IMG/VR virus record: IMGVR_UViG_3300029787_000001
Coordinates: 64,001-128,000 of that record
Length of the DNA stretch: 64,000 bases
Source: a virus
Reading direction: 5' to 3' (one strand)
A model generated the notes under the pieces. That model ran no database searches, was not told the DNA's origin, and worked only from the letters and a program-made list of their open reading frames with translations. Both the position numbers and the translations under genes were made by a program. Shown piece after piece: positions 1 through 64,000 of the stretch (within the stretch, counting starts at the first letter, position 1; each line of letters opens with the position of its first letter).

Positions 1-1
1 G

Positions 2-901
2 GTTGCTGTAAAATTTGTGCCCAGAACAACAATGGGCGACATGAATAGAGAGGCAGAAAATTATAAATTTATCAAAGACAATCGCGCCGCACTAGGCAAA
101 TACGCTAAGCATTTTCCTGTTGTCTACTCTTCAACGATAGAGGAAGTTCCTTTAAAAAGGGAGCCAATTGGTGGAAGAAAAATGGAAAACGCTGTAATCT
201 TCATGGAAGAATTAGAGCCATTGCCAGACGTTGTCGCTAGAAGTCTATTTCCAGCCAGTGGACACGGAGAGAAGACAACAAGAGCCAGAGAGCTAAGGGA
301 TGAAAAACTGTTATCCAACCCCAATCTTGTAGAAAATCTCTTATCCTTGGTTTTTACAAGTTTAGAAAACTCTAATGCTTGGCTTCCTACCATAACTGTT
401 GACATGGAGCTTGAAGTAATTCCAAAAGTTGTAGAAGAATTTTTTACTTCCAATAAGTCTTTCGACACGCCTGCTGTTGAGCGTCAAATCTCGATAACCA
501 AAAAAGGCAAAAGGCTTATGTCTGTGTTTATTCATTTTTTGTTTGAGTCAATGGAAGAAAATGCTAAGGATGACGCAGAGAAGTCATTACTCATCGACTA
601 CCAGCAGAACATAAAGCAAACATTGATGAACATGTTCTTGAAAGCTTACGCAAGATCTTTGGTTTCCGGTGGCGCCGGAGGCGCATTAAAGTCTTACTCA
701 ACTCTACAGGGAATGGATCAGTATCCACTCGCAAAGTCTGAGTTGGAAGGCGAATTTCCAGAGACAACAGGCATTCGCGCTGCTATGGAAGAGCTTGGCA
801 TGATCGGTCTAAAGCCCTTTGATGTTCACATGGGTAATGTTATGATGCGCCCCAGAACAAATGAGATTGTAATTGTTGATCTTGGAAGATTCAAAAAGTG
901 A
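2..901 (+). CDS. Protein-kinase-like (Ser/Thr kinase / APH fold) protein, 5'-truncated by window edge
   Basis: Frame is open from nt 2 (VAVKFV = beta3 Lys motif); alphaC Glu (NREAE); catalytic loop DVHMGN; DLG (DFG equivalent); long insertion between hinge and catalytic loop. Confidence 0.75.
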   Translation, partial: VAVKFVPRTTMGDMNREAENYKFIKDNRAALGKYAKHFPVVYSSTIEEVPLKREPIGGRKMENAVIFMEELEPLPDVVARSLFPASGHGEKTTRARELRDEKLLSNPNLVENLLSLVFTSLENSNAWLPTITVDMELEVIPKVVEEFFTSNKSFDTPAVERQISITKKGKRLMSVFIHFLFESMEENAKDDAEKSLLIDYQQNIKQTLMNMFLKAYARSLVSGGAGGALKSYSTLQGMDQYPLAKSELEGEFPETTGIRAAMEELGMIGLKPFDVHMGNVMMRPRTNEIVIVDLGRFKK

Positions 902-1347
902 AGGAGATTATAAACGAATGGAGGCAATTTATGACAGAGCGTAATAATAGAGAAGTTGGTTCTTGCGTAATTATAGATAATAAAGATAGAGTCTTAGTGC
1001 TCTTGAGGGGAAGCACTGATCCCTGGAAGCCGGGTTGGTGGGATTTGCCGGGCGGTCATCTTGATGGAAATGAAACTCCAATCGAAGGAGCTATCAGAGA
1101 AACCATCGAAGAGTGCGGATTGACTGTCAGGAATCTACAAAAGGTAGCAGTAAGACCAATGGGGCGCATTGTAAAATACTTTTTTGCTACTCGTGATTAT
1201 GATGGCGTGATTTCTCTAAATCCAAATCCAGAAACCGGAGTTATTGAACACGACGAGTTTAAATGGATGTCATTAGAAGAGCTTTCGGACATTCAGAAGT
1301 CAATTGTCCCACTTTCAGTAGTAAGGGGAGCCATGAATCTTGTATGA
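898..1347 (+). CDS. Nudix hydrolase with short N-terminal leader
   Basis: Nudix box GGHLDGNETPIEGAIRETIEECG; WDLPGG upstream motif. Confidence 0.9.
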   Translation: MKEIINEWRQFMTERNNREVGSCVIIDNKDRVLVLLRGSTDPWKPGWWDLPGGHLDGNETPIEGAIRETIEECGLTVRNLQKVAVRPMGRIVKYFFATRDYDGVISLNPNPETGVIEHDEFKWMSLEELSDIQKSIVPLSVVRGAMNLV

Positions 1348-1675
1348 ATATAAAGCGATATGCGAAAGAGTCGTCGATGGAGACACAATCGATGCTCGTG
1401 TCGATCTTGGATTTAAAATGTGGACACATATCCGAATCCGTCTCTATGAAATAGACGCCCCAGAGTCTAGAACCAGAGATTTAAATGAAAAAGCTAAAGG
1501 TCTTAGGTCAAAGGCTTATCTCAAAACAATAATGGACTCCTGCGGCGGCAAATTCACACTTAAGTCTCACGGAGTTGGGAAGTTTGGAAGATGCTTAGGC
1601 ACTATTTATGTCCATGGCGAAAACATCAATGAAAGATTGATTACCGAAGGGTACGCCAAGAGGTACGAAAAATGA
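1340..1675 (+). CDS. Thermonuclease (SNase-like) family protein
   Basis: RVVDGDTID, IRIRLYEIDAPE, GKFGRCLG, INERLITEGYA motifs. Confidence 0.9.
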   Translation: MYEYKAICERVVDGDTIDARVDLGFKMWTHIRIRLYEIDAPESRTRDLNEKAKGLRSKAYLKTIMDSCGGKFTLKSHGVGKFGRCLGTIYVHGENINERLITEGYAKRYEK

Positions 1676-1968
1676 TTTTTTTATTTATTCTCGCGATTAG
1701 CGCGATGGCAGAAGAGCCAAGGGAGCCAGAAGACAAGTCTGCGGACATTTATCGAAGCTATTGTGTAAGCTGCCACGGTGAAAACGTAGAAAAAATTCCC
1801 CTTAACCCCGAAAGCACTGCCGAACAAAGAATTGTGGCTGTAAGCTTGGGGGTTTCTAGCATGCCACCTTATAATTGGATGTTGGGAGATGAGGAAGTCA
1901 AGAGGGTGATCAAGTTCATGGAGCAGTTACAGGCAAATGGGCGAATAGAAGACCCCCAGGCACCATAA
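1672..1968 (+). CDS. Secreted class I c-type cytochrome
   Basis: Hydrophobic signal peptide ending AMA; single CxxCH (CVSCH); distal Met in SMPP. Confidence 0.75.
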   Translation: MIFLFILAISAMAEEPREPEDKSADIYRSYCVSCHGENVEKIPLNPESTAEQRIVAVSLGVSSMPPYNWMLGDEEVKRVIKFMEQLQANGRIEDPQAP

Positions 1969-2149
1969 AAATGCTTTAAAAAGCTTTCCCGTCACCTACA
2001 TCGCTTTATTTTTTTATAACAACAAGGGGCATTTGAGGGCTACATTTTGTGATCTATCTAAAAAAGCACAAATAGACCAAACAGCCGTCAGAATCGGCAA
2101 GAAACACCATCATGAGAGGCGACAACAAAGAAACTGAAAGGCAACTTGA

Positions 2150-2156
2150 CTATTTA
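2150..2156 (+). promoter_or_regulatory. CTANTTA motif (candidate phage late promoter)
   Basis: CTATTTA followed by GGAGG (2166-2170) and ATG 2179; same motif recurs before many genes. Confidence 0.5.
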
Positions 2157-2178
2157 AGAATGTATGGAGGGCTTTACA

Positions 2179-2487
2179 ATGCCTGAAAATTATAATCAAC
2201 TCGTTTTAGCACAACTACAATCACTCTCACAGGCTATCGAAGCCCTCCGTGGCGATCTGCAACTGGTTCGTCAAGAGATTACTGAGATAAAAGCCAAAGA
2301 AGACAAGGTCGTCGAGCTTCGTGAATGGAAACAGAAGGTAGATGAGGTCGCATCCCCTACTCAACTGGCTAAATTCGTGCAAGACATCCAAGATTTAAAC
2401 AATTTCAAGACAAAAGCAGTCACAATCTTTGCCGTAGTGCAGTTTGCTATGGGTGCTGTGCTGTTTGCGATGAATTTCATTAGTTGA
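2179..2487 (+). CDS. Coiled-coil protein with C-terminal transmembrane helix (holin/XhlA-like topology)
   Basis: Heptad-like N-terminal part, hydrophobic C-terminus TIFAVVQFAMGAVLFAM; start placed at ATG 2179 from RBS spacing. Confidence 0.6.
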   Translation: MPENYNQLVLAQLQSLSQAIEALRGDLQLVRQEITEIKAKEDKVVELREWKQKVDEVASPTQLAKFVQDIQDLNNFKTKAVTIFAVVQFAMGAVLFAMNFIS

Positions 2488-2511
2488 CAAATTTAATAAT
2501 AATGTTAAATT
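2484..2511 (+). promoter_or_regulatory. Sigma70-type promoter
   Basis: TTGACA (2484-2489), 16 nt, TGn + TAAATT (2506-2511), then GGAG RBS and ATG 2530. Confidence 0.6.
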
Positions 2512-2529
2512 AAACACATAGGAGCCATT

Positions 2530-2793
2530 ATGATTGAATTAGGCGATTATGTAGCACAAATGCACCCATGTGAAACCATGTCTTTAAAGAAAGGTGTTGT
2601 GGTGGGTTCTTGCAAAGAGTCTTTTACCATTCAATGGCTCTCATATAACAAGGATTTTTGGATGGAGTTCGAAGGCGAACAGTTTAAAGAGCTTAATGAC
2701 CGCTATTTACTAACAAAGATGTCTTATCATCGAACCAATTACAATGTAGACATTGCGGTTTTAAGTAAAGCAGGTGAAAATGGCGTGGGATGA
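2530..2793 (+). CDS. Small hypothetical protein (possible SH3/KOW-like barrel)
   Basis: RBS GGAG, IELGDYV start, beta-rich pattern. Confidence 0.6.
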   Translation: MIELGDYVAQMHPCETMSLKKGVVVGSCKESFTIQWLSYNKDFWMEFEGEQFKELNDRYLLTKMSYHRTNYNVDIAVLSKAGENGVG

Positions 2794-3067
2794 ACTTGAT
2801 ACTGACAGGATAGAACAAATTGTTCGACAAATTAGCGGCAAAAAGCTAGATAAGTCGAAAAAATTGGTCTCACCGGCTATGATCAAGGGTACCGGCATCG
2901 TTTATCTGTGGGCTCCTACAAAGAAGACACTCCTGAAGGTCAACAGGGGCGTCAGAGTCTATGTTGTTAGTTATGATATGGACGAAAAAGACAGAATTTT
3001 GGTCTATGATGGCTACAATCTTCTTGCAATCCATCCCGATGAAATAGAAGAGATAGGATTTAATTAA
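2780..3067 (+). CDS. Hypothetical protein
   Basis: ORF overlapping upstream stop, no recognisable motif. Confidence 0.6.
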   Translation: MAWDELDTDRIEQIVRQISGKKLDKSKKLVSPAMIKGTGIVYLWAPTKKTLLKVNRGVRVYVVSYDMDEKDRILVYDGYNLLAIHPDEIEEIGFN

Positions 3068-3068
3068 A

Positions 3069-3221
3069 ATGATACTTCAAATCACAAAATTTTCAAAAAC
3101 TTTGCTAACAATATTGATATTTTGGGTATTTTATGCCGCTTTTGGTTTTGAGATCACTGTTGTGACGCTAATGGCAGCTATTTTAGGCAATTTTTGGCAA
3201 AACACTGGCTTATTAGTGTAA
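3069..3221 (+). CDS. Small membrane protein, 50 aa (not in ORF track)
   Basis: MILQITKFSKTLLTILIFWVFYAAFGFEITVVTLMAAILGNFWQNTGLLV; starts 1 nt after upstream stop, fills the gap, two hydrophobic segments. Confidence 0.6.
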   Translation: MILQITKFSKTLLTILIFWVFYAAFGFEITVVTLMAAILGNFWQNTGLLV

Positions 3222-3256
3222 AAAACACTTTTTTGATCGCTACTTACACCTGAATA

Positions 3257-3517
3257 ATGGAAGAAAAGAACAATTTCGGTGAAATAGCATCAAAAAACAT
3301 CAAAATTGGTGACATTGTAGCTTGGTCCAAGTGGAATTCGCAAGAATCTGAGTGGAAACAGCTACTTGGAGTCGTTCTAGAGGTCAAAAACACCATTTTA
3401 TCCAATAGGATGGTGTGCGTTACTATGGTAATGCCCCTAAAAGAGCCCAAAATACCCATAGAATTGTTCACTTTTTCCCTCAAACTAGTCTCTTCGGGGA
3501 GCAAAAAAGGGGTATAA
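3257..3517 (+). CDS. Small hypothetical protein (possible SH3/KOW-like barrel)
   Basis: IKIGDIVAW...GVVLEVK pattern; CTACTTA motif at 3240-3246 upstream. Confidence 0.6.
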   Translation: MEEKNNFGEIASKNIKIGDIVAWSKWNSQESEWKQLLGVVLEVKNTILSNRMVCVTMVMPLKEPKIPIELFTFSLKLVSSGSKKGV

Positions 3518-3518
3518 A

Positions 3519-3851
3519 ATGGATGTAATCGACCACATAGCAATAAAGGTAAGTGATTTAGAAGAAGCAGAGTCTTGGTATACCGAGCAATTAAATGGTG
3601 AAGTGTCCTTTCGAGACCACAAGTATGTAAGATTGAAGCTTGGAAACACCAACATTGCTCTTATAGACGAGAAATACTACCCGCATGCTCACATAGGCAT
3701 TATTGTGGAGAAAAAAGAAGACCTCCCGGTAGGTGACGAAAGGGTAGAGCACCGCGATGGCACCATTGGAGTCTACGTCAAAGACCCATTTGGGAACTAT
3801 ATAGAATATATTTGGTATTCTCAAGACCAAAGTGAGACGTTCCTCAAATGA
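3519..3851 (+). CDS. VOC/glyoxalase family protein
   Basis: IDHIAIKVSDLEEAESWY, HIGIIV, YVKDPFGNYIE motifs. Confidence 0.85.
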   Translation: MDVIDHIAIKVSDLEEAESWYTEQLNGEVSFRDHKYVRLKLGNTNIALIDEKYYPHAHIGIIVEKKEDLPVGDERVEHRDGTIGVYVKDPFGNYIEYIWYSQDQSETFLK

Positions 3852-4735
3852 AAGATACGCTTAAGCCCCTAATGGACCAGTTTATGCCCTTCGCCCAAAA
3901 GCGAATGGGTTTCCATAAGCCACCACGCATCTTCTTGCGTGACGACCCCCAAAATGCGCAGAACCCACTGGGCAAGACCGCGTACTACGACCCAGAGCAA
4001 ATGTCGGTGACCCTTTACATCAGTGGGCGTCACCCAAAGGATGTTATGCGTTCACTATCACACGAGTTGGTTCACCACACTCAGAACTGTAATGGCGAGT
4101 TTGATGGTGCCTCTGAAATGGGTGAAGGCTACGCTCAAAAAGACGAACACTTGCGTGAAATGGAACGGCAGGCTTACGAGCAGGGCAATTTGTGCTTTCG
4201 CGACTGGGAAGATAGCATAAAGAACACTATTTACAATGAATCTTTGCAAAAAGGAGCAAAAAAGAAAATGTCTATAAAAGATTGGAAGAACAATGAGTTA
4301 AAAACTCTACTATCAGAACAGTGGGGATTTTCTTTTAATCTCCTCAACGAATCTCAGGAAGAAGTTGTCGAAGAGGCAGCCGAGGACGAAACTCTTAACG
4401 AAGAGGAAGAAGAGCTTGACGAAGTAGCGGCGTCTTCTGGTCGTCAGTCACCCCACGCAGATCGACGTGGTGATGATGAACGTAAGCGCCCAATGGAAGA
4501 GGCTGAAAAACCTGACTTTCCTGATGTGGATGGCGATGGCGACAGAGAAGAGCCAATTTCCAAAGCTTCTAAGGAAAAAAAGGAAGACAATGGTGACGAG
4601 AAGTCTGATAAAGACATGTCTAAGGTCCCGCCTCAACTTCGCAAGCACGTTAAGGGCAAGATGGACGAAGCCCAGATTCGTAGTCTTATCCGCAAACTCG
4701 TCAAAGAAGCAATGATAAAGAACACCAACAAGTGA
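3848..4735 (+). CDS. Zincin metallopeptidase-like domain fused to acidic, probably head-associated C-terminal region
   Basis: HELVH (HExxH) and downstream EREAY-like ERQAYE; C-terminal half Glu/Asp-rich with KPDFPDVDGDGDREEP motif; internal RBS+ATG at 4268. Confidence 0.65.
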   Translation: MKDTLKPLMDQFMPFAQKRMGFHKPPRIFLRDDPQNAQNPLGKTAYYDPEQMSVTLYISGRHPKDVMRSLSHELVHHTQNCNGEFDGASEMGEGYAQKDEHLREMERQAYEQGNLCFRDWEDSIKNTIYNESLQKGAKKKMSIKDWKNNELKTLLSEQWGFSFNLLNESQEEVVEEAAEDETLNEEEEELDEVAASSGRQSPHADRRGDDERKRPMEEAEKPDFPDVDGDGDREEPISKASKEKKEDNGDEKSDKDMSKVPPQLRKHVKGKMDEAQIRSLIRKLVKEAMIKNTNK

Positions 4736-4887
4736 TGGATAAAGAGCATAGAAAGTCTGTATCTCGAAAAAAAGAACAGGCTTCTGTGCCAGCTTCACAT
4801 CCACCACGTCAGGTTTCAAACTCTGAAATGATTGAGAGGCTTAAAGAAATGGTAAACCAAACAAAACAACAAAAGGAGGAATCATGA
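4735..4887 (+). CDS. Small hypothetical protein, 50 aa (not in ORF track)
   Basis: MDKEHRKSVSRKKEQASVPASHPPRQVSNSEMIERLKEMVNQTKQQKEES; TGATG coupling upstream and ATGA coupling downstream. Confidence 0.6.
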   Translation: MDKEHRKSVSRKKEQASVPASHPPRQVSNSEMIERLKEMVNQTKQQKEES

Positions 4888-5126
4888 TGTCAAAGTGGCG
4901 TGATTTTCTTGATGGCACAAGACCCAGCCGAGACCTTGAGAGTCTTCTTGAGACTTTAATAGCAGATTTAAATTTATTGAAACCAAGAACGCTAAATGAA
5001 GAAGCCAAGAAGTCTTCAATGGAAGAGATTGTTTGTGAGATTAGATTAAAGATGCGACAGTTGAAGCATGATAATAAAGTCCTCCAAAACAAGATAGCAA
5101 TTCTTGAGGAAGATTTAGACCTATAG
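4884..5126 (+). CDS. Hypothetical coiled-coil protein
   Basis: RBS AGGAGG, heptad pattern. Confidence 0.6.
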   Translation: MMSKWRDFLDGTRPSRDLESLLETLIADLNLLKPRTLNEEAKKSSMEEIVCEIRLKMRQLKHDNKVLQNKIAILEEDLDL

Positions 5127-5135
5127 GAGCCTCTT

Positions 5136-5909
5136 ATGTCCGATCTTTATAACAGCATAGATGAACTCATGCTTGAGTTAGAAGACGAAAATGGCGATCC
5201 TGTGGGTCGTCGCACTGTTGCTGTTGTTCCGGGCGCTTTCAGACCCCCACATTTAGGGCACGTTGGCTTAGTTGAGCAGTATGCTGATAAAGTAGACGAG
5301 GTTGTGGTCTTGGTGTCTTCTGCTCTCAAGGGAAACCGAGGAATTGGTGAAAATTCAATCTCTGCACAGCAGTCAAAGCAGGTGTGGCAAGAACTATTGT
5401 CAGACAGGGGCTTGTCCAATGTTCGAGTAGAAGTTTCACCACAGCCAACCAGAGCCTCCGCAATCTTGGAGTACATTGGAGAAGGCGGACCTCTTGAGCA
5501 CGGAACCGAGGTGATTCTTGGTATCGGTAACACAGGTGGTTCTATGGAAAGATACGAGTCGATTTGTAAACATGCCAAGCGAGGCGTCAGCATTGCACCA
5601 ATCTCAGAGACTGCTATGCAGCCCGTAACAAGACCTTCTGGTGAGCCGTATAGAACCGCAGATGTTCGTAAAATCTTAGATGAGGGTGGAGATGCCGATG
5701 AGTTTTTTGGAGAAGGCAGGACAAGTTCTGTGCGCTCTATTCTTGGAATGATAGAAGAGATGTCTTCTATGGCTGGAGGTGCTGTAGGCGGGTATGGTGC
5801 GCCGCTTGGCACAAGAGCCAGGAAAAAGAAGAAACAAAGTGAGTACAATGAGTTATACTTGTACAAAGAGGTCCTAAGACTACTTATGAAAGAAGGTATT
5901 ATCAAATGA
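5136..5909 (+). CDS. Cytidyltransferase-like (HxGH) nucleotidyltransferase with low-complexity C-terminal tail
   Basis: VVPGAFRPPHLGH motif; tail EEMSSMAGGAVGGYG and basic stretch. Confidence 0.75.
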   Translation: MSDLYNSIDELMLELEDENGDPVGRRTVAVVPGAFRPPHLGHVGLVEQYADKVDEVVVLVSSALKGNRGIGENSISAQQSKQVWQELLSDRGLSNVRVEVSPQPTRASAILEYIGEGGPLEHGTEVILGIGNTGGSMERYESICKHAKRGVSIAPISETAMQPVTRPSGEPYRTADVRKILDEGGDADEFFGEGRTSSVRSILGMIEEMSSMAGGAVGGYGAPLGTRARKKKKQSEYNELYLYKEVLRLLMKEGIIK

Positions 5910-6685
5910 AAAATCCAGAAGATCTACTAAGAGAGAATGTAAGAGATTTGATCTCTCTTGTCAAGAACAAAAATAAAAATACTCAATCTGAAGAGCAGCA
6001 GCTAAGAACCATAATTCGTGAGTTTTTGCAGCATGAGCTAAAAGAAAGCTCTACTCCCGATAACGATCCTGCACCCCATAAGTCCACTGGCATCAACGTG
6101 CTTGAGGATCTTCTCAAGAAGATTATTCCTCAGATTGAAGATGACTATAAGCTTCTTACGACTTCTGAAGAGCAACGTGAGTCTTACAGGTCACACATCA
6201 TCGATGCTGTGGTCAAAACTCTAACTCCTGTTGATCTTAACAACGACGCTCCAGAACAAGCCTCAGATAGTGCTGGGCTAGAAGAAGAGATTGATGTTGA
6301 GATTTCTGATGACGATGAGAAAGAAGATGATATGTTTATCGACATTAATCCCGAGGAGCCAGAAGAAGAGAAAGAGGAGGAGGATCCAAGAGATTCATTC
6401 GGTATCGAAGGTAAGGATACCACAGGTCGCAACATGGCGTATAACACTTTTAAGAAAGTGCAAACTCAAGTTATCGATTCTTACGACATGCTCTCTAATC
6501 CCGAAGATCAAGAAATTTTCTTTGACTACCTGATTGCGAACCTTAAGCTATACTTTGATAAGTTTGAGGCAGAGATCCAACCTGATGTTGAAGAGCCCAC
6601 TAACCAAGCTTATGATTCTGCTAAACAAGAAGAGCCTGCTGGTGGGGGGGAAGAAGGCGAAGAGACTTTAGATCTCGAAATTTAA
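5906..6685 (+). CDS. Acidic hypothetical protein (possibly virion-internal)
   Basis: Coupled start; LRENVRDLI / LRTIIREFL helices, Glu/Asp-rich linkers. Confidence 0.6.
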   Translation: MKNPEDLLRENVRDLISLVKNKNKNTQSEEQQLRTIIREFLQHELKESSTPDNDPAPHKSTGINVLEDLLKKIIPQIEDDYKLLTTSEEQRESYRSHIIDAVVKTLTPVDLNNDAPEQASDSAGLEEEIDVEISDDDEKEDDMFIDINPEEPEEEKEEEDPRDSFGIEGKDTTGRNMAYNTFKKVQTQVIDSYDMLSNPEDQEIFFDYLIANLKLYFDKFEAEIQPDVEEPTNQAYDSAKQEEPAGGGEEGEETLDLEI

Positions 6686-6686
6686 T

Positions 6687-6715
6687 TTGACACTTTTGAG
6701 TTTGCTTGTTAGTAT
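6687..6715 (+). promoter_or_regulatory. Sigma70-type promoter
   Basis: TTGACA (6687-6692), 17 nt, TAGTAT (6710-6715); ATG 6721 lies at the expected +1. Confidence 0.65.
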
Positions 6716-6720
6716 CTTTT

Positions 6721-7068
6721 ATGAAGAAGAGAAGATCACAATATAAATATAAAAGTATAATTAATAATTTATTATCTAATAATATTATAAATGAAAGTAA
6801 CTTAACATTTATTGATAGCATGTCTTTAGAAGATTTGATTGCTGTTAAACTAGAGCTTTCAGCAAGACACATTAATAATAAACTTTATGCTTTTAATCTG
6901 TTGTCAAATACTAATAGACTAGTTAAAGAAGCAATAATCAAATTTGCTATCAGTGCTACTGACACTAAAGTAGACGCTGCTAGATTTCTTGGTTTAGATT
7001 ACGAAGGCTTACACCGACTAGTTAGGGAGTATAACCTTCAGGAATACTTTGATGAAATTAATAATTGA
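6721..7068 (+). CDS. Fis-like helix-turn-helix protein
   Basis: C-terminal DAARFLGLDYEGLHRLVREYNL matches Fis/NtrC-type HTH pattern; start placed at ATG 6721. Confidence 0.55.
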   Translation: MKKRRSQYKYKSIINNLLSNNIINESNLTFIDSMSLEDLIAVKLELSARHINNKLYAFNLLSNTNRLVKEAIIKFAISATDTKVDAARFLGLDYEGLHRLVREYNLQEYFDEINN

Positions 7069-7744
7069 AAGCTTTAGAAAGTTCTTGACAGAACAAAACT
7101 TTATTTCTGACATTCCATTAGAACAAGATGAAGAAGGTAACATCATTCTCTACCATGTTTCAGGGGCTGAAGACATAGAAGAATTAGACCCCGAAGTGGC
7201 AGCAAGAAACCTGAAGAACTACACTACAGCGGAATATAGAAGCTGGGATAGACCAAGGGTTTTCTTTTTTACTCGTCTCGGACAAGAAGACACTGGCATT
7301 GGTCAAATACAGGGTGTCCCTTACCGTGTTAGATTACGTCCAAACCAACTCTATCCGATTATGGACGACCCAGCAGGCTTGTCTTCAAAGCAAATGCAAC
7401 AGGAATGGATGACCGAGAACGTTCCAGAGTTTGCTGAGAAAATAGGTGAAGCTAAAAAGTGCTCCTCAGATGAGAAATATAACCAGTGGCACATCTGTTC
7501 CAAGACTTCTGATTCTGACGGACTCTACTACACAGAGAAGAGGCACGCTGGTAAAGTCTTCTTGGTAGATGACCCTGGATTCCACCATCTTAAGCCGAAC
7601 ACATATGAAATGGTTGCCAAGTTAGCGGAAGAGCGTTATAATAGCATAGGGTTCATTTACCCACAGAGCGGCGAAGAGAAAAACCAAATCGTTGCCTTGT
7701 GGAGAAAAGCCCCAGCAGAAAAACTAGACAAAGAATTTTATTAG
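7049..7744 (+). CDS. Hypothetical protein with N-terminal leader; possible ADP-ribosyltransferase-like fold
   Basis: Leader MKLIIESFRKFLTE; ILYHVS and RVFFFT strands reminiscent of ART folds (weak). Confidence 0.5.
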   Translation: MMKLIIESFRKFLTEQNFISDIPLEQDEEGNIILYHVSGAEDIEELDPEVAARNLKNYTTAEYRSWDRPRVFFFTRLGQEDTGIGQIQGVPYRVRLRPNQLYPIMDDPAGLSSKQMQQEWMTENVPEFAEKIGEAKKCSSDEKYNQWHICSKTSDSDGLYYTEKRHAGKVFLVDDPGFHHLKPNTYEMVAKLAEERYNSIGFIYPQSGEEKNQIVALWRKAPAEKLDKEFY

Positions 7745-7752
7745 GAGGAACC

Positions 7753-8001
7753 ATGATTGGCAAGACTGTCTGGACTACATTTGGAAACAATGTGATTCGT
7801 TTTGGAACAGTGATAGAACAAGATGTTTGTGATGTTTGGACTTACGTTAAGGTAAATTGGGTTGATGATGACGCTCATGACATGGATCGTCAGAGAGTTT
7901 TAGAGATGAGAGGCTATGATAAGTACAACGACTGGTATAGAATCGATAAAGTGTCAATTTTTGACAAGAGCGAACTAATTAAGACAGTTAACAAATTATA
8001 A
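7753..8001 (+). CDS. Small hypothetical protein (possible SH3-like)
   Basis: RBS AGGAGG then ATG 7753; MIGKTVW...GTVIE...VKVNW pattern. Confidence 0.65.
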   Translation: MIGKTVWTTFGNNVIRFGTVIEQDVCDVWTYVKVNWVDDDAHDMDRQRVLEMRGYDKYNDWYRIDKVSIFDKSELIKTVNKL

Positions 8002-8017
8002 GAATGGTGTTCTGCCC

Positions 8018-8140
8018 TGACCGGCTCGGCGGGGATTTTATGGTAATTGGGTCCATGCCTATCACGACCCATCGGAGTGCAAACCCGTAATTAAAATGTA
8101 AGCTAGCTGCGGTGAGCAAGAGACCCGCAACCGAGTCATA
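8018..8140 (+). ncRNA. Candidate structured RNA immediately 5' of tRNA-Ser
   Basis: GC-rich island with nested helices: 8023-8029/8131-8137, 8030-8033/8084-8087, 8048-8053/8066-8071, 8108-8112/8125-8129. Confidence 0.45.
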
Positions 8141-8141
8141 A

Positions 8142-8228
8142 AGTGAGGTGTCCGAGTGGTTTAAGGATCCGGTCTAGAAAACCGGTGTAGGAGCAATCCT
8201 ACCGTGGGTTCGAATCCCACCCTCACTG
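8142..8228 (+). tRNA. tRNA-Ser, anticodon AGA (class II, long variable arm; CCA not encoded)
   Basis: Acceptor AGTGAGG/CCTCACT, G73; D arm TCC..GGA; anticodon arm CCGGT-CTAGAAA-ACCGG; variable arm GTAGGA-GCAA-TCCTAC; T arm GTGGG-TTCGAAT-CCCAC. Confidence 0.9.
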
Positions 8229-8245
8229 CCCCCTATTTTTATCAA

Positions 8246-8338
8246 ATGAAGAGAATCTTAGCCCTATTGACTAGTTACTTTGAATCGTGCTCAGTTTGTG
8301 GGTGCGACCCATGTGATTGCTATGATCAAGATTATTAG
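8246..8338 (+). CDS. Cys-rich microprotein, 30 aa (not in ORF track)
   Basis: MKRILALLTSYFESCSVCGCDPCDCYDQDY; CxxCxCxxCxC cluster; overlaps start of next gene. Confidence 0.55.
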   Translation: MKRILALLTSYFESCSVCGCDPCDCYDQDY

Positions 8339-9236
8339 TTTACTATTTTTATTTTCTTGCGGTAACGAGTTCGTTGTTACACCAACAGATGTAATAGAAG
8401 TAGAAATCCCACCACCCTTAGACACAGCACCTCAGACCGAAGTAGTCATAGATTATTTTGTCCAGCCATCCAAGCCAGAGAGCTTGGATGTTCTGGTTGT
8501 GCTAGACACCTCTTGCTCCATGATGAATGATTATGAGAAAGTCGCTTCGGGAATGGACATCTTGAGAGGTGACATAGAGACTCTCACCTACGATTATCAG
8601 ATCGGTATAATAAATAGCTCTCTTTCGGGAGAGGTTTATTTTGCAGGTCCTTACGATACGAACTCTAGTTCAATAGAGTTTTTGCTAGGCACATCATTGT
8701 TGTCGCATGACAACTTTGAGCAGGGCTTTAGAAGCCATTATGAATTTGCAACCATCACTGAGGAAGGCTTATTCTTTTTAAGACCCGGCGTCCCAAAATT
8801 ATATATTTACATTTCTGATGAGGATGAGCAAAGCCCCATACCAACGCAGATTTTTAAAGAATGGCTTGATGACTATCATGATTCGGTAATTTACGATGCT
8901 TTAGCAATCGCTATGATTGAAGACAGCCCCCACTGCAATTCGAGACCAGCCGACATCGGCTATAAGTTTGATGAATTCGTTCAATATTATAACAAGAAAG
9001 CAATAGACATTTGCGGCAACTGGCAGTTGGCTTTGGCAGATAGTAGTTTTTTGGTAACTCAGGTCTCCTACTTACAACTATCAAGACAGCCACTTGCAGA
9101 ATCTATTGTTGTCTATCAAAATGGCACCAAAGAGAATAATTGGTACTACTTAAACTACACCAATACGGTGTATTTTCAGTTTGAAATTGAAGACGGTGCA
9201 GCGATAAAAGTTGGCTACGACTCAATAGTGGAATAA
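8322..9236 (+). CDS. VWA-domain lipoprotein
   Basis: Lipobox-like LFSC after short hydrophobic leader from ATG 8322; MIDAS-like DVLVVLDTSCSM; YISDEDEQS. Confidence 0.7.
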   Translation: MIKIISLLFLFSCGNEFVVTPTDVIEVEIPPPLDTAPQTEVVIDYFVQPSKPESLDVLVVLDTSCSMMNDYEKVASGMDILRGDIETLTYDYQIGIINSSLSGEVYFAGPYDTNSSSIEFLLGTSLLSHDNFEQGFRSHYEFATITEEGLFFLRPGVPKLYIYISDEDEQSPIPTQIFKEWLDDYHDSVIYDALAIAMIEDSPHCNSRPADIGYKFDEFVQYYNKKAIDICGNWQLALADSSFLVTQVSYLQLSRQPLAESIVVYQNGTKENNWYYLNYTNTVYFQFEIEDGAAIKVGYDSIVE

Positions 9237-9240
9237 ACAA

Positions 9241-9885
9241 ATGATCACAGCAATGGGCGATGTAATGCGCGAAGCCTATAAGCGCAACTGGATCACGACT
9301 CGCGATGGAAACGTCGCAGTTAGAATCAAGAACTCAAGCACAATTTACCTAACACCCTCGGCTATAAGAAAAACTTTAATTTGCCCTGAGATGATAGTGA
9401 GGCTAGAGCTTGGCGATGAACTTCAATTTCATGCAAGCATGGATCTCCAGGCAACTGGCGAGTGGGATATGCATTACAGAATTTTAAAAGACGCGAAGGA
9501 AAGCGCAAGCTCTGTACACCTTCACCCACCTAATATAGTGGCAGCGATGTATGCTGGTTGGAATTTGCAAGAAATGGTAAAGCCATTTCCAGAAGTCTTC
9601 AGGTATACTCGCGTTGGGCACAATGTTGCCGCTTGGCAGGCTTTGTCAAAAGAGTTAGCTCAGCACACTGCCAATAATCTTGGGATTGAGGATGGAATAA
9701 GAAAATTTGATATCGTTGGTCAAAAAAACCACGGAGTTACAGCCGTAGGAAAAAATCCTTGGGAAGCGTTTGAACACATAGAAAGAGTTGAACACATTTG
9801 TCAAATTGTGTTAGCATCGGGTGTACAACCACCCGAGATAAAAAATGGAAAACATAAAAAATTCAATTTGTTTGTTCGACGTTGA
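9241..9885 (+). CDS. Class II aldolase/adducin family protein (FucA/MtnB-like)
   Basis: GNVAVR, YLTPS, EWDMH, VHLH, NHGVTAVG metal-binding motifs. Confidence 0.85.
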   Translation: MITAMGDVMREAYKRNWITTRDGNVAVRIKNSSTIYLTPSAIRKTLICPEMIVRLELGDELQFHASMDLQATGEWDMHYRILKDAKESASSVHLHPPNIVAAMYAGWNLQEMVKPFPEVFRYTRVGHNVAAWQALSKELAQHTANNLGIEDGIRKFDIVGQKNHGVTAVGKNPWEAFEHIERVEHICQIVLASGVQPPEIKNGKHKKFNLFVRR

Positions 9886-10666
9886 CGGAACGCTAACAGA
9901 GCCAAGAAGAAGAATAAACAAAGAGATATTAGACTCTTTGAGAGAGTTGTCTTTTAGCACAGAGATAGGACTTCTCACCGGCTCTGGATTGGATTACATT
10001 AAAGAACAGTTGTGGCCACTGCTGGCTGACCAAGAGTTAAGCCTTAATTGCCATGTGCTACCCTGCAACGGGATAGAATATTACATTCCAAATCCTGAGT
10101 CGCCCGGAAACTTTATAGAAATCCATAAGAACTCTATGTGGCACAAGCTTGGGCACGATAAGTTTCAATTAGTCATGAAAACAATAATGAAACTACAGGC
10201 AAGAATATCCGAACGCGACTACGATATTTCGTTTACTGGGCACCACTTCCAAAATAGAGGCTCAACTGTCAATTGGTCGCCTATCGGCAGAAATGCTGAA
10301 AACGGAGATCGACAGCAGTTCTTGGCAATGGATAAGATTTACGGCATCAGGAAAGAATTTATTTATGAATTTAGAAAAACAATGTTGCATGCCGCAATAG
10401 ATGACGTTACAATAAAGTTCGGTGGTGATACGTCTTTCGACATCTACCCAACAGGCTGGGACAAGAGATATGCCCTCAAGCACTTCCCTGAGTCTGATTG
10501 GGATGTTTTCTTTGTCGGAGACAGATGCAGCCCAGATGGAAATGATTACGAAATCTATGAACACTTGAACCCGCTCGGAAGATCATTCGAGACAAGCGGA
10601 CCAGAAGAAACAATAGAAATAATCGACATTCATCTTCATAAATTAATAGGGAGCTTACATGAGTGA
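9845..10666 (+). CDS. Phosphomannomutase, HAD-IIB (eukaryotic PMM-type)
   Basis: CLFDVDGTLT, RGSTVNWSPIGRNA, GGDTSFDIYPTGWDK, FVGDR..DGNDYEIY motifs. Confidence 0.9.
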   Translation: MENIKNSICLFDVDGTLTEPRRRINKEILDSLRELSFSTEIGLLTGSGLDYIKEQLWPLLADQELSLNCHVLPCNGIEYYIPNPESPGNFIEIHKNSMWHKLGHDKFQLVMKTIMKLQARISERDYDISFTGHHFQNRGSTVNWSPIGRNAENGDRQQFLAMDKIYGIRKEFIYEFRKTMLHAAIDDVTIKFGGDTSFDIYPTGWDKRYALKHFPESDWDVFFVGDRCSPDGNDYEIYEHLNPLGRSFETSGPEETIEIIDIHLHKLIGSLHE

Positions 10667-11096
10667 GAATAAGACCATAATGGTTAGTGGCGGCTTTGAC
10701 CCAGTACACATCGGACACATCAGAATGATTATAGAAGCATCAAAATACGGCGATGTGATTGTTGTTGCTAATTCTGACAGTTGGCTTTTTAGAAAGAAAG
10801 GCTTTGTATTTATGGAATTTGAACAGCGGGCTGAAATACTTGCTGCCATAAAGGGAGTAATAAAAGTCTCCGGCGCCGATGATTCAGACGGTACTGTTTG
10901 TGAAGCGATTAGAAGGCTAAAGCCGGATTATTTTGCAAATGGCGGTGATCGAAAGAAGCACAACACCCCAGAGCAAGCTGTCTGTGATGAGCTTGGTGTT
11001 GAGATGCTTTGGAGCGTAGGCGGCGATGACAAGGCTAATTCAAGTTCTGATTTAGTTGATAGAGTTGTGGTTAAGAGCAGAGTTTCGAGCAGATAA
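10659..11096 (+). CDS. Cytidylyltransferase (RfaE/TagD-like adenylyl/cytidylyltransferase family)
   Basis: SGGFDPVHIGH, NSD, RAEIL, FANGGDR motifs. Confidence 0.85.
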   Translation: MSENKTIMVSGGFDPVHIGHIRMIIEASKYGDVIVVANSDSWLFRKKGFVFMEFEQRAEILAAIKGVIKVSGADDSDGTVCEAIRRLKPDYFANGGDRKKHNTPEQAVCDELGVEMLWSVGGDDKANSSSDLVDRVVVKSRVSSR

Positions 11097-11115
11097 ACCC
11101 TAGTTACTATGAATT

Positions 11116-11622
11116 ATGGACAAAGAGTTTAAAATGAAAACCCTTAAACTTGATTTAACATATCGCCCGGTAGGCGTGATTGATTGTCTTGAAGCTTTGG
11201 TTCTTTGCATTGTAGGCAAAGCAATTGCAGTTGAAGAATACGAGAATAAAGTTAGATCACCATCAGCCTCTTTTAAAATACCTTCTGTGATTGTGTTAAA
11301 GAATGTTGTAAAGTTTTATAATATGGCATTGAGACCAACAAGAAGCAACGTTGTTTGGCGAGATCATAATAGGTGTCAATACTGTGCTGATTATTTTCCT
11401 TCTAGTGAGCTTACTTTAGATCACATTGTTCCCCGCTCTCGTGGCGGGAAAAACTCTTGGACCAATCTTGTTGCTTGCTGTAAAAAATGTAATCAAGTAA
11501 AACGAGATCGAACACCGGAAGAGGCAGACATGCAACTAATTAAAAAACCACTAAAACCTCATAACTCTGTTTTGCGACATGCAACTAAAATCGAGCCTAT
11601 TTGGAATATTTATTTGTGGTAA
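11116..11622 (+). CDS. HNH endonuclease
   Basis: RDHNRCQYC, LTLDHIVPRSRGG, WTNLVACCKKCN. Confidence 0.9.
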   Translation: MDKEFKMKTLKLDLTYRPVGVIDCLEALVLCIVGKAIAVEEYENKVRSPSASFKIPSVIVLKNVVKFYNMALRPTRSNVVWRDHNRCQYCADYFPSSELTLDHIVPRSRGGKNSWTNLVACCKKCNQVKRDRTPEEADMQLIKKPLKPHNSVLRHATKIEPIWNIYLW

Positions 11623-11717
11623 ACCGCTGCATCGTCGGTAATAACGGTGGGTGGCTGCCGCACCAAACGTAGGCAGAGGTTTTCGGTTATCCTAAATTCT
11701 AGACACAAAACCGAACA
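11623..11717 (+). ncRNA. Candidate structured RNA (pseudoknot + hairpin) immediately 5' of tRNA-Thr
   Basis: GGTG 11646-49/CACC 11661-64 with loop CTGCC 11655-59 complementary to GGCAG 11672-76; TTCGGTT 11682-88/AACCGAA 11709-15. Confidence 0.4.
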
Positions 11718-11718
11718 T

Positions 11719-11794
11719 GCCGATATAGCTCAGTTGGTAGAGCTTCTGTTTTGTAAACAGGGGGTCGGGGGTTCGAGTCCCTCTATCGGCACCA
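11719..11794 (+). tRNA. tRNA-Thr, anticodon TGT, CCA encoded
   Basis: 76-nt cloverleaf: GCCGATA/TATCGGC, GCTC/GAGC D arm, loop TT-TGT-AA, GGTTCGAGTCC T arm, ACCA end. Confidence 0.95.
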
Positions 11795-11813
11795 TTTAAA
11801 TCATGGAGGGGAC

Positions 11814-12338
11814 ATGAGAGATGAAACAAGAAGAGAGCGCTATGATAACAAGAAATCAAAAGCAAAAATCTTCCCGGTCAGCCTAACAGCAATTAATTTT
11901 CATTGTGATGAAAATCTTGGCTACCTCATCCGTTCAGCAGCTTGTTTTGGAGCGTCATCCGTAAATGTAATTGGCTGCCTCCCCGACAGAAAAGAATTAA
12001 GAACATTTTCTGGTTCTTTGGCTGATTACATAGAGATAAATCAGTTTTCTACTCCAGAAGAATTTATGCAATTCTCACGCACCGAAAACATTCATCTTGT
12101 CTCGGCAGAATTAACAAGTGAAGCGTCTAATCTTGAACATTATTCATTTGATTATGACAAAAAGACGAGCATTGTTGTTGGTAACGAAACGACCGGAGTC
12201 CCATCTCAGATTTTATTGAATAGCGATGTCGTCTACATTGAAATGCCCGGCATTGGATACTGTTTAAACACAGCGCAAACAGCCAACATAATGCTTTACG
12301 AAGCAGTTAGCCAATTTAAAAAACAAGTTAGTTTTTAA
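11814..12338 (+). CDS. SpoU/TrmH-family RNA 2'-O-methyltransferase
   Basis: ENLGYLIRSAACFG, VVGNETTGV, IEMPG...LNTAQTANIMLYE SPOUT motifs. Confidence 0.85.
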   Translation: MRDETRRERYDNKKSKAKIFPVSLTAINFHCDENLGYLIRSAACFGASSVNVIGCLPDRKELRTFSGSLADYIEINQFSTPEEFMQFSRTENIHLVSAELTSEASNLEHYSFDYDKKTSIVVGNETTGVPSQILLNSDVVYIEMPGIGYCLNTAQTANIMLYEAVSQFKKQVSF

Positions 12339-12374
12339 ATTCTATTAATCTGAGACAGACCCTTGTGATAATGT

Positions 12375-12401
12375 AAAAAAGCCCGCCAATTAGGCGGGCT
12401 T
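12375..12401. terminator. Intrinsic terminator-like hairpin
   Basis: AAGCCCGCC-AATTA-GGCGGGCTT perfect 9-bp stem; A6 tract on 5' side (U-tract on minus strand), TTACTATTT on 3' side. Confidence 0.65.
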
Positions 12402-12402
12402 A

Positions 12403-12409
12403 CTATTTA
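12403..12409 (+). promoter_or_regulatory. CTANTTA motif (candidate phage late promoter)
   Basis: CTATTTA directly after the hairpin, then AGGAG and phoH start. Confidence 0.5.
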
Positions 12410-12429
12410 AAGTAGTCACAGGAGTTTTG

Positions 12430-13761
12430 ATGGCTAAGAAAAACTACATTCTTGACACGAGTGTCTACCTTACAGACGCGGACGCTCTTTACAAGTTTGA
12501 TAATCACGACATTTATGTCCCTCTTAAAGTGCTAGAGGAAATTGATAAGCATAAGAAGCGTCAGGATTCAGTAGGAATCAACGCCCGCAGAATCATTCGC
12601 ACCCTTGACGAATTGAGAACCAAGGGTAATTTACAGAAAGGTGTGAGACTGGATAAAGGTAAAGGAGTTTTAAAAGTAATTTCTTATGAAGTTTTGAAGA
12701 ATGTAATCTTCCCTTCTGATCTCGATTTGAACATTCCAGACCACATGATTATCGCGACTGCTATGGCTGTACGTGAAGAATCAACAAGAAAGACTTCTGT
12801 TGTCTCTCGCGACATCAACATGCGAGTTATCTGTGATTCAGTTGGACTTCCAGCAGAGGACTACACCACCGAAAAGGTAGTAACATCTTCTGACGAACTC
12901 TACTCTGGTTTAGCTACACACCTTGTTGATGACCAAGTAGTTGATCGCTTTTACGAGGGGAATGACATTATCATCAGTGAAGATGAGGTGAAGCATAAGT
13001 GGCATCCAAACCAGTATGTCTTGTTGGTGTCCAACGCTAATGAAAAGAAGACCTGCATAGCAAGGTTTTACACCCATTTCCAGCCTCTGGAAAAAGTTAT
13101 TCACTCAACCATTCCTGATTGGAAAATTTCATCAAGAAACAAGGAACAGGCGTTCGCAATTGACCTTCTTATGGATCCTGATGTTAAGGTTGTGTCACTC
13201 GTTGGTCGTGCTGGTTCTGGCAAGACCCTGTGTGCTATCGCATCAGGGCTCCAGCAGACAATTGGCTTAAGAGGCAACAACCACTATGATCGGATGATTG
13301 TTTCACGACCAGTGCAGCCGCTCGGTAAAGACATTGGTTTCCTACCCGGCACCATGGAAGAGAAGATGCTTCCTTGGTTGATGCCCATACAAGATAACCT
13401 GCAATTTTTGGTTGGAGGAGACAAAAAAACCCTACAAATGTACATGGAGAAAGGTAAAATAGAGATAGAGGCTCTGACCTATATCCGTGGTCGCTCGATA
13501 GCAAACGCATTTATCATCATTGACGAAGCACAGAACTTGACAGCACATGAGATAAAGACGATTATGACCCGCGTTGGCGAAGGAACCAAAATAGTGCTTA
13601 CAGGCGACATCGAGCAAATTGATAATGTTTACGTTAACGAGACCTCTAATGGTCTTGCGCACTGTGTTGAGAAGTTTAAAGAGTTTCCAATTGCTGGACA
13701 CGTAACCTTTACAAGGGGAGAGCGTTCTGAGGTAGCCACATTAGCTTCTAAGGTGTTGTAG
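12430..13761 (+). CDS. phoH: PIN-PhoH fusion (PhoH family ATPase)
   Basis: N-terminal PIN YILDTSVY..EEIDKHK; Walker A GRAGSGKT; EALTYIRGRS, IIIDEAQN, TRVGEGTKIVLTGDIEQID. Confidence 0.95.
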   Translation: MAKKNYILDTSVYLTDADALYKFDNHDIYVPLKVLEEIDKHKKRQDSVGINARRIIRTLDELRTKGNLQKGVRLDKGKGVLKVISYEVLKNVIFPSDLDLNIPDHMIIATAMAVREESTRKTSVVSRDINMRVICDSVGLPAEDYTTEKVVTSSDELYSGLATHLVDDQVVDRFYEGNDIIISEDEVKHKWHPNQYVLLVSNANEKKTCIARFYTHFQPLEKVIHSTIPDWKISSRNKEQAFAIDLLMDPDVKVVSLVGRAGSGKTLCAIASGLQQTIGLRGNNHYDRMIVSRPVQPLGKDIGFLPGTMEEKMLPWLMPIQDNLQFLVGGDKKTLQMYMEKGKIEIEALTYIRGRSIANAFIIIDEAQNLTAHEIKTIMTRVGEGTKIVLTGDIEQIDNVYVNETSNGLAHCVEKFKEFPIAGHVTFTRGERSEVATLASKVL

Positions 13762-14202
13762 ATGATAGAGATTGCCTTCGGATTATTTCTGGGAAACTTA
13801 ATAGAATGGATTGTTCACAAATTCTTTCTACATAATCTCGGAAGAAAGAAGGCGTCTTTCTTTTCATTTCACTGGGGAGTTCACCATAAGGCAGCAAGAA
13901 GAAATAAGTTTTTGGACAGAAAAGTCTCAGCAAGAGAAATAGTTGGGGTAGCTTTTCTGTGCCTCCTTGCTTCCCCTGCCTTATTTATTTCCCCCCTTCT
14001 TTACACAGGCATGTTTGTTCATGCTATAGTCTATTTAGTAGTCCACAATTACGCACACAGGAATCCTGATTGGTGTTACAAATACCTTAGATGGCACTAC
14101 GATCATCACATGGGTAAAAATCAAAACATGAACTGGTGTGTCGTTCATCCATTGGCGGATTATTTATTAGGAACACGGAGAAAGTATGAATACAGAAAAT
14201 GA
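13762..14202 (+). CDS. Fatty acid hydroxylase/sterol desaturase superfamily membrane protein
   Basis: His boxes HKFFLH, HWGVHH, HNYAH, HYDHH with hydrophobic segments. Confidence 0.75.
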   Translation: MIEIAFGLFLGNLIEWIVHKFFLHNLGRKKASFFSFHWGVHHKAARRNKFLDRKVSAREIVGVAFLCLLASPALFISPLLYTGMFVHAIVYLVVHNYAHRNPDWCYKYLRWHYDHHMGKNQNMNWCVVHPLADYLLGTRRKYEYRK

Positions 14203-14452
14203 ATTATCAGGAGTCATCGTTGCTTCTGAAAACCCACTAAAGGAAATGCTTGTTAATTATGTAGGCAACAAGTTTGCAACTGATGCCGACGAGGGAGAAT
14301 TTGAGGTTACAGTGCAGATGATCGTAGATGCGCTTGCTCATGAATTCCCAGAGTTTGTCATGATTATGGCAGAAGAAAATTGGGTTAGAGGCTACCAACA
14401 AGGATTAGACGATGCTACTAAATTACATCCAGAAACGCCAACAGATGCTTGA
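14186..14452 (+). CDS. Hypothetical protein
   Basis: Coupled ORF, no recognised motif. Confidence 0.65.
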   Translation: MNTENELSGVIVASENPLKEMLVNYVGNKFATDADEGEFEVTVQMIVDALAHEFPEFVMIMAEENWVRGYQQGLDDATKLHPETPTDA

Positions 14453-15095
14453 GAGTGGGGGCAACTTTTACACCCCAAATGGCATTCACGTTTACACCAA
14501 AGATGAACTAGTCAATGATACCGTTGATCTAGAAGGGACAGTAGCAAAGCTCGAAGCCAATCTGCCGGATCACGTTAGAGATGGTGTAGAGATGATTATT
14601 GTTGGACACTTTGATGAATTTGAGGAAAGAGGCATTAACGCTTTTTACAAAGATGGGGCGCTCTATGTTTCAAATGTTCAAGATGATAATGACGACTTGC
14701 TCGATGATCTAATCCACGAAACAGCACACTCTGTAGAGGAGCAATATGGAATGGAAATCTACGCAGATCAGAAAATTAAAAATGAGTTTTTGAGAAAGCG
14801 AGAGCACCTTTACAATGTCTTGTGGAAGATGGGATTCAAGGCTCCAAAGCAATTGTTCACAGACCCCGAATACGATCAGGAATTTGATGAGTTTTTACAC
14901 CAAGATGTCGGATACGACAAGCTCTCTGAGATTCTCAAGGGAATAATGATTTCACCCTATGCAGCCACAAGCTTGCGAGAATATTTCGCGACAGCATTTA
15001 CAGAGTTCTATCTTTATCCCAACTCACACAGCTATCTTCAGAGAGCGTCTCCAGAGCTATATAAAAAACTAGTTGAGCTACATCAAGCAGGCTGA
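14445..15095 (+). CDS. Zincin-like metallopeptidase
   Basis: HETAH (HExxH) with downstream EYFA; start placed at ATG 14445. Confidence 0.65.
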   Translation: MLESGGNFYTPNGIHVYTKDELVNDTVDLEGTVAKLEANLPDHVRDGVEMIIVGHFDEFEERGINAFYKDGALYVSNVQDDNDDLLDDLIHETAHSVEEQYGMEIYADQKIKNEFLRKREHLYNVLWKMGFKAPKQLFTDPEYDQEFDEFLHQDVGYDKLSEILKGIMISPYAATSLREYFATAFTEFYLYPNSHSYLQRASPELYKKLVELHQAG

Positions 15096-15097
15096 AG

Positions 15098-15126
15098 TTG
15101 ACAGCCCATAGCCAGCGTGTTAGGTT
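15098..15126 (+). promoter_or_regulatory. Sigma70-type promoter
   Basis: TTGACA (15098-15103), 17 nt, TGn-TAGGTT (15121-15126), AAGGAG RBS, ATG 15146. Confidence 0.6.
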
Positions 15127-15145
15127 AGTGGCATAAGGAGTTATT

Positions 15146-15904
15146 ATGCCCCACATTTCGTTCTCGGCATTAAAAGATTGGAACACTTGCGCTTGGTATC
15201 ACAAGCTGACGCGCATTGATAAGATCGCAGGCTTTAAGGGCAACGCCTACACTGCTTTCGGCAATGCTATTCATGATGTTTGCGAGAAAAAGCTCCTTAA
15301 AGAAGAGATTAGCGAGAATGAGCTTTTTCTAGAACGCTTTGAACATTTTTTGAAGGAACTTCCCGAACCTCAAGATGAAAAGCTTGTAGAACAGATGCGA
15401 GAGCAAGGCAAGCACATACTGCCTGAAATCGAAGATGCTCTAGAAGACTACTTCGGCGATTACGAAGTTCTTGGTTCTGAAATTCCCCTTGAAGAACCCA
15501 TTGAGGATGAAGAAGAGTATATCTTCAAGGGCTACATTGATGGTGTCGTAGCCACACCTGATGGCAAAGTTCACATCTTTGATTGGAAGACTTGTTCTTG
15601 GGGTTGGGATGCAAAGCGCCGCAACTCCCCAATGACCACCTATCAGTTGACTCTCTACAAGCATTTCTTTGCTCGTAAGATGAACATTGATCCAAAAAAC
15701 ATTGAAACGCACTTTGCTCTGCTTAAGAGAACTTCCAAGAAAGAAAGAGTTGAATTCTTTAGAGTAACCTCTGGACCGAGAAAGACTGAAAATGCTACAA
15801 AATTATTGAAAAAAGCTCTATACAATATCAAGAACAAGAGATACATTAAGAATAGAATGTCTTGTAAGTTTTGTAAATTTAACAAGACAGAGCATTGTAG
15901 ATGA
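15146..15904 (+). CDS. PD-(D/E)XK exonuclease, Cas4/AddB-like
   Basis: ISFSAL, GNAIH, KGYIDGV, IFDWKT, QLTLY motifs; one N-terminal Cys plus CKFC...C at C-terminus (Fe-S staple pattern). Confidence 0.85.
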   Translation: MPHISFSALKDWNTCAWYHKLTRIDKIAGFKGNAYTAFGNAIHDVCEKKLLKEEISENELFLERFEHFLKELPEPQDEKLVEQMREQGKHILPEIEDALEDYFGDYEVLGSEIPLEEPIEDEEEYIFKGYIDGVVATPDGKVHIFDWKTCSWGWDAKRRNSPMTTYQLTLYKHFFARKMNIDPKNIETHFALLKRTSKKERVEFFRVTSGPRKTENATKLLKKALYNIKNKRYIKNRMSCKFCKFNKTEHCR

Positions 15905-15913
15905 GGTTCATAA

Positions 15914-16903
15914 ATGCTAGCAGAATACATTTGGGTTGATGGCTCGGAGCCATACCGCCTGCTTAGAAGCAAAACTAGAGTTTTTGAAGAAAGACCAGAA
16001 AAATTTCCATTATGGAACTTTGATGGATCTTCAACAAATCAGGCTAAAGGTAACAGTTCCGACTGTGTCCTTCAGCCTGTTTTTACTTGTAACGACCCGC
16101 TTCGTTACGATAGCGTGCTGGTCATGTGTGAGGTGTTGACACCTGACATGAAGCCGCACCCATCCAACACCCGCGTGTTTGCAGAACAAGTCGAAAACGA
16201 ATATTCGTCAGAGATGGCGCTCTTTGGTCTTGAGCAAGAGTACACCATCTTCAAAGACGGACGCCCGCTGGGCTTCCCAGAAGGAGGCTTCCCAGAACCA
16301 CAGGGCAAATATTACTGCTCTGCTGGCGGTGGCAGAGTCTTTGGTCGCGAGATAGTTGAAGAACATCTTCGACTCTGCCTCTCAGCCGGCTTAAAAATTG
16401 GCGGCGTTAATGCTGAGGTTATGCCCGGTCAGTGGGAATTCCAGATTGGACCTTTGGGAACCGTAGAGACCGGAGATCACTTGAACATTGCACGCTACCT
16501 TTTGGAGCGTGTCAGCGAAGATTATGGTGTAGAAATCAGTTATGCAGCCAAGCCAATGGCAGGCGATTGGAATGGCGCCGGTTGTCACGTTAATTTTTCT
16601 ACTATTCCCATGAGAGAGTCGCTAAAAGCCTGCGAGGATGCATGCCGCGCCCTTGGTAATAACACCGAAGAGCACATTAAAAATTATGGACACGACATCG
16701 AGTCGCGCCTAACAGGAGCACACGAGACGTGTTCTTACAAGGAGTTTCGTTGGGGGGTGTCAGATAGGACAGCCTCAATCCGCATCCCTTGGGGCGTCGC
16801 TAAAGCAGGCAAGGGGTACATTGAAGACCGCCGCCCCAATGCCGACTGTGATCCTTATCTCGTTTGCGGTCTCATCTTAAAAACAGTTATGGAGAACAGA
16901 TGA
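15914..16903 (+). CDS. glnII: Glutamine synthetase, type II
   Basis: AEYIWVDG, LRSKT, WNFDGSST, GLEQEY, NAEVMPGQWEFQIGP, DWNGAGCH, RLTGAHET, EDRRP; 329 aa length fits GSII. Confidence 0.9.
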   Translation: MLAEYIWVDGSEPYRLLRSKTRVFEERPEKFPLWNFDGSSTNQAKGNSSDCVLQPVFTCNDPLRYDSVLVMCEVLTPDMKPHPSNTRVFAEQVENEYSSEMALFGLEQEYTIFKDGRPLGFPEGGFPEPQGKYYCSAGGGRVFGREIVEEHLRLCLSAGLKIGGVNAEVMPGQWEFQIGPLGTVETGDHLNIARYLLERVSEDYGVEISYAAKPMAGDWNGAGCHVNFSTIPMRESLKACEDACRALGNNTEEHIKNYGHDIESRLTGAHETCSYKEFRWGVSDRTASIRIPWGVAKAGKGYIEDRRPNADCDPYLVCGLILKTVMENR

Positions 16904-18180
16904 CAAAAAAGAAAATCTTAGTCCTCTCAGACCACCCCCTATCACCCTCTGGCGTAGGGACTCAAACAAAGTACATGATTGAGGCACTATTGAAGACCGG
17001 TCGCTATCAGTTTGTTTGCCTCGGAGGTGCCGTAAAGCACGGGGACTACACGCCTCAGATGGTCGATCCTTGGGGTGATGATTGGCGCATTTTCCCAGTT
17101 GATGGCTATGGTAACCACGAGATTATTCGCTCTGTGTTACAAAAAGAACGTCCAGACGCCTTGTGGTTTATGACAGACCCCAGATTCTATGGATGGCTTT
17201 GGGAAATTGAAAACGAGGTCCGAGCAAACATCCCCATGGTTTACTACCATGTCTGGGACAACTTCCCCGCCCCACAGTACAACGCTGATTTTTACAACTC
17301 TACAGATGTGGTTGCCTGCATTTCTAAAGTCACACATGCAGTCGTGCAAGATGTGGCGCCAGAAGTAGAGTCTTGCTATCTCCCGCACGCAGTCAATGAA
17401 TCCATCTTCCATCCTGCTAAGACTGATGAAGAAGAAAGAGCACAAGTCATAATGCGCAAAAGGGTTATGGACACATCTACCGCCATTCACCCAAAAAAGA
17501 AAATCTTCTTCTGGAACAACCGTAATGCCCGACGCAAGCAGAGTGGCACCCTTATTTGGTGGTTCAAGGAGTGGCTCGATAAGGTCGGACACGACAAGGC
17601 AACTCTCTTGATGCACACAGATCCTCGCGACCCTCACGGTCAAGATCTGCCACATCTAATCAACCATCTTGGTCTAGATAATGGACAAGTCCTAATGTCC
17701 ACCAAGAAAGTTCCACCCGAAGAACTTGCCAATCTCTACAGAATGGCAGACTACACCATCAACATCTCTGATGCTGAGGGCTTTGGTCTTGCAACTCTTG
17801 AGTCACTTTCTTGCGGAACACCAATCATTGTTAACATGACAGGCGGGCTACAAGAACAGGTAACAGACGGAAAGGATTGGTTTGGCTTCGGCATCGAGCC
17901 TGCATCGAAGACAGTCATCGGCTCTCTGCAAGTGCCCTACATCTATGAGGATCGCATTTCACAGCGAGACTTCGAGAAGACACTTACGAAGGCACTTAAG
18001 AACCCAACAAAGAAATACAGACAAATGGCTTCACAGGGTCGCAGGCACGTGCTAAAATCTTACAACTTTGAGACTTTTGAAAAGTCTTGGATTGATTTAA
18101 TGGACAAAGTCATAGAAGAGCATGGCTCTTGGGAAACAAGACAAAAATACCAACGCTGGCATTTGATGGAGGTAGCGTGA
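16900..18180 (+). CDS. Glycosyltransferase family 4 (GT-B)
   Basis: SGVGTQ, NRNARRKQ, EGFGLATLESLSCGTPII motif; start at ATG 16900 from RBS GGAG. Confidence 0.85.
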   Translation: MTKKKILVLSDHPLSPSGVGTQTKYMIEALLKTGRYQFVCLGGAVKHGDYTPQMVDPWGDDWRIFPVDGYGNHEIIRSVLQKERPDALWFMTDPRFYGWLWEIENEVRANIPMVYYHVWDNFPAPQYNADFYNSTDVVACISKVTHAVVQDVAPEVESCYLPHAVNESIFHPAKTDEEERAQVIMRKRVMDTSTAIHPKKKIFFWNNRNARRKQSGTLIWWFKEWLDKVGHDKATLLMHTDPRDPHGQDLPHLINHLGLDNGQVLMSTKKVPPEELANLYRMADYTINISDAEGFGLATLESLSCGTPIIVNMTGGLQEQVTDGKDWFGFGIEPASKTVIGSLQVPYIYEDRISQRDFEKTLTKALKNPTKKYRQMASQGRRHVLKSYNFETFEKSWIDLMDKVIEEHGSWETRQKYQRWHLMEVA

Positions 18181-19418
18181 AAAAGAAAGTTTTGCTAAAG
18201 GGTCCTCTACTGACCCGCTCTGGCTATGGAGAACAAGCTCGCTTTGCTCTCCGTTCACTTCGATCTCGTGAAGATCTATTTGAAGTCTTTATTCAGCCTC
18301 TACAGTGGGGCAAGACCTCTTGGGCTTCCGAGATGGATGAAGAGCGTGTCTGGATTGATGAGACCATCGAAAAGACTATCGCTTACGTCCAACAAGGCGG
18401 ACAGTTTGATGTTTCGCTACAAGTGACCATTCCCAACGAGTTCCAGCGACTTGCCCCTATCAATGTCGGCTACACCGCCGGCATCGAGACTACAAAAGTA
18501 GCGCACCAGTGGATTCAGAAAGCAAATGAGATGGACAAGATTATTGTTGTCTCCAACCACTCTAAGCAAGTGTTCGAGAGCACAGAGTACGCCGCTACAA
18601 ACCAACAAACTGGAGAGCAGGTCACCCTGCGCACCCAGACCCCTGTTGAATCTGCCGGCTATCCTGTGAAGACCTATGAAAACCTACCAGAACTAGAACT
18701 CGGTCTATCAACCGCATTCAACTTCTTGACGGTCGCCCAGTTTGGTCCGAGAAAGAACCTCCACAACACTATCAAGTGGTTTATTGAAGAGTTTAGAAAT
18801 GAAGATGTCGGTCTTGTAGTCAAGTCCAACATAGCAAAGAACTCCCTAATGGATCGTAAGAAGCTCCATGGAGATCTGACCCACTTCCTACGTCAACAGG
18901 GAGAGAGACAATGCAAGGTATACCTCCTACACGGCGACATGACTGACGCCGAAATGCACTCCTTGTATTCCAACCAGCAAATCCATGCATTTGTCTCTCT
19001 CCCACATGGCGAAGGCTTTGGTCTACCATTGTTTGAAGCAGCCTACTCAGGTCTTCCTGTGGTCGCTACAGGGTGGTCTGGTCAGCTAGATTTTCTTATT
19101 GATAGCGAAGGTCAAGAACAATTTTATAACGTAGCCTTCGACCTGCAACAAGTCCAGAAAGAGGTTGTTTGGGATGGGGTAATCGTCCCTGACTCCATGT
19201 GGGCTTATGCTCGCGAAGGATCTGCAAAACAACAAATGCGCAAGTGCTACGAGGAAAAAACTGTAGAACGCGACCTCACATATGCACAGAGCCTGACAGA
19301 ACGCTTCTCTGAAGAAAAGATGTATGAGAGGTTTGTCAGCCTGACACAATCACAAGAGGCAGCCGAGATGTCTGAATGGTTGAAAGAACTAGAAGAAGAA
19401 TTGGAAGAATATGAATAA
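18177..19418 (+). CDS. Glycosyltransferase family 4 (GT-B)
   Basis: SGYG, RKNL, GEGFGLPLFEAAYSGLPVVAT; GTG start at 18177 after GGAGG. Confidence 0.85.
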   Translation: MKKKVLLKGPLLTRSGYGEQARFALRSLRSREDLFEVFIQPLQWGKTSWASEMDEERVWIDETIEKTIAYVQQGGQFDVSLQVTIPNEFQRLAPINVGYTAGIETTKVAHQWIQKANEMDKIIVVSNHSKQVFESTEYAATNQQTGEQVTLRTQTPVESAGYPVKTYENLPELELGLSTAFNFLTVAQFGPRKNLHNTIKWFIEEFRNEDVGLVVKSNIAKNSLMDRKKLHGDLTHFLRQQGERQCKVYLLHGDMTDAEMHSLYSNQQIHAFVSLPHGEGFGLPLFEAAYSGLPVVATGWSGQLDFLIDSEGQEQFYNVAFDLQQVQKEVVWDGVIVPDSMWAYAREGSAKQQMRKCYEEKTVERDLTYAQSLTERFSEEKMYERFVSLTQSQEAAEMSEWLKELEEELEEYE

Positions 19419-20250
19419 AATTGTATTTGTCTCAGATTTTTTTATTGAGGACATAGTAGGTGGCGGTGAACTAAACGATTATGAAGTTTATAAATTGTTT
19501 GTTCAAAAAGGATATGAGGTTGGCAGAATTAGAAGCCATATGTTCGCTTCTGACCATCTAGACAAAGATGCATTTTATGTAATTTCCAATTTCATTAATC
19601 TTAATTATCAATTAAGAGAGCTACTACAGGATTACAATTATATAATTTACGAGCATGATCACAAATACATACGCTCTAGAAACCCAGCGCTATACAAAAA
19701 CTTTGAAGCTCCAAAAGACCAGATAATCAATCAGGACTTTTACGATAATGCGGCGGCTGTTTTGTGTCAGTCAAATTTTCACATGGACATAGTAAAAAAA
19801 AACATATGTTTAGATAATATTGTAAGCGTAGGCGGCAATGTCTGGAGTCTAAAATCATTAGATTTTATGAGACAAATAAGTCAAGTAGAAAAAAAAAATA
19901 AAACTTCAATATTACATTCAAATATTGAGCACAAAAATACATTGGGTGCAATAGAATATTGTATTAGAAAGAATGAAAGTTACGAGCTAGTGAGTGATAA
20001 AGATTACTATTCTTTTCTATCTAAGTTAGGCAAAAATAGAAAGTTTGTCTTTATACCAAAAACTCCTGAAACTCTCTCTAGGGTATGCGTCGAAGCCAGA
20101 ATGATGAATATGTCAGTTGTCGTTAACAGTCTGATCGGCGCAAGCAAAGAGCCTTGGTATTCACTAAAGGGCACAGATTTGATTGATTATATGATAGAAA
20201 AAAGGGAAAAAGTTGTAGAAAAAATAATAGGAATCTTCAATGAGCAATAG
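19411..20250 (+). CDS. Probable glycosyltransferase (GT-B-like)
   Basis: GGGE N-terminal loop; PETLSRVCVEARM resembles GT4 ExxGxxxxEA motif; cluster context. Confidence 0.5.
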   Translation: MNKIVFVSDFFIEDIVGGGELNDYEVYKLFVQKGYEVGRIRSHMFASDHLDKDAFYVISNFINLNYQLRELLQDYNYIIYEHDHKYIRSRNPALYKNFEAPKDQIINQDFYDNAAAVLCQSNFHMDIVKKNICLDNIVSVGGNVWSLKSLDFMRQISQVEKKNKTSILHSNIEHKNTLGAIEYCIRKNESYELVSDKDYYSFLSKLGKNRKFVFIPKTPETLSRVCVEARMMNMSVVVNSLIGASKEPWYSLKGTDLIDYMIEKREKVVEKIIGIFNEQ

Positions 20251-20980
20251 ATTTATAATAATGGTGCCGTTCTACAATGTACAAAAATGGATAAAATACA
20301 ATATCGCATCTATTAAAAAACAGAAGTATGATAATTTTATCTGTGTCTTGGTTGATGACATATCCACTGATAACTCTTATGAGGTTGCGAAAAAGATGGT
20401 GGGTGAAGACCCGCGTTTCATTTTGGTCAAAAACACTGAGAAAAAACTAGCTCTAAGAAATATTTATGAAGGTATTGAATTGGCAGATCCTAGCCAAGAA
20501 GATATCATTGTGACTTTGGATGGAGATGATTGGTTTAGCTCTGATGATGTTTTAAGCTATCTCGATGAATTCTATAATCAACAAGATTGTTGGCTCACAT
20601 ATGGCAGCTATTTAGAGTTTCCTAGTGGTCGTAGAGGCAAATTCACCAGACAAATACCCCAGCAGGTTATAGATCTGAATGCTTATAGACAATACGAGTG
20701 GTGTAGCTCACACCTTAGGACGTTTAAATATCACTTATGGTCTAAGATCGAAAAAGAGGATTTATTAGATTCTGAAGGCAACTTTTATAAAATGGCTTGG
20801 GACTTATCTTTTATGTTTCCAATGCTAGAGATGTCAAAAAACAAGTCAAGATTTATAGATAAATGTTTATATACATATAATCTTGATAATCCATTAAACG
20901 ATCATAAGACAGATAATGCTTATCAGGTCAGGCTTGAGATGGAAATTAGAAACAAGCCAAAATATGAGGAAATAATATAA
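20240..20980 (+). CDS. Glycosyltransferase family 2
   Basis: IMVPFYN, VDDISTD, LDGDDW motifs. Confidence 0.85.
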   Translation: MSNRFIIMVPFYNVQKWIKYNIASIKKQKYDNFICVLVDDISTDNSYEVAKKMVGEDPRFILVKNTEKKLALRNIYEGIELADPSQEDIIVTLDGDDWFSSDDVLSYLDEFYNQQDCWLTYGSYLEFPSGRRGKFTRQIPQQVIDLNAYRQYEWCSSHLRTFKYHLWSKIEKEDLLDSEGNFYKMAWDLSFMFPMLEMSKNKSRFIDKCLYTYNLDNPLNDHKTDNAYQVRLEMEIRNKPKYEEII

Positions 20981-21789
20981 TGTTAACTTGTGACGTAATG
21001 GGACCTAGTAAAATAGATGGGCATTATCTTGCTGGTCTTGGTAATCAAATGTTTACAATCGCCGCCACCGTGGCATTAGCATTGGATAATGAAGATGTCG
21101 CAGTTTTCCCAGACTTACAAAACAGAGACTGGTTCGGAACATATACAGATAATGTCTTTAGAAAGCTGACGATTGATGGAGATAAAGGGTTTGTAAAATA
21201 TCTATATCAAGAGCCAAGCTGGAAGTTTGCCAAAATACCATATAAAAAGGATCTGTGCTTAAGTGGTTATTTTCAATCAGAGAAATATTTTGCCCACAGA
21301 AGAAAGGAAATATTAAAAGTATTTGAAATTCCTGATTCTATTTTGGGTCACATAAAAGAAAAATATTCTGACATATTTGCAAAACAAAAACTTATTGGAG
21401 TTCATGTAAGAAGAGGTGACTACTTGACACCAACGCTAAGCCAATTTCATCATGCTCAAGCAGTTGACTATTATCACAGAGCCATGAGCTTGTTTGATGA
21501 AGATAGCAACTTTATATTTTTTAGTGACGACATAGAATGGTGTAAACAAAATTTTTCATCTATAAATAACACCCACTTTATAGAAGGAGAGACTGATGTT
21601 GTTGATTTATATTTTATGTCAGTTATGGAACACAATATAATCGCAAACTCTACGTTCTCATGGTGGGGTGCTTGGCTCAACCAAAATCCAGACAAAATAG
21701 TTATTGCTCCACACAAGTGGTATGGTCCTAAAAATTCACACCTAGAAGATAACGATATAATCCCAGAACATTGGAAGATTGTAAAATGA
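20980..21789 (+). CDS. Glycosyltransferase family 11 (alpha-1,2-fucosyltransferase family)
   Basis: GLGNQMF, GYFQSEKYF, HVRRGDY, FSDDIEWC, NSTFSWWGAWL. Confidence 0.9.
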   Translation: MLTCDVMGPSKIDGHYLAGLGNQMFTIAATVALALDNEDVAVFPDLQNRDWFGTYTDNVFRKLTIDGDKGFVKYLYQEPSWKFAKIPYKKDLCLSGYFQSEKYFAHRRKEILKVFEIPDSILGHIKEKYSDIFAKQKLIGVHVRRGDYLTPTLSQFHHAQAVDYYHRAMSLFDEDSNFIFFSDDIEWCKQNFSSINNTHFIEGETDVVDLYFMSVMEHNIIANSTFSWWGAWLNQNPDKIVIAPHKWYGPKNSHLEDNDIIPEHWKIVK

Positions 21790-22481
21790 AAATAGCTGTA
21801 CTAAATGTCGCAACTGGCGGATACATTGATTTGTCAAAGCGCCTGTTTGAAAGTATAAAGAGCAACTTTTTAGTTGATCATCAAGTAGACATCTTTTTGT
21901 TTACTGACAGCGATGAGCAATTTGCAGATAATATTAAAAAGTATAATATTAAAAGAAGAGGTTTTCCCGGTGATACACTGCTTAGATATCATTACTTTTT
22001 GCTAGCTGAGAAAGAATTGTTGCAGTATGATTTTCTTTTCTATCTTGACGCAGATTTGTATATAGAGAAGTCAATTGGAGAAGAAATAATTTCTGACATT
22101 GTTGCTGTTCATCATCCGGGCTTCTTTGGAAAAACCAATGGTACCTTTGAGCGACGACAAATATCAACAGCCTTTGTAGATTCAAATATCAATAGCCCTT
22201 ATTTTTGCGGTGGTGTTCAGGGCGGCAGAACGGAACATTATTTAGCAGTTTGCAGAGAGATAAAGAACAACATAAACGTTGATATGTCAAAGGGCGTGAT
22301 GGCGGTGTGGCATGACGAGTCGCATTGGAATCACTTTTTATCAATTAATAAACCAACCCTTGCGCTAGATCCAAGATACTGTTATCCAACTGACGCTCAT
22401 TTTCCATGGATTGAAAACCTCAACGATGATCGCAAAATTATAACTGTAGAAAAAAACGAAGAAGAGATAAGAAAATTATGA
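21786..22481 (+). CDS. Glycosyltransferase family 6 (ABO/alpha-1,3-Gal(NAc)T family), DXD type
   Basis: ATGGY, FLFTD, YLDAD, HPGF, FERR, YFCGGVQGG, WHDESHWN. Confidence 0.85.
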   Translation: MKIAVLNVATGGYIDLSKRLFESIKSNFLVDHQVDIFLFTDSDEQFADNIKKYNIKRRGFPGDTLLRYHYFLLAEKELLQYDFLFYLDADLYIEKSIGEEIISDIVAVHHPGFFGKTNGTFERRQISTAFVDSNINSPYFCGGVQGGRTEHYLAVCREIKNNINVDMSKGVMAVWHDESHWNHFLSINKPTLALDPRYCYPTDAHFPWIENLNDDRKIITVEKNEEEIRKL

Positions 22482-23206
22482 ACCCACAACAACAATATAA
22501 AGGTTACCTGTCAGGCAAGAGAGTAGCTGTAGTTGGTCCTTCTAAGAGCGTAATGTTGGCTGAAGATGGTGATTTAATTGATTCTTATGATGTTGTAGTA
22601 AGACTAAATAACATGTTGGAAATTAGCGAGGAGCATCAAAAATACTTTGGTAGTAGAACCGATGTTATATACGCAACGCTAGATGACCCTCCTAAGCAAA
22701 TTGCGCTACAGTGCGCCAGAGCAAAAGTAAAATTTCTATCGTCCTCATATCCCACAGATGAGTGGTTTTTCCAACAACGAATGGCTAGAAATGTTATGTT
22801 TTTGAAGAATGTAAAGCACTTCTCAACCGTTACAATGCCCAGTGAACCTTACTGGACAATAAAAAATGAAATGAGTTCTAGACCAAATACGGGTTTCTGT
22901 GCTATAATGGATTTATTGTCTTCGGACTTAAAGGAACTTTTCATAGTTGGAATTGATTTTTATAGAAACATAATGATTGATTCTGAAGATGCTTATTTTA
23001 GTGATTATTTTTGCCAATGGTCGGATAAAAAGAGTAAACAATTTTTAGAGATAGAATACGATGGGCATGATCATCATAACCCGGATAACGATTTTAGGCA
23101 TTTTAAGTACAACATGTACCTAAAAGATGATAGAATCAAAGTAACCTCTTTCATAGAAAAAATTCTAATTAATAGTGCATATGAAAGTTTGTCAAACTGT
23201 ATATAA
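22478..23206 (+). CDS. Glycosyltransferase family 29-like (sialyltransferase-type)
   Basis: Sialylmotif-L-like VAVVGPS...IDSYDVVVRLN...GSRTD; S-like PNTGFCAI...LFIVGIDF; VS-like His near C-terminus. Confidence 0.7.
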   Translation: MNPQQQYKGYLSGKRVAVVGPSKSVMLAEDGDLIDSYDVVVRLNNMLEISEEHQKYFGSRTDVIYATLDDPPKQIALQCARAKVKFLSSSYPTDEWFFQQRMARNVMFLKNVKHFSTVTMPSEPYWTIKNEMSSRPNTGFCAIMDLLSSDLKELFIVGIDFYRNIMIDSEDAYFSDYFCQWSDKKSKQFLEIEYDGHDHHNPDNDFRHFKYNMYLKDDRIKVTSFIEKILINSAYESLSNCI

Positions 23207-23228
23207 GTTTTAAATTAGGAGTCAAATT

Positions 23229-24209
23229 TTGTTAGATATAGAAAACATTGAATCTAAATTCAATTCTGTTATTAATACCTGTGAGTTTAGAGAGTTACAA
23301 ACTGTTTATAATAAAGCAAAGCACGTTTTTTTCTTTGGTCATGGTGGCAACATGAGTATCGCTGAGCATGCAGCCATAGACGCCTCTAGGCTTACAAACA
23401 AGAACGTGTACGCCCCCGGTGGTGGCGTGATAGTAACCTCTATCCAAGGAGATACTAGTTTTAACGATTGGATACAAAGCTGGCTAGAAATTAGAACTAG
23501 AAATCTAAATTTTGATGAGTGCCTTGCGATTGGGCTATCATGCTCTACTAGTGGCGCCTCATCAGACTGTCTCGCAACTGCGTTAAACTGGGCAGCCGAA
23601 GCTGGCATTCCCAGTGCTCTTTGGGCAGCCCAGCCAAAAGAAAAAGGAATCAATTCAAAGGTAGTCCAAATAATACAGCATGCCAAGCACTACCATACAT
23701 CTGAAATACTGTCTTTGACCATGACTTATGAATTAATTCATGGTGCTGGATTCACATGCCCCAGCATATCCAAGAAGGCTCAGCAAAGAAGATTTGAAAA
23801 GCTAGGAATTGAATCAGAAGTAGAAATACATAATAAAGAAGTTCCTCCGGGCATGGAGCATCAATTGTCAAATCTGGCAATTGATTTTGACGGTGTTGTG
23901 CACACATTTGATAAGGGATGGCACGATGGTACGTGCTACGGTGAGCCAATAGAAGGAGCAGTAGAGGCTATAAAAAGCTTATCTGAACACTGGAACATTA
24001 TTATTTTTTCTGCCAAGGTTAGACCTGATAGACCGCTTGTAAACGGTATGACTGGATACGAGTTGGTAGATGAATGGCTAGAGAAGCATGGAGTTCGCAA
24101 CTGTGTTTCTGAGATAACTCATGAAAAGCCACGAGCTAAATTTTACATCGATGATAAGGCTATTGAATTTAAAAACAATTGGGATGATATCCTTGAGAGG
24201 TTAAAGTGA
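23229..24209 (+). CDS. SIS-domain sugar isomerase fused to HAD-family phosphatase
   Basis: FFGHGGNMSIAEHAAID (GmhA-like SIS), GLSCS; C-terminal LAIDFDGVVH, IIFSAK, YIDDKA. Confidence 0.75.
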   Translation: MLDIENIESKFNSVINTCEFRELQTVYNKAKHVFFFGHGGNMSIAEHAAIDASRLTNKNVYAPGGGVIVTSIQGDTSFNDWIQSWLEIRTRNLNFDECLAIGLSCSTSGASSDCLATALNWAAEAGIPSALWAAQPKEKGINSKVVQIIQHAKHYHTSEILSLTMTYELIHGAGFTCPSISKKAQQRRFEKLGIESEVEIHNKEVPPGMEHQLSNLAIDFDGVVHTFDKGWHDGTCYGEPIEGAVEAIKSLSEHWNIIIFSAKVRPDRPLVNGMTGYELVDEWLEKHGVRNCVSEITHEKPRAKFYIDDKAIEFKNNWDDILERLK

Positions 24210-24871
24210 AAAAAGTAACTGCCGTTATTCCAGTCCGAAAGGGCTCCGTAAGAGTTAAAAACAAGAATCTTAAACCGTTTGCAGACACAAATTTACTAGA
24301 ACTAAAGATTCGACAGCTTAAGCAAGTAAATCTTCTAGATGAGATTGTTGTTAGTTCTGACTGCGATAAGATGCTTTCTTTGGCACATAGTCTTGGAGTG
24401 GGTGTTCATAAAAGAGAAGACTATTATGCTAGCTCAGAGGCAACAAATTCAGAGTTTTTTGAAAATATTGGAAAGTCTATTGACGCTAGCTACATTATGT
24501 ACAGCCCGGTGACCTGCCCTTTGATATCTTTAGAGACATATTTTGACTGCTTGTCGTCTTTTAAGAATGACCAACAATTAAAAAACTTAGTCACCGCTCG
24601 TAGAGTAAACCATCACATGTGGCTTGATGGCAAGCCTCTAAATTACGATATCGCAAACTCTCCAAATAGCCAGGATTTGCCAAATATTCATGCTATCACG
24701 TATGGTATCTCTATAATTTCAAGAAAAGAAATGATAGAATATAAAAACATTGTGAACGAAAACCCAACATTCAAAGTATTAGATGAAATAGAATCTATGG
24801 ATATTGATACGGAATTTGATTTTATGGTAGCCGAGATGATTTACAATAAACTATACAGAGACATAAAATGA
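24206..24871 (+). CDS. CMP-ulosonic acid synthetase (NeuA/acylneuraminate cytidylyltransferase family)
   Basis: AVIPVRKGSVRVKNKN, IVVSSD, SMDIDTEFDF. Confidence 0.85.
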   Translation: MKKVTAVIPVRKGSVRVKNKNLKPFADTNLLELKIRQLKQVNLLDEIVVSSDCDKMLSLAHSLGVGVHKREDYYASSEATNSEFFENIGKSIDASYIMYSPVTCPLISLETYFDCLSSFKNDQQLKNLVTARRVNHHMWLDGKPLNYDIANSPNSQDLPNIHAITYGISIISRKEMIEYKNIVNENPTFKVLDEIESMDIDTEFDFMVAEMIYNKLYRDIK

Positions 24872-26085
24872 AAAGAAATAGTTGTCTTGTGTGCGGCTCT
24901 AAGTCGCTTGAGATTATTGTTGATCTTGGCAATCATGCTTTTGCAGATACATTTGTCCCTATTGACAAGAAAAATGATCAACTAGTTACATACAATTTAT
25001 CATGTGCAATCTGCCATGATTGTGGCAATATTCAAACTTGTTCAAAGACAAATCCAAGTGATAGATATTCGTTGTTTGATTATTCCTATACATCATCTAA
25101 TTCAAGAACTTCACAAAACCATTGGAAGAGTTTTTGCCTTGACGTTGCTAAGAAAATTAAATTAAATAAAAAAGCTTTTGTCATAGAGGTCGGCTCAAAT
25201 GATGGCTATCTTCTTGAACAGTTTAAGAAAAACTTCGACGCTGATGTTCTAGGTATCGATGCATCCAAGCACGTCTCGGATATAGCAAATCAAAATGGCA
25301 TTGAGACAAAAGTTGCAATCTTTGATAGTAAAGTATCAAAGGGTGTGTTAAACAATTACGGCATGGCAGATTTAATAGTTGCTAATAATGTTTTTAATCA
25401 CTCTGAAGATCCTGTAGATTTTGCAAAGGCGGTGGCTGCTTTATTGAAAAATAACGGTGTCTTTGTTTTTGAAGTTCCTTATTGGAAGTCCGCTGTTGAT
25501 TCTGAAAAGATAGACCAAATTTACCATGAGCACGTTAGTTATATGACTGTAAAAAGTGTTAAGAAGACGCTGGAACTATCTGGGCTAAATATCATCGATG
25601 TGCAGGTTGTTGATTACCATGGTGGCTCATTGAGAGTATATTGCGGACCGTCTGTGTCTAAAGAACCACAAGTGGTTGATGATATGATAAATAATGAGGA
25701 CGCATCCGGCATCTTCAAAAAAGACACTTACAAGCTGTTATTGGAAAAAATTGACAATAAAAAGATAAACTTAATGAGAAAAATCTATGATATCAAAAAG
25801 TCTGGTGGCTCTCTCATATGTGTTGGTGCCGCCGCCAAGGGCAATACTTTTTTGACATTTTTAAATTTAGATAATTCAATCATAGATTATGTGACCGATG
25901 CATCTGAATACAAGCAAGGCAAATTCACACCTCTTACGTCAATACCAATTTGTGGCGATGATATTTTTAGAGAATATAATGAAGTATATGCAATAATACT
26001 ATCTTGGAATATTTCTGGTAAATTAAAAGAAAAGTTACATGAAATTAATTCCAAAATTAAATTTTTAGTTTTTGATGATTTTTAA
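24868..26085 (+). CDS. NDP-sugar C-methyltransferase (Zn-binding, class I SAM)
   Basis: CLVCGS..CHDCG Zn site; EVGSNDG; ANNVFNH; YHEH; HGGSLR; GAAAKGNT. Confidence 0.85.
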   Translation: MKRNSCLVCGSKSLEIIVDLGNHAFADTFVPIDKKNDQLVTYNLSCAICHDCGNIQTCSKTNPSDRYSLFDYSYTSSNSRTSQNHWKSFCLDVAKKIKLNKKAFVIEVGSNDGYLLEQFKKNFDADVLGIDASKHVSDIANQNGIETKVAIFDSKVSKGVLNNYGMADLIVANNVFNHSEDPVDFAKAVAALLKNNGVFVFEVPYWKSAVDSEKIDQIYHEHVSYMTVKSVKKTLELSGLNIIDVQVVDYHGGSLRVYCGPSVSKEPQVVDDMINNEDASGIFKKDTYKLLLEKIDNKKINLMRKIYDIKKSGGSLICVGAAAKGNTFLTFLNLDNSIIDYVTDASEYKQGKFTPLTSIPICGDDIFREYNEVYAIILSWNISGKLKEKLHEINSKIKFLVFDDF

Positions 26086-26097
26086 TCGGAGTAATAA

Positions 26098-26508
26098 ATG
26101 ATAAAAAGAAACGCTTGGAACGATATTAGAGCACCCCTTGAGTTCCATGAAGATGACAGGGGTAAGATAGCTGACATTTTTTATAAGGGTTCCATAGAAC
26201 ATGTTGCCATAATTAAATCTAAACCCGGCTCTATTCGAGGCAATCACTACCATGAGGAATCCACTCAGCATATGTTGATTACAAAAGGAAGTTTAGAATA
26301 TTGGTATAAAAAATTAGATACAGACGAAGAACCACAGTGTGTTATAATGCAAGAGGGTGATATAATATCTACCCCTCCCTTTGAAGTTCACGCACTTAAA
26401 ATTATCGATGAAAACGAATTCATTGTTTTTAGTGAGGGTCGTCGCGGCGGTCAAGATTATGAAAGCGATACAATAAGAATTGATGGCAACATTATTGGAG
26501 GATTGTGA
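26098..26508 (+). CDS. Cupin-fold sugar epimerase/isomerase
   Basis: HEDDRG, RGNHYH, TPPFEVH. Confidence 0.75.
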   Translation: MIKRNAWNDIRAPLEFHEDDRGKIADIFYKGSIEHVAIIKSKPGSIRGNHYHEESTQHMLITKGSLEYWYKKLDTDEEPQCVIMQEGDIISTPPFEVHALKIIDENEFIVFSEGRRGGQDYESDTIRIDGNIIGGL

Positions 26509-26509
26509 T

Positions 26510-27079
26510 ATGAGCGAACCTATCAGACTTCATTTGGGCTGCGGTCATAGGTACTTGCCGGGCTTCGTGCATGTAGATCAGGACCCACTTGAGCATGTGG
26601 AACATGTTCTTGATATCAAAGACTTGTCTATTTTTGAGGACAATAGCGTAGATGAAATCTACTCTTGTGGAGTTGTTGTTTATTTTGATAGATTCCAAAT
26701 CAAAGACGTTCTCAAAGAATGGAGTCGCGTTTTAAAGAGCGGAGGAAAACTTAGAATTTCCATTGCAGATTTTGAAAAAATGGTGCAAGTCTACCTAGAT
26801 AGCGGAAAAGTTCTTGAGTCTCGTGGCATTCTTGGTCCGCTATTTGGTAGATGGGAGATTACTGAAGACGGAGAATCAAAAATGATTTATCAAACCACGA
26901 CATATGATTTTAAGTCTTTAGAAAAAGTATTGATAGGCTGCGGCTTTGCTTCGGTTGAAAGATACGATTGGCGAGATTTCTTACCGGAGGGCTTTGATGA
27001 TTATTCCAGAGCCTACATCCCCCATATGGATGAAACCGGACTACATTTATCTCTAAATGTGGTATGTGAAAAAAGATGA
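26510..27079 (+). CDS. SAM-dependent methyltransferase (type 11-like)
   Basis: RLHLGCG, VHVD, EWSRVLKSGG; start at ATG 26510 after GGAGG. Confidence 0.8.
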   Translation: MSEPIRLHLGCGHRYLPGFVHVDQDPLEHVEHVLDIKDLSIFEDNSVDEIYSCGVVVYFDRFQIKDVLKEWSRVLKSGGKLRISIADFEKMVQVYLDSGKVLESRGILGPLFGRWEITEDGESKMIYQTTTYDFKSLEKVLIGCGFASVERYDWRDFLPEGFDDYSRAYIPHMDETGLHLSLNVVCEKR

Positions 27080-27543
27080 AATCTGTAACCAACAATAAAC
27101 TCAGCAGTGATTGCTGGTGGCCACCGGGCTATAATGTTCAGCCACACAGAATTATGATGGCAAATCTTAATTTTGTCACTGATTCTATTGTTGACAGGGT
27201 TAACGTTGAATCTAGAACAATACTGTCACTCAAACCTACCTTGATAAAGGAGACACCTCATTATCAGTATGCTATGGGAAATATTCAGCCCTATAAAGAG
27301 TATTTGGAAAAATGCAAACATATAACATGGGCGAGAGCAGCCATCAATCAAGAACACATAGACCTCCAGTTTATGTTTGATAAATTTGATAAAATTTTAA
27401 ATACTGATCTGTCTTATTTGGACCCACCGCACCAAGATAAATATATTATCATAAATCGAAATAAACAAATAATTGATGGCTTACACCGAGCAGTTGCTCT
27501 GATGAGTCAAGGCATAGAGGAAGTGCCAATAGCTTTAGTATAG
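27076..27543 (+). CDS. Hypothetical protein with ParB/Srx-like DGxHR motif
   Basis: IIDGLHRAVAL near C-terminus. Confidence 0.5.
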   Translation: MKSVTNNKLSSDCWWPPGYNVQPHRIMMANLNFVTDSIVDRVNVESRTILSLKPTLIKETPHYQYAMGNIQPYKEYLEKCKHITWARAAINQEHIDLQFMFDKFDKILNTDLSYLDPPHQDKYIIINRNKQIIDGLHRAVALMSQGIEEVPIALV

Positions 27544-27552
27544 GAATTCATT

Positions 27553-28245
27553 GTGCTTTTACCTTTGATAAATAATGACAAAAGATTTATAGTATGCTGG
27601 AATGCAAAAGCTGGCTGTACTGCGGTTAAACGATGGTATTTGGGAACAATGGGTGTCAACCCTGATGAGGTTAATCCGCACAAAGTAATAGCAGCCAATG
27701 CTCCACATATTAGCCCCACGCAAATACAACATCATTATGGAGATTATTATAAATTTATAGTCTGTAGAAATCCATGGAAAAGAATAGTAAGCTATTACAA
27801 AAATAAAAAAGTTGCTGTTTGGTGGAAAAATAAGACATGGCCAATAGACACGAGAGTCAGGAACTTGAATAGTGAAGACTTCACGTTCAGACAGTTAGTG
27901 TATTATGTGTGCCAAACTCCAGATCATTTTTTGGAACAACATATTCAAAGCCAAACCAGTCAATTAGGCGACATAGCTTTTAATAGCGTAGTAAAATTAG
28001 AGAACTTCAGTTCAGATATGAATGAGGTTTGTGATATACTAGGAATAAGCTATAGAAATTTTTCAAATCCAAACAAGACATTAGAAACCACAAACAAGGT
28101 GAATGTTAGTGATTTAAATCCTAAAGAATTTACTAACGACAACATGCCATCTTATGAGTGCTTTTACGATGATGAATTAAGAAATATGATTTTTGAAAAG
28201 TTTAAAAAAGATATAGAATACTTCAATTACAAATTTGAGAATTAA
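27553..28245 (+). CDS. Sulfotransferase family 2 (carbohydrate sulfotransferase-like)
   Basis: 5'-PSB-like NAKAGCT; 3'-PB-like FIVCRNPWKRIVSYY; HIQSQ; VVKLEN. Confidence 0.8.
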   Translation: MLLPLINNDKRFIVCWNAKAGCTAVKRWYLGTMGVNPDEVNPHKVIAANAPHISPTQIQHHYGDYYKFIVCRNPWKRIVSYYKNKKVAVWWKNKTWPIDTRVRNLNSEDFTFRQLVYYVCQTPDHFLEQHIQSQTSQLGDIAFNSVVKLENFSSDMNEVCDILGISYRNFSNPNKTLETTNKVNVSDLNPKEFTNDNMPSYECFYDDELRNMIFEKFKKDIEYFNYKFEN

Positions 28246-28246
28246 T

Positions 28247-28660
28247 ATGAAAAAGATTTTTTCAAAGGTAGAAAAAGGGCTGTTATTACATGCCATCCAT
28301 CGTTATGAAGATATAACCGAGAAGAGAGCAGACATAAGCCCAGAAGAAGAATTTTTACAGGTCTCCACCTTTCGTTTAAAAAAAGATAAGACCTTCCGGG
28401 CTCACTATCACATAGAAAACATAAAAGAGACGAATCGAACGCAAGAATCTTGGGTTGTAATAAAAGGCTCTGTTAAAGTTATGTTATATGATATTGACAA
28501 GAGGCTAATCTCAGAAGAGATATTAAAGCAAGGTGATTGCACTGTTACTTTTCGTGGCGGACACAATTATCTATGTCTAGAGGACGATACGGTCGTTTAT
28601 GAATACAAAACAGGACCCTACCAAGGTCAAAAATTAGATAAAGAGTTCATATATGTTTGA
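28247..28660 (+). CDS. WbuC-like cupin-fold protein
   Basis: FRAHYH, QESWVVIKG, GGHNY, EYKTGPY. Confidence 0.7.
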   Translation: MKKIFSKVEKGLLLHAIHRYEDITEKRADISPEEEFLQVSTFRLKKDKTFRAHYHIENIKETNRTQESWVVIKGSVKVMLYDIDKRLISEEILKQGDCTVTFRGGHNYLCLEDDTVVYEYKTGPYQGQKLDKEFIYV

Positions 28661-29465
28661 TAAAACAAAAATTTGCCTCGTGCAAAACACATTAGGTCCA
28701 AATGTCTACGGTGGTCTTTTTACTCAGGACGAAAATACTGATGTGGTAGCATATGTTGACTATGCAATTGGTAACGCTAAAAAAGAAGATCAAAGATTAA
28801 AAGTGGCCATATTGGTTGAGCCCGCCGTCGTTAATTCAAGTTTATATAATTGGATTGAAAATAATCATTCTCTATTTGATCTTGTTTTGACTCACAACAA
28901 GGCACTGTCTGAAAAAAATGAAAAGTTTAAATACTACCCAGTCTGGCCTAGAATTTGGATACCTAAACCCGATAGAAAAATCTATGACAAGACAAAAAAG
29001 GTATCTGCTATATTTTCTAACAGAAATCAAACAATTGGGCACAAAACTAGGCACGTTATAGCCAAGCAGTTCTCTAGTTTGATTGATTTGTATGGCAAGG
29101 GGTATAACCCAATAGAAACAAAAACAGAGGGCATTTCTGACTACATGTATCATGTTGTAGTAGAGAATGAGCAGCGTGGATATGCTAGTGAGAAAGTAAA
29201 TGATTCTTTTTGTTGCGGCTCTATACCAATATACTGGGGTGATGATACATCAAATGTGTTGGACTTTTATAACAAAGATGGCATTTTGATGTTTGAGACT
29301 ATGGAAGAATTAGAAAATATTTTACTAAACATTGCATCAGAGACGTATTACAATAGTAAAAAAGAAGCCATAGAGGAAAATTTCAATAAAGCAGCCAACT
29401 TGTCTTTAGACAAAATTTATTGGGATTATGGTATAGAAAATTTCTTAAGACAGAGAGGGTTCTAA
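28653..29465 (+). CDS. Glycosyltransferase family 10-like (alpha-1,3-fucosyltransferase family)
   Basis: YHVVVEN...YASEKVNDSF..GSIPIYWG matches the GT10 donor-binding motif. Confidence 0.7.
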   Translation: MFDKTKICLVQNTLGPNVYGGLFTQDENTDVVAYVDYAIGNAKKEDQRLKVAILVEPAVVNSSLYNWIENNHSLFDLVLTHNKALSEKNEKFKYYPVWPRIWIPKPDRKIYDKTKKVSAIFSNRNQTIGHKTRHVIAKQFSSLIDLYGKGYNPIETKTEGISDYMYHVVVENEQRGYASEKVNDSFCCGSIPIYWGDDTSNVLDFYNKDGILMFETMEELENILLNIASETYYNSKKEAIEENFNKAANLSLDKIYWDYGIENFLRQRGF

Positions 29466-30061
29466 TGAGTTTTGATGTTGTAGAAGAATTTGAAAAAGAA
29501 ATTGCTAATTATTTTGGTGCGCCTCATGCCGTAGCAGTAGATTGCTGTACCCACGGGCTTGAGTTATGCTTGAGACACCAAAAGATAAATCACTACACCA
29601 CCCCCAAGAGAACCTATATATCTGTGCCGCTCTTAGCCAGAAAATTAAATATCACTTTTGATTGGAGAGACGAAAACTGGCAAGAATACTACTGTTTAGG
29701 GGGCACCAATATTGTTGATGCTGCGGTTTTATGGAGGGAAAACTCTTATGTGCCGGGCATGTTTATGTGCTTAAGTTTTCAGTTCAGAAAACATTTGAGT
29801 CTCGGAAGAGGCGGAATGATATTAACAGATGATGAAGAATCTGCTATAATATTGAAAAAGATGTCTTACGATGGAAGGTTGCCTAATATTCCATGGCGTC
29901 AACAAAATATTAACACTATGGGATATCACTATTACATGACTCCCGAAACAGCACAAAGAGGCTTAGACAAACTTACAGATGCCAAAACAACAGTTCCAAA
30001 AAAATGGTCTGTTGAGGATTGGCCAGATTTAACCCACATGGAGATTTTTAAGAATGACTAA
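29465..30061 (+). CDS. Short DegT/DnrJ/EryC1/StrS PLP aminotransferase
   Basis: FEKEIANYFGAPHAVAVDCCTHGL, DAA, LSFQFRKHL..GRGGMILT; only 198 aa. Confidence 0.75.
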   Translation: MSFDVVEEFEKEIANYFGAPHAVAVDCCTHGLELCLRHQKINHYTTPKRTYISVPLLARKLNITFDWRDENWQEYYCLGGTNIVDAAVLWRENSYVPGMFMCLSFQFRKHLSLGRGGMILTDDEESAIILKKMSYDGRLPNIPWRQQNINTMGYHYYMTPETAQRGLDKLTDAKTTVPKKWSVEDWPDLTHMEIFKND

Positions 30062-31031
30062 AAAAAGAGCGCTAATTACTGGAATTAATGGACAAGATGG
30101 AAGCTATCTCACTGAGCACCTAAGCGCTTTGGGATATGAGGTACACGGAATTGTCAGAAGACACTCGGTTGCCGAAAACCAAAATTATAGATTAAGCAAG
30201 ATTGAAGGATTGGAAGATGTTCACTCGCATTACGGCGACCTTTTAGATTATCCTTCTCTTGTCAGAGTTGTAAGCGAGGTCATGCCTGATGAGATTTACA
30301 ATTTGGGTGCTATGAGTCATGTGAGGGTTAGCTTCGATATGCCATCATTTACGATTCAGACTAACGCTCTTGGGGTTCTTCACATGCTAGAGGTTTATAG
30401 AGCCATATGCCCACAAGCTAAATTTTATCAGGCTAGTTCCTCTGAGATGTTTGGCAACTCTGTTGACTCTGACGGGGTTCAGCGCCTAACAACCCCAATG
30501 AATCCGGTGAGCCCCTATGGCTGCGCCAAGGTGATGGGTTACAATTTGGTTAGACATTATCGCCATGCTTACGGACTTCATGCCTGTAATGGCATTTTGT
30601 TTAATCACGAATCTCCTCGACGTGGAACAAACTTTGTTACCAACAAGGTTGTTAATGGCGCTGTTGCAATTAAGAAGGGTCTGCAAAGCAAGTTAGAGCT
30701 TGGTAATATGGACTCGCAGAGAGATTGGGGGCACTCAAAGGATTATGTGCGTGCGATGCATATGATTATCAATCATGATACCCCAGAAGAATTTATTGTC
30801 GCCACCGGAGAAACACACTCAGTTAGAGATCTATGTGAAACTGTGTTTAGTAAACTGGGCATGGATTACAGAGACTACATTGTCCAAAATCCCAAGTATA
30901 TGCGTCCAGAGGAACTAAAGTACCTGTGTGGTGATTCTTCAAAGTCTAGAGAAGTATTAGGCTGGAAGCCGGAATACACATTTGAAACAATGCTTGATGA
31001 GATGATTGAAAGATGGGAGTCAGAGCTTTGA
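30054..31031 (+). CDS. gmd: GDP-mannose 4,6-dehydratase
   Basis: ALITGINGQDGSYL, SHVRVSF, FYQASSSEMFG, PVSPYGCAK, LFNHESPRRG, RDWGH. Confidence 0.95.
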   Translation: MTKKRALITGINGQDGSYLTEHLSALGYEVHGIVRRHSVAENQNYRLSKIEGLEDVHSHYGDLLDYPSLVRVVSEVMPDEIYNLGAMSHVRVSFDMPSFTIQTNALGVLHMLEVYRAICPQAKFYQASSSEMFGNSVDSDGVQRLTTPMNPVSPYGCAKVMGYNLVRHYRHAYGLHACNGILFNHESPRRGTNFVTNKVVNGAVAIKKGLQSKLELGNMDSQRDWGHSKDYVRAMHMIINHDTPEEFIVATGETHSVRDLCETVFSKLGMDYRDYIVQNPKYMRPEELKYLCGDSSKSREVLGWKPEYTFETMLDEMIERWESEL

Positions 31032-31243
31032 ATATTTCAGTGGGAAGCCTTATAAAGTGGTATGAAGAATATTCAGATGGCATCGTTAAAGATGCTGGTA
31101 CTGGGATATTGGTACAAATAAGAGGACCGCGCCCATATGGAAACAGTTACAAAGTTTATAGAAATAAATTTAAAGACTTTATCTGGGTATCTCAAACATG
31201 CATAGAGAAGATAGAATATGAAGATATTGATAACAGGACATAA
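31028..31243 (+). CDS. Small hypothetical protein (possible SH3/KOW-like)
   Basis: TTG start coupled to gmd stop after GGGAG; ISVGSLIKW...GILV pattern. Confidence 0.55.
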   Translation: MNISVGSLIKWYEEYSDGIVKDAGTGILVQIRGPRPYGNSYKVYRNKFKDFIWVSQTCIEKIEYEDIDNRT

Positions 31244-32054
31244 AGGATATATTGGTAGTAAACTTTTTACAAAATTAAACAATGAAACAAACATTGTTCA
31301 TGGTATTGATTTAAAAGATGGAAAAGATGTAATCAAGGATCTACCAGATGCAAATTGTGATTATGTTTTCCACCTCGCAGCCCTTCCTAGCGTGCAGCAA
31401 TCAGTAGATGCGCCTTCCGACACATTCAGAAACAATGCTTATTCTACCTCGGTGCTTCTTGAGTGGGCTAAAAAACATAATGTAAAGCGCGTTATCTTTT
31501 CTTCCTCTGCCGCCGCTGCCAATGTAACATCACCTTATGGGCTTCATAAAAGAATTTCAGAACAAGAGTGCAAGCTATATTCAGATTTATATGGATTAGA
31601 CACTGTTTGTCTCCGTTATTACAATGTCTATTCTGAAGATCAAAAATATGGTGGTTCACACTCCACAGCGATAAGTGCTTGGATGCAGATGATTCGTGAA
31701 GGCAGAGCACTTCGTATAGATGGAGATGGAGAGCAGACAAGAGATTTTGTACATGTTGACGATGTTGTCTCTGCTAACATTTTTTGCATGAATCAAGGTA
31801 AACTATTTGCTGGCGCAATATATGACGTTGCTAGCGGTGCTTCATGCTCCCTAAATTCAGCTAGAGAGATAATAAAAAGAAAACACAATGTAACTTGGAG
31901 CGAAAATCCAGAAAGAAAAGGTGACATTAAGTATTCACACTCAGACATTTCTGGGTTATTATCTCTTGGATGGAAGCCGTCTATTACTATAGAAGATGGC
32001 TTACAAAGATGTTTTTCAAAGGATAATTTATGTGCGGAATCTTTGGCTCAGTAG
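31218..32054 (+). CDS. NAD-dependent epimerase/dehydratase (extended SDR)
   Basis: ILITGHKGYIG, FHLAA, FSSS, YGLHK, LRYYNVY, RDFVHVDD. Confidence 0.9.
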   Translation: MKILITGHKGYIGSKLFTKLNNETNIVHGIDLKDGKDVIKDLPDANCDYVFHLAALPSVQQSVDAPSDTFRNNAYSTSVLLEWAKKHNVKRVIFSSSAAAANVTSPYGLHKRISEQECKLYSDLYGLDTVCLRYYNVYSEDQKYGGSHSTAISAWMQMIREGRALRIDGDGEQTRDFVHVDDVVSANIFCMNQGKLFAGAIYDVASGASCSLNSAREIIKRKHNVTWSENPERKGDIKYSHSDISGLLSLGWKPSITIEDGLQRCFSKDNLCAESLAQ

Positions 32055-33850
32055 CCGATAAAGTAGAATACAAATCAATCAAGCAGGGTCTCAAAAACCT
32101 TGCTTATCGTGGTTATGACTCGGCGGGCATCGCCGTAGCAACCTCGCAAGGAATTGTGATCGAGAGAGCAGAGGGTCACCCCAAGTTTCTCCCCGACCTT
32201 GATCTAAGAGGAACTGTGGCAATCGGACATAACCGATGGGCAACTCACTCTCCTCCAACTAAGGACAACTCGCACCCTTACACCTCTAACGACAACAAGA
32301 TTAGCCTTGTTCACAACGGAATCATCGAGAACTACGTTGAGGTTAAGAGGTTTCTGGAAGAGAAGGGGTTTACTTTCTATTCTCAGACGGACACGGAAGT
32401 TCTCCCCAACCTTATTCAGTATTACCTCTCACAAGGAGACGATCTCCGTGCAGCTATGAGGCATACGGCAAGACAAGTTGAGGGTGCGTTTGGTGTAATC
32501 TTCATTCACGCCGATTACCCAAATCAGATGAATTTGATGAAACTTGGCTCACCGATGTATGTCGGTCGTGCTGACGACGCCGTCTATGTTTGTTCCGATG
32601 CTTATTCCTTCCCCGAAGAGGTGAAGGCTTTCTCATCTATTGATGATAGCAAGATTCTTATTATTCGTAAGGATTCTGTCGATGTTCAAGATTTGAACGG
32701 AACTAAGCTAACTCTGATCTTTGAAGAAAAAGATGTCTCTGCTGACACCTACTGCCTTGGTAAATACGATCACTACATGCAGAAGGAAATCTATGAGCAG
32801 TTTGATTATGTGATGTCCGCGCTCATGGGAAGAATTAAGGACACTGAAATTGTCCTTGGAGGTCTCCAAGACTGCATAGAGAGCTTCTCAGAGAGTAGCC
32901 AAATAATCTACACAGGATGCGGCTCTGCCAACAATGCTGCAAAAGTAGGCGCTCTTGCTATGGAAGAGATAGGCAAGTTGATGACCCGAAACATGCCAGC
33001 AGGAGAACTAAAATATAGAGATGCGCTTGTGGACGATAAGTCTTGGCTTGTAACAGTCTCACAGTCAGGAGAGACCGCTGATGTAATCGGATGCATAAAG
33101 AACATGAAAGCAAAAGGCGCGAGCGTTCTTGGCGTCGTGAACACCCCAAACTCCACCATTTATCAGATGACTGATTGTGGCATTCACATTCGCGCTGGCA
33201 AAGAAGTTTCCGTAGCCTCTACCAAGGCAGTAACAAACCAGATGCTTGCTATGCTCCTTCTCGCTTACAAGATAGGTCTTGAGAACGGATGCTCCTACCG
33301 AGAATACAAAGAATTCGTCAAGGAAGCTCAGCAGTTGCCTTATTTTATAAATAAGGCTATTGGTCAAGAAGGAAAAATTAATAGCATCTGTGCCACTTAC
33401 AAGGGCTCTAAGACTGCTTTTGTGATAGGTCGTAACGTTCTCGAACCAATTGCAGATGAGATTGCTCTCAAGATTAAGGAGATTTCTTACATCCACGCCG
33501 AAGGTTATTCTGGCTCTGAACTCAAGCACGGTCCCTTGGCTCTCATAGACGACCAGATTCTCAACATTTGCCTGCTTGATAAGAACTTCTACCCAGAGAA
33601 GACTATCAGCAACATCGAAGAGATTCGCGCCAGAGGTGGTAAAGTTATTTTAATAACAAACTACACAAAACACGAAATAGGTAATAAAATATATGATAGG
33701 TTGATTAGCGCCGAAACGGGAAGCAACAAGTACATAACTGCAATGGTGTTTAACATCATTGGTCAAATTGTTTCCTATCATCTTGCTCTCCATAATGGTA
33801 GAGACGTTGATCTTCCGAGAAACCTCGCAAAGAGCGTAACCGTCGAATAA
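32030..33850 (+). CDS. glmS: Glutamine--fructose-6-phosphate aminotransferase
   Basis: MCGIFG, YRGYDSAG, GHNRWATH, VHNGIIEN, SQSGETAD, ELKHGP, PRNLAKSVTVE. Confidence 0.97.
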   Translation: MCGIFGSVADKVEYKSIKQGLKNLAYRGYDSAGIAVATSQGIVIERAEGHPKFLPDLDLRGTVAIGHNRWATHSPPTKDNSHPYTSNDNKISLVHNGIIENYVEVKRFLEEKGFTFYSQTDTEVLPNLIQYYLSQGDDLRAAMRHTARQVEGAFGVIFIHADYPNQMNLMKLGSPMYVGRADDAVYVCSDAYSFPEEVKAFSSIDDSKILIIRKDSVDVQDLNGTKLTLIFEEKDVSADTYCLGKYDHYMQKEIYEQFDYVMSALMGRIKDTEIVLGGLQDCIESFSESSQIIYTGCGSANNAAKVGALAMEEIGKLMTRNMPAGELKYRDALVDDKSWLVTVSQSGETADVIGCIKNMKAKGASVLGVVNTPNSTIYQMTDCGIHIRAGKEVSVASTKAVTNQMLAMLLLAYKIGLENGCSYREYKEFVKEAQQLPYFINKAIGQEGKINSICATYKGSKTAFVIGRNVLEPIADEIALKIKEISYIHAEGYSGSELKHGPLALIDDQILNICLLDKNFYPEKTISNIEEIRARGGKVILITNYTKHEIGNKIYDRLISAETGSNKYITAMVFNIIGQIVSYHLALHNGRDVDLPRNLAKSVTVE

Positions 33851-33856
33851 GGAGAA

Positions 33857-34081
33857 TTGATGAGTAACGGAACTTTTAAACTTTCAAATCAGGCACTTGG
33901 TGCCGTAATGATGGCTCTACAAGAGTCGCTATTAAATGAGTTGGACATTGTGCCGATTCTTAAGGGTTTTGAATTGACACAAGGAGAAGAGGGACTTGTA
34001 GTAACTAACCCTCCAACTGTTCGAGTGTCGAGCAACCAAACAGTTACGGATGAAGATTTAACCACGATGGTAGGCGAATAG
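33857..34081 (+). CDS. Hypothetical protein
   Basis: RBS AAGGAG; compact ORF. Confidence 0.65.
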   Translation: MMSNGTFKLSNQALGAVMMALQESLLNELDIVPILKGFELTQGEEGLVVTNPPTVRVSSNQTVTDEDLTTMVGE

Positions 34082-34336
34082 TTGCCGCGTTATCGCTACA
34101 AATGTGAGGGCTGCGAACAAGAGTTCGTAGCCCTCCACTCGTTCTCGGACCTAAAGGAAAAGTGCGACCTCTGTGGTCATGAGAGCGTTACAAAAATGTT
34201 AGGTAAGCCGATAGTCCTTAGAAAAAAACAAACAAATTCTAATGACACTGGCGACCTTACAAACGATTACATTGAAGCCAATCGTGAGCTTCTAAAAGAA
34301 ATGAAAGAGGAGGCTAGCAATGGACTTTATGATTAG
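34082..34336 (+). CDS. FmdB-family zinc-ribbon protein
   Basis: MPRYRYKCEGCEQEF...CDLCG. Confidence 0.8.
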   Translation: MPRYRYKCEGCEQEFVALHSFSDLKEKCDLCGHESVTKMLGKPIVLRKKQTNSNDTGDLTNDYIEANRELLKEMKEEASNGLYD

Positions 34337-34652
34337 GCTTGAAATGGTGCTTTCACTTATTTTGTTGGTGTCATTCGGCATCAATATTTTACTGTTTGTG
34401 TATTCTCGCAATGTAGCACAAAAGCTTGTCTTAATCTCAGTAGAGATAGATGACATGCGCGCTGCGGCTGCTAGCTTTGCCTCCCACGTCAAGTCTGTCT
34501 ACGAGCTTGAAATGTTCTATGGCGACCAAACCTTGCAAGCACTAATGGATCATGCCCGTTCATTCCGAGAATACATGGACGAGTTTGATTTTATCTACAT
34601 ACCAGAGGAAGAAGACTCAGATGCCGAGACGAAACAAATCGAAGAAATCTAA
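34320..34652 (+). CDS. Membrane-anchored coiled-coil protein
   Basis: N-terminal hydrophobic helix then helical soluble part. Confidence 0.6.
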   Translation: MDFMIRLEMVLSLILLVSFGINILLFVYSRNVAQKLVLISVEIDDMRAAAASFASHVKSVYELEMFYGDQTLQALMDHARSFREYMDEFDFIYIPEEEDSDAETKQIEEI

Positions 34653-35313
34653 TCATTACTTCACCAAACAGCATGAAAACGCAATCATAGAATATTGTTC
34701 TACCGATTGCAACAGACAAAAGACAGAAATCTATGTGAAATTGCTACAACCAGCTTTTGGCGAAATGGTTGATAAAATCGTGTTCACATACAAATTTACA
34801 ACGTTGCCAAACATAGATGTTCTCCGAGAAGAGTGCAAGGTTTGGCTTATGACTATTCTCGACAAGTTTCAGCCCGATAAGGGACATAAGGCGTTTTCCT
34901 ACTTCTCGGTTATAACTAAGAACTGGTTTATTCATAAAGTCAAAAAACAAAAGCGGAAGAGCCAACGTGAGGTGGATTATGACGCCGCCCCCAAGAGATA
35001 CGAGCAAGAATATCTTGCCACAGATCAAACTTGGGTCACAGACCAACTAGAGCGCGAGTTTTGGAAATCATTCTATGAGGACATGAAGACCTGGGAGTTC
35101 AATGACATGCGAGATAATGACGAGCGTGTGTACAAGGCGATCATCGTTCTGTTTGAGAGCAAAGACGACATAGAAATTTTTAACAAAAAAGCTGTTTATC
35201 TCTATTTAAGAGAGATTACTGGTCTCAACACCAAACAGGTTGTGAATTCTTTAAACAAGTTTAGAGAGCATTACAGAGACTTCAAAACAGATTGGGAAGA
35301 CGGCAAGATATGA
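34621..35313 (+). CDS. Phage RNA polymerase sigma factor (T4 gp55-like/sigma70 region 2)
   Basis: YFTK...AIIEY, DKFQPDKG.KAFSYFSVITKNWFI resembles sigma region 2.3-2.4 of phage late sigmas; start at ATG 34621. Confidence 0.7.
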   Translation: MPRRNKSKKSNHYFTKQHENAIIEYCSTDCNRQKTEIYVKLLQPAFGEMVDKIVFTYKFTTLPNIDVLREECKVWLMTILDKFQPDKGHKAFSYFSVITKNWFIHKVKKQKRKSQREVDYDAAPKRYEQEYLATDQTWVTDQLEREFWKSFYEDMKTWEFNDMRDNDERVYKAIIVLFESKDDIEIFNKKAVYLYLREITGLNTKQVVNSLNKFREHYRDFKTDWEDGKI

Positions 35314-35597
35314 ATGATGAATTTGACGACTTGATGGATGAGGCAATTCAGAACATAAGAAACGATCGCGATACCGCGAAAGAGTTTTTGAATGAGCTTG
35401 CTAATCAGATCGCTCAAAACGCAGAAAACAACAGAGCCCTCTCCCCCGTAGCTGCTAAACACATTGAAACGATGCAGCGCTCAAACGAGCAACTGGTGAA
35501 GGTTCTCACCCTCAAGCAAAAGGAGAGAACCAAGGATGTTGGCTTGTCTGAAGAAGACAAAGCCAGCCTCTTTGATATGATTCAAGGAGAGGCATAG
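35310..35597 (+). CDS. Hypothetical helical protein
   Basis: ATGA coupling to sigma gene. Confidence 0.65.
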   Translation: MNDEFDDLMDEAIQNIRNDRDTAKEFLNELANQIAQNAENNRALSPVAAKHIETMQRSNEQLVKVLTLKQKERTKDVGLSEEDKASLFDMIQGEA

Positions 35598-36766
35598 TGG
35601 CTAAGAAGACTTATCTTGACTTCTCCCTCTTTGATGAAGTTGGCGATGCGATGGATCTCTTCGGAAATCTTATTCGCAATTCTTTTGAGTATGATTCATT
35701 CTCTGGGAAAGATGAATTCCCCGCAATCGTATTAACACCACCAGTTCCGATGGATGTAAGCCAGATTGCTGCATTTTTGCCGAAAGAAGACAATGACGAT
35801 TCAGAAGATAAGATTCCCAAGTTCACGTTCAAAGCTAGAATAATTGGACCCAATTCACCACACCAGTTTTTGCCTGATCCTTGTGATCAGCAGGTTTTGA
35901 AGGATCTGAAACAACAACAAAATGCTCAAGACATTTTTGATATGCACACGACCGTTATAGCGATAGGTGCAACAGAAAAACCAAGCCTTGGCGACATTGT
36001 TACAATAAAGCTTGACGGGGGCACCTTTTCTTACAACTTGCAAACAGCTACGTTTGTTAGACTTGTTACTTCTGAGGAAGGAGCCATTAAGAACCTTTTG
36101 GCTTCACAGAAAAACGAGTGCAAAGCTGGACTAGATAGTCTTTTTGGTTCTGGCTTTATGGGCGTCAGCATAGGCGACAACCTAACAGACAGAGGAGTCT
36201 CTTACACCCAACACTTTGACGAAACTGCTCAACGATTGCTGAGACCAGCAGCGGGAACAATTAGAAGTCAATTTGGAATGAGAATACACCCAATAGAAAA
36301 AATACCTAAAGACCATCTTGGGGTTGACATCGCAAATGCGGAAGGCACACCTATTTTGGCTGCCCTTGCAGGCAAAGTTGTTAGTACGAAAACTGGTTGT
36401 AAAAAAGGTGATGGCGGCTGCGGCGACAAAGGCGGCGGTAATGCAATAAGATTGCAACATTCTGACGGCTCTACAACAAGGTATCTTCACCTGCTAGAAG
36501 TGCTTGTGAAAAAGGATCAGCAGGTTAAAAAGGGGCATACAATAGGGCTAATGGGAACTACTGGCGGCAGCACTGGTCCACATTTACATTTTGAATTTAA
36601 AAAAGGTAAGCTCTTGAATCCAGAGTGGCATTTTGAACAAAATTTTGACGATAGCAAAGAAAAGAAAAGAATTGAAAAACAAACTAGTATCCTACAAGCT
36701 GAGAAAACAGAAGTTTCGGAACCGCAAGAAACAGAAGAAGCAACGAAAGAAGGAGAACAGATTTAA
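35597..36766 (+). CDS. Baseplate hub/spike-associated protein with C-terminal M23 peptidase
   Basis: M23 motifs HLGVD (HxxxD), YLHL, GSTGPHLHFE (HxH); N-terminal beta-rich domain; baseplate context. Confidence 0.75.
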   Translation: MAKKTYLDFSLFDEVGDAMDLFGNLIRNSFEYDSFSGKDEFPAIVLTPPVPMDVSQIAAFLPKEDNDDSEDKIPKFTFKARIIGPNSPHQFLPDPCDQQVLKDLKQQQNAQDIFDMHTTVIAIGATEKPSLGDIVTIKLDGGTFSYNLQTATFVRLVTSEEGAIKNLLASQKNECKAGLDSLFGSGFMGVSIGDNLTDRGVSYTQHFDETAQRLLRPAAGTIRSQFGMRIHPIEKIPKDHLGVDIANAEGTPILAALAGKVVSTKTGCKKGDGGCGDKGGGNAIRLQHSDGSTTRYLHLLEVLVKKDQQVKKGHTIGLMGTTGGSTGPHLHFEFKKGKLLNPEWHFEQNFDDSKEKKRIEKQTSILQAEKTEVSEPQETEEATKEGEQI

Positions 36767-37791
36767 TGCCTAGTTCAAAAAAAATAAAGATCTTCAATGA
36801 TGATAAACTTGATAAAAGCAAGAAAAGAATCTTCAAGAGAGCACAGGAGCTAAATGAATCTGTCTTAGGTTTAGATGGCTCAAATCCCACAGCACAGCCT
36901 CTAAATACAAGTGGTGTGTTTGGTGGAGAAACCTATGAGCCAAAGGTAAGGTTTAACTTTGCGCCAAGCGAAAAAGGAATTGATAATGGCAATGCTTACA
37001 TCACATTGGGCAAAGATCGTCCCTCCGGTAAAGCTTCTGGACTTGGTGGTCAAGGCGCAACAGGCGCAAATGCAATTGACATAGTTGTGGGGCGGCTATC
37101 GTCCGCTCTCACGCCCGATGGCACTTATGCAGACAATAGTTTTTCAGCAGACGCTGCTAGAGTCTACATAAGCCAACTTACCAACATAGATTTTAACTTT
37201 GGCATCGATCCGGGTAAGTCTGGCTACATGGAAGGTCGCTCTGGAATTGGAATAAAAGCCGATGGTGTTCGTGTTATTGGTCGAGAGGGTGTAAAAATCG
37301 TCACAGGTCGCTCAAATAATGCCACAGGCTTCGGAATGAAAGGTGAGACCAACTCTCTCGGCGGCAAGATTTCACAACCTGCACCCTTAATTGAATTAAT
37401 CGCGGGAAACAACACAGAGCCGACTTTTGAAATTGGTGGCTTGTTTAACGGTGCCACAAGAATAGACAAAATTCAGGGTGTTGCCATGGGGCAGAACACC
37501 ACTGAGGCATTAAGAGGATTGTCAGACTTGATGACAGACATGTTGAGCTTAGTGAAGATAAAGTTTAATGCCCAGTTTGGATTTAACACAGCATTAAGCT
37601 TGGCAGCTTCATTACCTGCGCCCTTGGCTGGTCCTGCTACTGCTGCCGCATACGCTGTCTATAACGGCGCGCACCTAAAGAGCAATTACAACATGTACCA
37701 ATTATTCATCGATAAAGCTGTTTGGGATGTAAATTATCTACAGCCTTATGGTAAGCGCTACATCGAAAGCAGAAACGTCAAGACAACCTAA
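36766..37791 (+). CDS. Probable baseplate central spike protein (gp5 C-terminal-like)
   Basis: Gly-rich short beta repeats (IDIVVGR, AARVYISQ, GIGIKADGVRVIGREGVKIVTG); position next to hub and gp25. Confidence 0.55.
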   Translation: MPSSKKIKIFNDDKLDKSKKRIFKRAQELNESVLGLDGSNPTAQPLNTSGVFGGETYEPKVRFNFAPSEKGIDNGNAYITLGKDRPSGKASGLGGQGATGANAIDIVVGRLSSALTPDGTYADNSFSADAARVYISQLTNIDFNFGIDPGKSGYMEGRSGIGIKADGVRVIGREGVKIVTGRSNNATGFGMKGETNSLGGKISQPAPLIELIAGNNTEPTFEIGGLFNGATRIDKIQGVAMGQNTTEALRGLSDLMTDMLSLVKIKFNAQFGFNTALSLAASLPAPLAGPATAAAYAVYNGAHLKSNYNMYQLFIDKAVWDVNYLQPYGKRYIESRNVKTT

Positions 37792-37794
37792 TTA
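37788..37794 (+). promoter_or_regulatory. CTANTTA motif (candidate phage late promoter)
   Basis: CTAATTA 17 nt before ATG 37812. Confidence 0.45.
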
Positions 37795-37811
37795 TTGGGA
37801 TAGGAAGATCA

Positions 37812-40800
37812 ATGGCTCAATCAAAATTCTTAAAGCACCAAGACAAAAATGGTGACTTACTTATAGACAAATGCGAGGTAGAACTACCGGGAACGGAAGA
37901 GAAAGTTTGCCTCGATTGTGTTCCCAAACCAAATGCAGTATTGACAGATTGGCGAGGTTTAAGCATAGATACACCACGCTTAAATGAGCGGACTTGCAAC
38001 TATGAAGTGGCTGTCACAACAAGATTCCTAACTACTGGCGGGGAGAATGCCCCAAGCCCAGAAGAAGCTAAGGCAGCTTTAGACGAGAAGTATAAAGACT
38101 ATAGAGATGAAGCCATCAACTCTCTGCTGGACAACTATAGCAAAGATGACGGCATTGGCTCATTTACCATAATGAGAGAAGCCATTGTTTATGAAGATTG
38201 GGATTTAGAGGCAAGACCGAACTCAAGACTCAAGCTTCTTTATTCCGTCCCCTTTGAAATTTTAGAAGGCTTGGAGGAAGCGGACGAAGACAACGAAGAT
38301 GATGTAGAAAACGGTCCTATAAGTGTTTCCTTCCTGGCGTCAGAGCTTGTTCAGATGAACATAAGAGTAAGAAAAGGTCTAAACCTTTACTCTCGTTACG
38401 CCAAAGTTTCGCAAGTGCTTGACGATGAGACTTTAGTCTATGCTGATAACAACAAGCCATTTGACCCAGGAGTCTATGGTGATCTTGGGTTCTCAAGAGC
38501 CTCTCTTATGTCGCGTGTTGTTATTGAACTAGATCAGTTCTTAGTCGCCCGTGGCTATAACCTCCCCAGCGTCGGTGCTGGAATATTTAAAGATAGGGTG
38601 GTCAAGCTAAAGTTTAATTTTACAACCGAGAGAAAATTAAAGAAACTTTCCATTTTTACTGCTGGATGTCGGGAGAAGCCTATCGTCTTTAAAGGACGCA
38701 AGATCTCTGCTCTTAATAGAAAAGAGTCATTCAAAGATAAGACAGCGATGGGTTACCTTGCGAATCTACGCAACATGGACACAGGTTTAACAGCCAGACA
38801 GCCAGATCCTTTTGTAAAGTTTTTAAAAGATTACACATACCCACAGATCGATGTGATTAACTCCACGGTCTTGGTGAACACTCAAGCCCAGCAAACTGCT
38901 GCTTCCTGTGTGGGTGACGCGCTTGCCAATGAGGGCAAACAGATAGGTCAAGACATTCTTGATGAAGTTTTAAACATTGCTGATGTCCTCGCTTACCAGT
39001 TTCACAAGAACATTTGCAAGAGATCAGAAGAAGAGCGCAGAAAAGAAGCAGTTGCCATGGGTGAAAGCTTTGACCCAGACCTACCCATTGACAATTATTT
39101 GCCTGTTGGCAAAAACAATCCGCTTGCTATTATGGCGAAAAACCAAGCCTTCAGGCAGCTTGAGACAAATGATAATGTTTTTGTAAGAATGTGCGGAGAG
39201 ATGCTACAAGGTAAAGAATTAGATCTCTCAATCGATGTTCGTAGCTTGTACAATGGCGTTTTCGATCCGATGAAGATCTGCGGGCTTCTTGACTTTATGA
39301 TCGAAGCAATTCAGTGTCTATTCAAGGGGCTTACGCTTGAGCAGGCGCTAGCAAGAGCAATTCAGGCAGCCCTCAAGGCGATGTCGGTAGAAAACTTTGG
39401 TGTTCTATTCGTTGGTCTTCCGGCTGAAAAGCAAGCAGAGCTAGATGCACTTGTAAAGCAGAAACTGGAATCAGGTAATCTTTTTGGAGAGCAAACCAAC
39501 GCAGAGCTACTTTCAGATGCCACAGCACCATCATCAACTCGCCCCGGAGCAGAAGGTTCCGGCGCCCCATTGTTTGGAGAAATAAACATAGTCTATCCTT
39601 GGGAAGACGAAGATTACATTGATCGCGAAAGAGAAAGGATGGTCCCAGGTCCTTATGAGGGAAGCACTCCGTCAAACAGATTTGTCCAGCCCCCCGGAGG
39701 CTCTGTAATTCGCAGATCATTAGGAAAAGAATACGACAACCCAGAAGCCCTATCTGGTCCGCAGACCCCATTTGCAGATGCAGTTGGAGCAGTTCAAACA
39801 GAAGCTAAACAGAAGCTAAGCCCAGACCAGATAATGGAAGCCTATTTACTGGCTATTATTGAAGTCTACACGGATAATCTACTTGGTCTGGTTGACCTTC
39901 TAAACAAATTCCCAGGCGCAGAAATAATCTCTAAGGTGATAGCCCTATTCGACTGTCCGCGCCCACCGTTATTCACACCAAGCGTAATGGATTTCTTAAA
40001 GGACATTGAGCTTCCTTTCTGTAGAAACATGAATGACATAACGCTCCCGATGATAAATAATCCTTTTGCTGTTCTGAACCTTGACATCCTGAAGCTTTTA
40101 GCAGACGCTGCCAAGATAGCGATTCAGCAGGTGATTGTATCAGTCCTAATAAAGCTCATGATAAAAGTTTGTGAAATTATTGGCAGTGCAATTTGCAAAG
40201 CCCTTGAAGCAGCAGGCTCAATTGTAGCAGGGCTACCAGAAATTCTTACAGGCAGGAACACTGTCAAAGACATTTTACGAGAGTCTATCTGCGGTCCTAC
40301 AGCCGATGAAGATGCATTAGACGATACAGTCGTGGACATGTATTCTCTCCTTGCCGGTGCTGGTCCCGAGATGGCTAATAGAGATCGAGTCTTGGCATTC
40401 AATGAAGCCGTCGCCTCATCAGTCACAAGAAGAGAGTTGATAGAGGCATCTATAGGTGAGCCGTCTGAGTCGTTCTTGTCTCTTGTGGACAACTTGGTAG
40501 AATTTGAATTCCCTGAGTTCCGAGGAGCATTTGCAAACAGAAGCGACATCGGAAATTTCTTTAGAAACTTTGGCAATCTGCTTCCAGCAGAGTTCCGAGA
40601 TCAATCACAGCAATTCTTGGATTCTTTGGATGAAGATGACGAACTGCCAGCAAACCCAAGCCTTTGTGCTTCACCGGAGCAAATAGAAGAGTTTTGTTCT
40701 TTGAGGTCACAGATTCTTGACGGAAGAGCATCACCAGAACAGATTGCCCAACTATGTCGCCCCGGAGCAGAATTTGGAGACATTGCTGACATTATCCAGC

Positions 40801-43800
40801 AAGGAATCCCCAACACACTTTTGGACGCATTGCCGCCGATTGTTTCAGATCCTGGCTGTAGCAACGGTCTGTTCCCTTATGAGACGGAAGAACAGGTCGC
40901 CGTTACAGCAAAAGCGCTAGGCGCTGGAATGGATCAATTGAAGGTTGCCTTCTCTTACGACATGCTTGGCAACGGACCCGGCGAGAGAAATTATGGTTTG
41001 ATGAACATGGCTTTGTCCGACACACTCGGCAGACCCTACACAGCCCACCAGAGAAAAGTCTTCAACGATCCAGGCAGGCAGCAGTACGTTGATTTCCACG
41101 TTGCAGGCGTAGCCCTCGACGAAGACGAAGCCGATGGAATTGTGGACAATTACGCTCTACTGGGGAGGCAAAAAGGCGCCTATCCGGTCTACATCGCGGA
41201 GTGGATGACAGAAAACGGGGCACTTACAACCCCTCCAGAAATCAACAACAGCGTTCAGAGAGATCAAAGAACAGTCAAGTCGTTTGAAGATCTAAAGATA
41301 AAGAAGCGCTCAACCCCACTTGAACTGCCTAATTACGGCTACAGAGTGAATTATGAAGTAGACTATGAGAACGAGCAGGTTACCTTTGTCGAGAAGCAAA
41401 GAAAAGCAGATCCAGACATTAGTGTTGGTTTTGCAAGCAATCCAGATAATGATTTATTTTTTGGCTATGGGCTTGAAATAGGTCTTTATGTTGCAGATCT
41501 TAATAACCAAAGAAACATTCCTGCTGACAACGCAAGACTAAAGGTAACAGAAAAATTTACTATCAAGGGAGAGGGCTTTGACGACTCAGAATTTGATCAA
41601 GTTACATATGAATTCTTGGCGAAAGATAACACGCTTGATGTAGTTTCAGATGATACTTTGAACGAGTATCCAAGGTTTTTGCAATCATTAGACACAGTTG
41701 GCGGTACTTCACCCCCCATAGTCTTGATGTCTGAGATGCTGGGTGTTTCTGACAGTGCGGCAACCTTTTATTGGAATACAACATCGGAAGCACTTTACGA
41801 CCAGATGTTCTCAACTATTATGTCCACAGACAATAAGGCGTTTAACTACGGCGCCGAGTTCGATGACCTAACGGAATCTGACGCAGACTATCTTTATCCG
41901 GGCGAAGATGTGCTCTACTCAGAACGAGAGATAGAAGACGAAGACGGCAGAAGAAGAAAAATAAACAACAAAGATGCCATCCTTGGTCAAAGCAGAGATC
42001 AGCTAAACAATGGCGATAAAGCCAGAGTTATTTATCTTGACCCTGCAACCTTTGGTGGGACTTACTTAAACCCTCCTGTCTATGTGCGCCCCACAAAGAA
42101 TACAGGCTGGCTTGGTCTTGTAGACACATTGTTCCCAGAACTCAGTCCGTGCAAGCCACAGAGAACAGAGGTCATAGACTTCAAGGAAATAGAATCACAG
42201 ATGATGAAGTCTTATTCTGGACTGTCTGAGGATGAGAGGCTGTCAGGAGATCCTGATTGTGTAACAGAAGTTCCGTATAACAGAATTCTAAGTCGCCAAG
42301 GAAAAGCAGGCGTACAGTCTGTTATAAGCGCTGCTTGTAGAATTCATTCAACACTACACTTCATAAAGTCAATCGCAACATTCTCTAAATTCAAGCCAGA
42401 CTTTAACAGCAACTTCAGCGATCTTTACGCATCGTTCATAGTAGAAGAAATGGAGAAGGGGTTCAAAGATGCCCAACAAAGCGAGTTCTTCGAGTTGTTC
42501 AATCCATTCAAAGATGAAGAGTTTTGGTATGCTTTCCTAGAGCAATCGGTCCAAACCTACGGAAGACTATTGGATGAAGGCGAGATTATCGACCCTCCCG
42601 AGGATGTTATCCAGGCTTTGATTAGGCTCAACAACATTCAGGAGCGCTACAACTATCCAGATCGCAAAGATCTGAAAGAAGCAAAGAAAAACGACGAAGT
42701 AACAATCTTCAAGACACTTAAAAACTACCGGAATGAAGACGCCCTAGGTGTCGTAAAAGAAACAGAAGACATAGCTAAGATGGTCCTCAAAGAGTTCGTC
42801 AAGAAAGAACTATCAGAGGTTGCGAATTCTTTTGAGACCTCAATGAAAAGAAATGATTTTATTGATGATTCTTACGCGACCAACATCTATTACTACATTC
42901 TCCACGGCGCCAGTGGCTTAACCGCCGGTAGTCAGCTAAACTTACTTGGGGAACTAAAGGAAGGCGTTGCTGACTCTAGCGATGTACTACAGAGAAACTA
43001 CACCAATGGCGATGAGATGGCGCTTGAAGACGGCACCCCTTACATTGGTTACTACCACACTATGGACGAAGGAGATTTTCAGTCATTCATGACAGGCGAG
43101 AGGCATTCTGAAGATTCAGAAAGCTTGACACTATTTGCTAAAAACATAATTGTAAAAGCAGGAAGCCAAGGGATAGGAACAATAGGCACGGCTAATCCCG
43201 CCGGCACACAGCCATTTGGTATTCGTGCTTACTTAAAGACACCCTCAGGTGATGTAGATCCGTTTAACATCCCAGCATCAATAACTTCACAAGAAGGGAA
43301 CGTTTCAGACGTTTACCCTGGCACCTTGTCGCTTGTTTACGCTGGGCAGAAAACCAGAGATGACGACATGATTGCCCTCTCTGGAGAAGATGCCGGTCGT
43401 CCAGTCGTCGGGCTTCAGGGTGAACTTGGACTTCGCTATGGTCTTGAGTTCTACGCAAATGTTGGCGGCGGAATGAGGACGGTTACGAAGGTGGAAGTAG
43501 ATGTTCTCGATCTCCCTCTATCCAAGTTACAGCCGCTTGAGCCGAGCAGCAAAGAAATGCTTTGCCTAATCAATAACTTGTTGGATGATGACAAGTTTAA
43601 GTTGTTCATGCGTTACTGTTTGCCGCCATCCAAGATTCTATCAACAATCGCTATCTATAATGATCTAACCTTCTTACCGTCCATTGGCGAGAAAGTTGTA
43701 GATGGCGCAAGAAAGAATAGCAAAAAAAATCTCAAGCCGGGTAGACGGGCAGTGCCGAATGATGAGGGTACATCTCTTGACTTTGACCCCGCCTCCTCTC

Positions 43801-44114
43801 TTTCGGGCTGGTATCCCAAGAGCGAACGCCGTGCTTTTACACCATTCGTTTTAACTTGGGATGAGTGGGATCAAGTAACGATGAGAAGAACGAACTCTCA
43901 ACTTAAAAAAATGTTCAAGGAATACTATAACTCCCGTGAATTCGGTTCTACCGAAGAAGGAGACAGAGGAATTGTGGCTACGAACCTAAAGACCTTGAGA
44001 GAAAAGTTTAGACTAGCCCCTGGTAAAAGAATTTTGCCTTGGTGGCGCCGACGCAACTTAAGAAGCAATCCGTTCAATGCTGATGAACAACTGTGTGAAA
44101 ATAACGACGAATAA
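37812..44114 (+). CDS. Giant (2100 aa) hypothetical virion protein
   Basis: Uninterrupted ORF between spike and gp25-like genes; no recognised catalytic motif. Confidence 0.7.
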   Translation: MAQSKFLKHQDKNGDLLIDKCEVELPGTEEKVCLDCVPKPNAVLTDWRGLSIDTPRLNERTCNYEVAVTTRFLTTGGENAPSPEEAKAALDEKYKDYRDEAINSLLDNYSKDDGIGSFTIMREAIVYEDWDLEARPNSRLKLLYSVPFEILEGLEEADEDNEDDVENGPISVSFLASELVQMNIRVRKGLNLYSRYAKVSQVLDDETLVYADNNKPFDPGVYGDLGFSRASLMSRVVIELDQFLVARGYNLPSVGAGIFKDRVVKLKFNFTTERKLKKLSIFTAGCREKPIVFKGRKISALNRKESFKDKTAMGYLANLRNMDTGLTARQPDPFVKFLKDYTYPQIDVINSTVLVNTQAQQTAASCVGDALANEGKQIGQDILDEVLNIADVLAYQFHKNICKRSEEERRKEAVAMGESFDPDLPIDNYLPVGKNNPLAIMAKNQAFRQLETNDNVFVRMCGEMLQGKELDLSIDVRSLYNGVFDPMKICGLLDFMIEAIQCLFKGLTLEQALARAIQAALKAMSVENFGVLFVGLPAEKQAELDALVKQKLESGNLFGEQTNAELLSDATAPSSTRPGAEGSGAPLFGEINIVYPWEDEDYIDRERERMVPGPYEGSTPSNRFVQPPGGSVIRRSLGKEYDNPEALSGPQTPFADAVGAVQTEAKQKLSPDQIMEAYLLAIIEVYTDNLLGLVDLLNKFPGAEIISKVIALFDCPRPPLFTPSVMDFLKDIELPFCRNMNDITLPMINNPFAVLNLDILKLLADAAKIAIQQVIVSVLIKLMIKVCEIIGSAICKALEAAGSIVAGLPEILTGRNTVKDILRESICGPTADEDALDDTVVDMYSLLAGAGPEMANRDRVLAFNEAVASSVTRRELIEASIGEPSESFLSLVDNLVEFEFPEFRGAFANRSDIGNFFRNFGNLLPAEFRDQSQQFLDSLDEDDELPANPSLCASPEQIEEFCSLRSQILDGRASPEQIAQLCRPGAEFGDIADIIQQGIPNTLLDALPPIVSDPGCSNGLFPYETEEQVAVTAKALGAGMDQLKVAFSYDMLGNGPGERNYGLMNMALSDTLGRPYTAHQRKVFNDPGRQQYVDFHVAGVALDEDEADGIVDNYALLGRQKGAYPVYIAEWMTENGALTTPPEINNSVQRDQRTVKSFEDLKIKKRSTPLELPNYGYRVNYEVDYENEQVTFVEKQRKADPDISVGFASNPDNDLFFGYGLEIGLYVADLNNQRNIPADNARLKVTEKFTIKGEGFDDSEFDQVTYEFLAKDNTLDVVSDDTLNEYPRFLQSLDTVGGTSPPIVLMSEMLGVSDSAATFYWNTTSEALYDQMFSTIMSTDNKAFNYGAEFDDLTESDADYLYPGEDVLYSEREIEDEDGRRRKINNKDAILGQSRDQLNNGDKARVIYLDPATFGGTYLNPPVYVRPTKNTGWLGLVDTLFPELSPCKPQRTEVIDFKEIESQMMKSYSGLSEDERLSGDPDCVTEVPYNRILSRQGKAGVQSVISAACRIHSTLHFIKSIATFSKFKPDFNSNFSDLYASFIVEEMEKGFKDAQQSEFFELFNPFKDEEFWYAFLEQSVQTYGRLLDEGEIIDPPEDVIQALIRLNNIQERYNYPDRKDLKEAKKNDEVTIFKTLKNYRNEDALGVVKETEDIAKMVLKEFVKKELSEVANSFETSMKRNDFIDDSYATNIYYYILHGASGLTAGSQLNLLGELKEGVADSSDVLQRNYTNGDEMALEDGTPYIGYYHTMDEGDFQSFMTGERHSEDSESLTLFAKNIIVKAGSQGIGTIGTANPAGTQPFGIRAYLKTPSGDVDPFNIPASITSQEGNVSDVYPGTLSLVYAGQKTRDDDMIALSGEDAGRPVVGLQGELGLRYGLEFYANVGGGMRTVTKVEVDVLDLPLSKLQPLEPSSKEMLCLINNLLDDDKFKLFMRYCLPPSKILSTIAIYNDLTFLPSIGEKVVDGARKNSKKNLKPGRRAVPNDEGTSLDFDPASSLSGWYPKSERRAFTPFVLTWDEWDQVTMRRTNSQLKKMFKEYYNSREFGSTEEGDRGIVATNLKTLREKFRLAPGKRILPWWRRRNLRSNPFNADEQLCENNDE

Positions 44115-44145
44115 CTAAATAGTAATAGAATCTGGAGGGAAATAG

Positions 44146-44514
44146 GTGGCTTCATACGCAGTTAGTTTACCGCTTACGCAAGATACAGCCGATGGCTACA
44201 CGATGATCAAGAGACTAAGGGCTCTTGTAAAGCAAAATATGAAAATGCTTATCTTAACCAACCCAGGCGAAAGAGTGATGGAGCCAGAGTATGGCGTAGG
44301 AATAAGGCAGTTTTTGTTTGAGAACTTCCAGTCTGATGTCTATGAGAGAATAGACAACAAGATAAGAGAACAAGTAGCTCGCTATATGCCTGCTGTTCAA
44401 ATCAGAAAGCTTCAGTTTGCTGGCTCTGATCCAGACACCAACACATTAGGGCTTTACTTGGAGTATTCTATCCCACAAATCGCAACAAGTGATTTGCTGG
44501 AAATCACTATTTAG
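44146..44514 (+). CDS. Baseplate wedge subunit, T4 gp25/GPW-like
   Basis: VKQNMKMLILTNPGERVMEPEYGVGIRQFLFE motif. Confidence 0.9.
   Translation: MASYAVSLPLTQDTADGYTMIKRLRALVKQNMKMLILTNPGERVMEPEYGVGIRQFLFENFQSDVYERIDNKIREQVARYMPAVQIRKLQFAGSDPDTNTLGLYLEYSIPQIATSDLLEITI
44507..44513 (+). promoter_or_regulatory. CTANTTA motif (candidate phage late promoter)
   Basis: CTATTTA 15 nt before ATG 44529, followed by GAGGA RBS. Confidence 0.5.
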
Positions 44515-44528
44515 TGTGAGGAACATTT

Positions 44529-46319
44529 ATGACAAACAAGAAGAAAGTAGCAATCAACTACACCAATCGTGATTATGAATCCATTAGAGACGATCTCACA
44601 CAGATAGCAGAACGCTTTTACCCAGATACCTTTCAGGATTTCAGTGAAGGCTCGTTCGGCGCCATGATGCTTGATGCTGTCGCCTATGTTGGTGACCAAC
44701 TTTCTTTCTATCTTGATTACAACATCAACGAAACTTTCTTAGACACAGCCTACCAGTATGGAAATGTGGTGCGGCAGGGTCGCATTCTTGGCTACAAGAA
44801 CACCGGCAGACCCTCTACCTATGGAAAAGTTGCCCTCTACGTCTTGGTTCCCGCATCCCCTACGGGTTTGGGACCACTAACATCTTACATCCCGACATTA
44901 AAGAGGGGCACGCGCTTCACTTCGCAGAACGGATTAAGCTTTGTTCTTACCGAAAACGTTGATTTCGCCGATCCAAAAAATCCGGTTGTGGCTGCGAGAA
45001 CAGACACGACAACTGGCGCCCCAACCTATTATGCCATCAAGTCTTATGGCGATGTGGTGTCTGGCTTTTTTGGTGTAGAGCAGGTTGTTGTTGGAGCGTT
45101 TGAGAGATTCAAAAAAGTCAAATTGTCAAACGCAAACATTTCAGAGATCGTAAGTGTTTCAGACTCTGACGGCAACGAATACTTTGAGGTAGATTATCTC
45201 GCTCAAGACATTGTTTACAAAGAGCTTACAAATAAGAACTATAAGGCAGACAACGTTCCGTCTATTCTCAAGCCTTTGCTTGTGAGCAGAAAGTTCCAAG
45301 TTGTCCACGAGCCAGAAGGTGTATTCCTTCAGTTTGGCTCTGGAGAAGACGGTGCTTCCGGTGTGGTTGCAGAACCACAAAATGTAGCTATGGACATTTT
45401 TGGCAAGAATTATGTGACAGACACTTCTTTCGATCCAAGCCGCCTTGCAAACAATAGAAGCTTTGGCATTGTTCCGGCTAACACAACCCTCACGATCGCC
45501 TTCAGGCAAACAAATCCAACAAATTCAAATGTTGCAGCGGGAAGCTTAAATCAGGTGTCAAGTGTGTTGATGGATTTTGAGGATCTCTCGGCGCTCGCAG
45601 GCAGCGAGGTTTCATTTGTTCGCAATTCTGTTGAAGTCTCTAACGAAGAACCAATTGTAGGAAATGTAACTAACCCAACAACTGCGGAAGTTAAGCAGAG
45701 AATCTATGACACTTTCCCAACACAAAACCGCGCTGTAACTCAAAAAGACTACGAAAGCCTTGTTTACAGAATGCCAATGAAGTTTGGTTCAATCAAACGT
45801 TGCTCAATTCAGAAAGATCCAGATTCACAAAAAAGAAATCTAAACGCCTATGTGGTTTCTGAAAACACTCTTGGTAAACTTGTTGCCACGAATAGCACGA
45901 TTAAGAAAAACCTCAAGGTGTGGCTAAACAACTACAGAATGATTAATGACACGATAGACATCTTAGATCCATTTATCATCAACTTTGGGATCAACTTTGT
46001 GGTCAAGCCAGACAGTTCTGCCAACAAGTTTGATGTCCTTAACCGCTGTGTCGAGAGGTTGGCGAATAAGTACAAAGACCCGATGTTCATCGGTCAAAGA
46101 TTGTCCATCTCAGAAATATTCTCAGAACTAAACAAAGTGAAGGGTGTTCTTGATGCTGTTAAAGTTCAAATTGTAAACAAAAGCACATCAGACTACTCCA
46201 ATGTGGTGTTTCAGATTCAAGAAAACCTATCACCTGATGGCGACTACTTATTAACACCGCAGAATGCAATCCTAGAACTTAAGTTCCCAGAAACAGACAT
46301 AAAGGGCAAGTTGAGATAA
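44529..46319 (+). CDS. Baseplate wedge protein, T4 gp6 / baseplate J-like
   Basis: YTNRDYESIRDDL, DFSEGSFG.MMLDAVAYVGD.LSFY, QNRAVTQKDY motifs. Confidence 0.9.
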   Translation: MTNKKKVAINYTNRDYESIRDDLTQIAERFYPDTFQDFSEGSFGAMMLDAVAYVGDQLSFYLDYNINETFLDTAYQYGNVVRQGRILGYKNTGRPSTYGKVALYVLVPASPTGLGPLTSYIPTLKRGTRFTSQNGLSFVLTENVDFADPKNPVVAARTDTTTGAPTYYAIKSYGDVVSGFFGVEQVVVGAFERFKKVKLSNANISEIVSVSDSDGNEYFEVDYLAQDIVYKELTNKNYKADNVPSILKPLLVSRKFQVVHEPEGVFLQFGSGEDGASGVVAEPQNVAMDIFGKNYVTDTSFDPSRLANNRSFGIVPANTTLTIAFRQTNPTNSNVAAGSLNQVSSVLMDFEDLSALAGSEVSFVRNSVEVSNEEPIVGNVTNPTTAEVKQRIYDTFPTQNRAVTQKDYESLVYRMPMKFGSIKRCSIQKDPDSQKRNLNAYVVSENTLGKLVATNSTIKKNLKVWLNNYRMINDTIDILDPFIINFGINFVVKPDSSANKFDVLNRCVERLANKYKDPMFIGQRLSISEIFSELNKVKGVLDAVKVQIVNKSTSDYSNVVFQIQENLSPDGDYLLTPQNAILELKFPETDIKGKLR

Positions 46320-47761
46320 TGGCTATTAAACGTTACAAGGCAGATGCCGACAACACAATCGTAAATGCTTACGAATCAAATTTAAGAACCAGGGCAACCG
46401 GTTCAAATGCAGGACAAGCTGATGTAAGTGAGGTTTACTCAATCTATGGTCGCCAGTCAACGTCTTCGGCAGAATTGTCAAGAGTTTTGACACAATTTGA
46501 CATTGCCTCTATAACTTCTGATAGAAACGCTGGCATAATTCCTGCTACCGATGGCGTGAGTTTTTATCTGAGGGTTTTTAACGCCGAAACCTCTAAAACA
46601 GTTCCGAAGGATTTTAAGTTAGTTGCACAGGCAATTTCACGGTCTTGGAACGAAGGCGACGGATTAGATTTAGAAAACTACAAAGATGCAGGAGTTTCAA
46701 ACTGGGTCTATGCATCTCAAGGCGTCGCTTGGACAACCCAGGGAGGAGACTATCACGCAGATCCTGTTTTCACTCAAGAATTTTCAAGTGGTCTTGAGGA
46801 TCTAGAAATAAACATCACAAGTCTAGTAGAACAATGGATCGCAGGAACAAAAGCAAACTATGGGATTGGACTAAGACTAACCTCCTCGCAAGAAGGAAGT
46901 TCTTCTGTAAATCCGGGTGGTGCTACCGGCTCATACTACACCAAGCGTTTTTTTGCAAGAGGAACACAATACTTCTTCAAGAAACCAGTTATCGAGGCAC
47001 GTTGGAACTCTTCAACACAAGATGATAGAGGGGATTTCTTCATGTCTTCCTCCCTTGCACCAGCATCAGACAACCTTAACACCCTTTTTCTCTACAACTA
47101 CATTCGTGGGAGACTGACAAACATCCCAGCCGTTGGCACCGGAGAGATTTTTGTTGATCTTTATGAGACATTGGGAGGCACGGCTATTACACAAGTAGCC
47201 AGCACTCCAGCAACCGGCGGCTATGTGTCGCCAGGAATCTATTCTTGTTCAGTTTGTCTTACCGGGACTTATTCTACTTTGCGTGATGTCTGGCACACTG
47301 GCGCCATCGAATACTTTACCGGAACAATATCCCCACAGACGGTGGCGGCGACCTCGGTTTCAACCGGCAACACCCGCTATGTCACAAATATCAAAAATCT
47401 AAAAAACAAATACTTCTCCGAAGAGGAAGCCCGTTTCAACGTTTACGTGCGAAACAAAAACTGGTCCCCAACTATTTACACAGTAGCGTCAGAAGAAATA
47501 GAAAACACCATTATTCCTAGCGCATCGTTCAGAGTTTACAGAGTTTTGGATGGACTAAATGTTATACCACACGGTACCGGATCAGACTTACAAACAATTC
47601 TCTCCTACGATGTTTCAGGAAACTATTTCGATCTTGACATGTCGCTTCTTGAATCAGGATATGAATACGGCATCAAACTCGCATTCTATGATTCTCAGCG
47701 TCAGTCTTGGCTTGAGCAAGACCAAAAATTCCTATTCAGAGTAGAAGATTATGAGCATTAA
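46319..47761 (+). CDS. Virion structural protein (DNRLRE/beta-sandwich-like N-terminal domain)
   Basis: SRVLTQFD...FYLRVFN...ISRSWNEG...W...GGD pattern; baseplate context. Confidence 0.55.
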   Translation: MAIKRYKADADNTIVNAYESNLRTRATGSNAGQADVSEVYSIYGRQSTSSAELSRVLTQFDIASITSDRNAGIIPATDGVSFYLRVFNAETSKTVPKDFKLVAQAISRSWNEGDGLDLENYKDAGVSNWVYASQGVAWTTQGGDYHADPVFTQEFSSGLEDLEINITSLVEQWIAGTKANYGIGLRLTSSQEGSSSVNPGGATGSYYTKRFFARGTQYFFKKPVIEARWNSSTQDDRGDFFMSSSLAPASDNLNTLFLYNYIRGRLTNIPAVGTGEIFVDLYETLGGTAITQVASTPATGGYVSPGIYSCSVCLTGTYSTLRDVWHTGAIEYFTGTISPQTVAATSVSTGNTRYVTNIKNLKNKYFSEEEARFNVYVRNKNWSPTIYTVASEEIENTIIPSASFRVYRVLDGLNVIPHGTGSDLQTILSYDVSGNYFDLDMSLLESGYEYGIKLAFYDSQRQSWLEQDQKFLFRVEDYEH

Positions 47762-50700
47762 AGACCTATTCGGCAAGTCAACCAATTACGTTTCAGAAAC
47801 TAACCAAAAAGATGCATTCGCTGATACGGAATCATCAAGAAACGTAAAACAGATTGTTGAAAAACAAAATTCGTTTGAGCCGCAGATTGATTACACCGAT
47901 CCTCAAACATTCGCCAAGTACGGTTCTGCTGAAATGTACTACAAGTCTGCGATTGATCGCATTCTTGACTTCTATCCCTACGATGGCTCTGACGCAGAAT
48001 ACAACAACTTTTACAACAAATCTCTCGACATCGAGAAGTTCATCTTTAACACGACCTACCCAAGAACAAACGGGTTCGTGGACTTTAAAGGAACATCCCA
48101 CATCAGCCTCAAGGGCGGACCACACACAATCGCAGCCTCCAACACCAAGGGGCTATTCAAAGATCCGCAGTCTTCACAGCGAGAGACCGCCAACATCTAC
48201 GACGAAGACATTTACACAACCGAGGGTCTTCCGTCTGGTTATGGTCAAGGAACAAGAGAGTCAAATTTAAAGTGCGACTTTCAAGCCGGCGTCTCTGTTG
48301 AGTTCTGGCTAAGTTCATCAGCAATCTCTTCCGACAATAAACAAGCTATCTTTCACATAACAGGTTCAGGACAAGATGACGAATTAACTATCTTCCTATC
48401 TGGAACAACTGGCTCTCCATTCCACGTTCGCTTGAAGGAGAATAGCCTACCAAACATTATTGATCAGAAGATCGGAACAACTCCGACAACTTCTTCTATT
48501 CTCGGATGGAACCACTACGCTCTTACATTTAAGAGCGCAAGCGCAGGCATAACATCCAGGCTCTACGTCAATGGTGCCCTCGATGCTCAAGCGAATCTAG
48601 GCTCAAGAGGCGCAGGCACATTCGAGCAGTCTGGTTCTCTTGGTTATGTTGCTTCTGGATCCGCGACTGAGACTCTACTCAACGGTGCGATGGACGAGTT
48701 CCGATTCTGGAAGGTCGAGAGAACAGCACAAGACATTGGCAGAAACTGGTTTGGGCAGGTCAGAGGCGGCTCCAACACAGACATTTCTAACACGACACTC
48801 GGTGTCTATTACAAATTCAACGAAGGCATAACCGGCATAGCGGCTCAAGACAGTGTAGTCTTGGACTACTCTGGTCGTGTTTCAAACGGAACATTCACAG
48901 GTTACACCAGCACCACACGTAACACTGGTTCTGCTATTGTTCTCGCTAGCGCTGCTGCGAAAGAGTATCTCGACCCAATTATCTATGCCAACCACCCGGA
49001 TGTCTCTGCTTTAAGAGCAGGTCTCCTGGCGACGGGCTCTATCTACGATTCCAATAACAACGCCTCCATCGGCAGCATGATGCCTAGCTGGGTAATTGAT
49101 GAACACGAGAGTGGCGAAAATAACAACTTTAAGTTCTTGATGCACATCGTAGGCTCTTACTTCGACAAGATCCGCCTACAGATTGCCGCCCTACCAGATT
49201 TCAAGACTCCGGTTTACACAAGCTCCTCTTTCAAGGCGCTTCCTTTCGCCGAGCATCTGCCTGCTTCTTTGGGTCTCGAAACTCCACAGATTTTCGTTGA
49301 TGCTGATGTCTTGGAGCGCTTTGTAAACAGAAGCGAGACTGAGAACTACAAGTTTGATCTAAACGACACAAAAAACCTCATTTACCTCAATCTTTACAAC
49401 AACTTGACCTACCTATTCAAGTCGAAGGGAACCCATAAGGCAGTAAGGAACGTCCTGCGCGCCTTCAACATCGACGACAAACTCGTAAGATTCAACACTT
49501 ACGCAAACAACTTTGTTTATGATCTTGAGAACAATCTACAACAAACAACCGTCTATGATTCTGCTGTAAACTTCAACAACCCCAGCAGCATAGGCGCGGT
49601 TGTTTACTCTACAGCATCAGCCGACAGCACACAGCTTGGCTACATTTCTTCCTCAAATGATAGCAAGCATGAAGATCGTTATGGGTTTACTCTTGAAACT
49701 GATGTAGTTTTTCCAAAGTTTATTCGCTCTATCGACACTTTTGATAGAAACTTTATTACTGCCTCTCTATTCGGAATCCACTCAGCGAGCGCAGATAGTT
49801 CTGAAACAACAATTTTCAATCCAAGCATCTACGTTTTCGCCGAAAGGGAACAAGAATACAGCAAGAACATTCGTTTCCGCTTGAGTTCTTCTTTACTTTC
49901 AACCACGCTTACAAGCAGTAACTTCCTTGGAGCTTATAACGACAACCAGTGGAATCTTTCTGTCCGCTTGCGCCCAGACACCTTTGGCTTGACTGGCTCT
50001 GTTGCTGGTGTAAGCACATCTAACTACATTCTTGAGTTTACTGGTTACAACCAGCTTCTTGGTGAAATTAGAGAATCATTCACGGTGACCGGCAGTGTGG
50101 CTACGGGTTCCGCCCAAGACCTTCTGCATTCGCCAAAGAGAATTTACGTTGGAGCCCAGCGAACAGATGTGACTGGCTCACTGATTAACAAAACTGATGT
50201 CCTTGTTTCGGCAGTTCGCTTCTGGAATAAAAATCTTGATGATGTGACTCTTAAACAGCACGCCTTCGACTTTGAGAACTACGGAATTAAAGACTCCAAC
50301 AAACACTTGTCTCCCCTTGACAACGACAACTCCAAGACCGTCAATTCCAACACGCTTGTTTTGAACTACGACTTCTCAGGAATTACTACGTCCGATACAT
50401 CCGGCGAATTTACAGTAACAGACATTAGTTCGGGCTCAGTCGAGAACAGGACAAAATTTGGCAAACTTGGAGAGATCTCTAGCTATCTCTATCCAGCCAA
50501 GGGCAAACATTTTGGAATTTCATCGAAGAAGGCAGTGATCAAGAAAGAGATGAATCTTCATCAGTTTATCGACCCAGAAAAAGTCATCAATGACAACTTG
50601 GTCAAAGTGAGAACTGAAGATGATAAGCTATTTGACACCCTTGACACGATCCCGAATTATCACTACTTGCTCGAAAAAAGTATGTATGCGGCAATTTCCG

Positions 50701-53700
50701 AAGAGATGCTTAACTTCTTTGCAGGTGTGGTTGATTTTCACGGTCTCATCGGTCATCCTGTAAATCAATACAGAATGAACTATAAGGGTCTTGAAAAGCT
50801 GAGAGAGGCTTTTTTCCGTAGAGTCACCGAGGTGTCAGAGGTAGAAAAATTTGTTGACTATTACAAGTGGTTTGACGATTCGGTCTCTCAGATTATTGGT
50901 CAGCTAATCCCAGCATCGGCTGACTACACACAAGATATCTTGAACACTATTGAATCTCACACATTAGAGCGCAACAAGTACCAACATCGCATTCCAATGA
51001 TGGCATTCACATCTTCCACAGAGGGCGTAGCATTTGGTTCTGAAGAGATGCGCTATAATTGGAATAGAAACCACGCCCCGGTAAGCGGACTACAGCGCGA
51101 AAACTCAAACTGGTGGAAAGAGCGTGCCGAACGTGAAGGTGTTATTTCTTCTGGCGATGCAGCCGTCGATGCAGCCAGAACTCAAATTCGTAATGTTGCC
51201 ACAAACCAAACTAATGGAAATGTTGGCAGAAGCTTCACAAACACTGGAGCCAAGTATACTCGCTCCAACTTTAAATATCGCACCCTATCCAGAGGTCAGG
51301 TGTTCGAATCGAAAGTCGCAAAGGAAATTAAAGGCGGTGTAAACTTTGAGCACAACAAAGATGTTCATTATACCCACACAGCACTTCACCCAGCAGGTCC
51401 AGTAAATCAAGATAGCGGTGTGTTTGTTCCAAGAAATGTTCTTGTAGGGTTTACTGAAGATCTTGTTCTTCTAGAGGACACAGCCGACGCCCCTGAAAAC
51501 CCCTCTGCAAAGGTCAAGAGAAACATCTTGGTTCAACACGGACGTGACTGGGAAGGTGGAGTCGGCTATAAGAGCGTTAAATCTTCTTTTGTCTTCCCAT
51601 TCAACATTGTCTCGTCTTCCGTCCGCTCTGGCTACAATGCTGAAGTCATCGCCAGAGTAACTGCAAGCATCGAAGTAACAAACGTCCACAATGACGTGTA
51701 TGGTCCAGACATGGAGCGCCCGATGCAGGGACCCTTTACTGACTATGCTGTCGGAGGTCATCAGTCGCGACACATCAAATTGAACACGGGTGGCGACAAC
51801 TACCTAAACCGACCAGAGGCTTGGAAGATTCTTCTTGGCAAGTGCTCTACGGTTACTGGCGCGATCGGCATGGTTGGTGCTGATTATCCTTATCCCGAAG
51901 CCAATGCTGTAGGTGAAAACCCCTATCCGATGACAGGAGCCCAGAAAGCAACCTATTATCGCGACCAGATTGCCAAGCGACCAGTAAACATTCGCAACAT
52001 TGAACATAAAACCGGATCCACAATTCTTGGCAATTACGACCACAACTATCAAGTAGTCCACACAGTTGGTGGCTACTCTAATCCTCGCGCGTTCATTGAC
52101 CAGCAGCCAACGCTGCCCGCCGTAGCAGAAGGCGCCGATGCTGTCAAGACAATTCTAGATCTTGAAAGAGGACAAAATTCACACTTTGTTTTTGTTGATG
52201 ACTACAACGATGGCTACCTAACAGGCTCTGGAAATTATAAAAACAAGACTGTTATTTTGAGCCGCTTCTCTGCTCCTGGCGGCATCGAATCGATGACCAA
52301 CGCCTTTAAGGATTTCCGTTCTGGAGACTTCTCCGTCTACAACACAATCCCCTTCAGAAACATGACTGTCCGCCGCCCATTCCAAGGTGTGACATCTTCT
52401 ATAGTGCCTCAGAACACAGGCATTAGAAACTTCGATCACACCGGTCGCGCATTTGGATTTACAAATTTGGCTGCACGGCATGCTGGCAAGTTCTTCCGTG
52501 ATTCTGCTTTCCAGACAAACCCGGGCGCCTCAGATAATGCTTCTGAAGAGCTAGCCTCATTCCACAAGACTCATCGAAACACCCTGCTCTTGGCTACAAG
52601 CGAAAGTTGTAGAGAGGTTTATGACAACCTAAACATCCAACACCAGATCCCTCGTTCCGATCGTCAATACTCTTGGATTACTGCCTCCATTATTCACAAT
52701 GGGGCTTGTGAACCCCGCTACTCTGGTTTTATGCAGACCGACTCGCCCCTTGCACCTTACTATGAGATTACGGGCAACTACTTCCCATTTTTTGATTATG
52801 TTTCGGCGTCTGCCGCAACTTCTGGAATTTACCAGAACACAACAAGATTGAATTTACTTGTTCTTGACAAGACCGGCTCAACCATAAATACCCTTGGCGA
52901 ACCAACAATCAGTGGAGCCTTGCAAACCCCCGCAGAAGGCGAGAGACTAAATGCACTATTGATTCGTAGAGGAGATACTTACGGCTGGAACTGGCGAGCA
53001 TTCCATCAAAAAGACCATCCAATCTTGGACCGAGAGCATAAAGAAAACCTATTGACTGCGCTAAAAAATCAAGAAATTAAGCAATTCCGCCTACCTCCAG
53101 TATCTATGAAAGGTAGACCAGTTATAGTTAACATGGATGTTGGCGGTGAAAACGTCACCCTTAAAGCCACCCACAACAACGAAAAGATTTACTTTAACGA
53201 AAGAGAGCTTAACGACTTAGTTTTCCAGACAGAAGATCCCACAATCACTCCATTCGATCAGTTGATCAATGTAGCACAAGACTACAGCCTAAACTGGGTG
53301 CGCTACTCTGAGACCTTGTTCCCGTCTACCAGAAATGAATTCTCAAGCGGCTCGCGCGAAAGACTTGGGTTTGATAATGGGTTCTGGAGAGGGACAGAAG
53401 CCGAGAGGTTAACACTCGGAAGTGAATCACCGAACTCTTTAGGGCAAAATCCGCCAGCTTCAGTTACTATTCCAGACAGAAGCAGTTGGGCGCTAGATAA
53501 GCCCCTTTATCCAACTGACACTGTAACCTTTTTTAATAGAACAGTCTCCAATGGAAGTTACAATTATTCTGCCAAGGGTGCAGCGGGCGAATTACAAAAT
53601 AATGATTTGTTTTTATACGCAGTAGCCAGTGCTGAAGATAAATTGGCTGGAATAAGGTTAGGTCCACTTTATTCTAGAAAGCAGGATATCACTTCACCAA

Positions 53701-56594
53701 ATTCTGTTGCCTCAAGGGCAGGCTTTGCCCAAACAGCTTCTTTAACAAACACCTTTACAGACAATGTCCAACTTTATGGTGGAGAGGCTGCTTGGGAAGC
53801 AGGAGTAAACGCTACAATTAGCGTGAAATCATCTGATGGCTCTTTTACTTCATCTTCACACCCATCGGAACCGTGGTTCGATGAGTATGGCGATTTCAAA
53901 GAAGAATTACTGCTTGCAGCAAAAGATTATTCGGTTATTCCCGAATTCAGAATCTCAGAACATATTTCTGAATATTCTGATGGGGGGATTTTTAATAAAT
54001 CTAACTTTGACACATTTGAAATTCCTGGCACCACCATTAGCAGTTCACAGCAAAATTTCTACAAGGATTACTCCAACTCTGATTTCTTGAGAGAATTTGC
54101 CAACATCAGAGAAAAGTCTGGCTTAAATGCAAAAGAGATAATGCTAACTTGTAAAGCAGCCGTCCGCTTTAATCCTTATGAGGGTTTCTACCCGGCTCAG
54201 AGAACTTTAGATCTAGTTAGCCAATTTTCAAGTTCTTTTGCCGCTGGGATGAACACCGTCTTTGAAGATTCGGGAACCAAGACTTTAAATTTTGCTGAAG
54301 CGACCAACTCGTCAAAAGGCAAAGCCTCTGCTTTTCGCCCTCTTATTCAGCCCCTGTTTGCTCCTGGCATTCTTTACAACTCAATTAAATCTGGAATCGC
54401 AGTAGACTATCCAATAGTGAACACGTCCACCAAAATTTCATCACTAAACTTTTCTGGCTCTGGCGCTGGCGAAAACTGGAGTTTACAGCCTTCAGGAACA
54501 AACATCATCTCTGCCGCCGTAGGAAATCCTGCAACAACAAATGGCTACACTCCAAACTTCGCTTATTGGGATCTCAGAGTCCCATTTGAAACGATGATAG
54601 AGCCTGCAAAATACATTGATAAAATTAGCTTCCTAGATTTTGAACCCAGTCCTTCAGCCTCAATTAATGCTACTGCTTCTTTAGACGCCTCTGTTTCTGA
54701 TGGCATTTACGAACTTATGGCAAGAAACTTTTTTGGTCAGACAGGTGACTTCTTCCTTAAAGATTCTTCTTATACCAAAATTCAGTCTGATCTAATTCAA
54801 GACGGGCTTAATTTCAAACAAAGTGATGTTTTTGCCGCCAGATTAAAAATAAGAAAGTCTCATAATGGCAAGAGATTCTATAACAATGAAAAAGGCTTTG
54901 ATGGCACTAATAGCTACTTCACGCCAAACGGAGCAACCGGATTCGTCGGTAACACAGGCTCTTACACTTTGATAAGTGGTTCAAGCTTCCCGCTGCCACA
55001 AGACCCAGCAAGAAATTCTGATTTCAAAGAAACATTTACAATGTATTCTCGCCCAACAGCATTTGGACCTTCTATAGCTGGAAGACCTACGGCATCCTAC
55101 GAACAAGCAGATCAGAGTGGCTCGATGGATTCACTTGAAGGCTTTAACTGGGCTTACACGCCGCCTTATTACCACGGCGAGTCTTGGGTCGATTTTATCT
55201 TCCGCCCAGCCGCAGACAAAACTTACACACTTGAGGATATTTTAAGTGAAACCGAAGCTGTCTACTGGAGGGTCGATCCCGGCGCCCCAACTGGCTCTAT
55301 CCCCGATGACAGCCCTGCTTTCTACAAAAACCAGAACTTGATGATTCAAAACGGTATTACTCAAAATGGAACTGGTCTTGCAACAACCGAAATTGTTCCA
55401 ATTTACGGCGGCTCAGTGATTAACAAAAACGCGATGCAACTTGACTCATCTCTGAACTTATTCGGTGTTGAGAGAGTGCCCAAGAGGCGTAAAGATAAGT
55501 TTGGCAACACCATTCTAGATGAAAATGAACTTGCAGGTAAGCGCTGGGTTATTCAGCCTAAATGGGAAACCCCAATGCTTAATTTCGCAGAGGTCACCTC
55601 TACCAACAACAACATTACTTATCCAACAAACTTCTCAGAATCTGTCCCACGCGGAATGTGGCATCAATTTGGCAAAATCCCCACTGACACTTCAACTGGT
55701 GTTTTCATGGAAATTGGAGACATCCCATCCGACTGGCTAAAATACCACTACGATGTTGTTAACATGAGTTCTTCTTATAACAATAACGACCCCGCAGGCT
55801 CAGGCTCCACAGCCTACCTTGATTATCAGTCTTTAACAGACCTATTCGGCTTCCAGCGCTCACAGAAAAAAGACAGCGCAAAAGTGCGCCTTGGAGAAAT
55901 TGCCGACAAGAGAGAGGTCTATGAAGCCGTTGTTGCTATTCCCTACATCGTAGAGGCAAACGAGGACTACTCTGGAGATCAAAAGAAAGATGCTATCAAC
56001 CGCAAGAAGTTCGTAAGCATCCCGCGCCAGCGATTTGACGCTGCTCTCTTAAACAGAGAAGGCTCCAAAGATGGCGACTCTCTTGAAACAGCAGGCGAGA
56101 GCATCCGTAAGATGGTCCAGAAGATGAAGCGCTACGTCCTCCCACCTCAGTTTGACTTTATCAACTTTGACGAGATCGACCCGGTTGTAATGTACTTCTT
56201 TGAGTTCAAGTACGAGTTCGACAAAGACGACCTCTCTTACATCTGGCAGAACCTTGCCCCAAGAGACTACAAAAAAATTACATTCCAAGAAGCTTCTGTC
56301 TCTCATGACCTCATGAACACAGAGTTGTTAGAAGAACAAAACATTATTGATAACCCCAACCTACGCTGGATGGTGTTCAAGGTTAAGCAGAAGGCTACCA
56401 AAGACTACTATGATCTCATTCCGCCGCAAATCAAGGCTGCAAGACCTACCACCAATCTTGATAAGCCCGAGACTGATAAGGACGACGAGTATCTACAGTT
56501 CAACTGGCCATATGATTACCTTTCCTTCGTAGAACTAGTTAAGCTTGAGGCTGACGTTCTCTACAAAGATGATCCCGAAGAAGAGACAGAATGA
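47751..56594 (+). CDS. Giant (2947 aa) baseplate/tail protein with LamG/ConA-like domains
   Basis: LamG pattern VEFW...WNHYALT...LYVNG...GAMDEFRFW; wedge/tail-I-like YLFKSKGTHKAVRNVLRAF; second LamG-like block (WNLSVR...VRFWNKNL). Confidence 0.7.
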   Translation: MSIKDLFGKSTNYVSETNQKDAFADTESSRNVKQIVEKQNSFEPQIDYTDPQTFAKYGSAEMYYKSAIDRILDFYPYDGSDAEYNNFYNKSLDIEKFIFNTTYPRTNGFVDFKGTSHISLKGGPHTIAASNTKGLFKDPQSSQRETANIYDEDIYTTEGLPSGYGQGTRESNLKCDFQAGVSVEFWLSSSAISSDNKQAIFHITGSGQDDELTIFLSGTTGSPFHVRLKENSLPNIIDQKIGTTPTTSSILGWNHYALTFKSASAGITSRLYVNGALDAQANLGSRGAGTFEQSGSLGYVASGSATETLLNGAMDEFRFWKVERTAQDIGRNWFGQVRGGSNTDISNTTLGVYYKFNEGITGIAAQDSVVLDYSGRVSNGTFTGYTSTTRNTGSAIVLASAAAKEYLDPIIYANHPDVSALRAGLLATGSIYDSNNNASIGSMMPSWVIDEHESGENNNFKFLMHIVGSYFDKIRLQIAALPDFKTPVYTSSSFKALPFAEHLPASLGLETPQIFVDADVLERFVNRSETENYKFDLNDTKNLIYLNLYNNLTYLFKSKGTHKAVRNVLRAFNIDDKLVRFNTYANNFVYDLENNLQQTTVYDSAVNFNNPSSIGAVVYSTASADSTQLGYISSSNDSKHEDRYGFTLETDVVFPKFIRSIDTFDRNFITASLFGIHSASADSSETTIFNPSIYVFAEREQEYSKNIRFRLSSSLLSTTLTSSNFLGAYNDNQWNLSVRLRPDTFGLTGSVAGVSTSNYILEFTGYNQLLGEIRESFTVTGSVATGSAQDLLHSPKRIYVGAQRTDVTGSLINKTDVLVSAVRFWNKNLDDVTLKQHAFDFENYGIKDSNKHLSPLDNDNSKTVNSNTLVLNYDFSGITTSDTSGEFTVTDISSGSVENRTKFGKLGEISSYLYPAKGKHFGISSKKAVIKKEMNLHQFIDPEKVINDNLVKVRTEDDKLFDTLDTIPNYHYLLEKSMYAAISEEMLNFFAGVVDFHGLIGHPVNQYRMNYKGLEKLREAFFRRVTEVSEVEKFVDYYKWFDDSVSQIIGQLIPASADYTQDILNTIESHTLERNKYQHRIPMMAFTSSTEGVAFGSEEMRYNWNRNHAPVSGLQRENSNWWKERAEREGVISSGDAAVDAARTQIRNVATNQTNGNVGRSFTNTGAKYTRSNFKYRTLSRGQVFESKVAKEIKGGVNFEHNKDVHYTHTALHPAGPVNQDSGVFVPRNVLVGFTEDLVLLEDTADAPENPSAKVKRNILVQHGRDWEGGVGYKSVKSSFVFPFNIVSSSVRSGYNAEVIARVTASIEVTNVHNDVYGPDMERPMQGPFTDYAVGGHQSRHIKLNTGGDNYLNRPEAWKILLGKCSTVTGAIGMVGADYPYPEANAVGENPYPMTGAQKATYYRDQIAKRPVNIRNIEHKTGSTILGNYDHNYQVVHTVGGYSNPRAFIDQQPTLPAVAEGADAVKTILDLERGQNSHFVFVDDYNDGYLTGSGNYKNKTVILSRFSAPGGIESMTNAFKDFRSGDFSVYNTIPFRNMTVRRPFQGVTSSIVPQNTGIRNFDHTGRAFGFTNLAARHAGKFFRDSAFQTNPGASDNASEELASFHKTHRNTLLLATSESCREVYDNLNIQHQIPRSDRQYSWITASIIHNGACEPRYSGFMQTDSPLAPYYEITGNYFPFFDYVSASAATSGIYQNTTRLNLLVLDKTGSTINTLGEPTISGALQTPAEGERLNALLIRRGDTYGWNWRAFHQKDHPILDREHKENLLTALKNQEIKQFRLPPVSMKGRPVIVNMDVGGENVTLKATHNNEKIYFNERELNDLVFQTEDPTITPFDQLINVAQDYSLNWVRYSETLFPSTRNEFSSGSRERLGFDNGFWRGTEAERLTLGSESPNSLGQNPPASVTIPDRSSWALDKPLYPTDTVTFFNRTVSNGSYNYSAKGAAGELQNNDLFLYAVASAEDKLAGIRLGPLYSRKQDITSPNSVASRAGFAQTASLTNTFTDNVQLYGGEAAWEAGVNATISVKSSDGSFTSSSHPSEPWFDEYGDFKEELLLAAKDYSVIPEFRISEHISEYSDGGIFNKSNFDTFEIPGTTISSSQQNFYKDYSNSDFLREFANIREKSGLNAKEIMLTCKAAVRFNPYEGFYPAQRTLDLVSQFSSSFAAGMNTVFEDSGTKTLNFAEATNSSKGKASAFRPLIQPLFAPGILYNSIKSGIAVDYPIVNTSTKISSLNFSGSGAGENWSLQPSGTNIISAAVGNPATTNGYTPNFAYWDLRVPFETMIEPAKYIDKISFLDFEPSPSASINATASLDASVSDGIYELMARNFFGQTGDFFLKDSSYTKIQSDLIQDGLNFKQSDVFAARLKIRKSHNGKRFYNNEKGFDGTNSYFTPNGATGFVGNTGSYTLISGSSFPLPQDPARNSDFKETFTMYSRPTAFGPSIAGRPTASYEQADQSGSMDSLEGFNWAYTPPYYHGESWVDFIFRPAADKTYTLEDILSETEAVYWRVDPGAPTGSIPDDSPAFYKNQNLMIQNGITQNGTGLATTEIVPIYGGSVINKNAMQLDSSLNLFGVERVPKRRKDKFGNTILDENELAGKRWVIQPKWETPMLNFAEVTSTNNNITYPTNFSESVPRGMWHQFGKIPTDTSTGVFMEIGDIPSDWLKYHYDVVNMSSSYNNNDPAGSGSTAYLDYQSLTDLFGFQRSQKKDSAKVRLGEIADKREVYEAVVAIPYIVEANEDYSGDQKKDAINRKKFVSIPRQRFDAALLNREGSKDGDSLETAGESIRKMVQKMKRYVLPPQFDFINFDEIDPVVMYFFEFKYEFDKDDLSYIWQNLAPRDYKKITFQEASVSHDLMNTELLEEQNIIDNPNLRWMVFKVKQKATKDYYDLIPPQIKAARPTTNLDKPETDKDDEYLQFNWPYDYLSFVELVKLEADVLYKDDPEEETE

Positions 56595-57586
56595 AGTTTC
56601 TAAACAAGAAAGAGCAGGTTTTTGACATTCAGCTTACCCCCTATGGTAAGCAGAAGTTGTCTATGGGCAAATTTAACCCAACCTATTATGCGTTCTTTGA
56701 TGATAACGTGCTTTACGACATTAGATATGCACATACTGATGGTGCTGAAGTGCAAAATGATATTCATAAACGCATTAAACAAGAGACCGCTTATCTTGAA
56801 GGGCAGGCAATCTTTAACCAAATTCTTTCCGGCACAACAGTTGCTGGTGGATTGTTTGGGAATGTCACACTAACCCAGGAAGACAACCTCTACACAACAG
56901 ATGCTTTCATTGGTGATGCCCTGCTTCAATCGCAAGAGCAAAATGTAGCACCTGCGTGGAAGGTGATCACAATGCAGGGAACAATCTCCTCATCTATTCC
57001 CACATTCACAGGAAGCCTGTCACCAACCACAATCAATAGGAGCAAAATGGAAGCTGGAATAACACAGGTTAACATTGATGCTCACTACGCGCTTGTGGCA
57101 GAAGAATCTCAGGTCCGTGTTACACTAGAAAACTTAAGAAATGTTCAAGACACTTCACCATTATTTGCCGATGACACCGTTGTTCGCTTGGAACAAAAAG
57201 ATGCACTCATTTATGTGGAAGAGTTAAACACAGAATTGCTCGTTGATAACTTTGATGTTGAGGTGTTTGAGGTGCCCACTGGTGAAGATGCAGAGCTACG
57301 CAGACTTTACTTCAAAAACAAAGTCCCACAAGTTGTAGATGGGATGCTCGTCCACGCGGCACCCGTTGAGAACACCCAAGAGCTAGACAGGGATAGTGTA
57401 GAGTATTATTTCTCAATTGACAAAGACTACCAAATTGATCCAAAGATTGCTTGCAAGTACCTGAACCAGTTCAACACAGAAGACTATTTAATAGACCTAG
57501 ATTTTGACTGTGAAGACATAGAGGGTGAAGACCTCTACTTTGACATCTACGGCAGAGTTACGGAGTCAGAAATATGTCCCGACTAA
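56591..57586 (+). CDS. Probable virion structural protein
   Basis: Coupled ORF in tail module; N-terminal LTPYGKQKL...YYAFFDDNVLYD. Confidence 0.6.
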   Translation: MKFLNKKEQVFDIQLTPYGKQKLSMGKFNPTYYAFFDDNVLYDIRYAHTDGAEVQNDIHKRIKQETAYLEGQAIFNQILSGTTVAGGLFGNVTLTQEDNLYTTDAFIGDALLQSQEQNVAPAWKVITMQGTISSSIPTFTGSLSPTTINRSKMEAGITQVNIDAHYALVAEESQVRVTLENLRNVQDTSPLFADDTVVRLEQKDALIYVEELNTELLVDNFDVEVFEVPTGEDAELRRLYFKNKVPQVVDGMLVHAAPVENTQELDRDSVEYYFSIDKDYQIDPKIACKYLNQFNTEDYLIDLDFDCEDIEGEDLYFDIYGRVTESEICPD

Positions 57587-59832
57587 TCTTTGAAGGTGAC
57601 ACTATAAACCGCTTTGGAAAAAAGATTCCAACTCCGTTTATTGAGAAGATAAAGGTTTTCGAAAGCCAGATTGAAACCGAATTGGCGATCTACCTTCACA
57701 TCACAGACGATGCGATAACCAACGAGCAAATTTATGAAGATTTGAATAATTTGGTTTTGTTTACTCCAGGCGAGCGAAATGGAATCTTAGTGGGAGATTC
57801 TTTTGAAATTGTTGGAGATAGAATTTACAATTCCGAAGCTCAGAGATTTGCAAAACTTTTTTACAAAGAAAGCAAGAATTTTGACTTTGAGCGTTTAGGA
57901 GATAGGGAGCTTTATTATTATTGCTATGTTTCGATCTCAAACGATGAAGACGGAAACCCAAACACCAACTTAAACGAAGTGACTAGGAACACCCTGGTTT
58001 CAGCTATTCAGGCAAACGCCTATGATGAGAGAAAAAATTACTCCTCTCCTTTAGTTTACGAAAAGGTTTTTGATTTTGGTGGATTGCTATCAAACGAGCC
58101 TGTTATAATTTATGAAGATGCGCTTGGTCTCCCTTGTGAATCAGTTCCACTACAATCAATTCAAAAGAACTACTACAAGACAACTGACACATTTCGAGAG
58201 CAATTAAAGGGAGAGATCGATAATCTCGTAGCCTCTTACGGAACGACCGAAAACCAACAATTACAATCGTTTTTAGATAGCACTTCGTTCATAGCGCAGA
58301 CTAAAAGTGAAAATGTTGATTTTATTGTAGAGTTGGATAGAATCCTTAATTCATTCCCCTCCAGAACCAGCACAAGTCAAATTGGAACCTTATACAACAG
58401 ATTGAAAGACATCTTATTTTCAGCAAACGACGCCTTGCTGCTCGGTGAAAGATTACAAAAAAAGCTGGTCCCTAACACAAAATTAATTGATTTGAGAGGC
58501 GGCTTTTCGGGAACAGTTGAAGGGCGAGAATGGGGAAGACGTAATGAGGTTTCCTACGAACCAAGAGTGGATGATAGTGGCGCATTTCTCTACAACACGG
58601 TTTTGATGGAGAGGCAGGAACTAGAAACTAGCGAACTGCTCACAGAGCCAAACTTTAATGTTACCTCTATCTTTGGCTACTTTTTTCTTGACTACGAAAA
58701 AGCCCTTCATGGAAAGAGCAACATCTCTCAGATCTATGAAGTAGAAAAGCTATTAAACATTTTTGGCAATAAAGCTTTAGATTTGTTTTTTCCAATCACA
58801 AAAACAGAAGTCATAAAGTTTAATTCTGATGTCAGAATTAGAACAATCGAGTCTGCCTACTCAAATAATCGACAAGATGGCAACAATGTGACTTTTACGC
58901 CAACCAGAAGCCGACAGGTTGACAAAGTAGTTGTAACTGAAACAGATGGAACCTCAACCACAACTATTCCCTACACTCTGCTGAGAGGGTTTGACCTTGT
59001 TGAAAGTCTTGGCGACTATAGACTGTTAGCTTTTGAGTTTCAAGATTTTGAAGCGTCTACAGAGTCAACTGAAGCAGGGCAATCTTATAGGTTTAACGTC
59101 TACATTGAAGATAGCACGCTTGATTTCTATGAACTGCTCATAGCTCAATTTGAGGCAGCGCTGGATGCTATTAACGATTATTTATCATATGCAAATGAAT
59201 TCTGTAGTTACAACAACATAGATAACAAATTTAATGACTTTTTTGTTGAAGCTATAGAAAATCTGTATGGTTCTCGTTTTCCTTGGTCTGAGGCTGCTAG
59301 AGTTTTCACCATCCATCTTGATCTGATAAACAATGCTTCAGACGGCATAAAAAACATCATCATAGATAACGCACAAAACCAAGCTGACCTAATCTCACCC
59401 AGAAACGGAACCCTGGACGCATTGCAGAATTTTGTGGAAAACATGAACAGCTTTTACGAAAAATATTATGGTGACCAGGGCGAGGTGACAATTCGAATTG
59501 CATCCAGAAGAACTGCTGATGGAACATATGAGCCAAGTCTTCGCGACAACACACAATTTATAGCCACCTTGGGATTTGATGATTTGCCTAACATAGTAGA
59601 CTTCACTGTCGAAAACGTTGTCCAAAGTGACGAAGACGAAGATGACGGAACATCTGATGGTGGTTATGCCGGTAGCGGACGCCCAGCAATTATTGTAGAA
59701 GGTTCTGGACTAAGAGTCACTACGGGTCGTGAAATTACAAGACGCGAGAGTCCTGATGATAGAGAAGGCGGTGAAGTCGGTGTCACCGGCGGCGCCGGCG
59801 GTCTCTCATCAACAACACAAGGAGCATCTTAA
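57574..59832 (+). CDS. Hypothetical protein, probably structural
   Basis: 752-aa ORF in tail module; Gly/acidic disordered C-terminus. Confidence 0.6.
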   Translation: MSRLIFEGDTINRFGKKIPTPFIEKIKVFESQIETELAIYLHITDDAITNEQIYEDLNNLVLFTPGERNGILVGDSFEIVGDRIYNSEAQRFAKLFYKESKNFDFERLGDRELYYYCYVSISNDEDGNPNTNLNEVTRNTLVSAIQANAYDERKNYSSPLVYEKVFDFGGLLSNEPVIIYEDALGLPCESVPLQSIQKNYYKTTDTFREQLKGEIDNLVASYGTTENQQLQSFLDSTSFIAQTKSENVDFIVELDRILNSFPSRTSTSQIGTLYNRLKDILFSANDALLLGERLQKKLVPNTKLIDLRGGFSGTVEGREWGRRNEVSYEPRVDDSGAFLYNTVLMERQELETSELLTEPNFNVTSIFGYFFLDYEKALHGKSNISQIYEVEKLLNIFGNKALDLFFPITKTEVIKFNSDVRIRTIESAYSNNRQDGNNVTFTPTRSRQVDKVVVTETDGTSTTTIPYTLLRGFDLVESLGDYRLLAFEFQDFEASTESTEAGQSYRFNVYIEDSTLDFYELLIAQFEAALDAINDYLSYANEFCSYNNIDNKFNDFFVEAIENLYGSRFPWSEAARVFTIHLDLINNASDGIKNIIIDNAQNQADLISPRNGTLDALQNFVENMNSFYEKYYGDQGEVTIRIASRRTADGTYEPSLRDNTQFIATLGFDDLPNIVDFTVENVVQSDEDEDDGTSDGGYAGSGRPAIIVEGSGLRVTTGREITRRESPDDREGGEVGVTGGAGGLSSTTQGAS

Positions 59833-59835
59833 TAA

Positions 59836-60300
59836 ATGTTAAAACAAAAGAAAGCATCGTTTTTTATAGGCAATGACTCCAAGGTAGTAGATAATTCCTT
59901 ATTAGAGTTTGGCAAATCTCTAGAAAAAAACAAAATAATCAATTCGTCTGAACCAGTTGAGATTCTATCTGCAATTGGCGTGTCGATAGACTTGGGGCTT
60001 CAAAAAGACTTCTCCTTCAAACAAACTCAAAAAAATGAAGAAGCGGTTGCCAATCCCAACATCATAGAGCGAAAGGATTACAAAAAATTCAATAATGAAT
60101 ATGACAAGCCAGACGACAAATTTCCAAATGAAGATGATCCGTTCTACCAACTTGATGATGCCCGTGATCAAAACGAAAAACAAATAACAAAAGAAACACC
60201 AGCTTCCCTAAATGTTTCGCTTGATAGAGTTGCAGATGACATCTTGAGGATCAATCTAGATAATAATAACTCTATTAAACAATTCAGGAGCCAAAGCTAA
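59836..60300 (+). CDS. Hypothetical protein
   Basis: Coupled TAATG to next gene. Confidence 0.55.
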   Translation: MLKQKKASFFIGNDSKVVDNSLLEFGKSLEKNKIINSSEPVEILSAIGVSIDLGLQKDFSFKQTQKNEEAVANPNIIERKDYKKFNNEYDKPDDKFPNEDDPFYQLDDARDQNEKQITKETPASLNVSLDRVADDILRINLDNNNSIKQFRSQS

Positions 60301-61289
60301 TGGCTAAAATAAAATCTGCCACTACTACCGCCGGTCGCATTTCTCGTGAGACTCTCGGCAGCACTGTTGGCAAAGCTGCTTCTACCGCCGCCCCACCGAG
60401 CACCGCTACTACGCAAACCTTGGAAAGTCTGCGTCGCTCTGTCTCTGCGTCTAGCCAGGGTACAAGCCAGGGCAGCAGCAAACCTAGCCAATATGGTGGC
60501 GGACAAGAGGCAGCCCGGCAACAAGCACGAGAAAGAATGGCTACTCGCCGGCGCGGCGGTAGCCGAACTGATGATGTTTTGCGTGAAGAATTTACTCGTG
60601 TCCAAGAAGCCATTGAGGAAGAAATTGAGGAAAGAGAAGATATCCTTGGTGCCAGTGGGGGCAGTTCTGATGACACAATTGTTGTTGGTGACGACTCGGA
60701 TGAGGAAATCCAAGTCATAGGAAGCATTCAAATCTATGCCAGGATTTCAGATTCAGCAATTTCTGATGGCTACATTCAATTTTTAGGTTTAACTCCAATC
60801 GGATTAAATCGCCCCGCAAACGCCAATGAAGCTCAATATGTTGAAAACAACGAAGCAATAAATGGCTTCATAGCCTTCAGGACTTTGAGAGTTACAACAG
60901 GCAGTCCCCCAGACACGTCAACTATTAGAGATTTTTATTTTTTGACCTCAATGCCGACACCATCTTTGGACATGTCTACGAAAAAATACTCTTATTCTCC
61001 CGAAGAAGAGACGTTTGTTAACTCTAGACTGGCGACCGGCGAGCGCGAAGCCCTCGGAATTGATGGGATAACAAATGCGATAGAATCATTTTTCCAAATC
61101 AACGAAACTGCTAGATTCGAAGGTTCAATTGTAACAAACAGATTTGAAAGCACAAAGAAAATAAAACTTTCGGCATTCCCGCCTGATGCTCCTGTGCTGC
61201 CGCCAATAGAGCCGACCACTTCCACCGGCTCTAGCACAACAACTTCAGGCGGCTCTAGCACAACAACTTCAGCCGGATCTAGTTATTAA
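60300..61289 (+). CDS. Ser/Thr-rich low-complexity protein, probably virion-associated
   Basis: S/T/G-rich N- and C-terminal tracts flanking a small folded core. Confidence 0.6.
   Translation: MAKIKSATTTAGRISRETLGSTVGKAASTAAPPSTATTQTLESLRRSVSASSQGTSQGSSKPSQYGGGQEAARQQARERMATRRRGGSRTDDVLREEFTRVQEAIEEEIEEREDILGASGGSSDDTIVVGDDSDEEIQVIGSIQIYARISDSAISDGYIQFLGLTPIGLNRPANANEAQYVENNEAINGFIAFRTLRVTTGSPPDTSTIRDFYFLTSMPTPSLDMSTKKYSYSPEEETFVNSRLATGEREALGIDGITNAIESFFQINETARFEGSIVTNRFESTKKIKLSAFPPDAPVLPPIEPTTSTGSSTTTSGGSSTTTSAGSSY
61225..61282 (+). repeat. 24-nt tandem repeat (2 copies + partial) encoding GSSTTTS repeats
   Basis: ccggctctagcacaacaacttcag / gcggctctagcacaacaacttcag / ccggatctag. Confidence 0.9.
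61279..61285 (+). promoter_or_regulatory. CTANTTA motif (candidate phage late promoter)
   Basis: CTAGTTA 6 nt before ATG 61292. Confidence 0.4.
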
Positions 61290-61291
61290 CA

Positions 61292-64000
61292 ATGACCACC
61301 AAAACACTTAGCATAGCAGATTCAAACTTAATTTCTGGATCATCAGAATTGATTCGCCAAGCCCTTGGCGGCTATTGGCAGTCCAGTCCAACTACTCTGA
61401 CTGCGATTGAGACCCTACAACTTTCTCAACGAATCGTTACCAATGTTGAAAGTAACTATTCTGACACTAACACTCCCATCGATCCAACTTCTCTAATCGA
61501 TTCAGTGAAATTCGCTTCCCGCCTTTACAGCACTACAAACATGTCAGTTATGCGTTCGGATGAGGAGTGGAAAGCCTATGTTATTGGTGGCACATTTGGC
61601 GACAGAAACTATTCAGGTGTCTATGACGAGGCAAATTATTTTGATCACAACACGACGATTAACGCACCGCTTTACAAGAATGAAATCATTTCTCCCTTGC
61701 AAACAATTAGTGGAGAATCTGTGGCTCAATATTGCAGAAATTATGAAAGATATCAAAACAACTTGGTGGACGTTGCTTCAGAGCATCTTATACCAAACTA
61801 CTACTTCTTAAGGGCACCGGATGCAAATGGCTTCAACATAAGCCAATTTGTCAACCTTGAGGGCAGCGTTGACTCTTCGGAAATTTCAGATCTGTTTGGC
61901 TTTACAGAAAATGTAGAAATAAGTCCGCGTTTCACATACGAAAATGTAGAAAATTATTTGAACATCGATTATTCAAATCATAAGTTTTCTGATGAGTTAA
62001 CTGAAGAGCTACAAAATAGACTGCAAAACATAATTTTATTAAACCCCCAGGACGAAGTTATAGATGTGGCGAACAACGAGTTGCTGCAATCAGACTTTGA
62101 GGTTCTAAATAACCCCAAGAAAGCAAACACCTTCTCCTTGATGCCTATATCTAATAGGATTTATCTTGAGACTTCTGATGAGACAGGTCCATTCAATCAG
62201 ATAATAGCATCAAATGATTATGCTCCAAGATTTATGAAAACACTAAAAGAAGTGTTTGCTGACGAAATACCGCTTAAGCCAACAATTGGCAACTTTGAAA
62301 TTAGAGACAATAACGCACAAGAGGTGTCCACAAGGCAACTAAGAATAGCAGACCTACCAGAAATGGTGCTATATGATTATGAAAACCTGCTCTCGCGAAC
62401 AGATAATTGTACATTTTTCAACAATAATTCAGCGCAAGTGAAAGCCACCTTTGATGCAAATGGCGCCTATCGCTTTATTAACTCTGAAATAGCTGCTAAC
62501 ACCCTTAGCGATCTTGTGGGGCAAATTAACACTTCTTTTGTGCCACCACAAAGCTTGGAGGATTTCTTAAATGCTGGAGTAGAAGAAGACAAACAACAAG
62601 AAATCTTAGCCTATAGGGTTCAAAAAATTGGCGGACCCCCAACAGGAGATCTCAGAACCGAGAACACTCTACAAAACTTTTGGTTTTACAATGCTGCATC
62701 AGCCATTGAATACATCGACACTCAGGTAAAATATGGAACTAACTACACCTACAAAATCTTCGCTTTTGTTGCTGTGCAGGGTTACAAATATAAATTATCA
62801 GATCTGGCTGTAACAAGACAAATAGCGAGAGATGATGAACTTTACTGTCTAGAGTTTTACGATCCATTTACCGGAGAGCGCGCCTCTAATTTATTAAACT
62901 CTGAGCGTGAACTAGATTTACGACTGCCATTCTCATCCAACGATGTTGACCAGCTAAGAGAGCTTGAGCAAAACAGAACAGCGACATCCGACGAGATTGC
63001 CCGGATAGTCGGCGACGCCTCTTTAACACCGGAGGAAAAAGGTGCTTTAGTCATAGAACTCAATCTTGAATCCCTTCGAATAGCCGATTCCATGAGAGAA
63101 CTTCTCTTGGAAGCCGGAATAGAACAATTTTTGAATGAGACTGCAAAGCAAACTTACGAGCAATTTAAGCTGGGCTTGACTAGTGATGAAGGGTTTTTAG
63201 CTGATGCTATCGAGCACCTAATCAACAATGCGCCGCTTAGTGGTCTAAGCGCCTTTATAGATGGAAGTGCAAACACATTCTTTACAGACTCACAGACAAA
63301 CTCACTCTACCCTTACCTTGCAGACCTAAATCTCAACATTGAGCCATCTCTCAAAATTGTAGAAGTTCCAATCCAAGAAAAAACATTTAGAATTTTAGAC
63401 AACGCACCCAATGATCTAATAGCGACACCGCACCACATCAAGGATCAAAGCAACAGGTTGCAGTTCTTCTTGTCCTACGACACATTCTCCCCAAACACAG
63501 TTCCTTACCCGATTGCATTGACACCACAAGATGATCAAAACAAGGCTGATTATTTGTCAGCTAATGATTTGGGAGAAGATGATTTCACCCAGAGTGAGTC
63601 GGTTTCTATGGCGGAAGTTTTTGAAGTTTATCGCTTATCAAAAATGCCAACTTCTTATCAAGACTTCGAAGATAATCTTAGAAAAACTATAGACTTGAGA
63701 ATCCTAAAACAAGGGCGCATCAAGCTTGATGCGATGTTTACCGAACGAGTTCGCCCAAATCAAAAATACTACTACACCTTCCGTGCCATTAATGAAAACG
63801 GAATAGCAGGTGAATTTACGCCAATCTTTGAATCAGAACTGATCAATGACGGAGGCTATGTTTATGGAAACTTCAACCAACTAACAGAAGAAGATTTAGT
63901 TACAGATAACATTTCTGAGCCGCTAATGTCTTTTAAGAAACTATTTAATGTCGTTCCCAACATCCAGCACCTTCTGTTGCAACCAAACGGCGCTGACTTT
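61292..64000 (+). CDS. Large structural protein with Fn3/Ig-like segments, 3'-truncated (not in ORF track)
   Basis: Starts MTTKTLSIADSNLISG; frame open at the points spot-checked and at the window end (..IQHLLLQPNGADF); YIDTQVKYGTNYTYKI and YYYTFRAINENG Fn3-like strands. Confidence 0.7.
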   Translation, partial: MTTKTLSIADSNLISGSSELIRQALGGYWQSSPTTLTAIETLQLSQRIVTNVESNYSDTNTPIDPTSLIDSVKFASRLYSTTNMSVMRSDEEWKAYVIGGTFGDRNYSGVYDEANYFDHNTTINAPLYKNEIISPLQTISGESVAQYCRNYERYQNNLVDVASEHLIPNYYFLRAPDANGFNISQFVNLEGSVDSSEISDLFGFTENVEISPRFTYENVENYLNIDYSNHKFSDELTEELQNRLQNIILLNPQDEVIDVANNELLQSDFEVLNNPKKANTFSLMPISNRIYLETSDETGPFNQIIASNDYAPRFMKTLKEVFADEIPLKPTIGNFEIRDNNAQEVSTRQLRIADLPEMVLYDYENLLSRTDNCTFFNNNSAQVKATFDANGAYRFINSEIAANTLSDLVGQINTSFVPPQSLEDFLNAGVEEDKQQEILAYRVQKIGGPPTGDLRTENTLQNFWFYNAASAIEYIDTQVKYGTNYTYKIFAFVAVQGYKYKLSDLAVTRQIARDDELYCLEFYDPFTGERASNLLNSERELDLRLPFSSNDVDQLRELEQNRTATSDEIARIVGDASLTPEEKGALVIELNLESLRIADSMRELLLEAGIEQFLNETAKQTYEQFKLGLTSDEGFLADAIEHLINNAPLSGLSAFIDGSANTFFTDSQTNSLYPYLADLNLNIEPSLKIVEVPIQEKTFRILDNAPNDLIATPHHIKDQSNRLQFFLSYDTFSPNTVPYPIALTPQDDQNKADYLSANDLGEDDFTQSESVSMAEVFEVYRLSKMPTSYQDFEDNLRKTIDLRILKQGRIKLDAMFTERVRPNQKYYYTFRAINENGIAGEFTPIFESELINDGGYVYGNFNQLTEEDLVTDNISEPLMSFKKLFNVVPNIQHLLLQPNGADF

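Follow-up and report, generated by a model that had tools for sequence, protein, structure and literature searches.

An uncultured marine T4-like phage with a 191-kb genome encodes some 20 soluble sugar-building enzymes in a single low-GC island. The island occupies a fixed slot of a deep T4-like myovirus lineage, in which relatives hold other enzyme sets. Blood-group-type, sialyl-type and sulfating enzymes are among its products. Our leading interpretation, held tentatively and with slightly less than even confidence, is that the glycan is built in the cytoplasm on a phage-made protein, probably one of the virion. The island extends from position 16864 to 33850 of the window (the 64,000-nucleotide stretch analysed, to which all coordinates refer) and comprises 20 co-directional genes that overlap or abut (Table 1); two apparent gaps between them are occupied by small ORFs. 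Pfam matches, structural models and ORF layout bear out the co-directional run of glycan genes reported in a preliminary description of this DNA. The baseplate genes just downstream are read in the same direction, and none of the early-type promoter cassettes recognisable in this phage lies within the island.

Table 1. Genes of the island and the gene preceding it
Feature	Position	Strand	Evidence
GSII-type glutamine synthetase-like, 329 aa	15914..16903	+	Pfam Gln-synt_C 4e-20, Gln-synt_N 2e-12
GT4 "a", conserved lineage core gene	16864..18180	+	Pfam Glycos_transf_1 1.3e-14, 54.5 bits
GT4 "b", conserved lineage core gene	18129..19418	+	Pfam Glycos_transf_1 4e-8, 33.4 bits
Probable GT-B (GT4-like) transferase, phage-specific family	19411..20250	+	EX7E motif, Atlas neighbours
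GT2	20240..20980	+	Pfam Glycos_transf_2 1e-19, 71.5 bits
GT11 (alpha1,2-fucosyltransferase family)	20980..21789	+	Pfam Glyco_transf_11 1.3e-28, 100.5 bits
GT6 (ABO / alpha1,3-Gal(NAc) transferase family)	21771..22481	+	Pfam 1.6e-32, 113 bits
Sialyltransferase-fold (GT29/GT42-like), soluble	22478..23206	+	Pfam GT29, AlphaFold model, Foldseek
SIS (GmhA-like) isomerase + HAD phosphatase fusion, phage hallmark gene	23229..24209	+	Model matches
CMP-ulosonate-type cytidylyltransferase (CTP_transf_3)	24206..24871	+	Pfam 1.2e-12, 48.6 bits
NDP-hexose C-methyltransferase	24868..26085	+	Pfam Methyltransf_14 4.5e-32, Methyltransf_13 6.8e-10
Cupin, sugar-nucleotide epimerase/isomerase-type	26098..26508	+	Pfam Polysacc_synt_C 6e-12, Cupin_2
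SAM methyltransferase	26480..27079	+	Pfam Methyltransf_11 3.7e-7
Conserved ORF, 155 aa	27076..27543	+	67-70% identity in L001/L002
Sulfotransfer_2, carbohydrate-type sulfotransferase	27553..28245	+	Pfam 2.2e-19, 71 bits, full length
WbuC-family cupin	28235..28660	+	NCBIfam TIGR04366 2.8e-11, 43.4 bits (cut-off 42)
GT10-like (alpha1,3/4-fucosyltransferase family), C-terminal catalytic domain	28653..29465	+	Pfam 6e-6
Half-size DegT-type aminotransferase, 213 aa	29420..30061	+	Pfam 1.7e-19, 70.7 bits
GDP-mannose 4,6-dehydratase (Gmd)	30054..31031	+	Pfam 1.7e-114, 383 bits
UDP-hexose/HexNAc 4-epimerase-like SDR	31218..32054	+	Pfam SDR; PDB GalE 4.6e-32, WbgU/WbpP ~1e-25
GlmS (glutamine:fructose-6-P amidotransferase)	32030..33850	+	Pfam SIS 5e-45, GATase_6

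The weak family calls (GT29-like, GT10-like, SIS-HAD and GT-B) were examined beyond Pfam with models, alignments, motifs and Atlas neighbours. The GT29-like protein scores 23.6 bits against a Pfam cut-off of 23, in a match limited to residues 14-67. The top PDB matches of its AlphaFold model (pLDDT 92.7) are exclusively GT29 and GT42 sialyltransferases (ST8SiaIII, ST6Gal1, ST3Gal1 and CstII in Foldseek), and its motifs are conserved, with H200 invariant. The GT10-like protein (26.4 bits, cut-off 23.9) aligns with the H. pylori alpha1,3-FucT (7e-6) across the EN....Y.(T/S)EK...IPIYWG motif. GT6 matches BoGT6a (5e-34) and the human ABO transferases (1e-24); it carries D-A-D in place of the N-A-N of BoGT6a and retains WHDES. 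These three calls, which the preliminary description had named among the points where it could be refuted, stood up to Pfam searches, motif alignment and fold comparison. The GT-B-like protein returned no match in Pfam or NCBIfam; an invariant E220-x7-E228 and Atlas neighbours that are 95-98% viral, some of them with Glycos_transf_1, are the two features that make it a probable GT-B enzyme. The SIS-HAD protein had no match in the Pfam search. In its model, residues 1-175 match GmhA (Z 18.6) and residues 211-326 match HAD proteins (Z 11.8); a DFDGV motif is present.

Among the sugar-nucleotide enzymes, the cytidylyltransferase resembles PseF (1.6e-18) and KdsB (5e-8), both far under the equivalog cut-offs. 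Two earlier calls could be sharpened. The DegT family assignment holds, the protein being a conserved half-size form: alignment with perosamine synthetase shows that the catalytic Lys is kept and the C-terminal domain is missing, and the short form recurs with 61-63% identity in L001/L002 and 32% in immuto. The "epimerase" is GalE/WbgU/WbpP-like by its best PDB matches and not a GDP-fucose synthase, for which no gene was found in the phage. The 155-aa ORF cannot be assigned to a family, as searches including Pfam and NCBIfam gave no matches for it. The glutamine synthetase-like gene just upstream of the island lies outside the conserved slot and, like GlmS, occurs in 0/82 related loci; its product may feed glutamine to GlmS.

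The slot was delineated by comparing architecture and cassette variability across 82 related loci. It consists of a PD-(D/E)XK nuclease gene, two conserved GT4 genes, a variable cassette of 8-17 kb, small conserved genes and the late/baseplate module, and is common to dozens of related contigs and to cultured phages of Flavobacterium (immuto) and Microcystis (Mel-JY01), which share the nuclease-GT4-GT4-variable sugar gene layout. GT4a was found in 35 of the 82 loci and GT4b in 39. Homologues of GT4a in immuto, Mel-JY01 and RM378 are 28-35% identical, adjoining the nuclease in the first two, and those of GT4b in Mel-JY01 and immuto 32-33%; a baseplate protein shares about 30% identity with its counterparts in these two phages. 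PBCV-1 B736L is among the weak PDB matches of GT4a. Cassette and flanks vary separately: L067, the closest relative by its flanks (GT4a 70% identity), has a different cassette, whereas L001/L002 have the same cassette between flanks only 57% identical. The set is not peculiar to this phage: no fewer than five further viral contigs carry the same module (L001/L002, 54-87% identity; L006-L008, 33-69%). The recurring core of the cassettes is the SIS-HAD gene, adjoined by the cytidylyltransferase gene in 69/82 loci and often accompanied by a sialyltransferase-like gene. The SIS-HAD fusion occurs in more than 423 viral contigs; among some 185,000 species genomes it is present at full length in only three MAG contigs. 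The key island families are phage-specific.

The preliminary description had also stated that membrane export and priming genes are missing, and this proved true of both the island and the entire genome. No island protein has a predicted TM segment, and the 191-kb genome contains no Bac_transf, Glycos_transf_4 or ABC_tran match and no ORF with more than four hydrophobic segments, as expected of a flippase-like multi-pass protein. Neither NeuB nor KdsA was found genome-wide, so a PEP-condensing synthase must be host-derived. The phage relies on its host for GDP-mannose, PAPS and an ulosonate synthase. O-antigen glycosyltransferases are likewise soluble, acting on undecaprenyl carriers that the host itself primes and, through its flippases, exports. 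Absence of TM segments therefore cannot discriminate between acceptors and, since the host may provide both priming and export, a phage devoid of export genes is still compatible with modification of the host surface. The transferases would then add sugars, at the cytoplasmic face, to the LPS core or to a lipid-linked intermediate primed by the host, for export by a host flippase/ligase or ABC system, altering O-antigen or EPS during infection and, for example, blocking superinfection or preventing progeny from being trapped on debris.

This possibility, a serious rival that we consider somewhat less likely than a virion acceptor, is the standard published interpretation for P-SSM2, with its 24 "LPS genes" (PMC1079782), for the hypervariable region of pelagimyophages (PMC7029224) and for S-SCSM2R, which encodes 13 glycosyltransferases including GT10/GT11, plus KdsA/KdsB (PMC12801897). 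It also accords with the low GC content and cassette-like variability of the island, reminiscent of O-antigen loci, with the dependence on host precursors, and with the fact that bacterial relatives of GT6/GT11 help to build surface polysaccharides (the nearest GT6 of known structure comes from Bacteroides). However, the phage encodes no priming transferase, flippase, polymerase, ligase or ABC transporter, and a foreign unit would have to be accepted by host flippases. The key genes belong to old phage-specific families rather than being recent host captures, and the phage is of lytic T4-like type with none of its recognisable early promoter cassettes in the island. Moreover, the GT4 pair and slot are shared by phages whose host envelopes differ strongly; immuto and Mel-JY01 infect hosts of different phyla, an argument that the acceptor is intrinsic to the phage.

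DNA is a most improbable acceptor. There are phage glycosyltransferases able to hypermodify DNA by adding glycans (Pyle et al., as cited in PMC12619734), a nuclease gene adjoins the GT4 pair, and glycans on modified bases would serve restriction evasion. A ThyA-family hydroxymethylase is, however, absent from the genome. We know of no GT6, GT10, GT11 or GT29-type enzyme, or sulfotransferase, that acts on DNA. The related phage immuto shares the GT4 pair and likewise carries a sugar cassette, and its digested DNA yielded only dA, dC, dT and fdPreQ1, with no glycosylated nucleoside (PMC10516641).

It is also improbable, though less so, that the enzymes modify non-virion phage proteins or host proteins, for instance to put a host factor out of action or hide it, or that they make a free or secreted oligosaccharide. 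All of them are soluble, carrier and export genes are absent, and a Pfam GT4-conflict family weakly matches both GT4s. Against this, a set of at least eight transferases with accompanying tailoring enzymes points to a glycan of a complexity rarely seen in toxin-like protein glycosylation; PADLOC returned no match for the transferases, and no candidate target was found.

A phage-made, probably virion acceptor is plausible and is indirectly supported by the phage-specific key families, the shared slot and the immuto DNA composition. The TM-free island, lack of export genes, co-direction with the baseplate genes and lack of an early-type promoter cassette also speak for it. The position of the island upstream of the structural module, outside the head and tail genes, counts against it. 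No conserved Ser/Thr-rich acceptor was found, and the sole Ser/Thr-tailed protein of the baseplate module has no homologue in contigs with the same cassette. The virion-glycan interpretation put forward earlier is partly supported: the family calls and missing export genes remain; the set recurs elsewhere and the lack of TM segments proves non-discriminating.

Comparable clusters with GT6, GT10, GT11 and KdsB, with predicted roles, have been published for cyanomyoviruses. Like the present phage, these viruses and the pelagimyophages are lytic, marine and T4-like and encode soluble glycosyltransferases together with sugar-nucleotide enzymes in large, variable clusters; GT6 with an adjoining GT11 is common there. 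The present phage differs in belonging to another, more distant myovirus lineage, in having its slot fixed behind a conserved GT4 pair, in carrying a phage-specific SIS-HAD, cytidylyltransferase and sialyltransferase-fold triad instead of KdsA/KdsB, and in its sulfotransferase. The literature searched makes no mention of a GT29-like gene in marine phages. The Kdo pathway (KdsD SIS isomerase, KdsA, KdsC HAD phosphatase, KdsB) and Maf-type flagellin nonulosonate glycosylation similarly combine isomerase, phosphatase, CMP-activation and a sialyltransferase-fold transferase in the cytoplasm. The phage, in contrast, has no KdsA or NeuB, GmhA is the nearest structural match of its SIS domain, its cytidylyltransferase falls far short of the KdsB and PseF equivalog cut-offs, and no Pfam MptE/Maf match was found. 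Among the accounts cited here, the only experimental precedent for virion glycosylation is in mycobacteriophages, where soluble phage glycosyltransferases modify structural proteins in the cytoplasm (Freeman et al. 2023, as cited in PMC12619734 and PMC12801897). As cited there, a few transferases encoded beside capsid/tail-tube genes modify C-termini, whereas here about 20 genes, known from sequence, lie upstream of a baseplate module. Giant viruses (chlorovirus capsid and Megavirinae fibril glycans), according to the accounts in PMC9614988 and PMC10117803, also have clade-specific glycan gene clusters, with virus-encoded sugar-nucleotide pathways and transferases by which the particle is decorated without recourse to the export machinery of the host; these are, however, eukaryotic viruses, and the sequence relationship detected is only generic GT4 similarity.

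A pathway can be proposed in which the sugars named are predictions from enzyme families. GlmS and the 4-epimerase would increase the supply of UDP-GlcNAc and UDP-GalNAc to GT6 and other transferases. Gmd would produce GDP-4-keto-6-deoxymannose, which the C-methyltransferase, the cupins, the short DegT and/or a host fucose synthase could tailor into GDP-6-deoxyhexoses for GT11 and the GT10-like enzyme. SIS-HAD and the cytidylyltransferase, following a Kdo-like logic with a borrowed PEP-condensing synthase, would supply a CMP-activated ulosonic acid. The conserved GT4 pair would lay the base, further sugars being added one by one in the cytoplasm; the sialyltransferase-fold enzyme would cap the glycan with the ulosonic acid, and methyl and sulfate groups would finish it. 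If the acceptor is indeed the virion, cassette swapping would generate different glycan "serotypes" among related phages.

The window covers bases 64001-128000 of a single viral contig of 191,359 bp, rated 100% complete by CheckV. In its gp6-like baseplate protein, the phage shows no more than about 30% identity to the nearest isolates, the "immuto" phages of Flavobacterium and Microcystis phage Mel-JY01; it is therefore assigned to a distant T4-like lineage rather than to the classical cyanomyoviruses. Throughout the sugar-gene island, every ORF lies on the + strand and overlaps or abuts its neighbor, two seeming gaps being filled by small ORFs; this bears out the co-directional run reported in the preliminary description. 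The island stands outside the head and tail genes, about 10 kb ahead of the first recognizable baseplate gene, one of two wedge genes identified with PHROGs. Conserved genes in this interval include one for an M23 peptidase and a giant ORF; a second giant ORF lies further into the baseplate region. The conserved protein previously described as a late sigma factor matched nothing in Pfam or PHROG and resembles RpoS only weakly, in a sigma region-2-like hit at E 0.44.

Positions of the features discussed in the text (window coordinates)
Feature	Position	Strand	Length (aa)
ACTATTTA motifs flanking the island region	12402; 44506		
GSII-like glutamine synthetase	15914-16903		
Island, GT4a through GlmS	16864-33850	+	
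GT4a	16864-18180	+	
GT4b	18129-19418	+	
Variable part	19411-30061	+	
GT-B (putative)	19411-20250	+	
GT6	21771-22481	+	
GT29-like	22478-23206	+	242
SIS-HAD	23229-24209	+	
Cytidylyltransferase	24206-24871	+	
ORF with no family match	27076-27543	+	155
Sulfotransferase	27553-28245	+	
GT10-like	28653-29465	+	
Half-size DegT	29420-30061	+	213
SDR "epimerase"	31218-32054	+	
GlmS	32030-33850	+	
Conserved protein, "late sigma"	34552-35313		253
Giant ORF	37812-44114		2100
Baseplate wedge genes	44146; 44529		
Giant ORF	47751-56594		2947
Ser/Thr-rich protein	60300-61289	+	329

Pfam confirmed two GT4 proteins, a GT2, a TylC3-type C-methyltransferase, a cupin, a methyltransferase, a DegT-type aminotransferase, an SDR and GlmS, and gave bit scores of 100.5 for GT11, 113 for GT6, 71 for Sulfotransfer_2 and 383 for Gmd. 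The cytidylyltransferase matched CTP_transf_3, NCBIfam added a WbuC-family cupin, and PADLOC returned no match for the transferases. The GT6 protein (PF03414, cut-off 25) matches BoGT6a from Bacteroides at 5e-34 and human GTA/GTB at about 1e-24. It aligns a D-A-D motif with the N-A-N of BoGT6a, keeps the catalytic WHDES, and carries the small residues C-G-G at the positions that separate GalNAc- from Gal-transferring ABO enzymes. The GT11 protein is well above its Pfam cut-off (PF01531, 23.9); a PDB sequence search with it gave no match at E <= 0.01. The GT10-like protein scores marginally (PF00852, 26.4 bits versus a cut-off of 23.9), its profile matches being confined to residues 112-230 in the C-terminal catalytic domain. 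It can be aligned to the H. pylori alpha1,3-fucosyltransferase 2nzw over the motif EN....Y.TEK ... IPIYWG, with SEK replacing TEK. Support for the putative GT-B protein consists of an invariant EX7E and of Atlas neighbors, some with Glycos_transf_1.

Most families in the gene list of the preliminary description were thus recovered, with three amendments. The 155-aa ORF matched no family in searches including Pfam and NCBIfam. The "epimerase" is closest to GalE and the UDP-GlcNAc 4-epimerases WbgU and WbpP rather than to GDP-fucose synthase. Finally, the DegT protein is half-size: it lacks about 45 large-domain residues and the entire C-terminal domain and retains the Schiff-base lysine. This short form is 61-63% identical in relatives, is kept in 20 of 82 related loci and also occurs in the Flavobacterium phage immuto, indicating that it is a genuine gene and not a fragment.

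The GT29-like protein barely passes the Pfam GT29 threshold (23.6 bits versus a cut-off of 23), in the motif-L region only (residues 14-67), and a PDB sequence search gave nothing useful. Its AlphaFold model, built on a 19-sequence alignment, has a pLDDT of 92.7. The 25 best PDB hits of the model (Foldseek E <= 0.001) all belong to sialyltransferase family GT29 or GT42, among them ST8SiaIII, ST6Gal1, ST3Gal1 and ST6GalNAc2 (GT29) and CstI/II (GT42), with probability 1.0 and TM scores of 0.42-0.56. The predicted structure has a sialyltransferase (GT-A variant) fold. Conserved blocks P/N-T-G and G-I-D-F-Y and an invariant H200 in the alignment are candidate equivalents of the sialylmotifs and the catalytic His. 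The protein is soluble, with no hydrophobic segment and hence no type II membrane anchor, a criterion of CAZy GT29; we therefore class it as "sialyltransferase-fold, GT29/GT42-like" and not as a GT29 member. The GT6, GT10 and GT29 calls, singled out in the preliminary description as the points where it might fail, all survive in the profile scores, alignments and fold matches. Used alone in a scan for close relatives, the GT29-like protein retrieved no viral contig; relatives were reached through the sulfotransferase search and the SIS-HAD alignment. A literature search found no paper combining phage, GT29 and marine.

The SIS-HAD protein has no match in Pfam or NCBIfam. A profile-versus-PDB search gave marginal matches only, with spurious Rab matches ranked first, making structure prediction necessary. 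The N-domain of the model is closest to the phosphoheptose isomerase GmhA (Z 18.6, rmsd 2.4 over 160 residues), with the KdsD SIS domain at Z 15.2; the C-domain (residues 211-326) has a small HAD fold (Z 11.8; T4 Pnk phosphatase, Z 9.2) and a DFDGV motif. The cytidylyltransferase scores better with PseF than with KdsB in NCBIfam, yet far below the PseF cut-off. An alignment search found SIS-HAD in more than 423 viral contigs. Among about 185,000 prokaryotic species (one genome each), the full-length protein was found in just three MAG contigs, adjoined in each by the same cytidylyltransferase; the remaining genome matches cover the HAD half only. The SIS-HAD fusion is a phage-specific family. 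The three contigs with this phage-type gene pair (L086, L087 and L089) bear the labels Nisaea, Verrucomicrobia and Gammaproteobacteria and may be of phage origin, having entered the MAGs through binning. The presence of SIS, HAD and CTP_transf_3 folds recalls the Kdo pathway (KdsD-KdsA-KdsC-KdsB); however, the PEP-dependent Kdo-8-P synthase has no counterpart in the phage, and the SIS domain is nearer GmhA than KdsD.

Neither NeuB nor KdsA (no PF00793 match) was found in the phage genome, nor were APS kinase, a ManC-type nucleotidyltransferase or PGM/PMM; GDP-mannose, PAPS and the ulosonate-forming synthase must therefore come from the host. The lack of export and priming genes noted from the sequence extends from the island to the whole genome. 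Profiles that detected their positive controls in reference genomes gave no genomic match to Bac_transf (PF02397), Glycos_transf_4 of the WecA/MraY type (PF00953) or ABC_tran. A crude Kyte-Doolittle scan of the genome found no ORF with more than four hydrophobic segments, and no island protein has a 19-residue window above 1.52. Unlike a Wzx/Wzy- or ABC-dependent O-antigen or capsule locus, the phage has no initiating transferase, flippase/polymerase or ABC exporter.

A megablast search with the entire cluster gave no match among 50,697 phage records. Searching with the sulfotransferase led to two IMG/VR contigs (loci L001 and L002) in which all genes from GT4b through the SDR are syntenic at 45-87% amino-acid identity and GlmS is missing; overlapping loci on these contigs (L004 and L020) add GT4a at 56-57% identity. 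A second GT11-GT6-GT29-like ... sulfotransferase-GT10-Gmd set, more diverged (33-69% identity) and partly reordered, is present in loci L006-L008. The set, for which the preliminary description knew of no precedent in a single phage locus, is thus not confined to this phage.

The best 80 of the more than 423 SIS-HAD contigs, together with L001 and L002, were compared with the window's proteins. The resulting 82 loci reveal a slot of defined order: a PD-(D/E)XK nuclease, GT4a, GT4b, a variable block of about 8-17 kb, a small Zn-ribbon gene, three small conserved genes and the baseplate module. SIS-HAD is present in all 82 by construction, the cytidylyltransferase in 69, a Gmd homologue in 44, a sialyltransferase-like gene in 27, GT11 and GT6 in 10, and the GT10-like gene and sulfotransferase in 7. 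Cassette content does not track the flanks: L067 comes closest to the window in its flanks (GT4a 70%, GT4b 69%) yet has a different cassette, while L001/L002 share the window's cassette with flanks only about 57% identical. This argues that cassettes are exchanged. The GC content of the variable part (32-41%, against 47% in the GT4 pair and about 42% in the genome) is consistent with such exchange. The GSII-like glutamine synthetase gene and glmS, which border the island, were not found in any of the 82 loci; they may provide a phage-specific boost of hexosamine supply, moving nitrogen into hexosamine. The cultured phages immuto and Mel-JY01 show the same order, with the nuclease and two GT4 genes (28-35% identity to those of the window) followed by sugar genes of their own: GT2, aminotransferases (including the short form), methyltransferases, an epimerase and further transferases. 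In Rhodothermus phage RM378, a GT4a homologue occurs without a cassette.

Sugar clusters of lytic marine phages entered the literature in 2005 and as a rule carry the presumptive label "LPS genes". Examples are the 24-gene cluster of P-SSM2 (PMC1079782), the hypervariable regions with sugar clusters of pelagimyophages (PMC7029224) and the 13 transferases of S-SCSM2R, which include GT10 and GT11 and are accompanied by KdsA/KdsB (PMC12801897). GT6 genes occur in 72 phage records, mostly of cyanophages, and many adjoin GT11. Lytic marine T4-like phages are thus already known to carry large clusters of this sort. What the present locus adds is its lineage, a fixed slot that follows a conserved GT4 pair, the phage-specific SIS-HAD/cytidylyltransferase/sialyltransferase-fold module present in hundreds of viral contigs, and the combination with a sulfotransferase.

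We tentatively favor a phage-made protein, probably of the virion, as the acceptor of the glycan. Phages whose hosts belong to different phyla share the GT4 pair and the slot, key families are phage-specific, and the island is co-directional with, and just upstream of, the late/baseplate genes, with none of the genome's early promoter cassettes inside it; all these features argue for such an acceptor. Against it, O-antigen transferases are likewise soluble, priming and export could both be supplied by the host, comparable clusters are read as host-surface genes in the literature, and the acceptor search found no conserved acceptor protein. Remodelling of the host surface is somewhat less likely and remains a serious rival. 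Other cytoplasmic products are improbable. Modification of DNA is very hard to credit, given that the genome has no ThyA-family hydroxymethylase and that digested immuto DNA consists of dA, dC, dT and fdPreQ1 only (PMC10516641).

One protein of the baseplate/fibre module is rich in Ser/Thr at its N-terminus and in Pro/Thr/Ser along a C-terminal tail that closes with GSSY. Of 20 distant relatives, about half retain a tail of low complexity with SSY or GY at its end. The protein may serve as a mucin-like acceptor of the glycan or be a mere flexible linker. As contigs carrying the same glycan cassette contain no homologue, we treat it as a lead only. With respect to expression, the T4 late promoter TATAAATA shows no enrichment. 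Of 31 genomic copies of the motif ACTATTTA, 20 fall within 80 nt upstream of an ORF start, and many starts have the motif 15-35 nt before them; it precedes the gp6-like baseplate gene, PhoH and genes with a shared N-terminal tag, and is absent from 12.4 to 44.5 kb of the window. We regard it as a candidate promoter; PHROGs gave names to almost no gene that follows it.

From the gene families, folds and slot architecture observed, family knowledge leads us to infer the following pathway. GlmS and the WbgU-like epimerase would increase UDP-GlcNAc and UDP-GalNAc, and Gmd would yield GDP-4-keto-6-deoxymannose. The C-methyltransferase, cupins, short perosamine-synthase-like DegT and methyltransferase may convert the latter into other GDP-6-deoxyhexoses for GT11 and the GT10-like enzyme; "fucose" is not assured as donor sugar because the phage has no fucose synthase. 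SIS-HAD, the cytidylyltransferase and the sialyltransferase-fold protein would form a recurrent core of Kdo-type logic (isomerase, phosphatase, CMP activation, transfer), borrowing the ulosonate-forming synthase from the host and using a CMP-activated ulosonic acid as cap. It seems conceivable, though doubtful, that this is a lineage-wide "virion serotype" system of aquatic T4-like phages, in which the GT4 pair primes a particle protein and swapped cassettes build differing glycans, here A/Lewis-like, methylated, sulfated and CMP-ulosonate-capped. To our knowledge, virion glycosylation by phage transferases has been demonstrated in mycobacteriophages alone. In that system the transferase genes lie beside the modified structural genes, whereas the island ends about 10 kb upstream of the baseplate genes.

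With its fixed slot, conserved transferase pair and exchangeable cassettes in phages of different host phyla, and with its phage-specific CMP-sugar module, the locus sharpens the question of what phage "LPS genes" do. Its main value is that the cultured relatives immuto and Mel-JY01 make this question directly testable. Should the host surface be the acceptor, the locus would be one of the few instances in which a lytic phage rewrites O-antigen with no export genes of its own. If the virion is the acceptor, its sulfated, acid-capped glycans would matter for the stability of particles, for grazing and adsorption to marine gels, and for the recognition of hosts.
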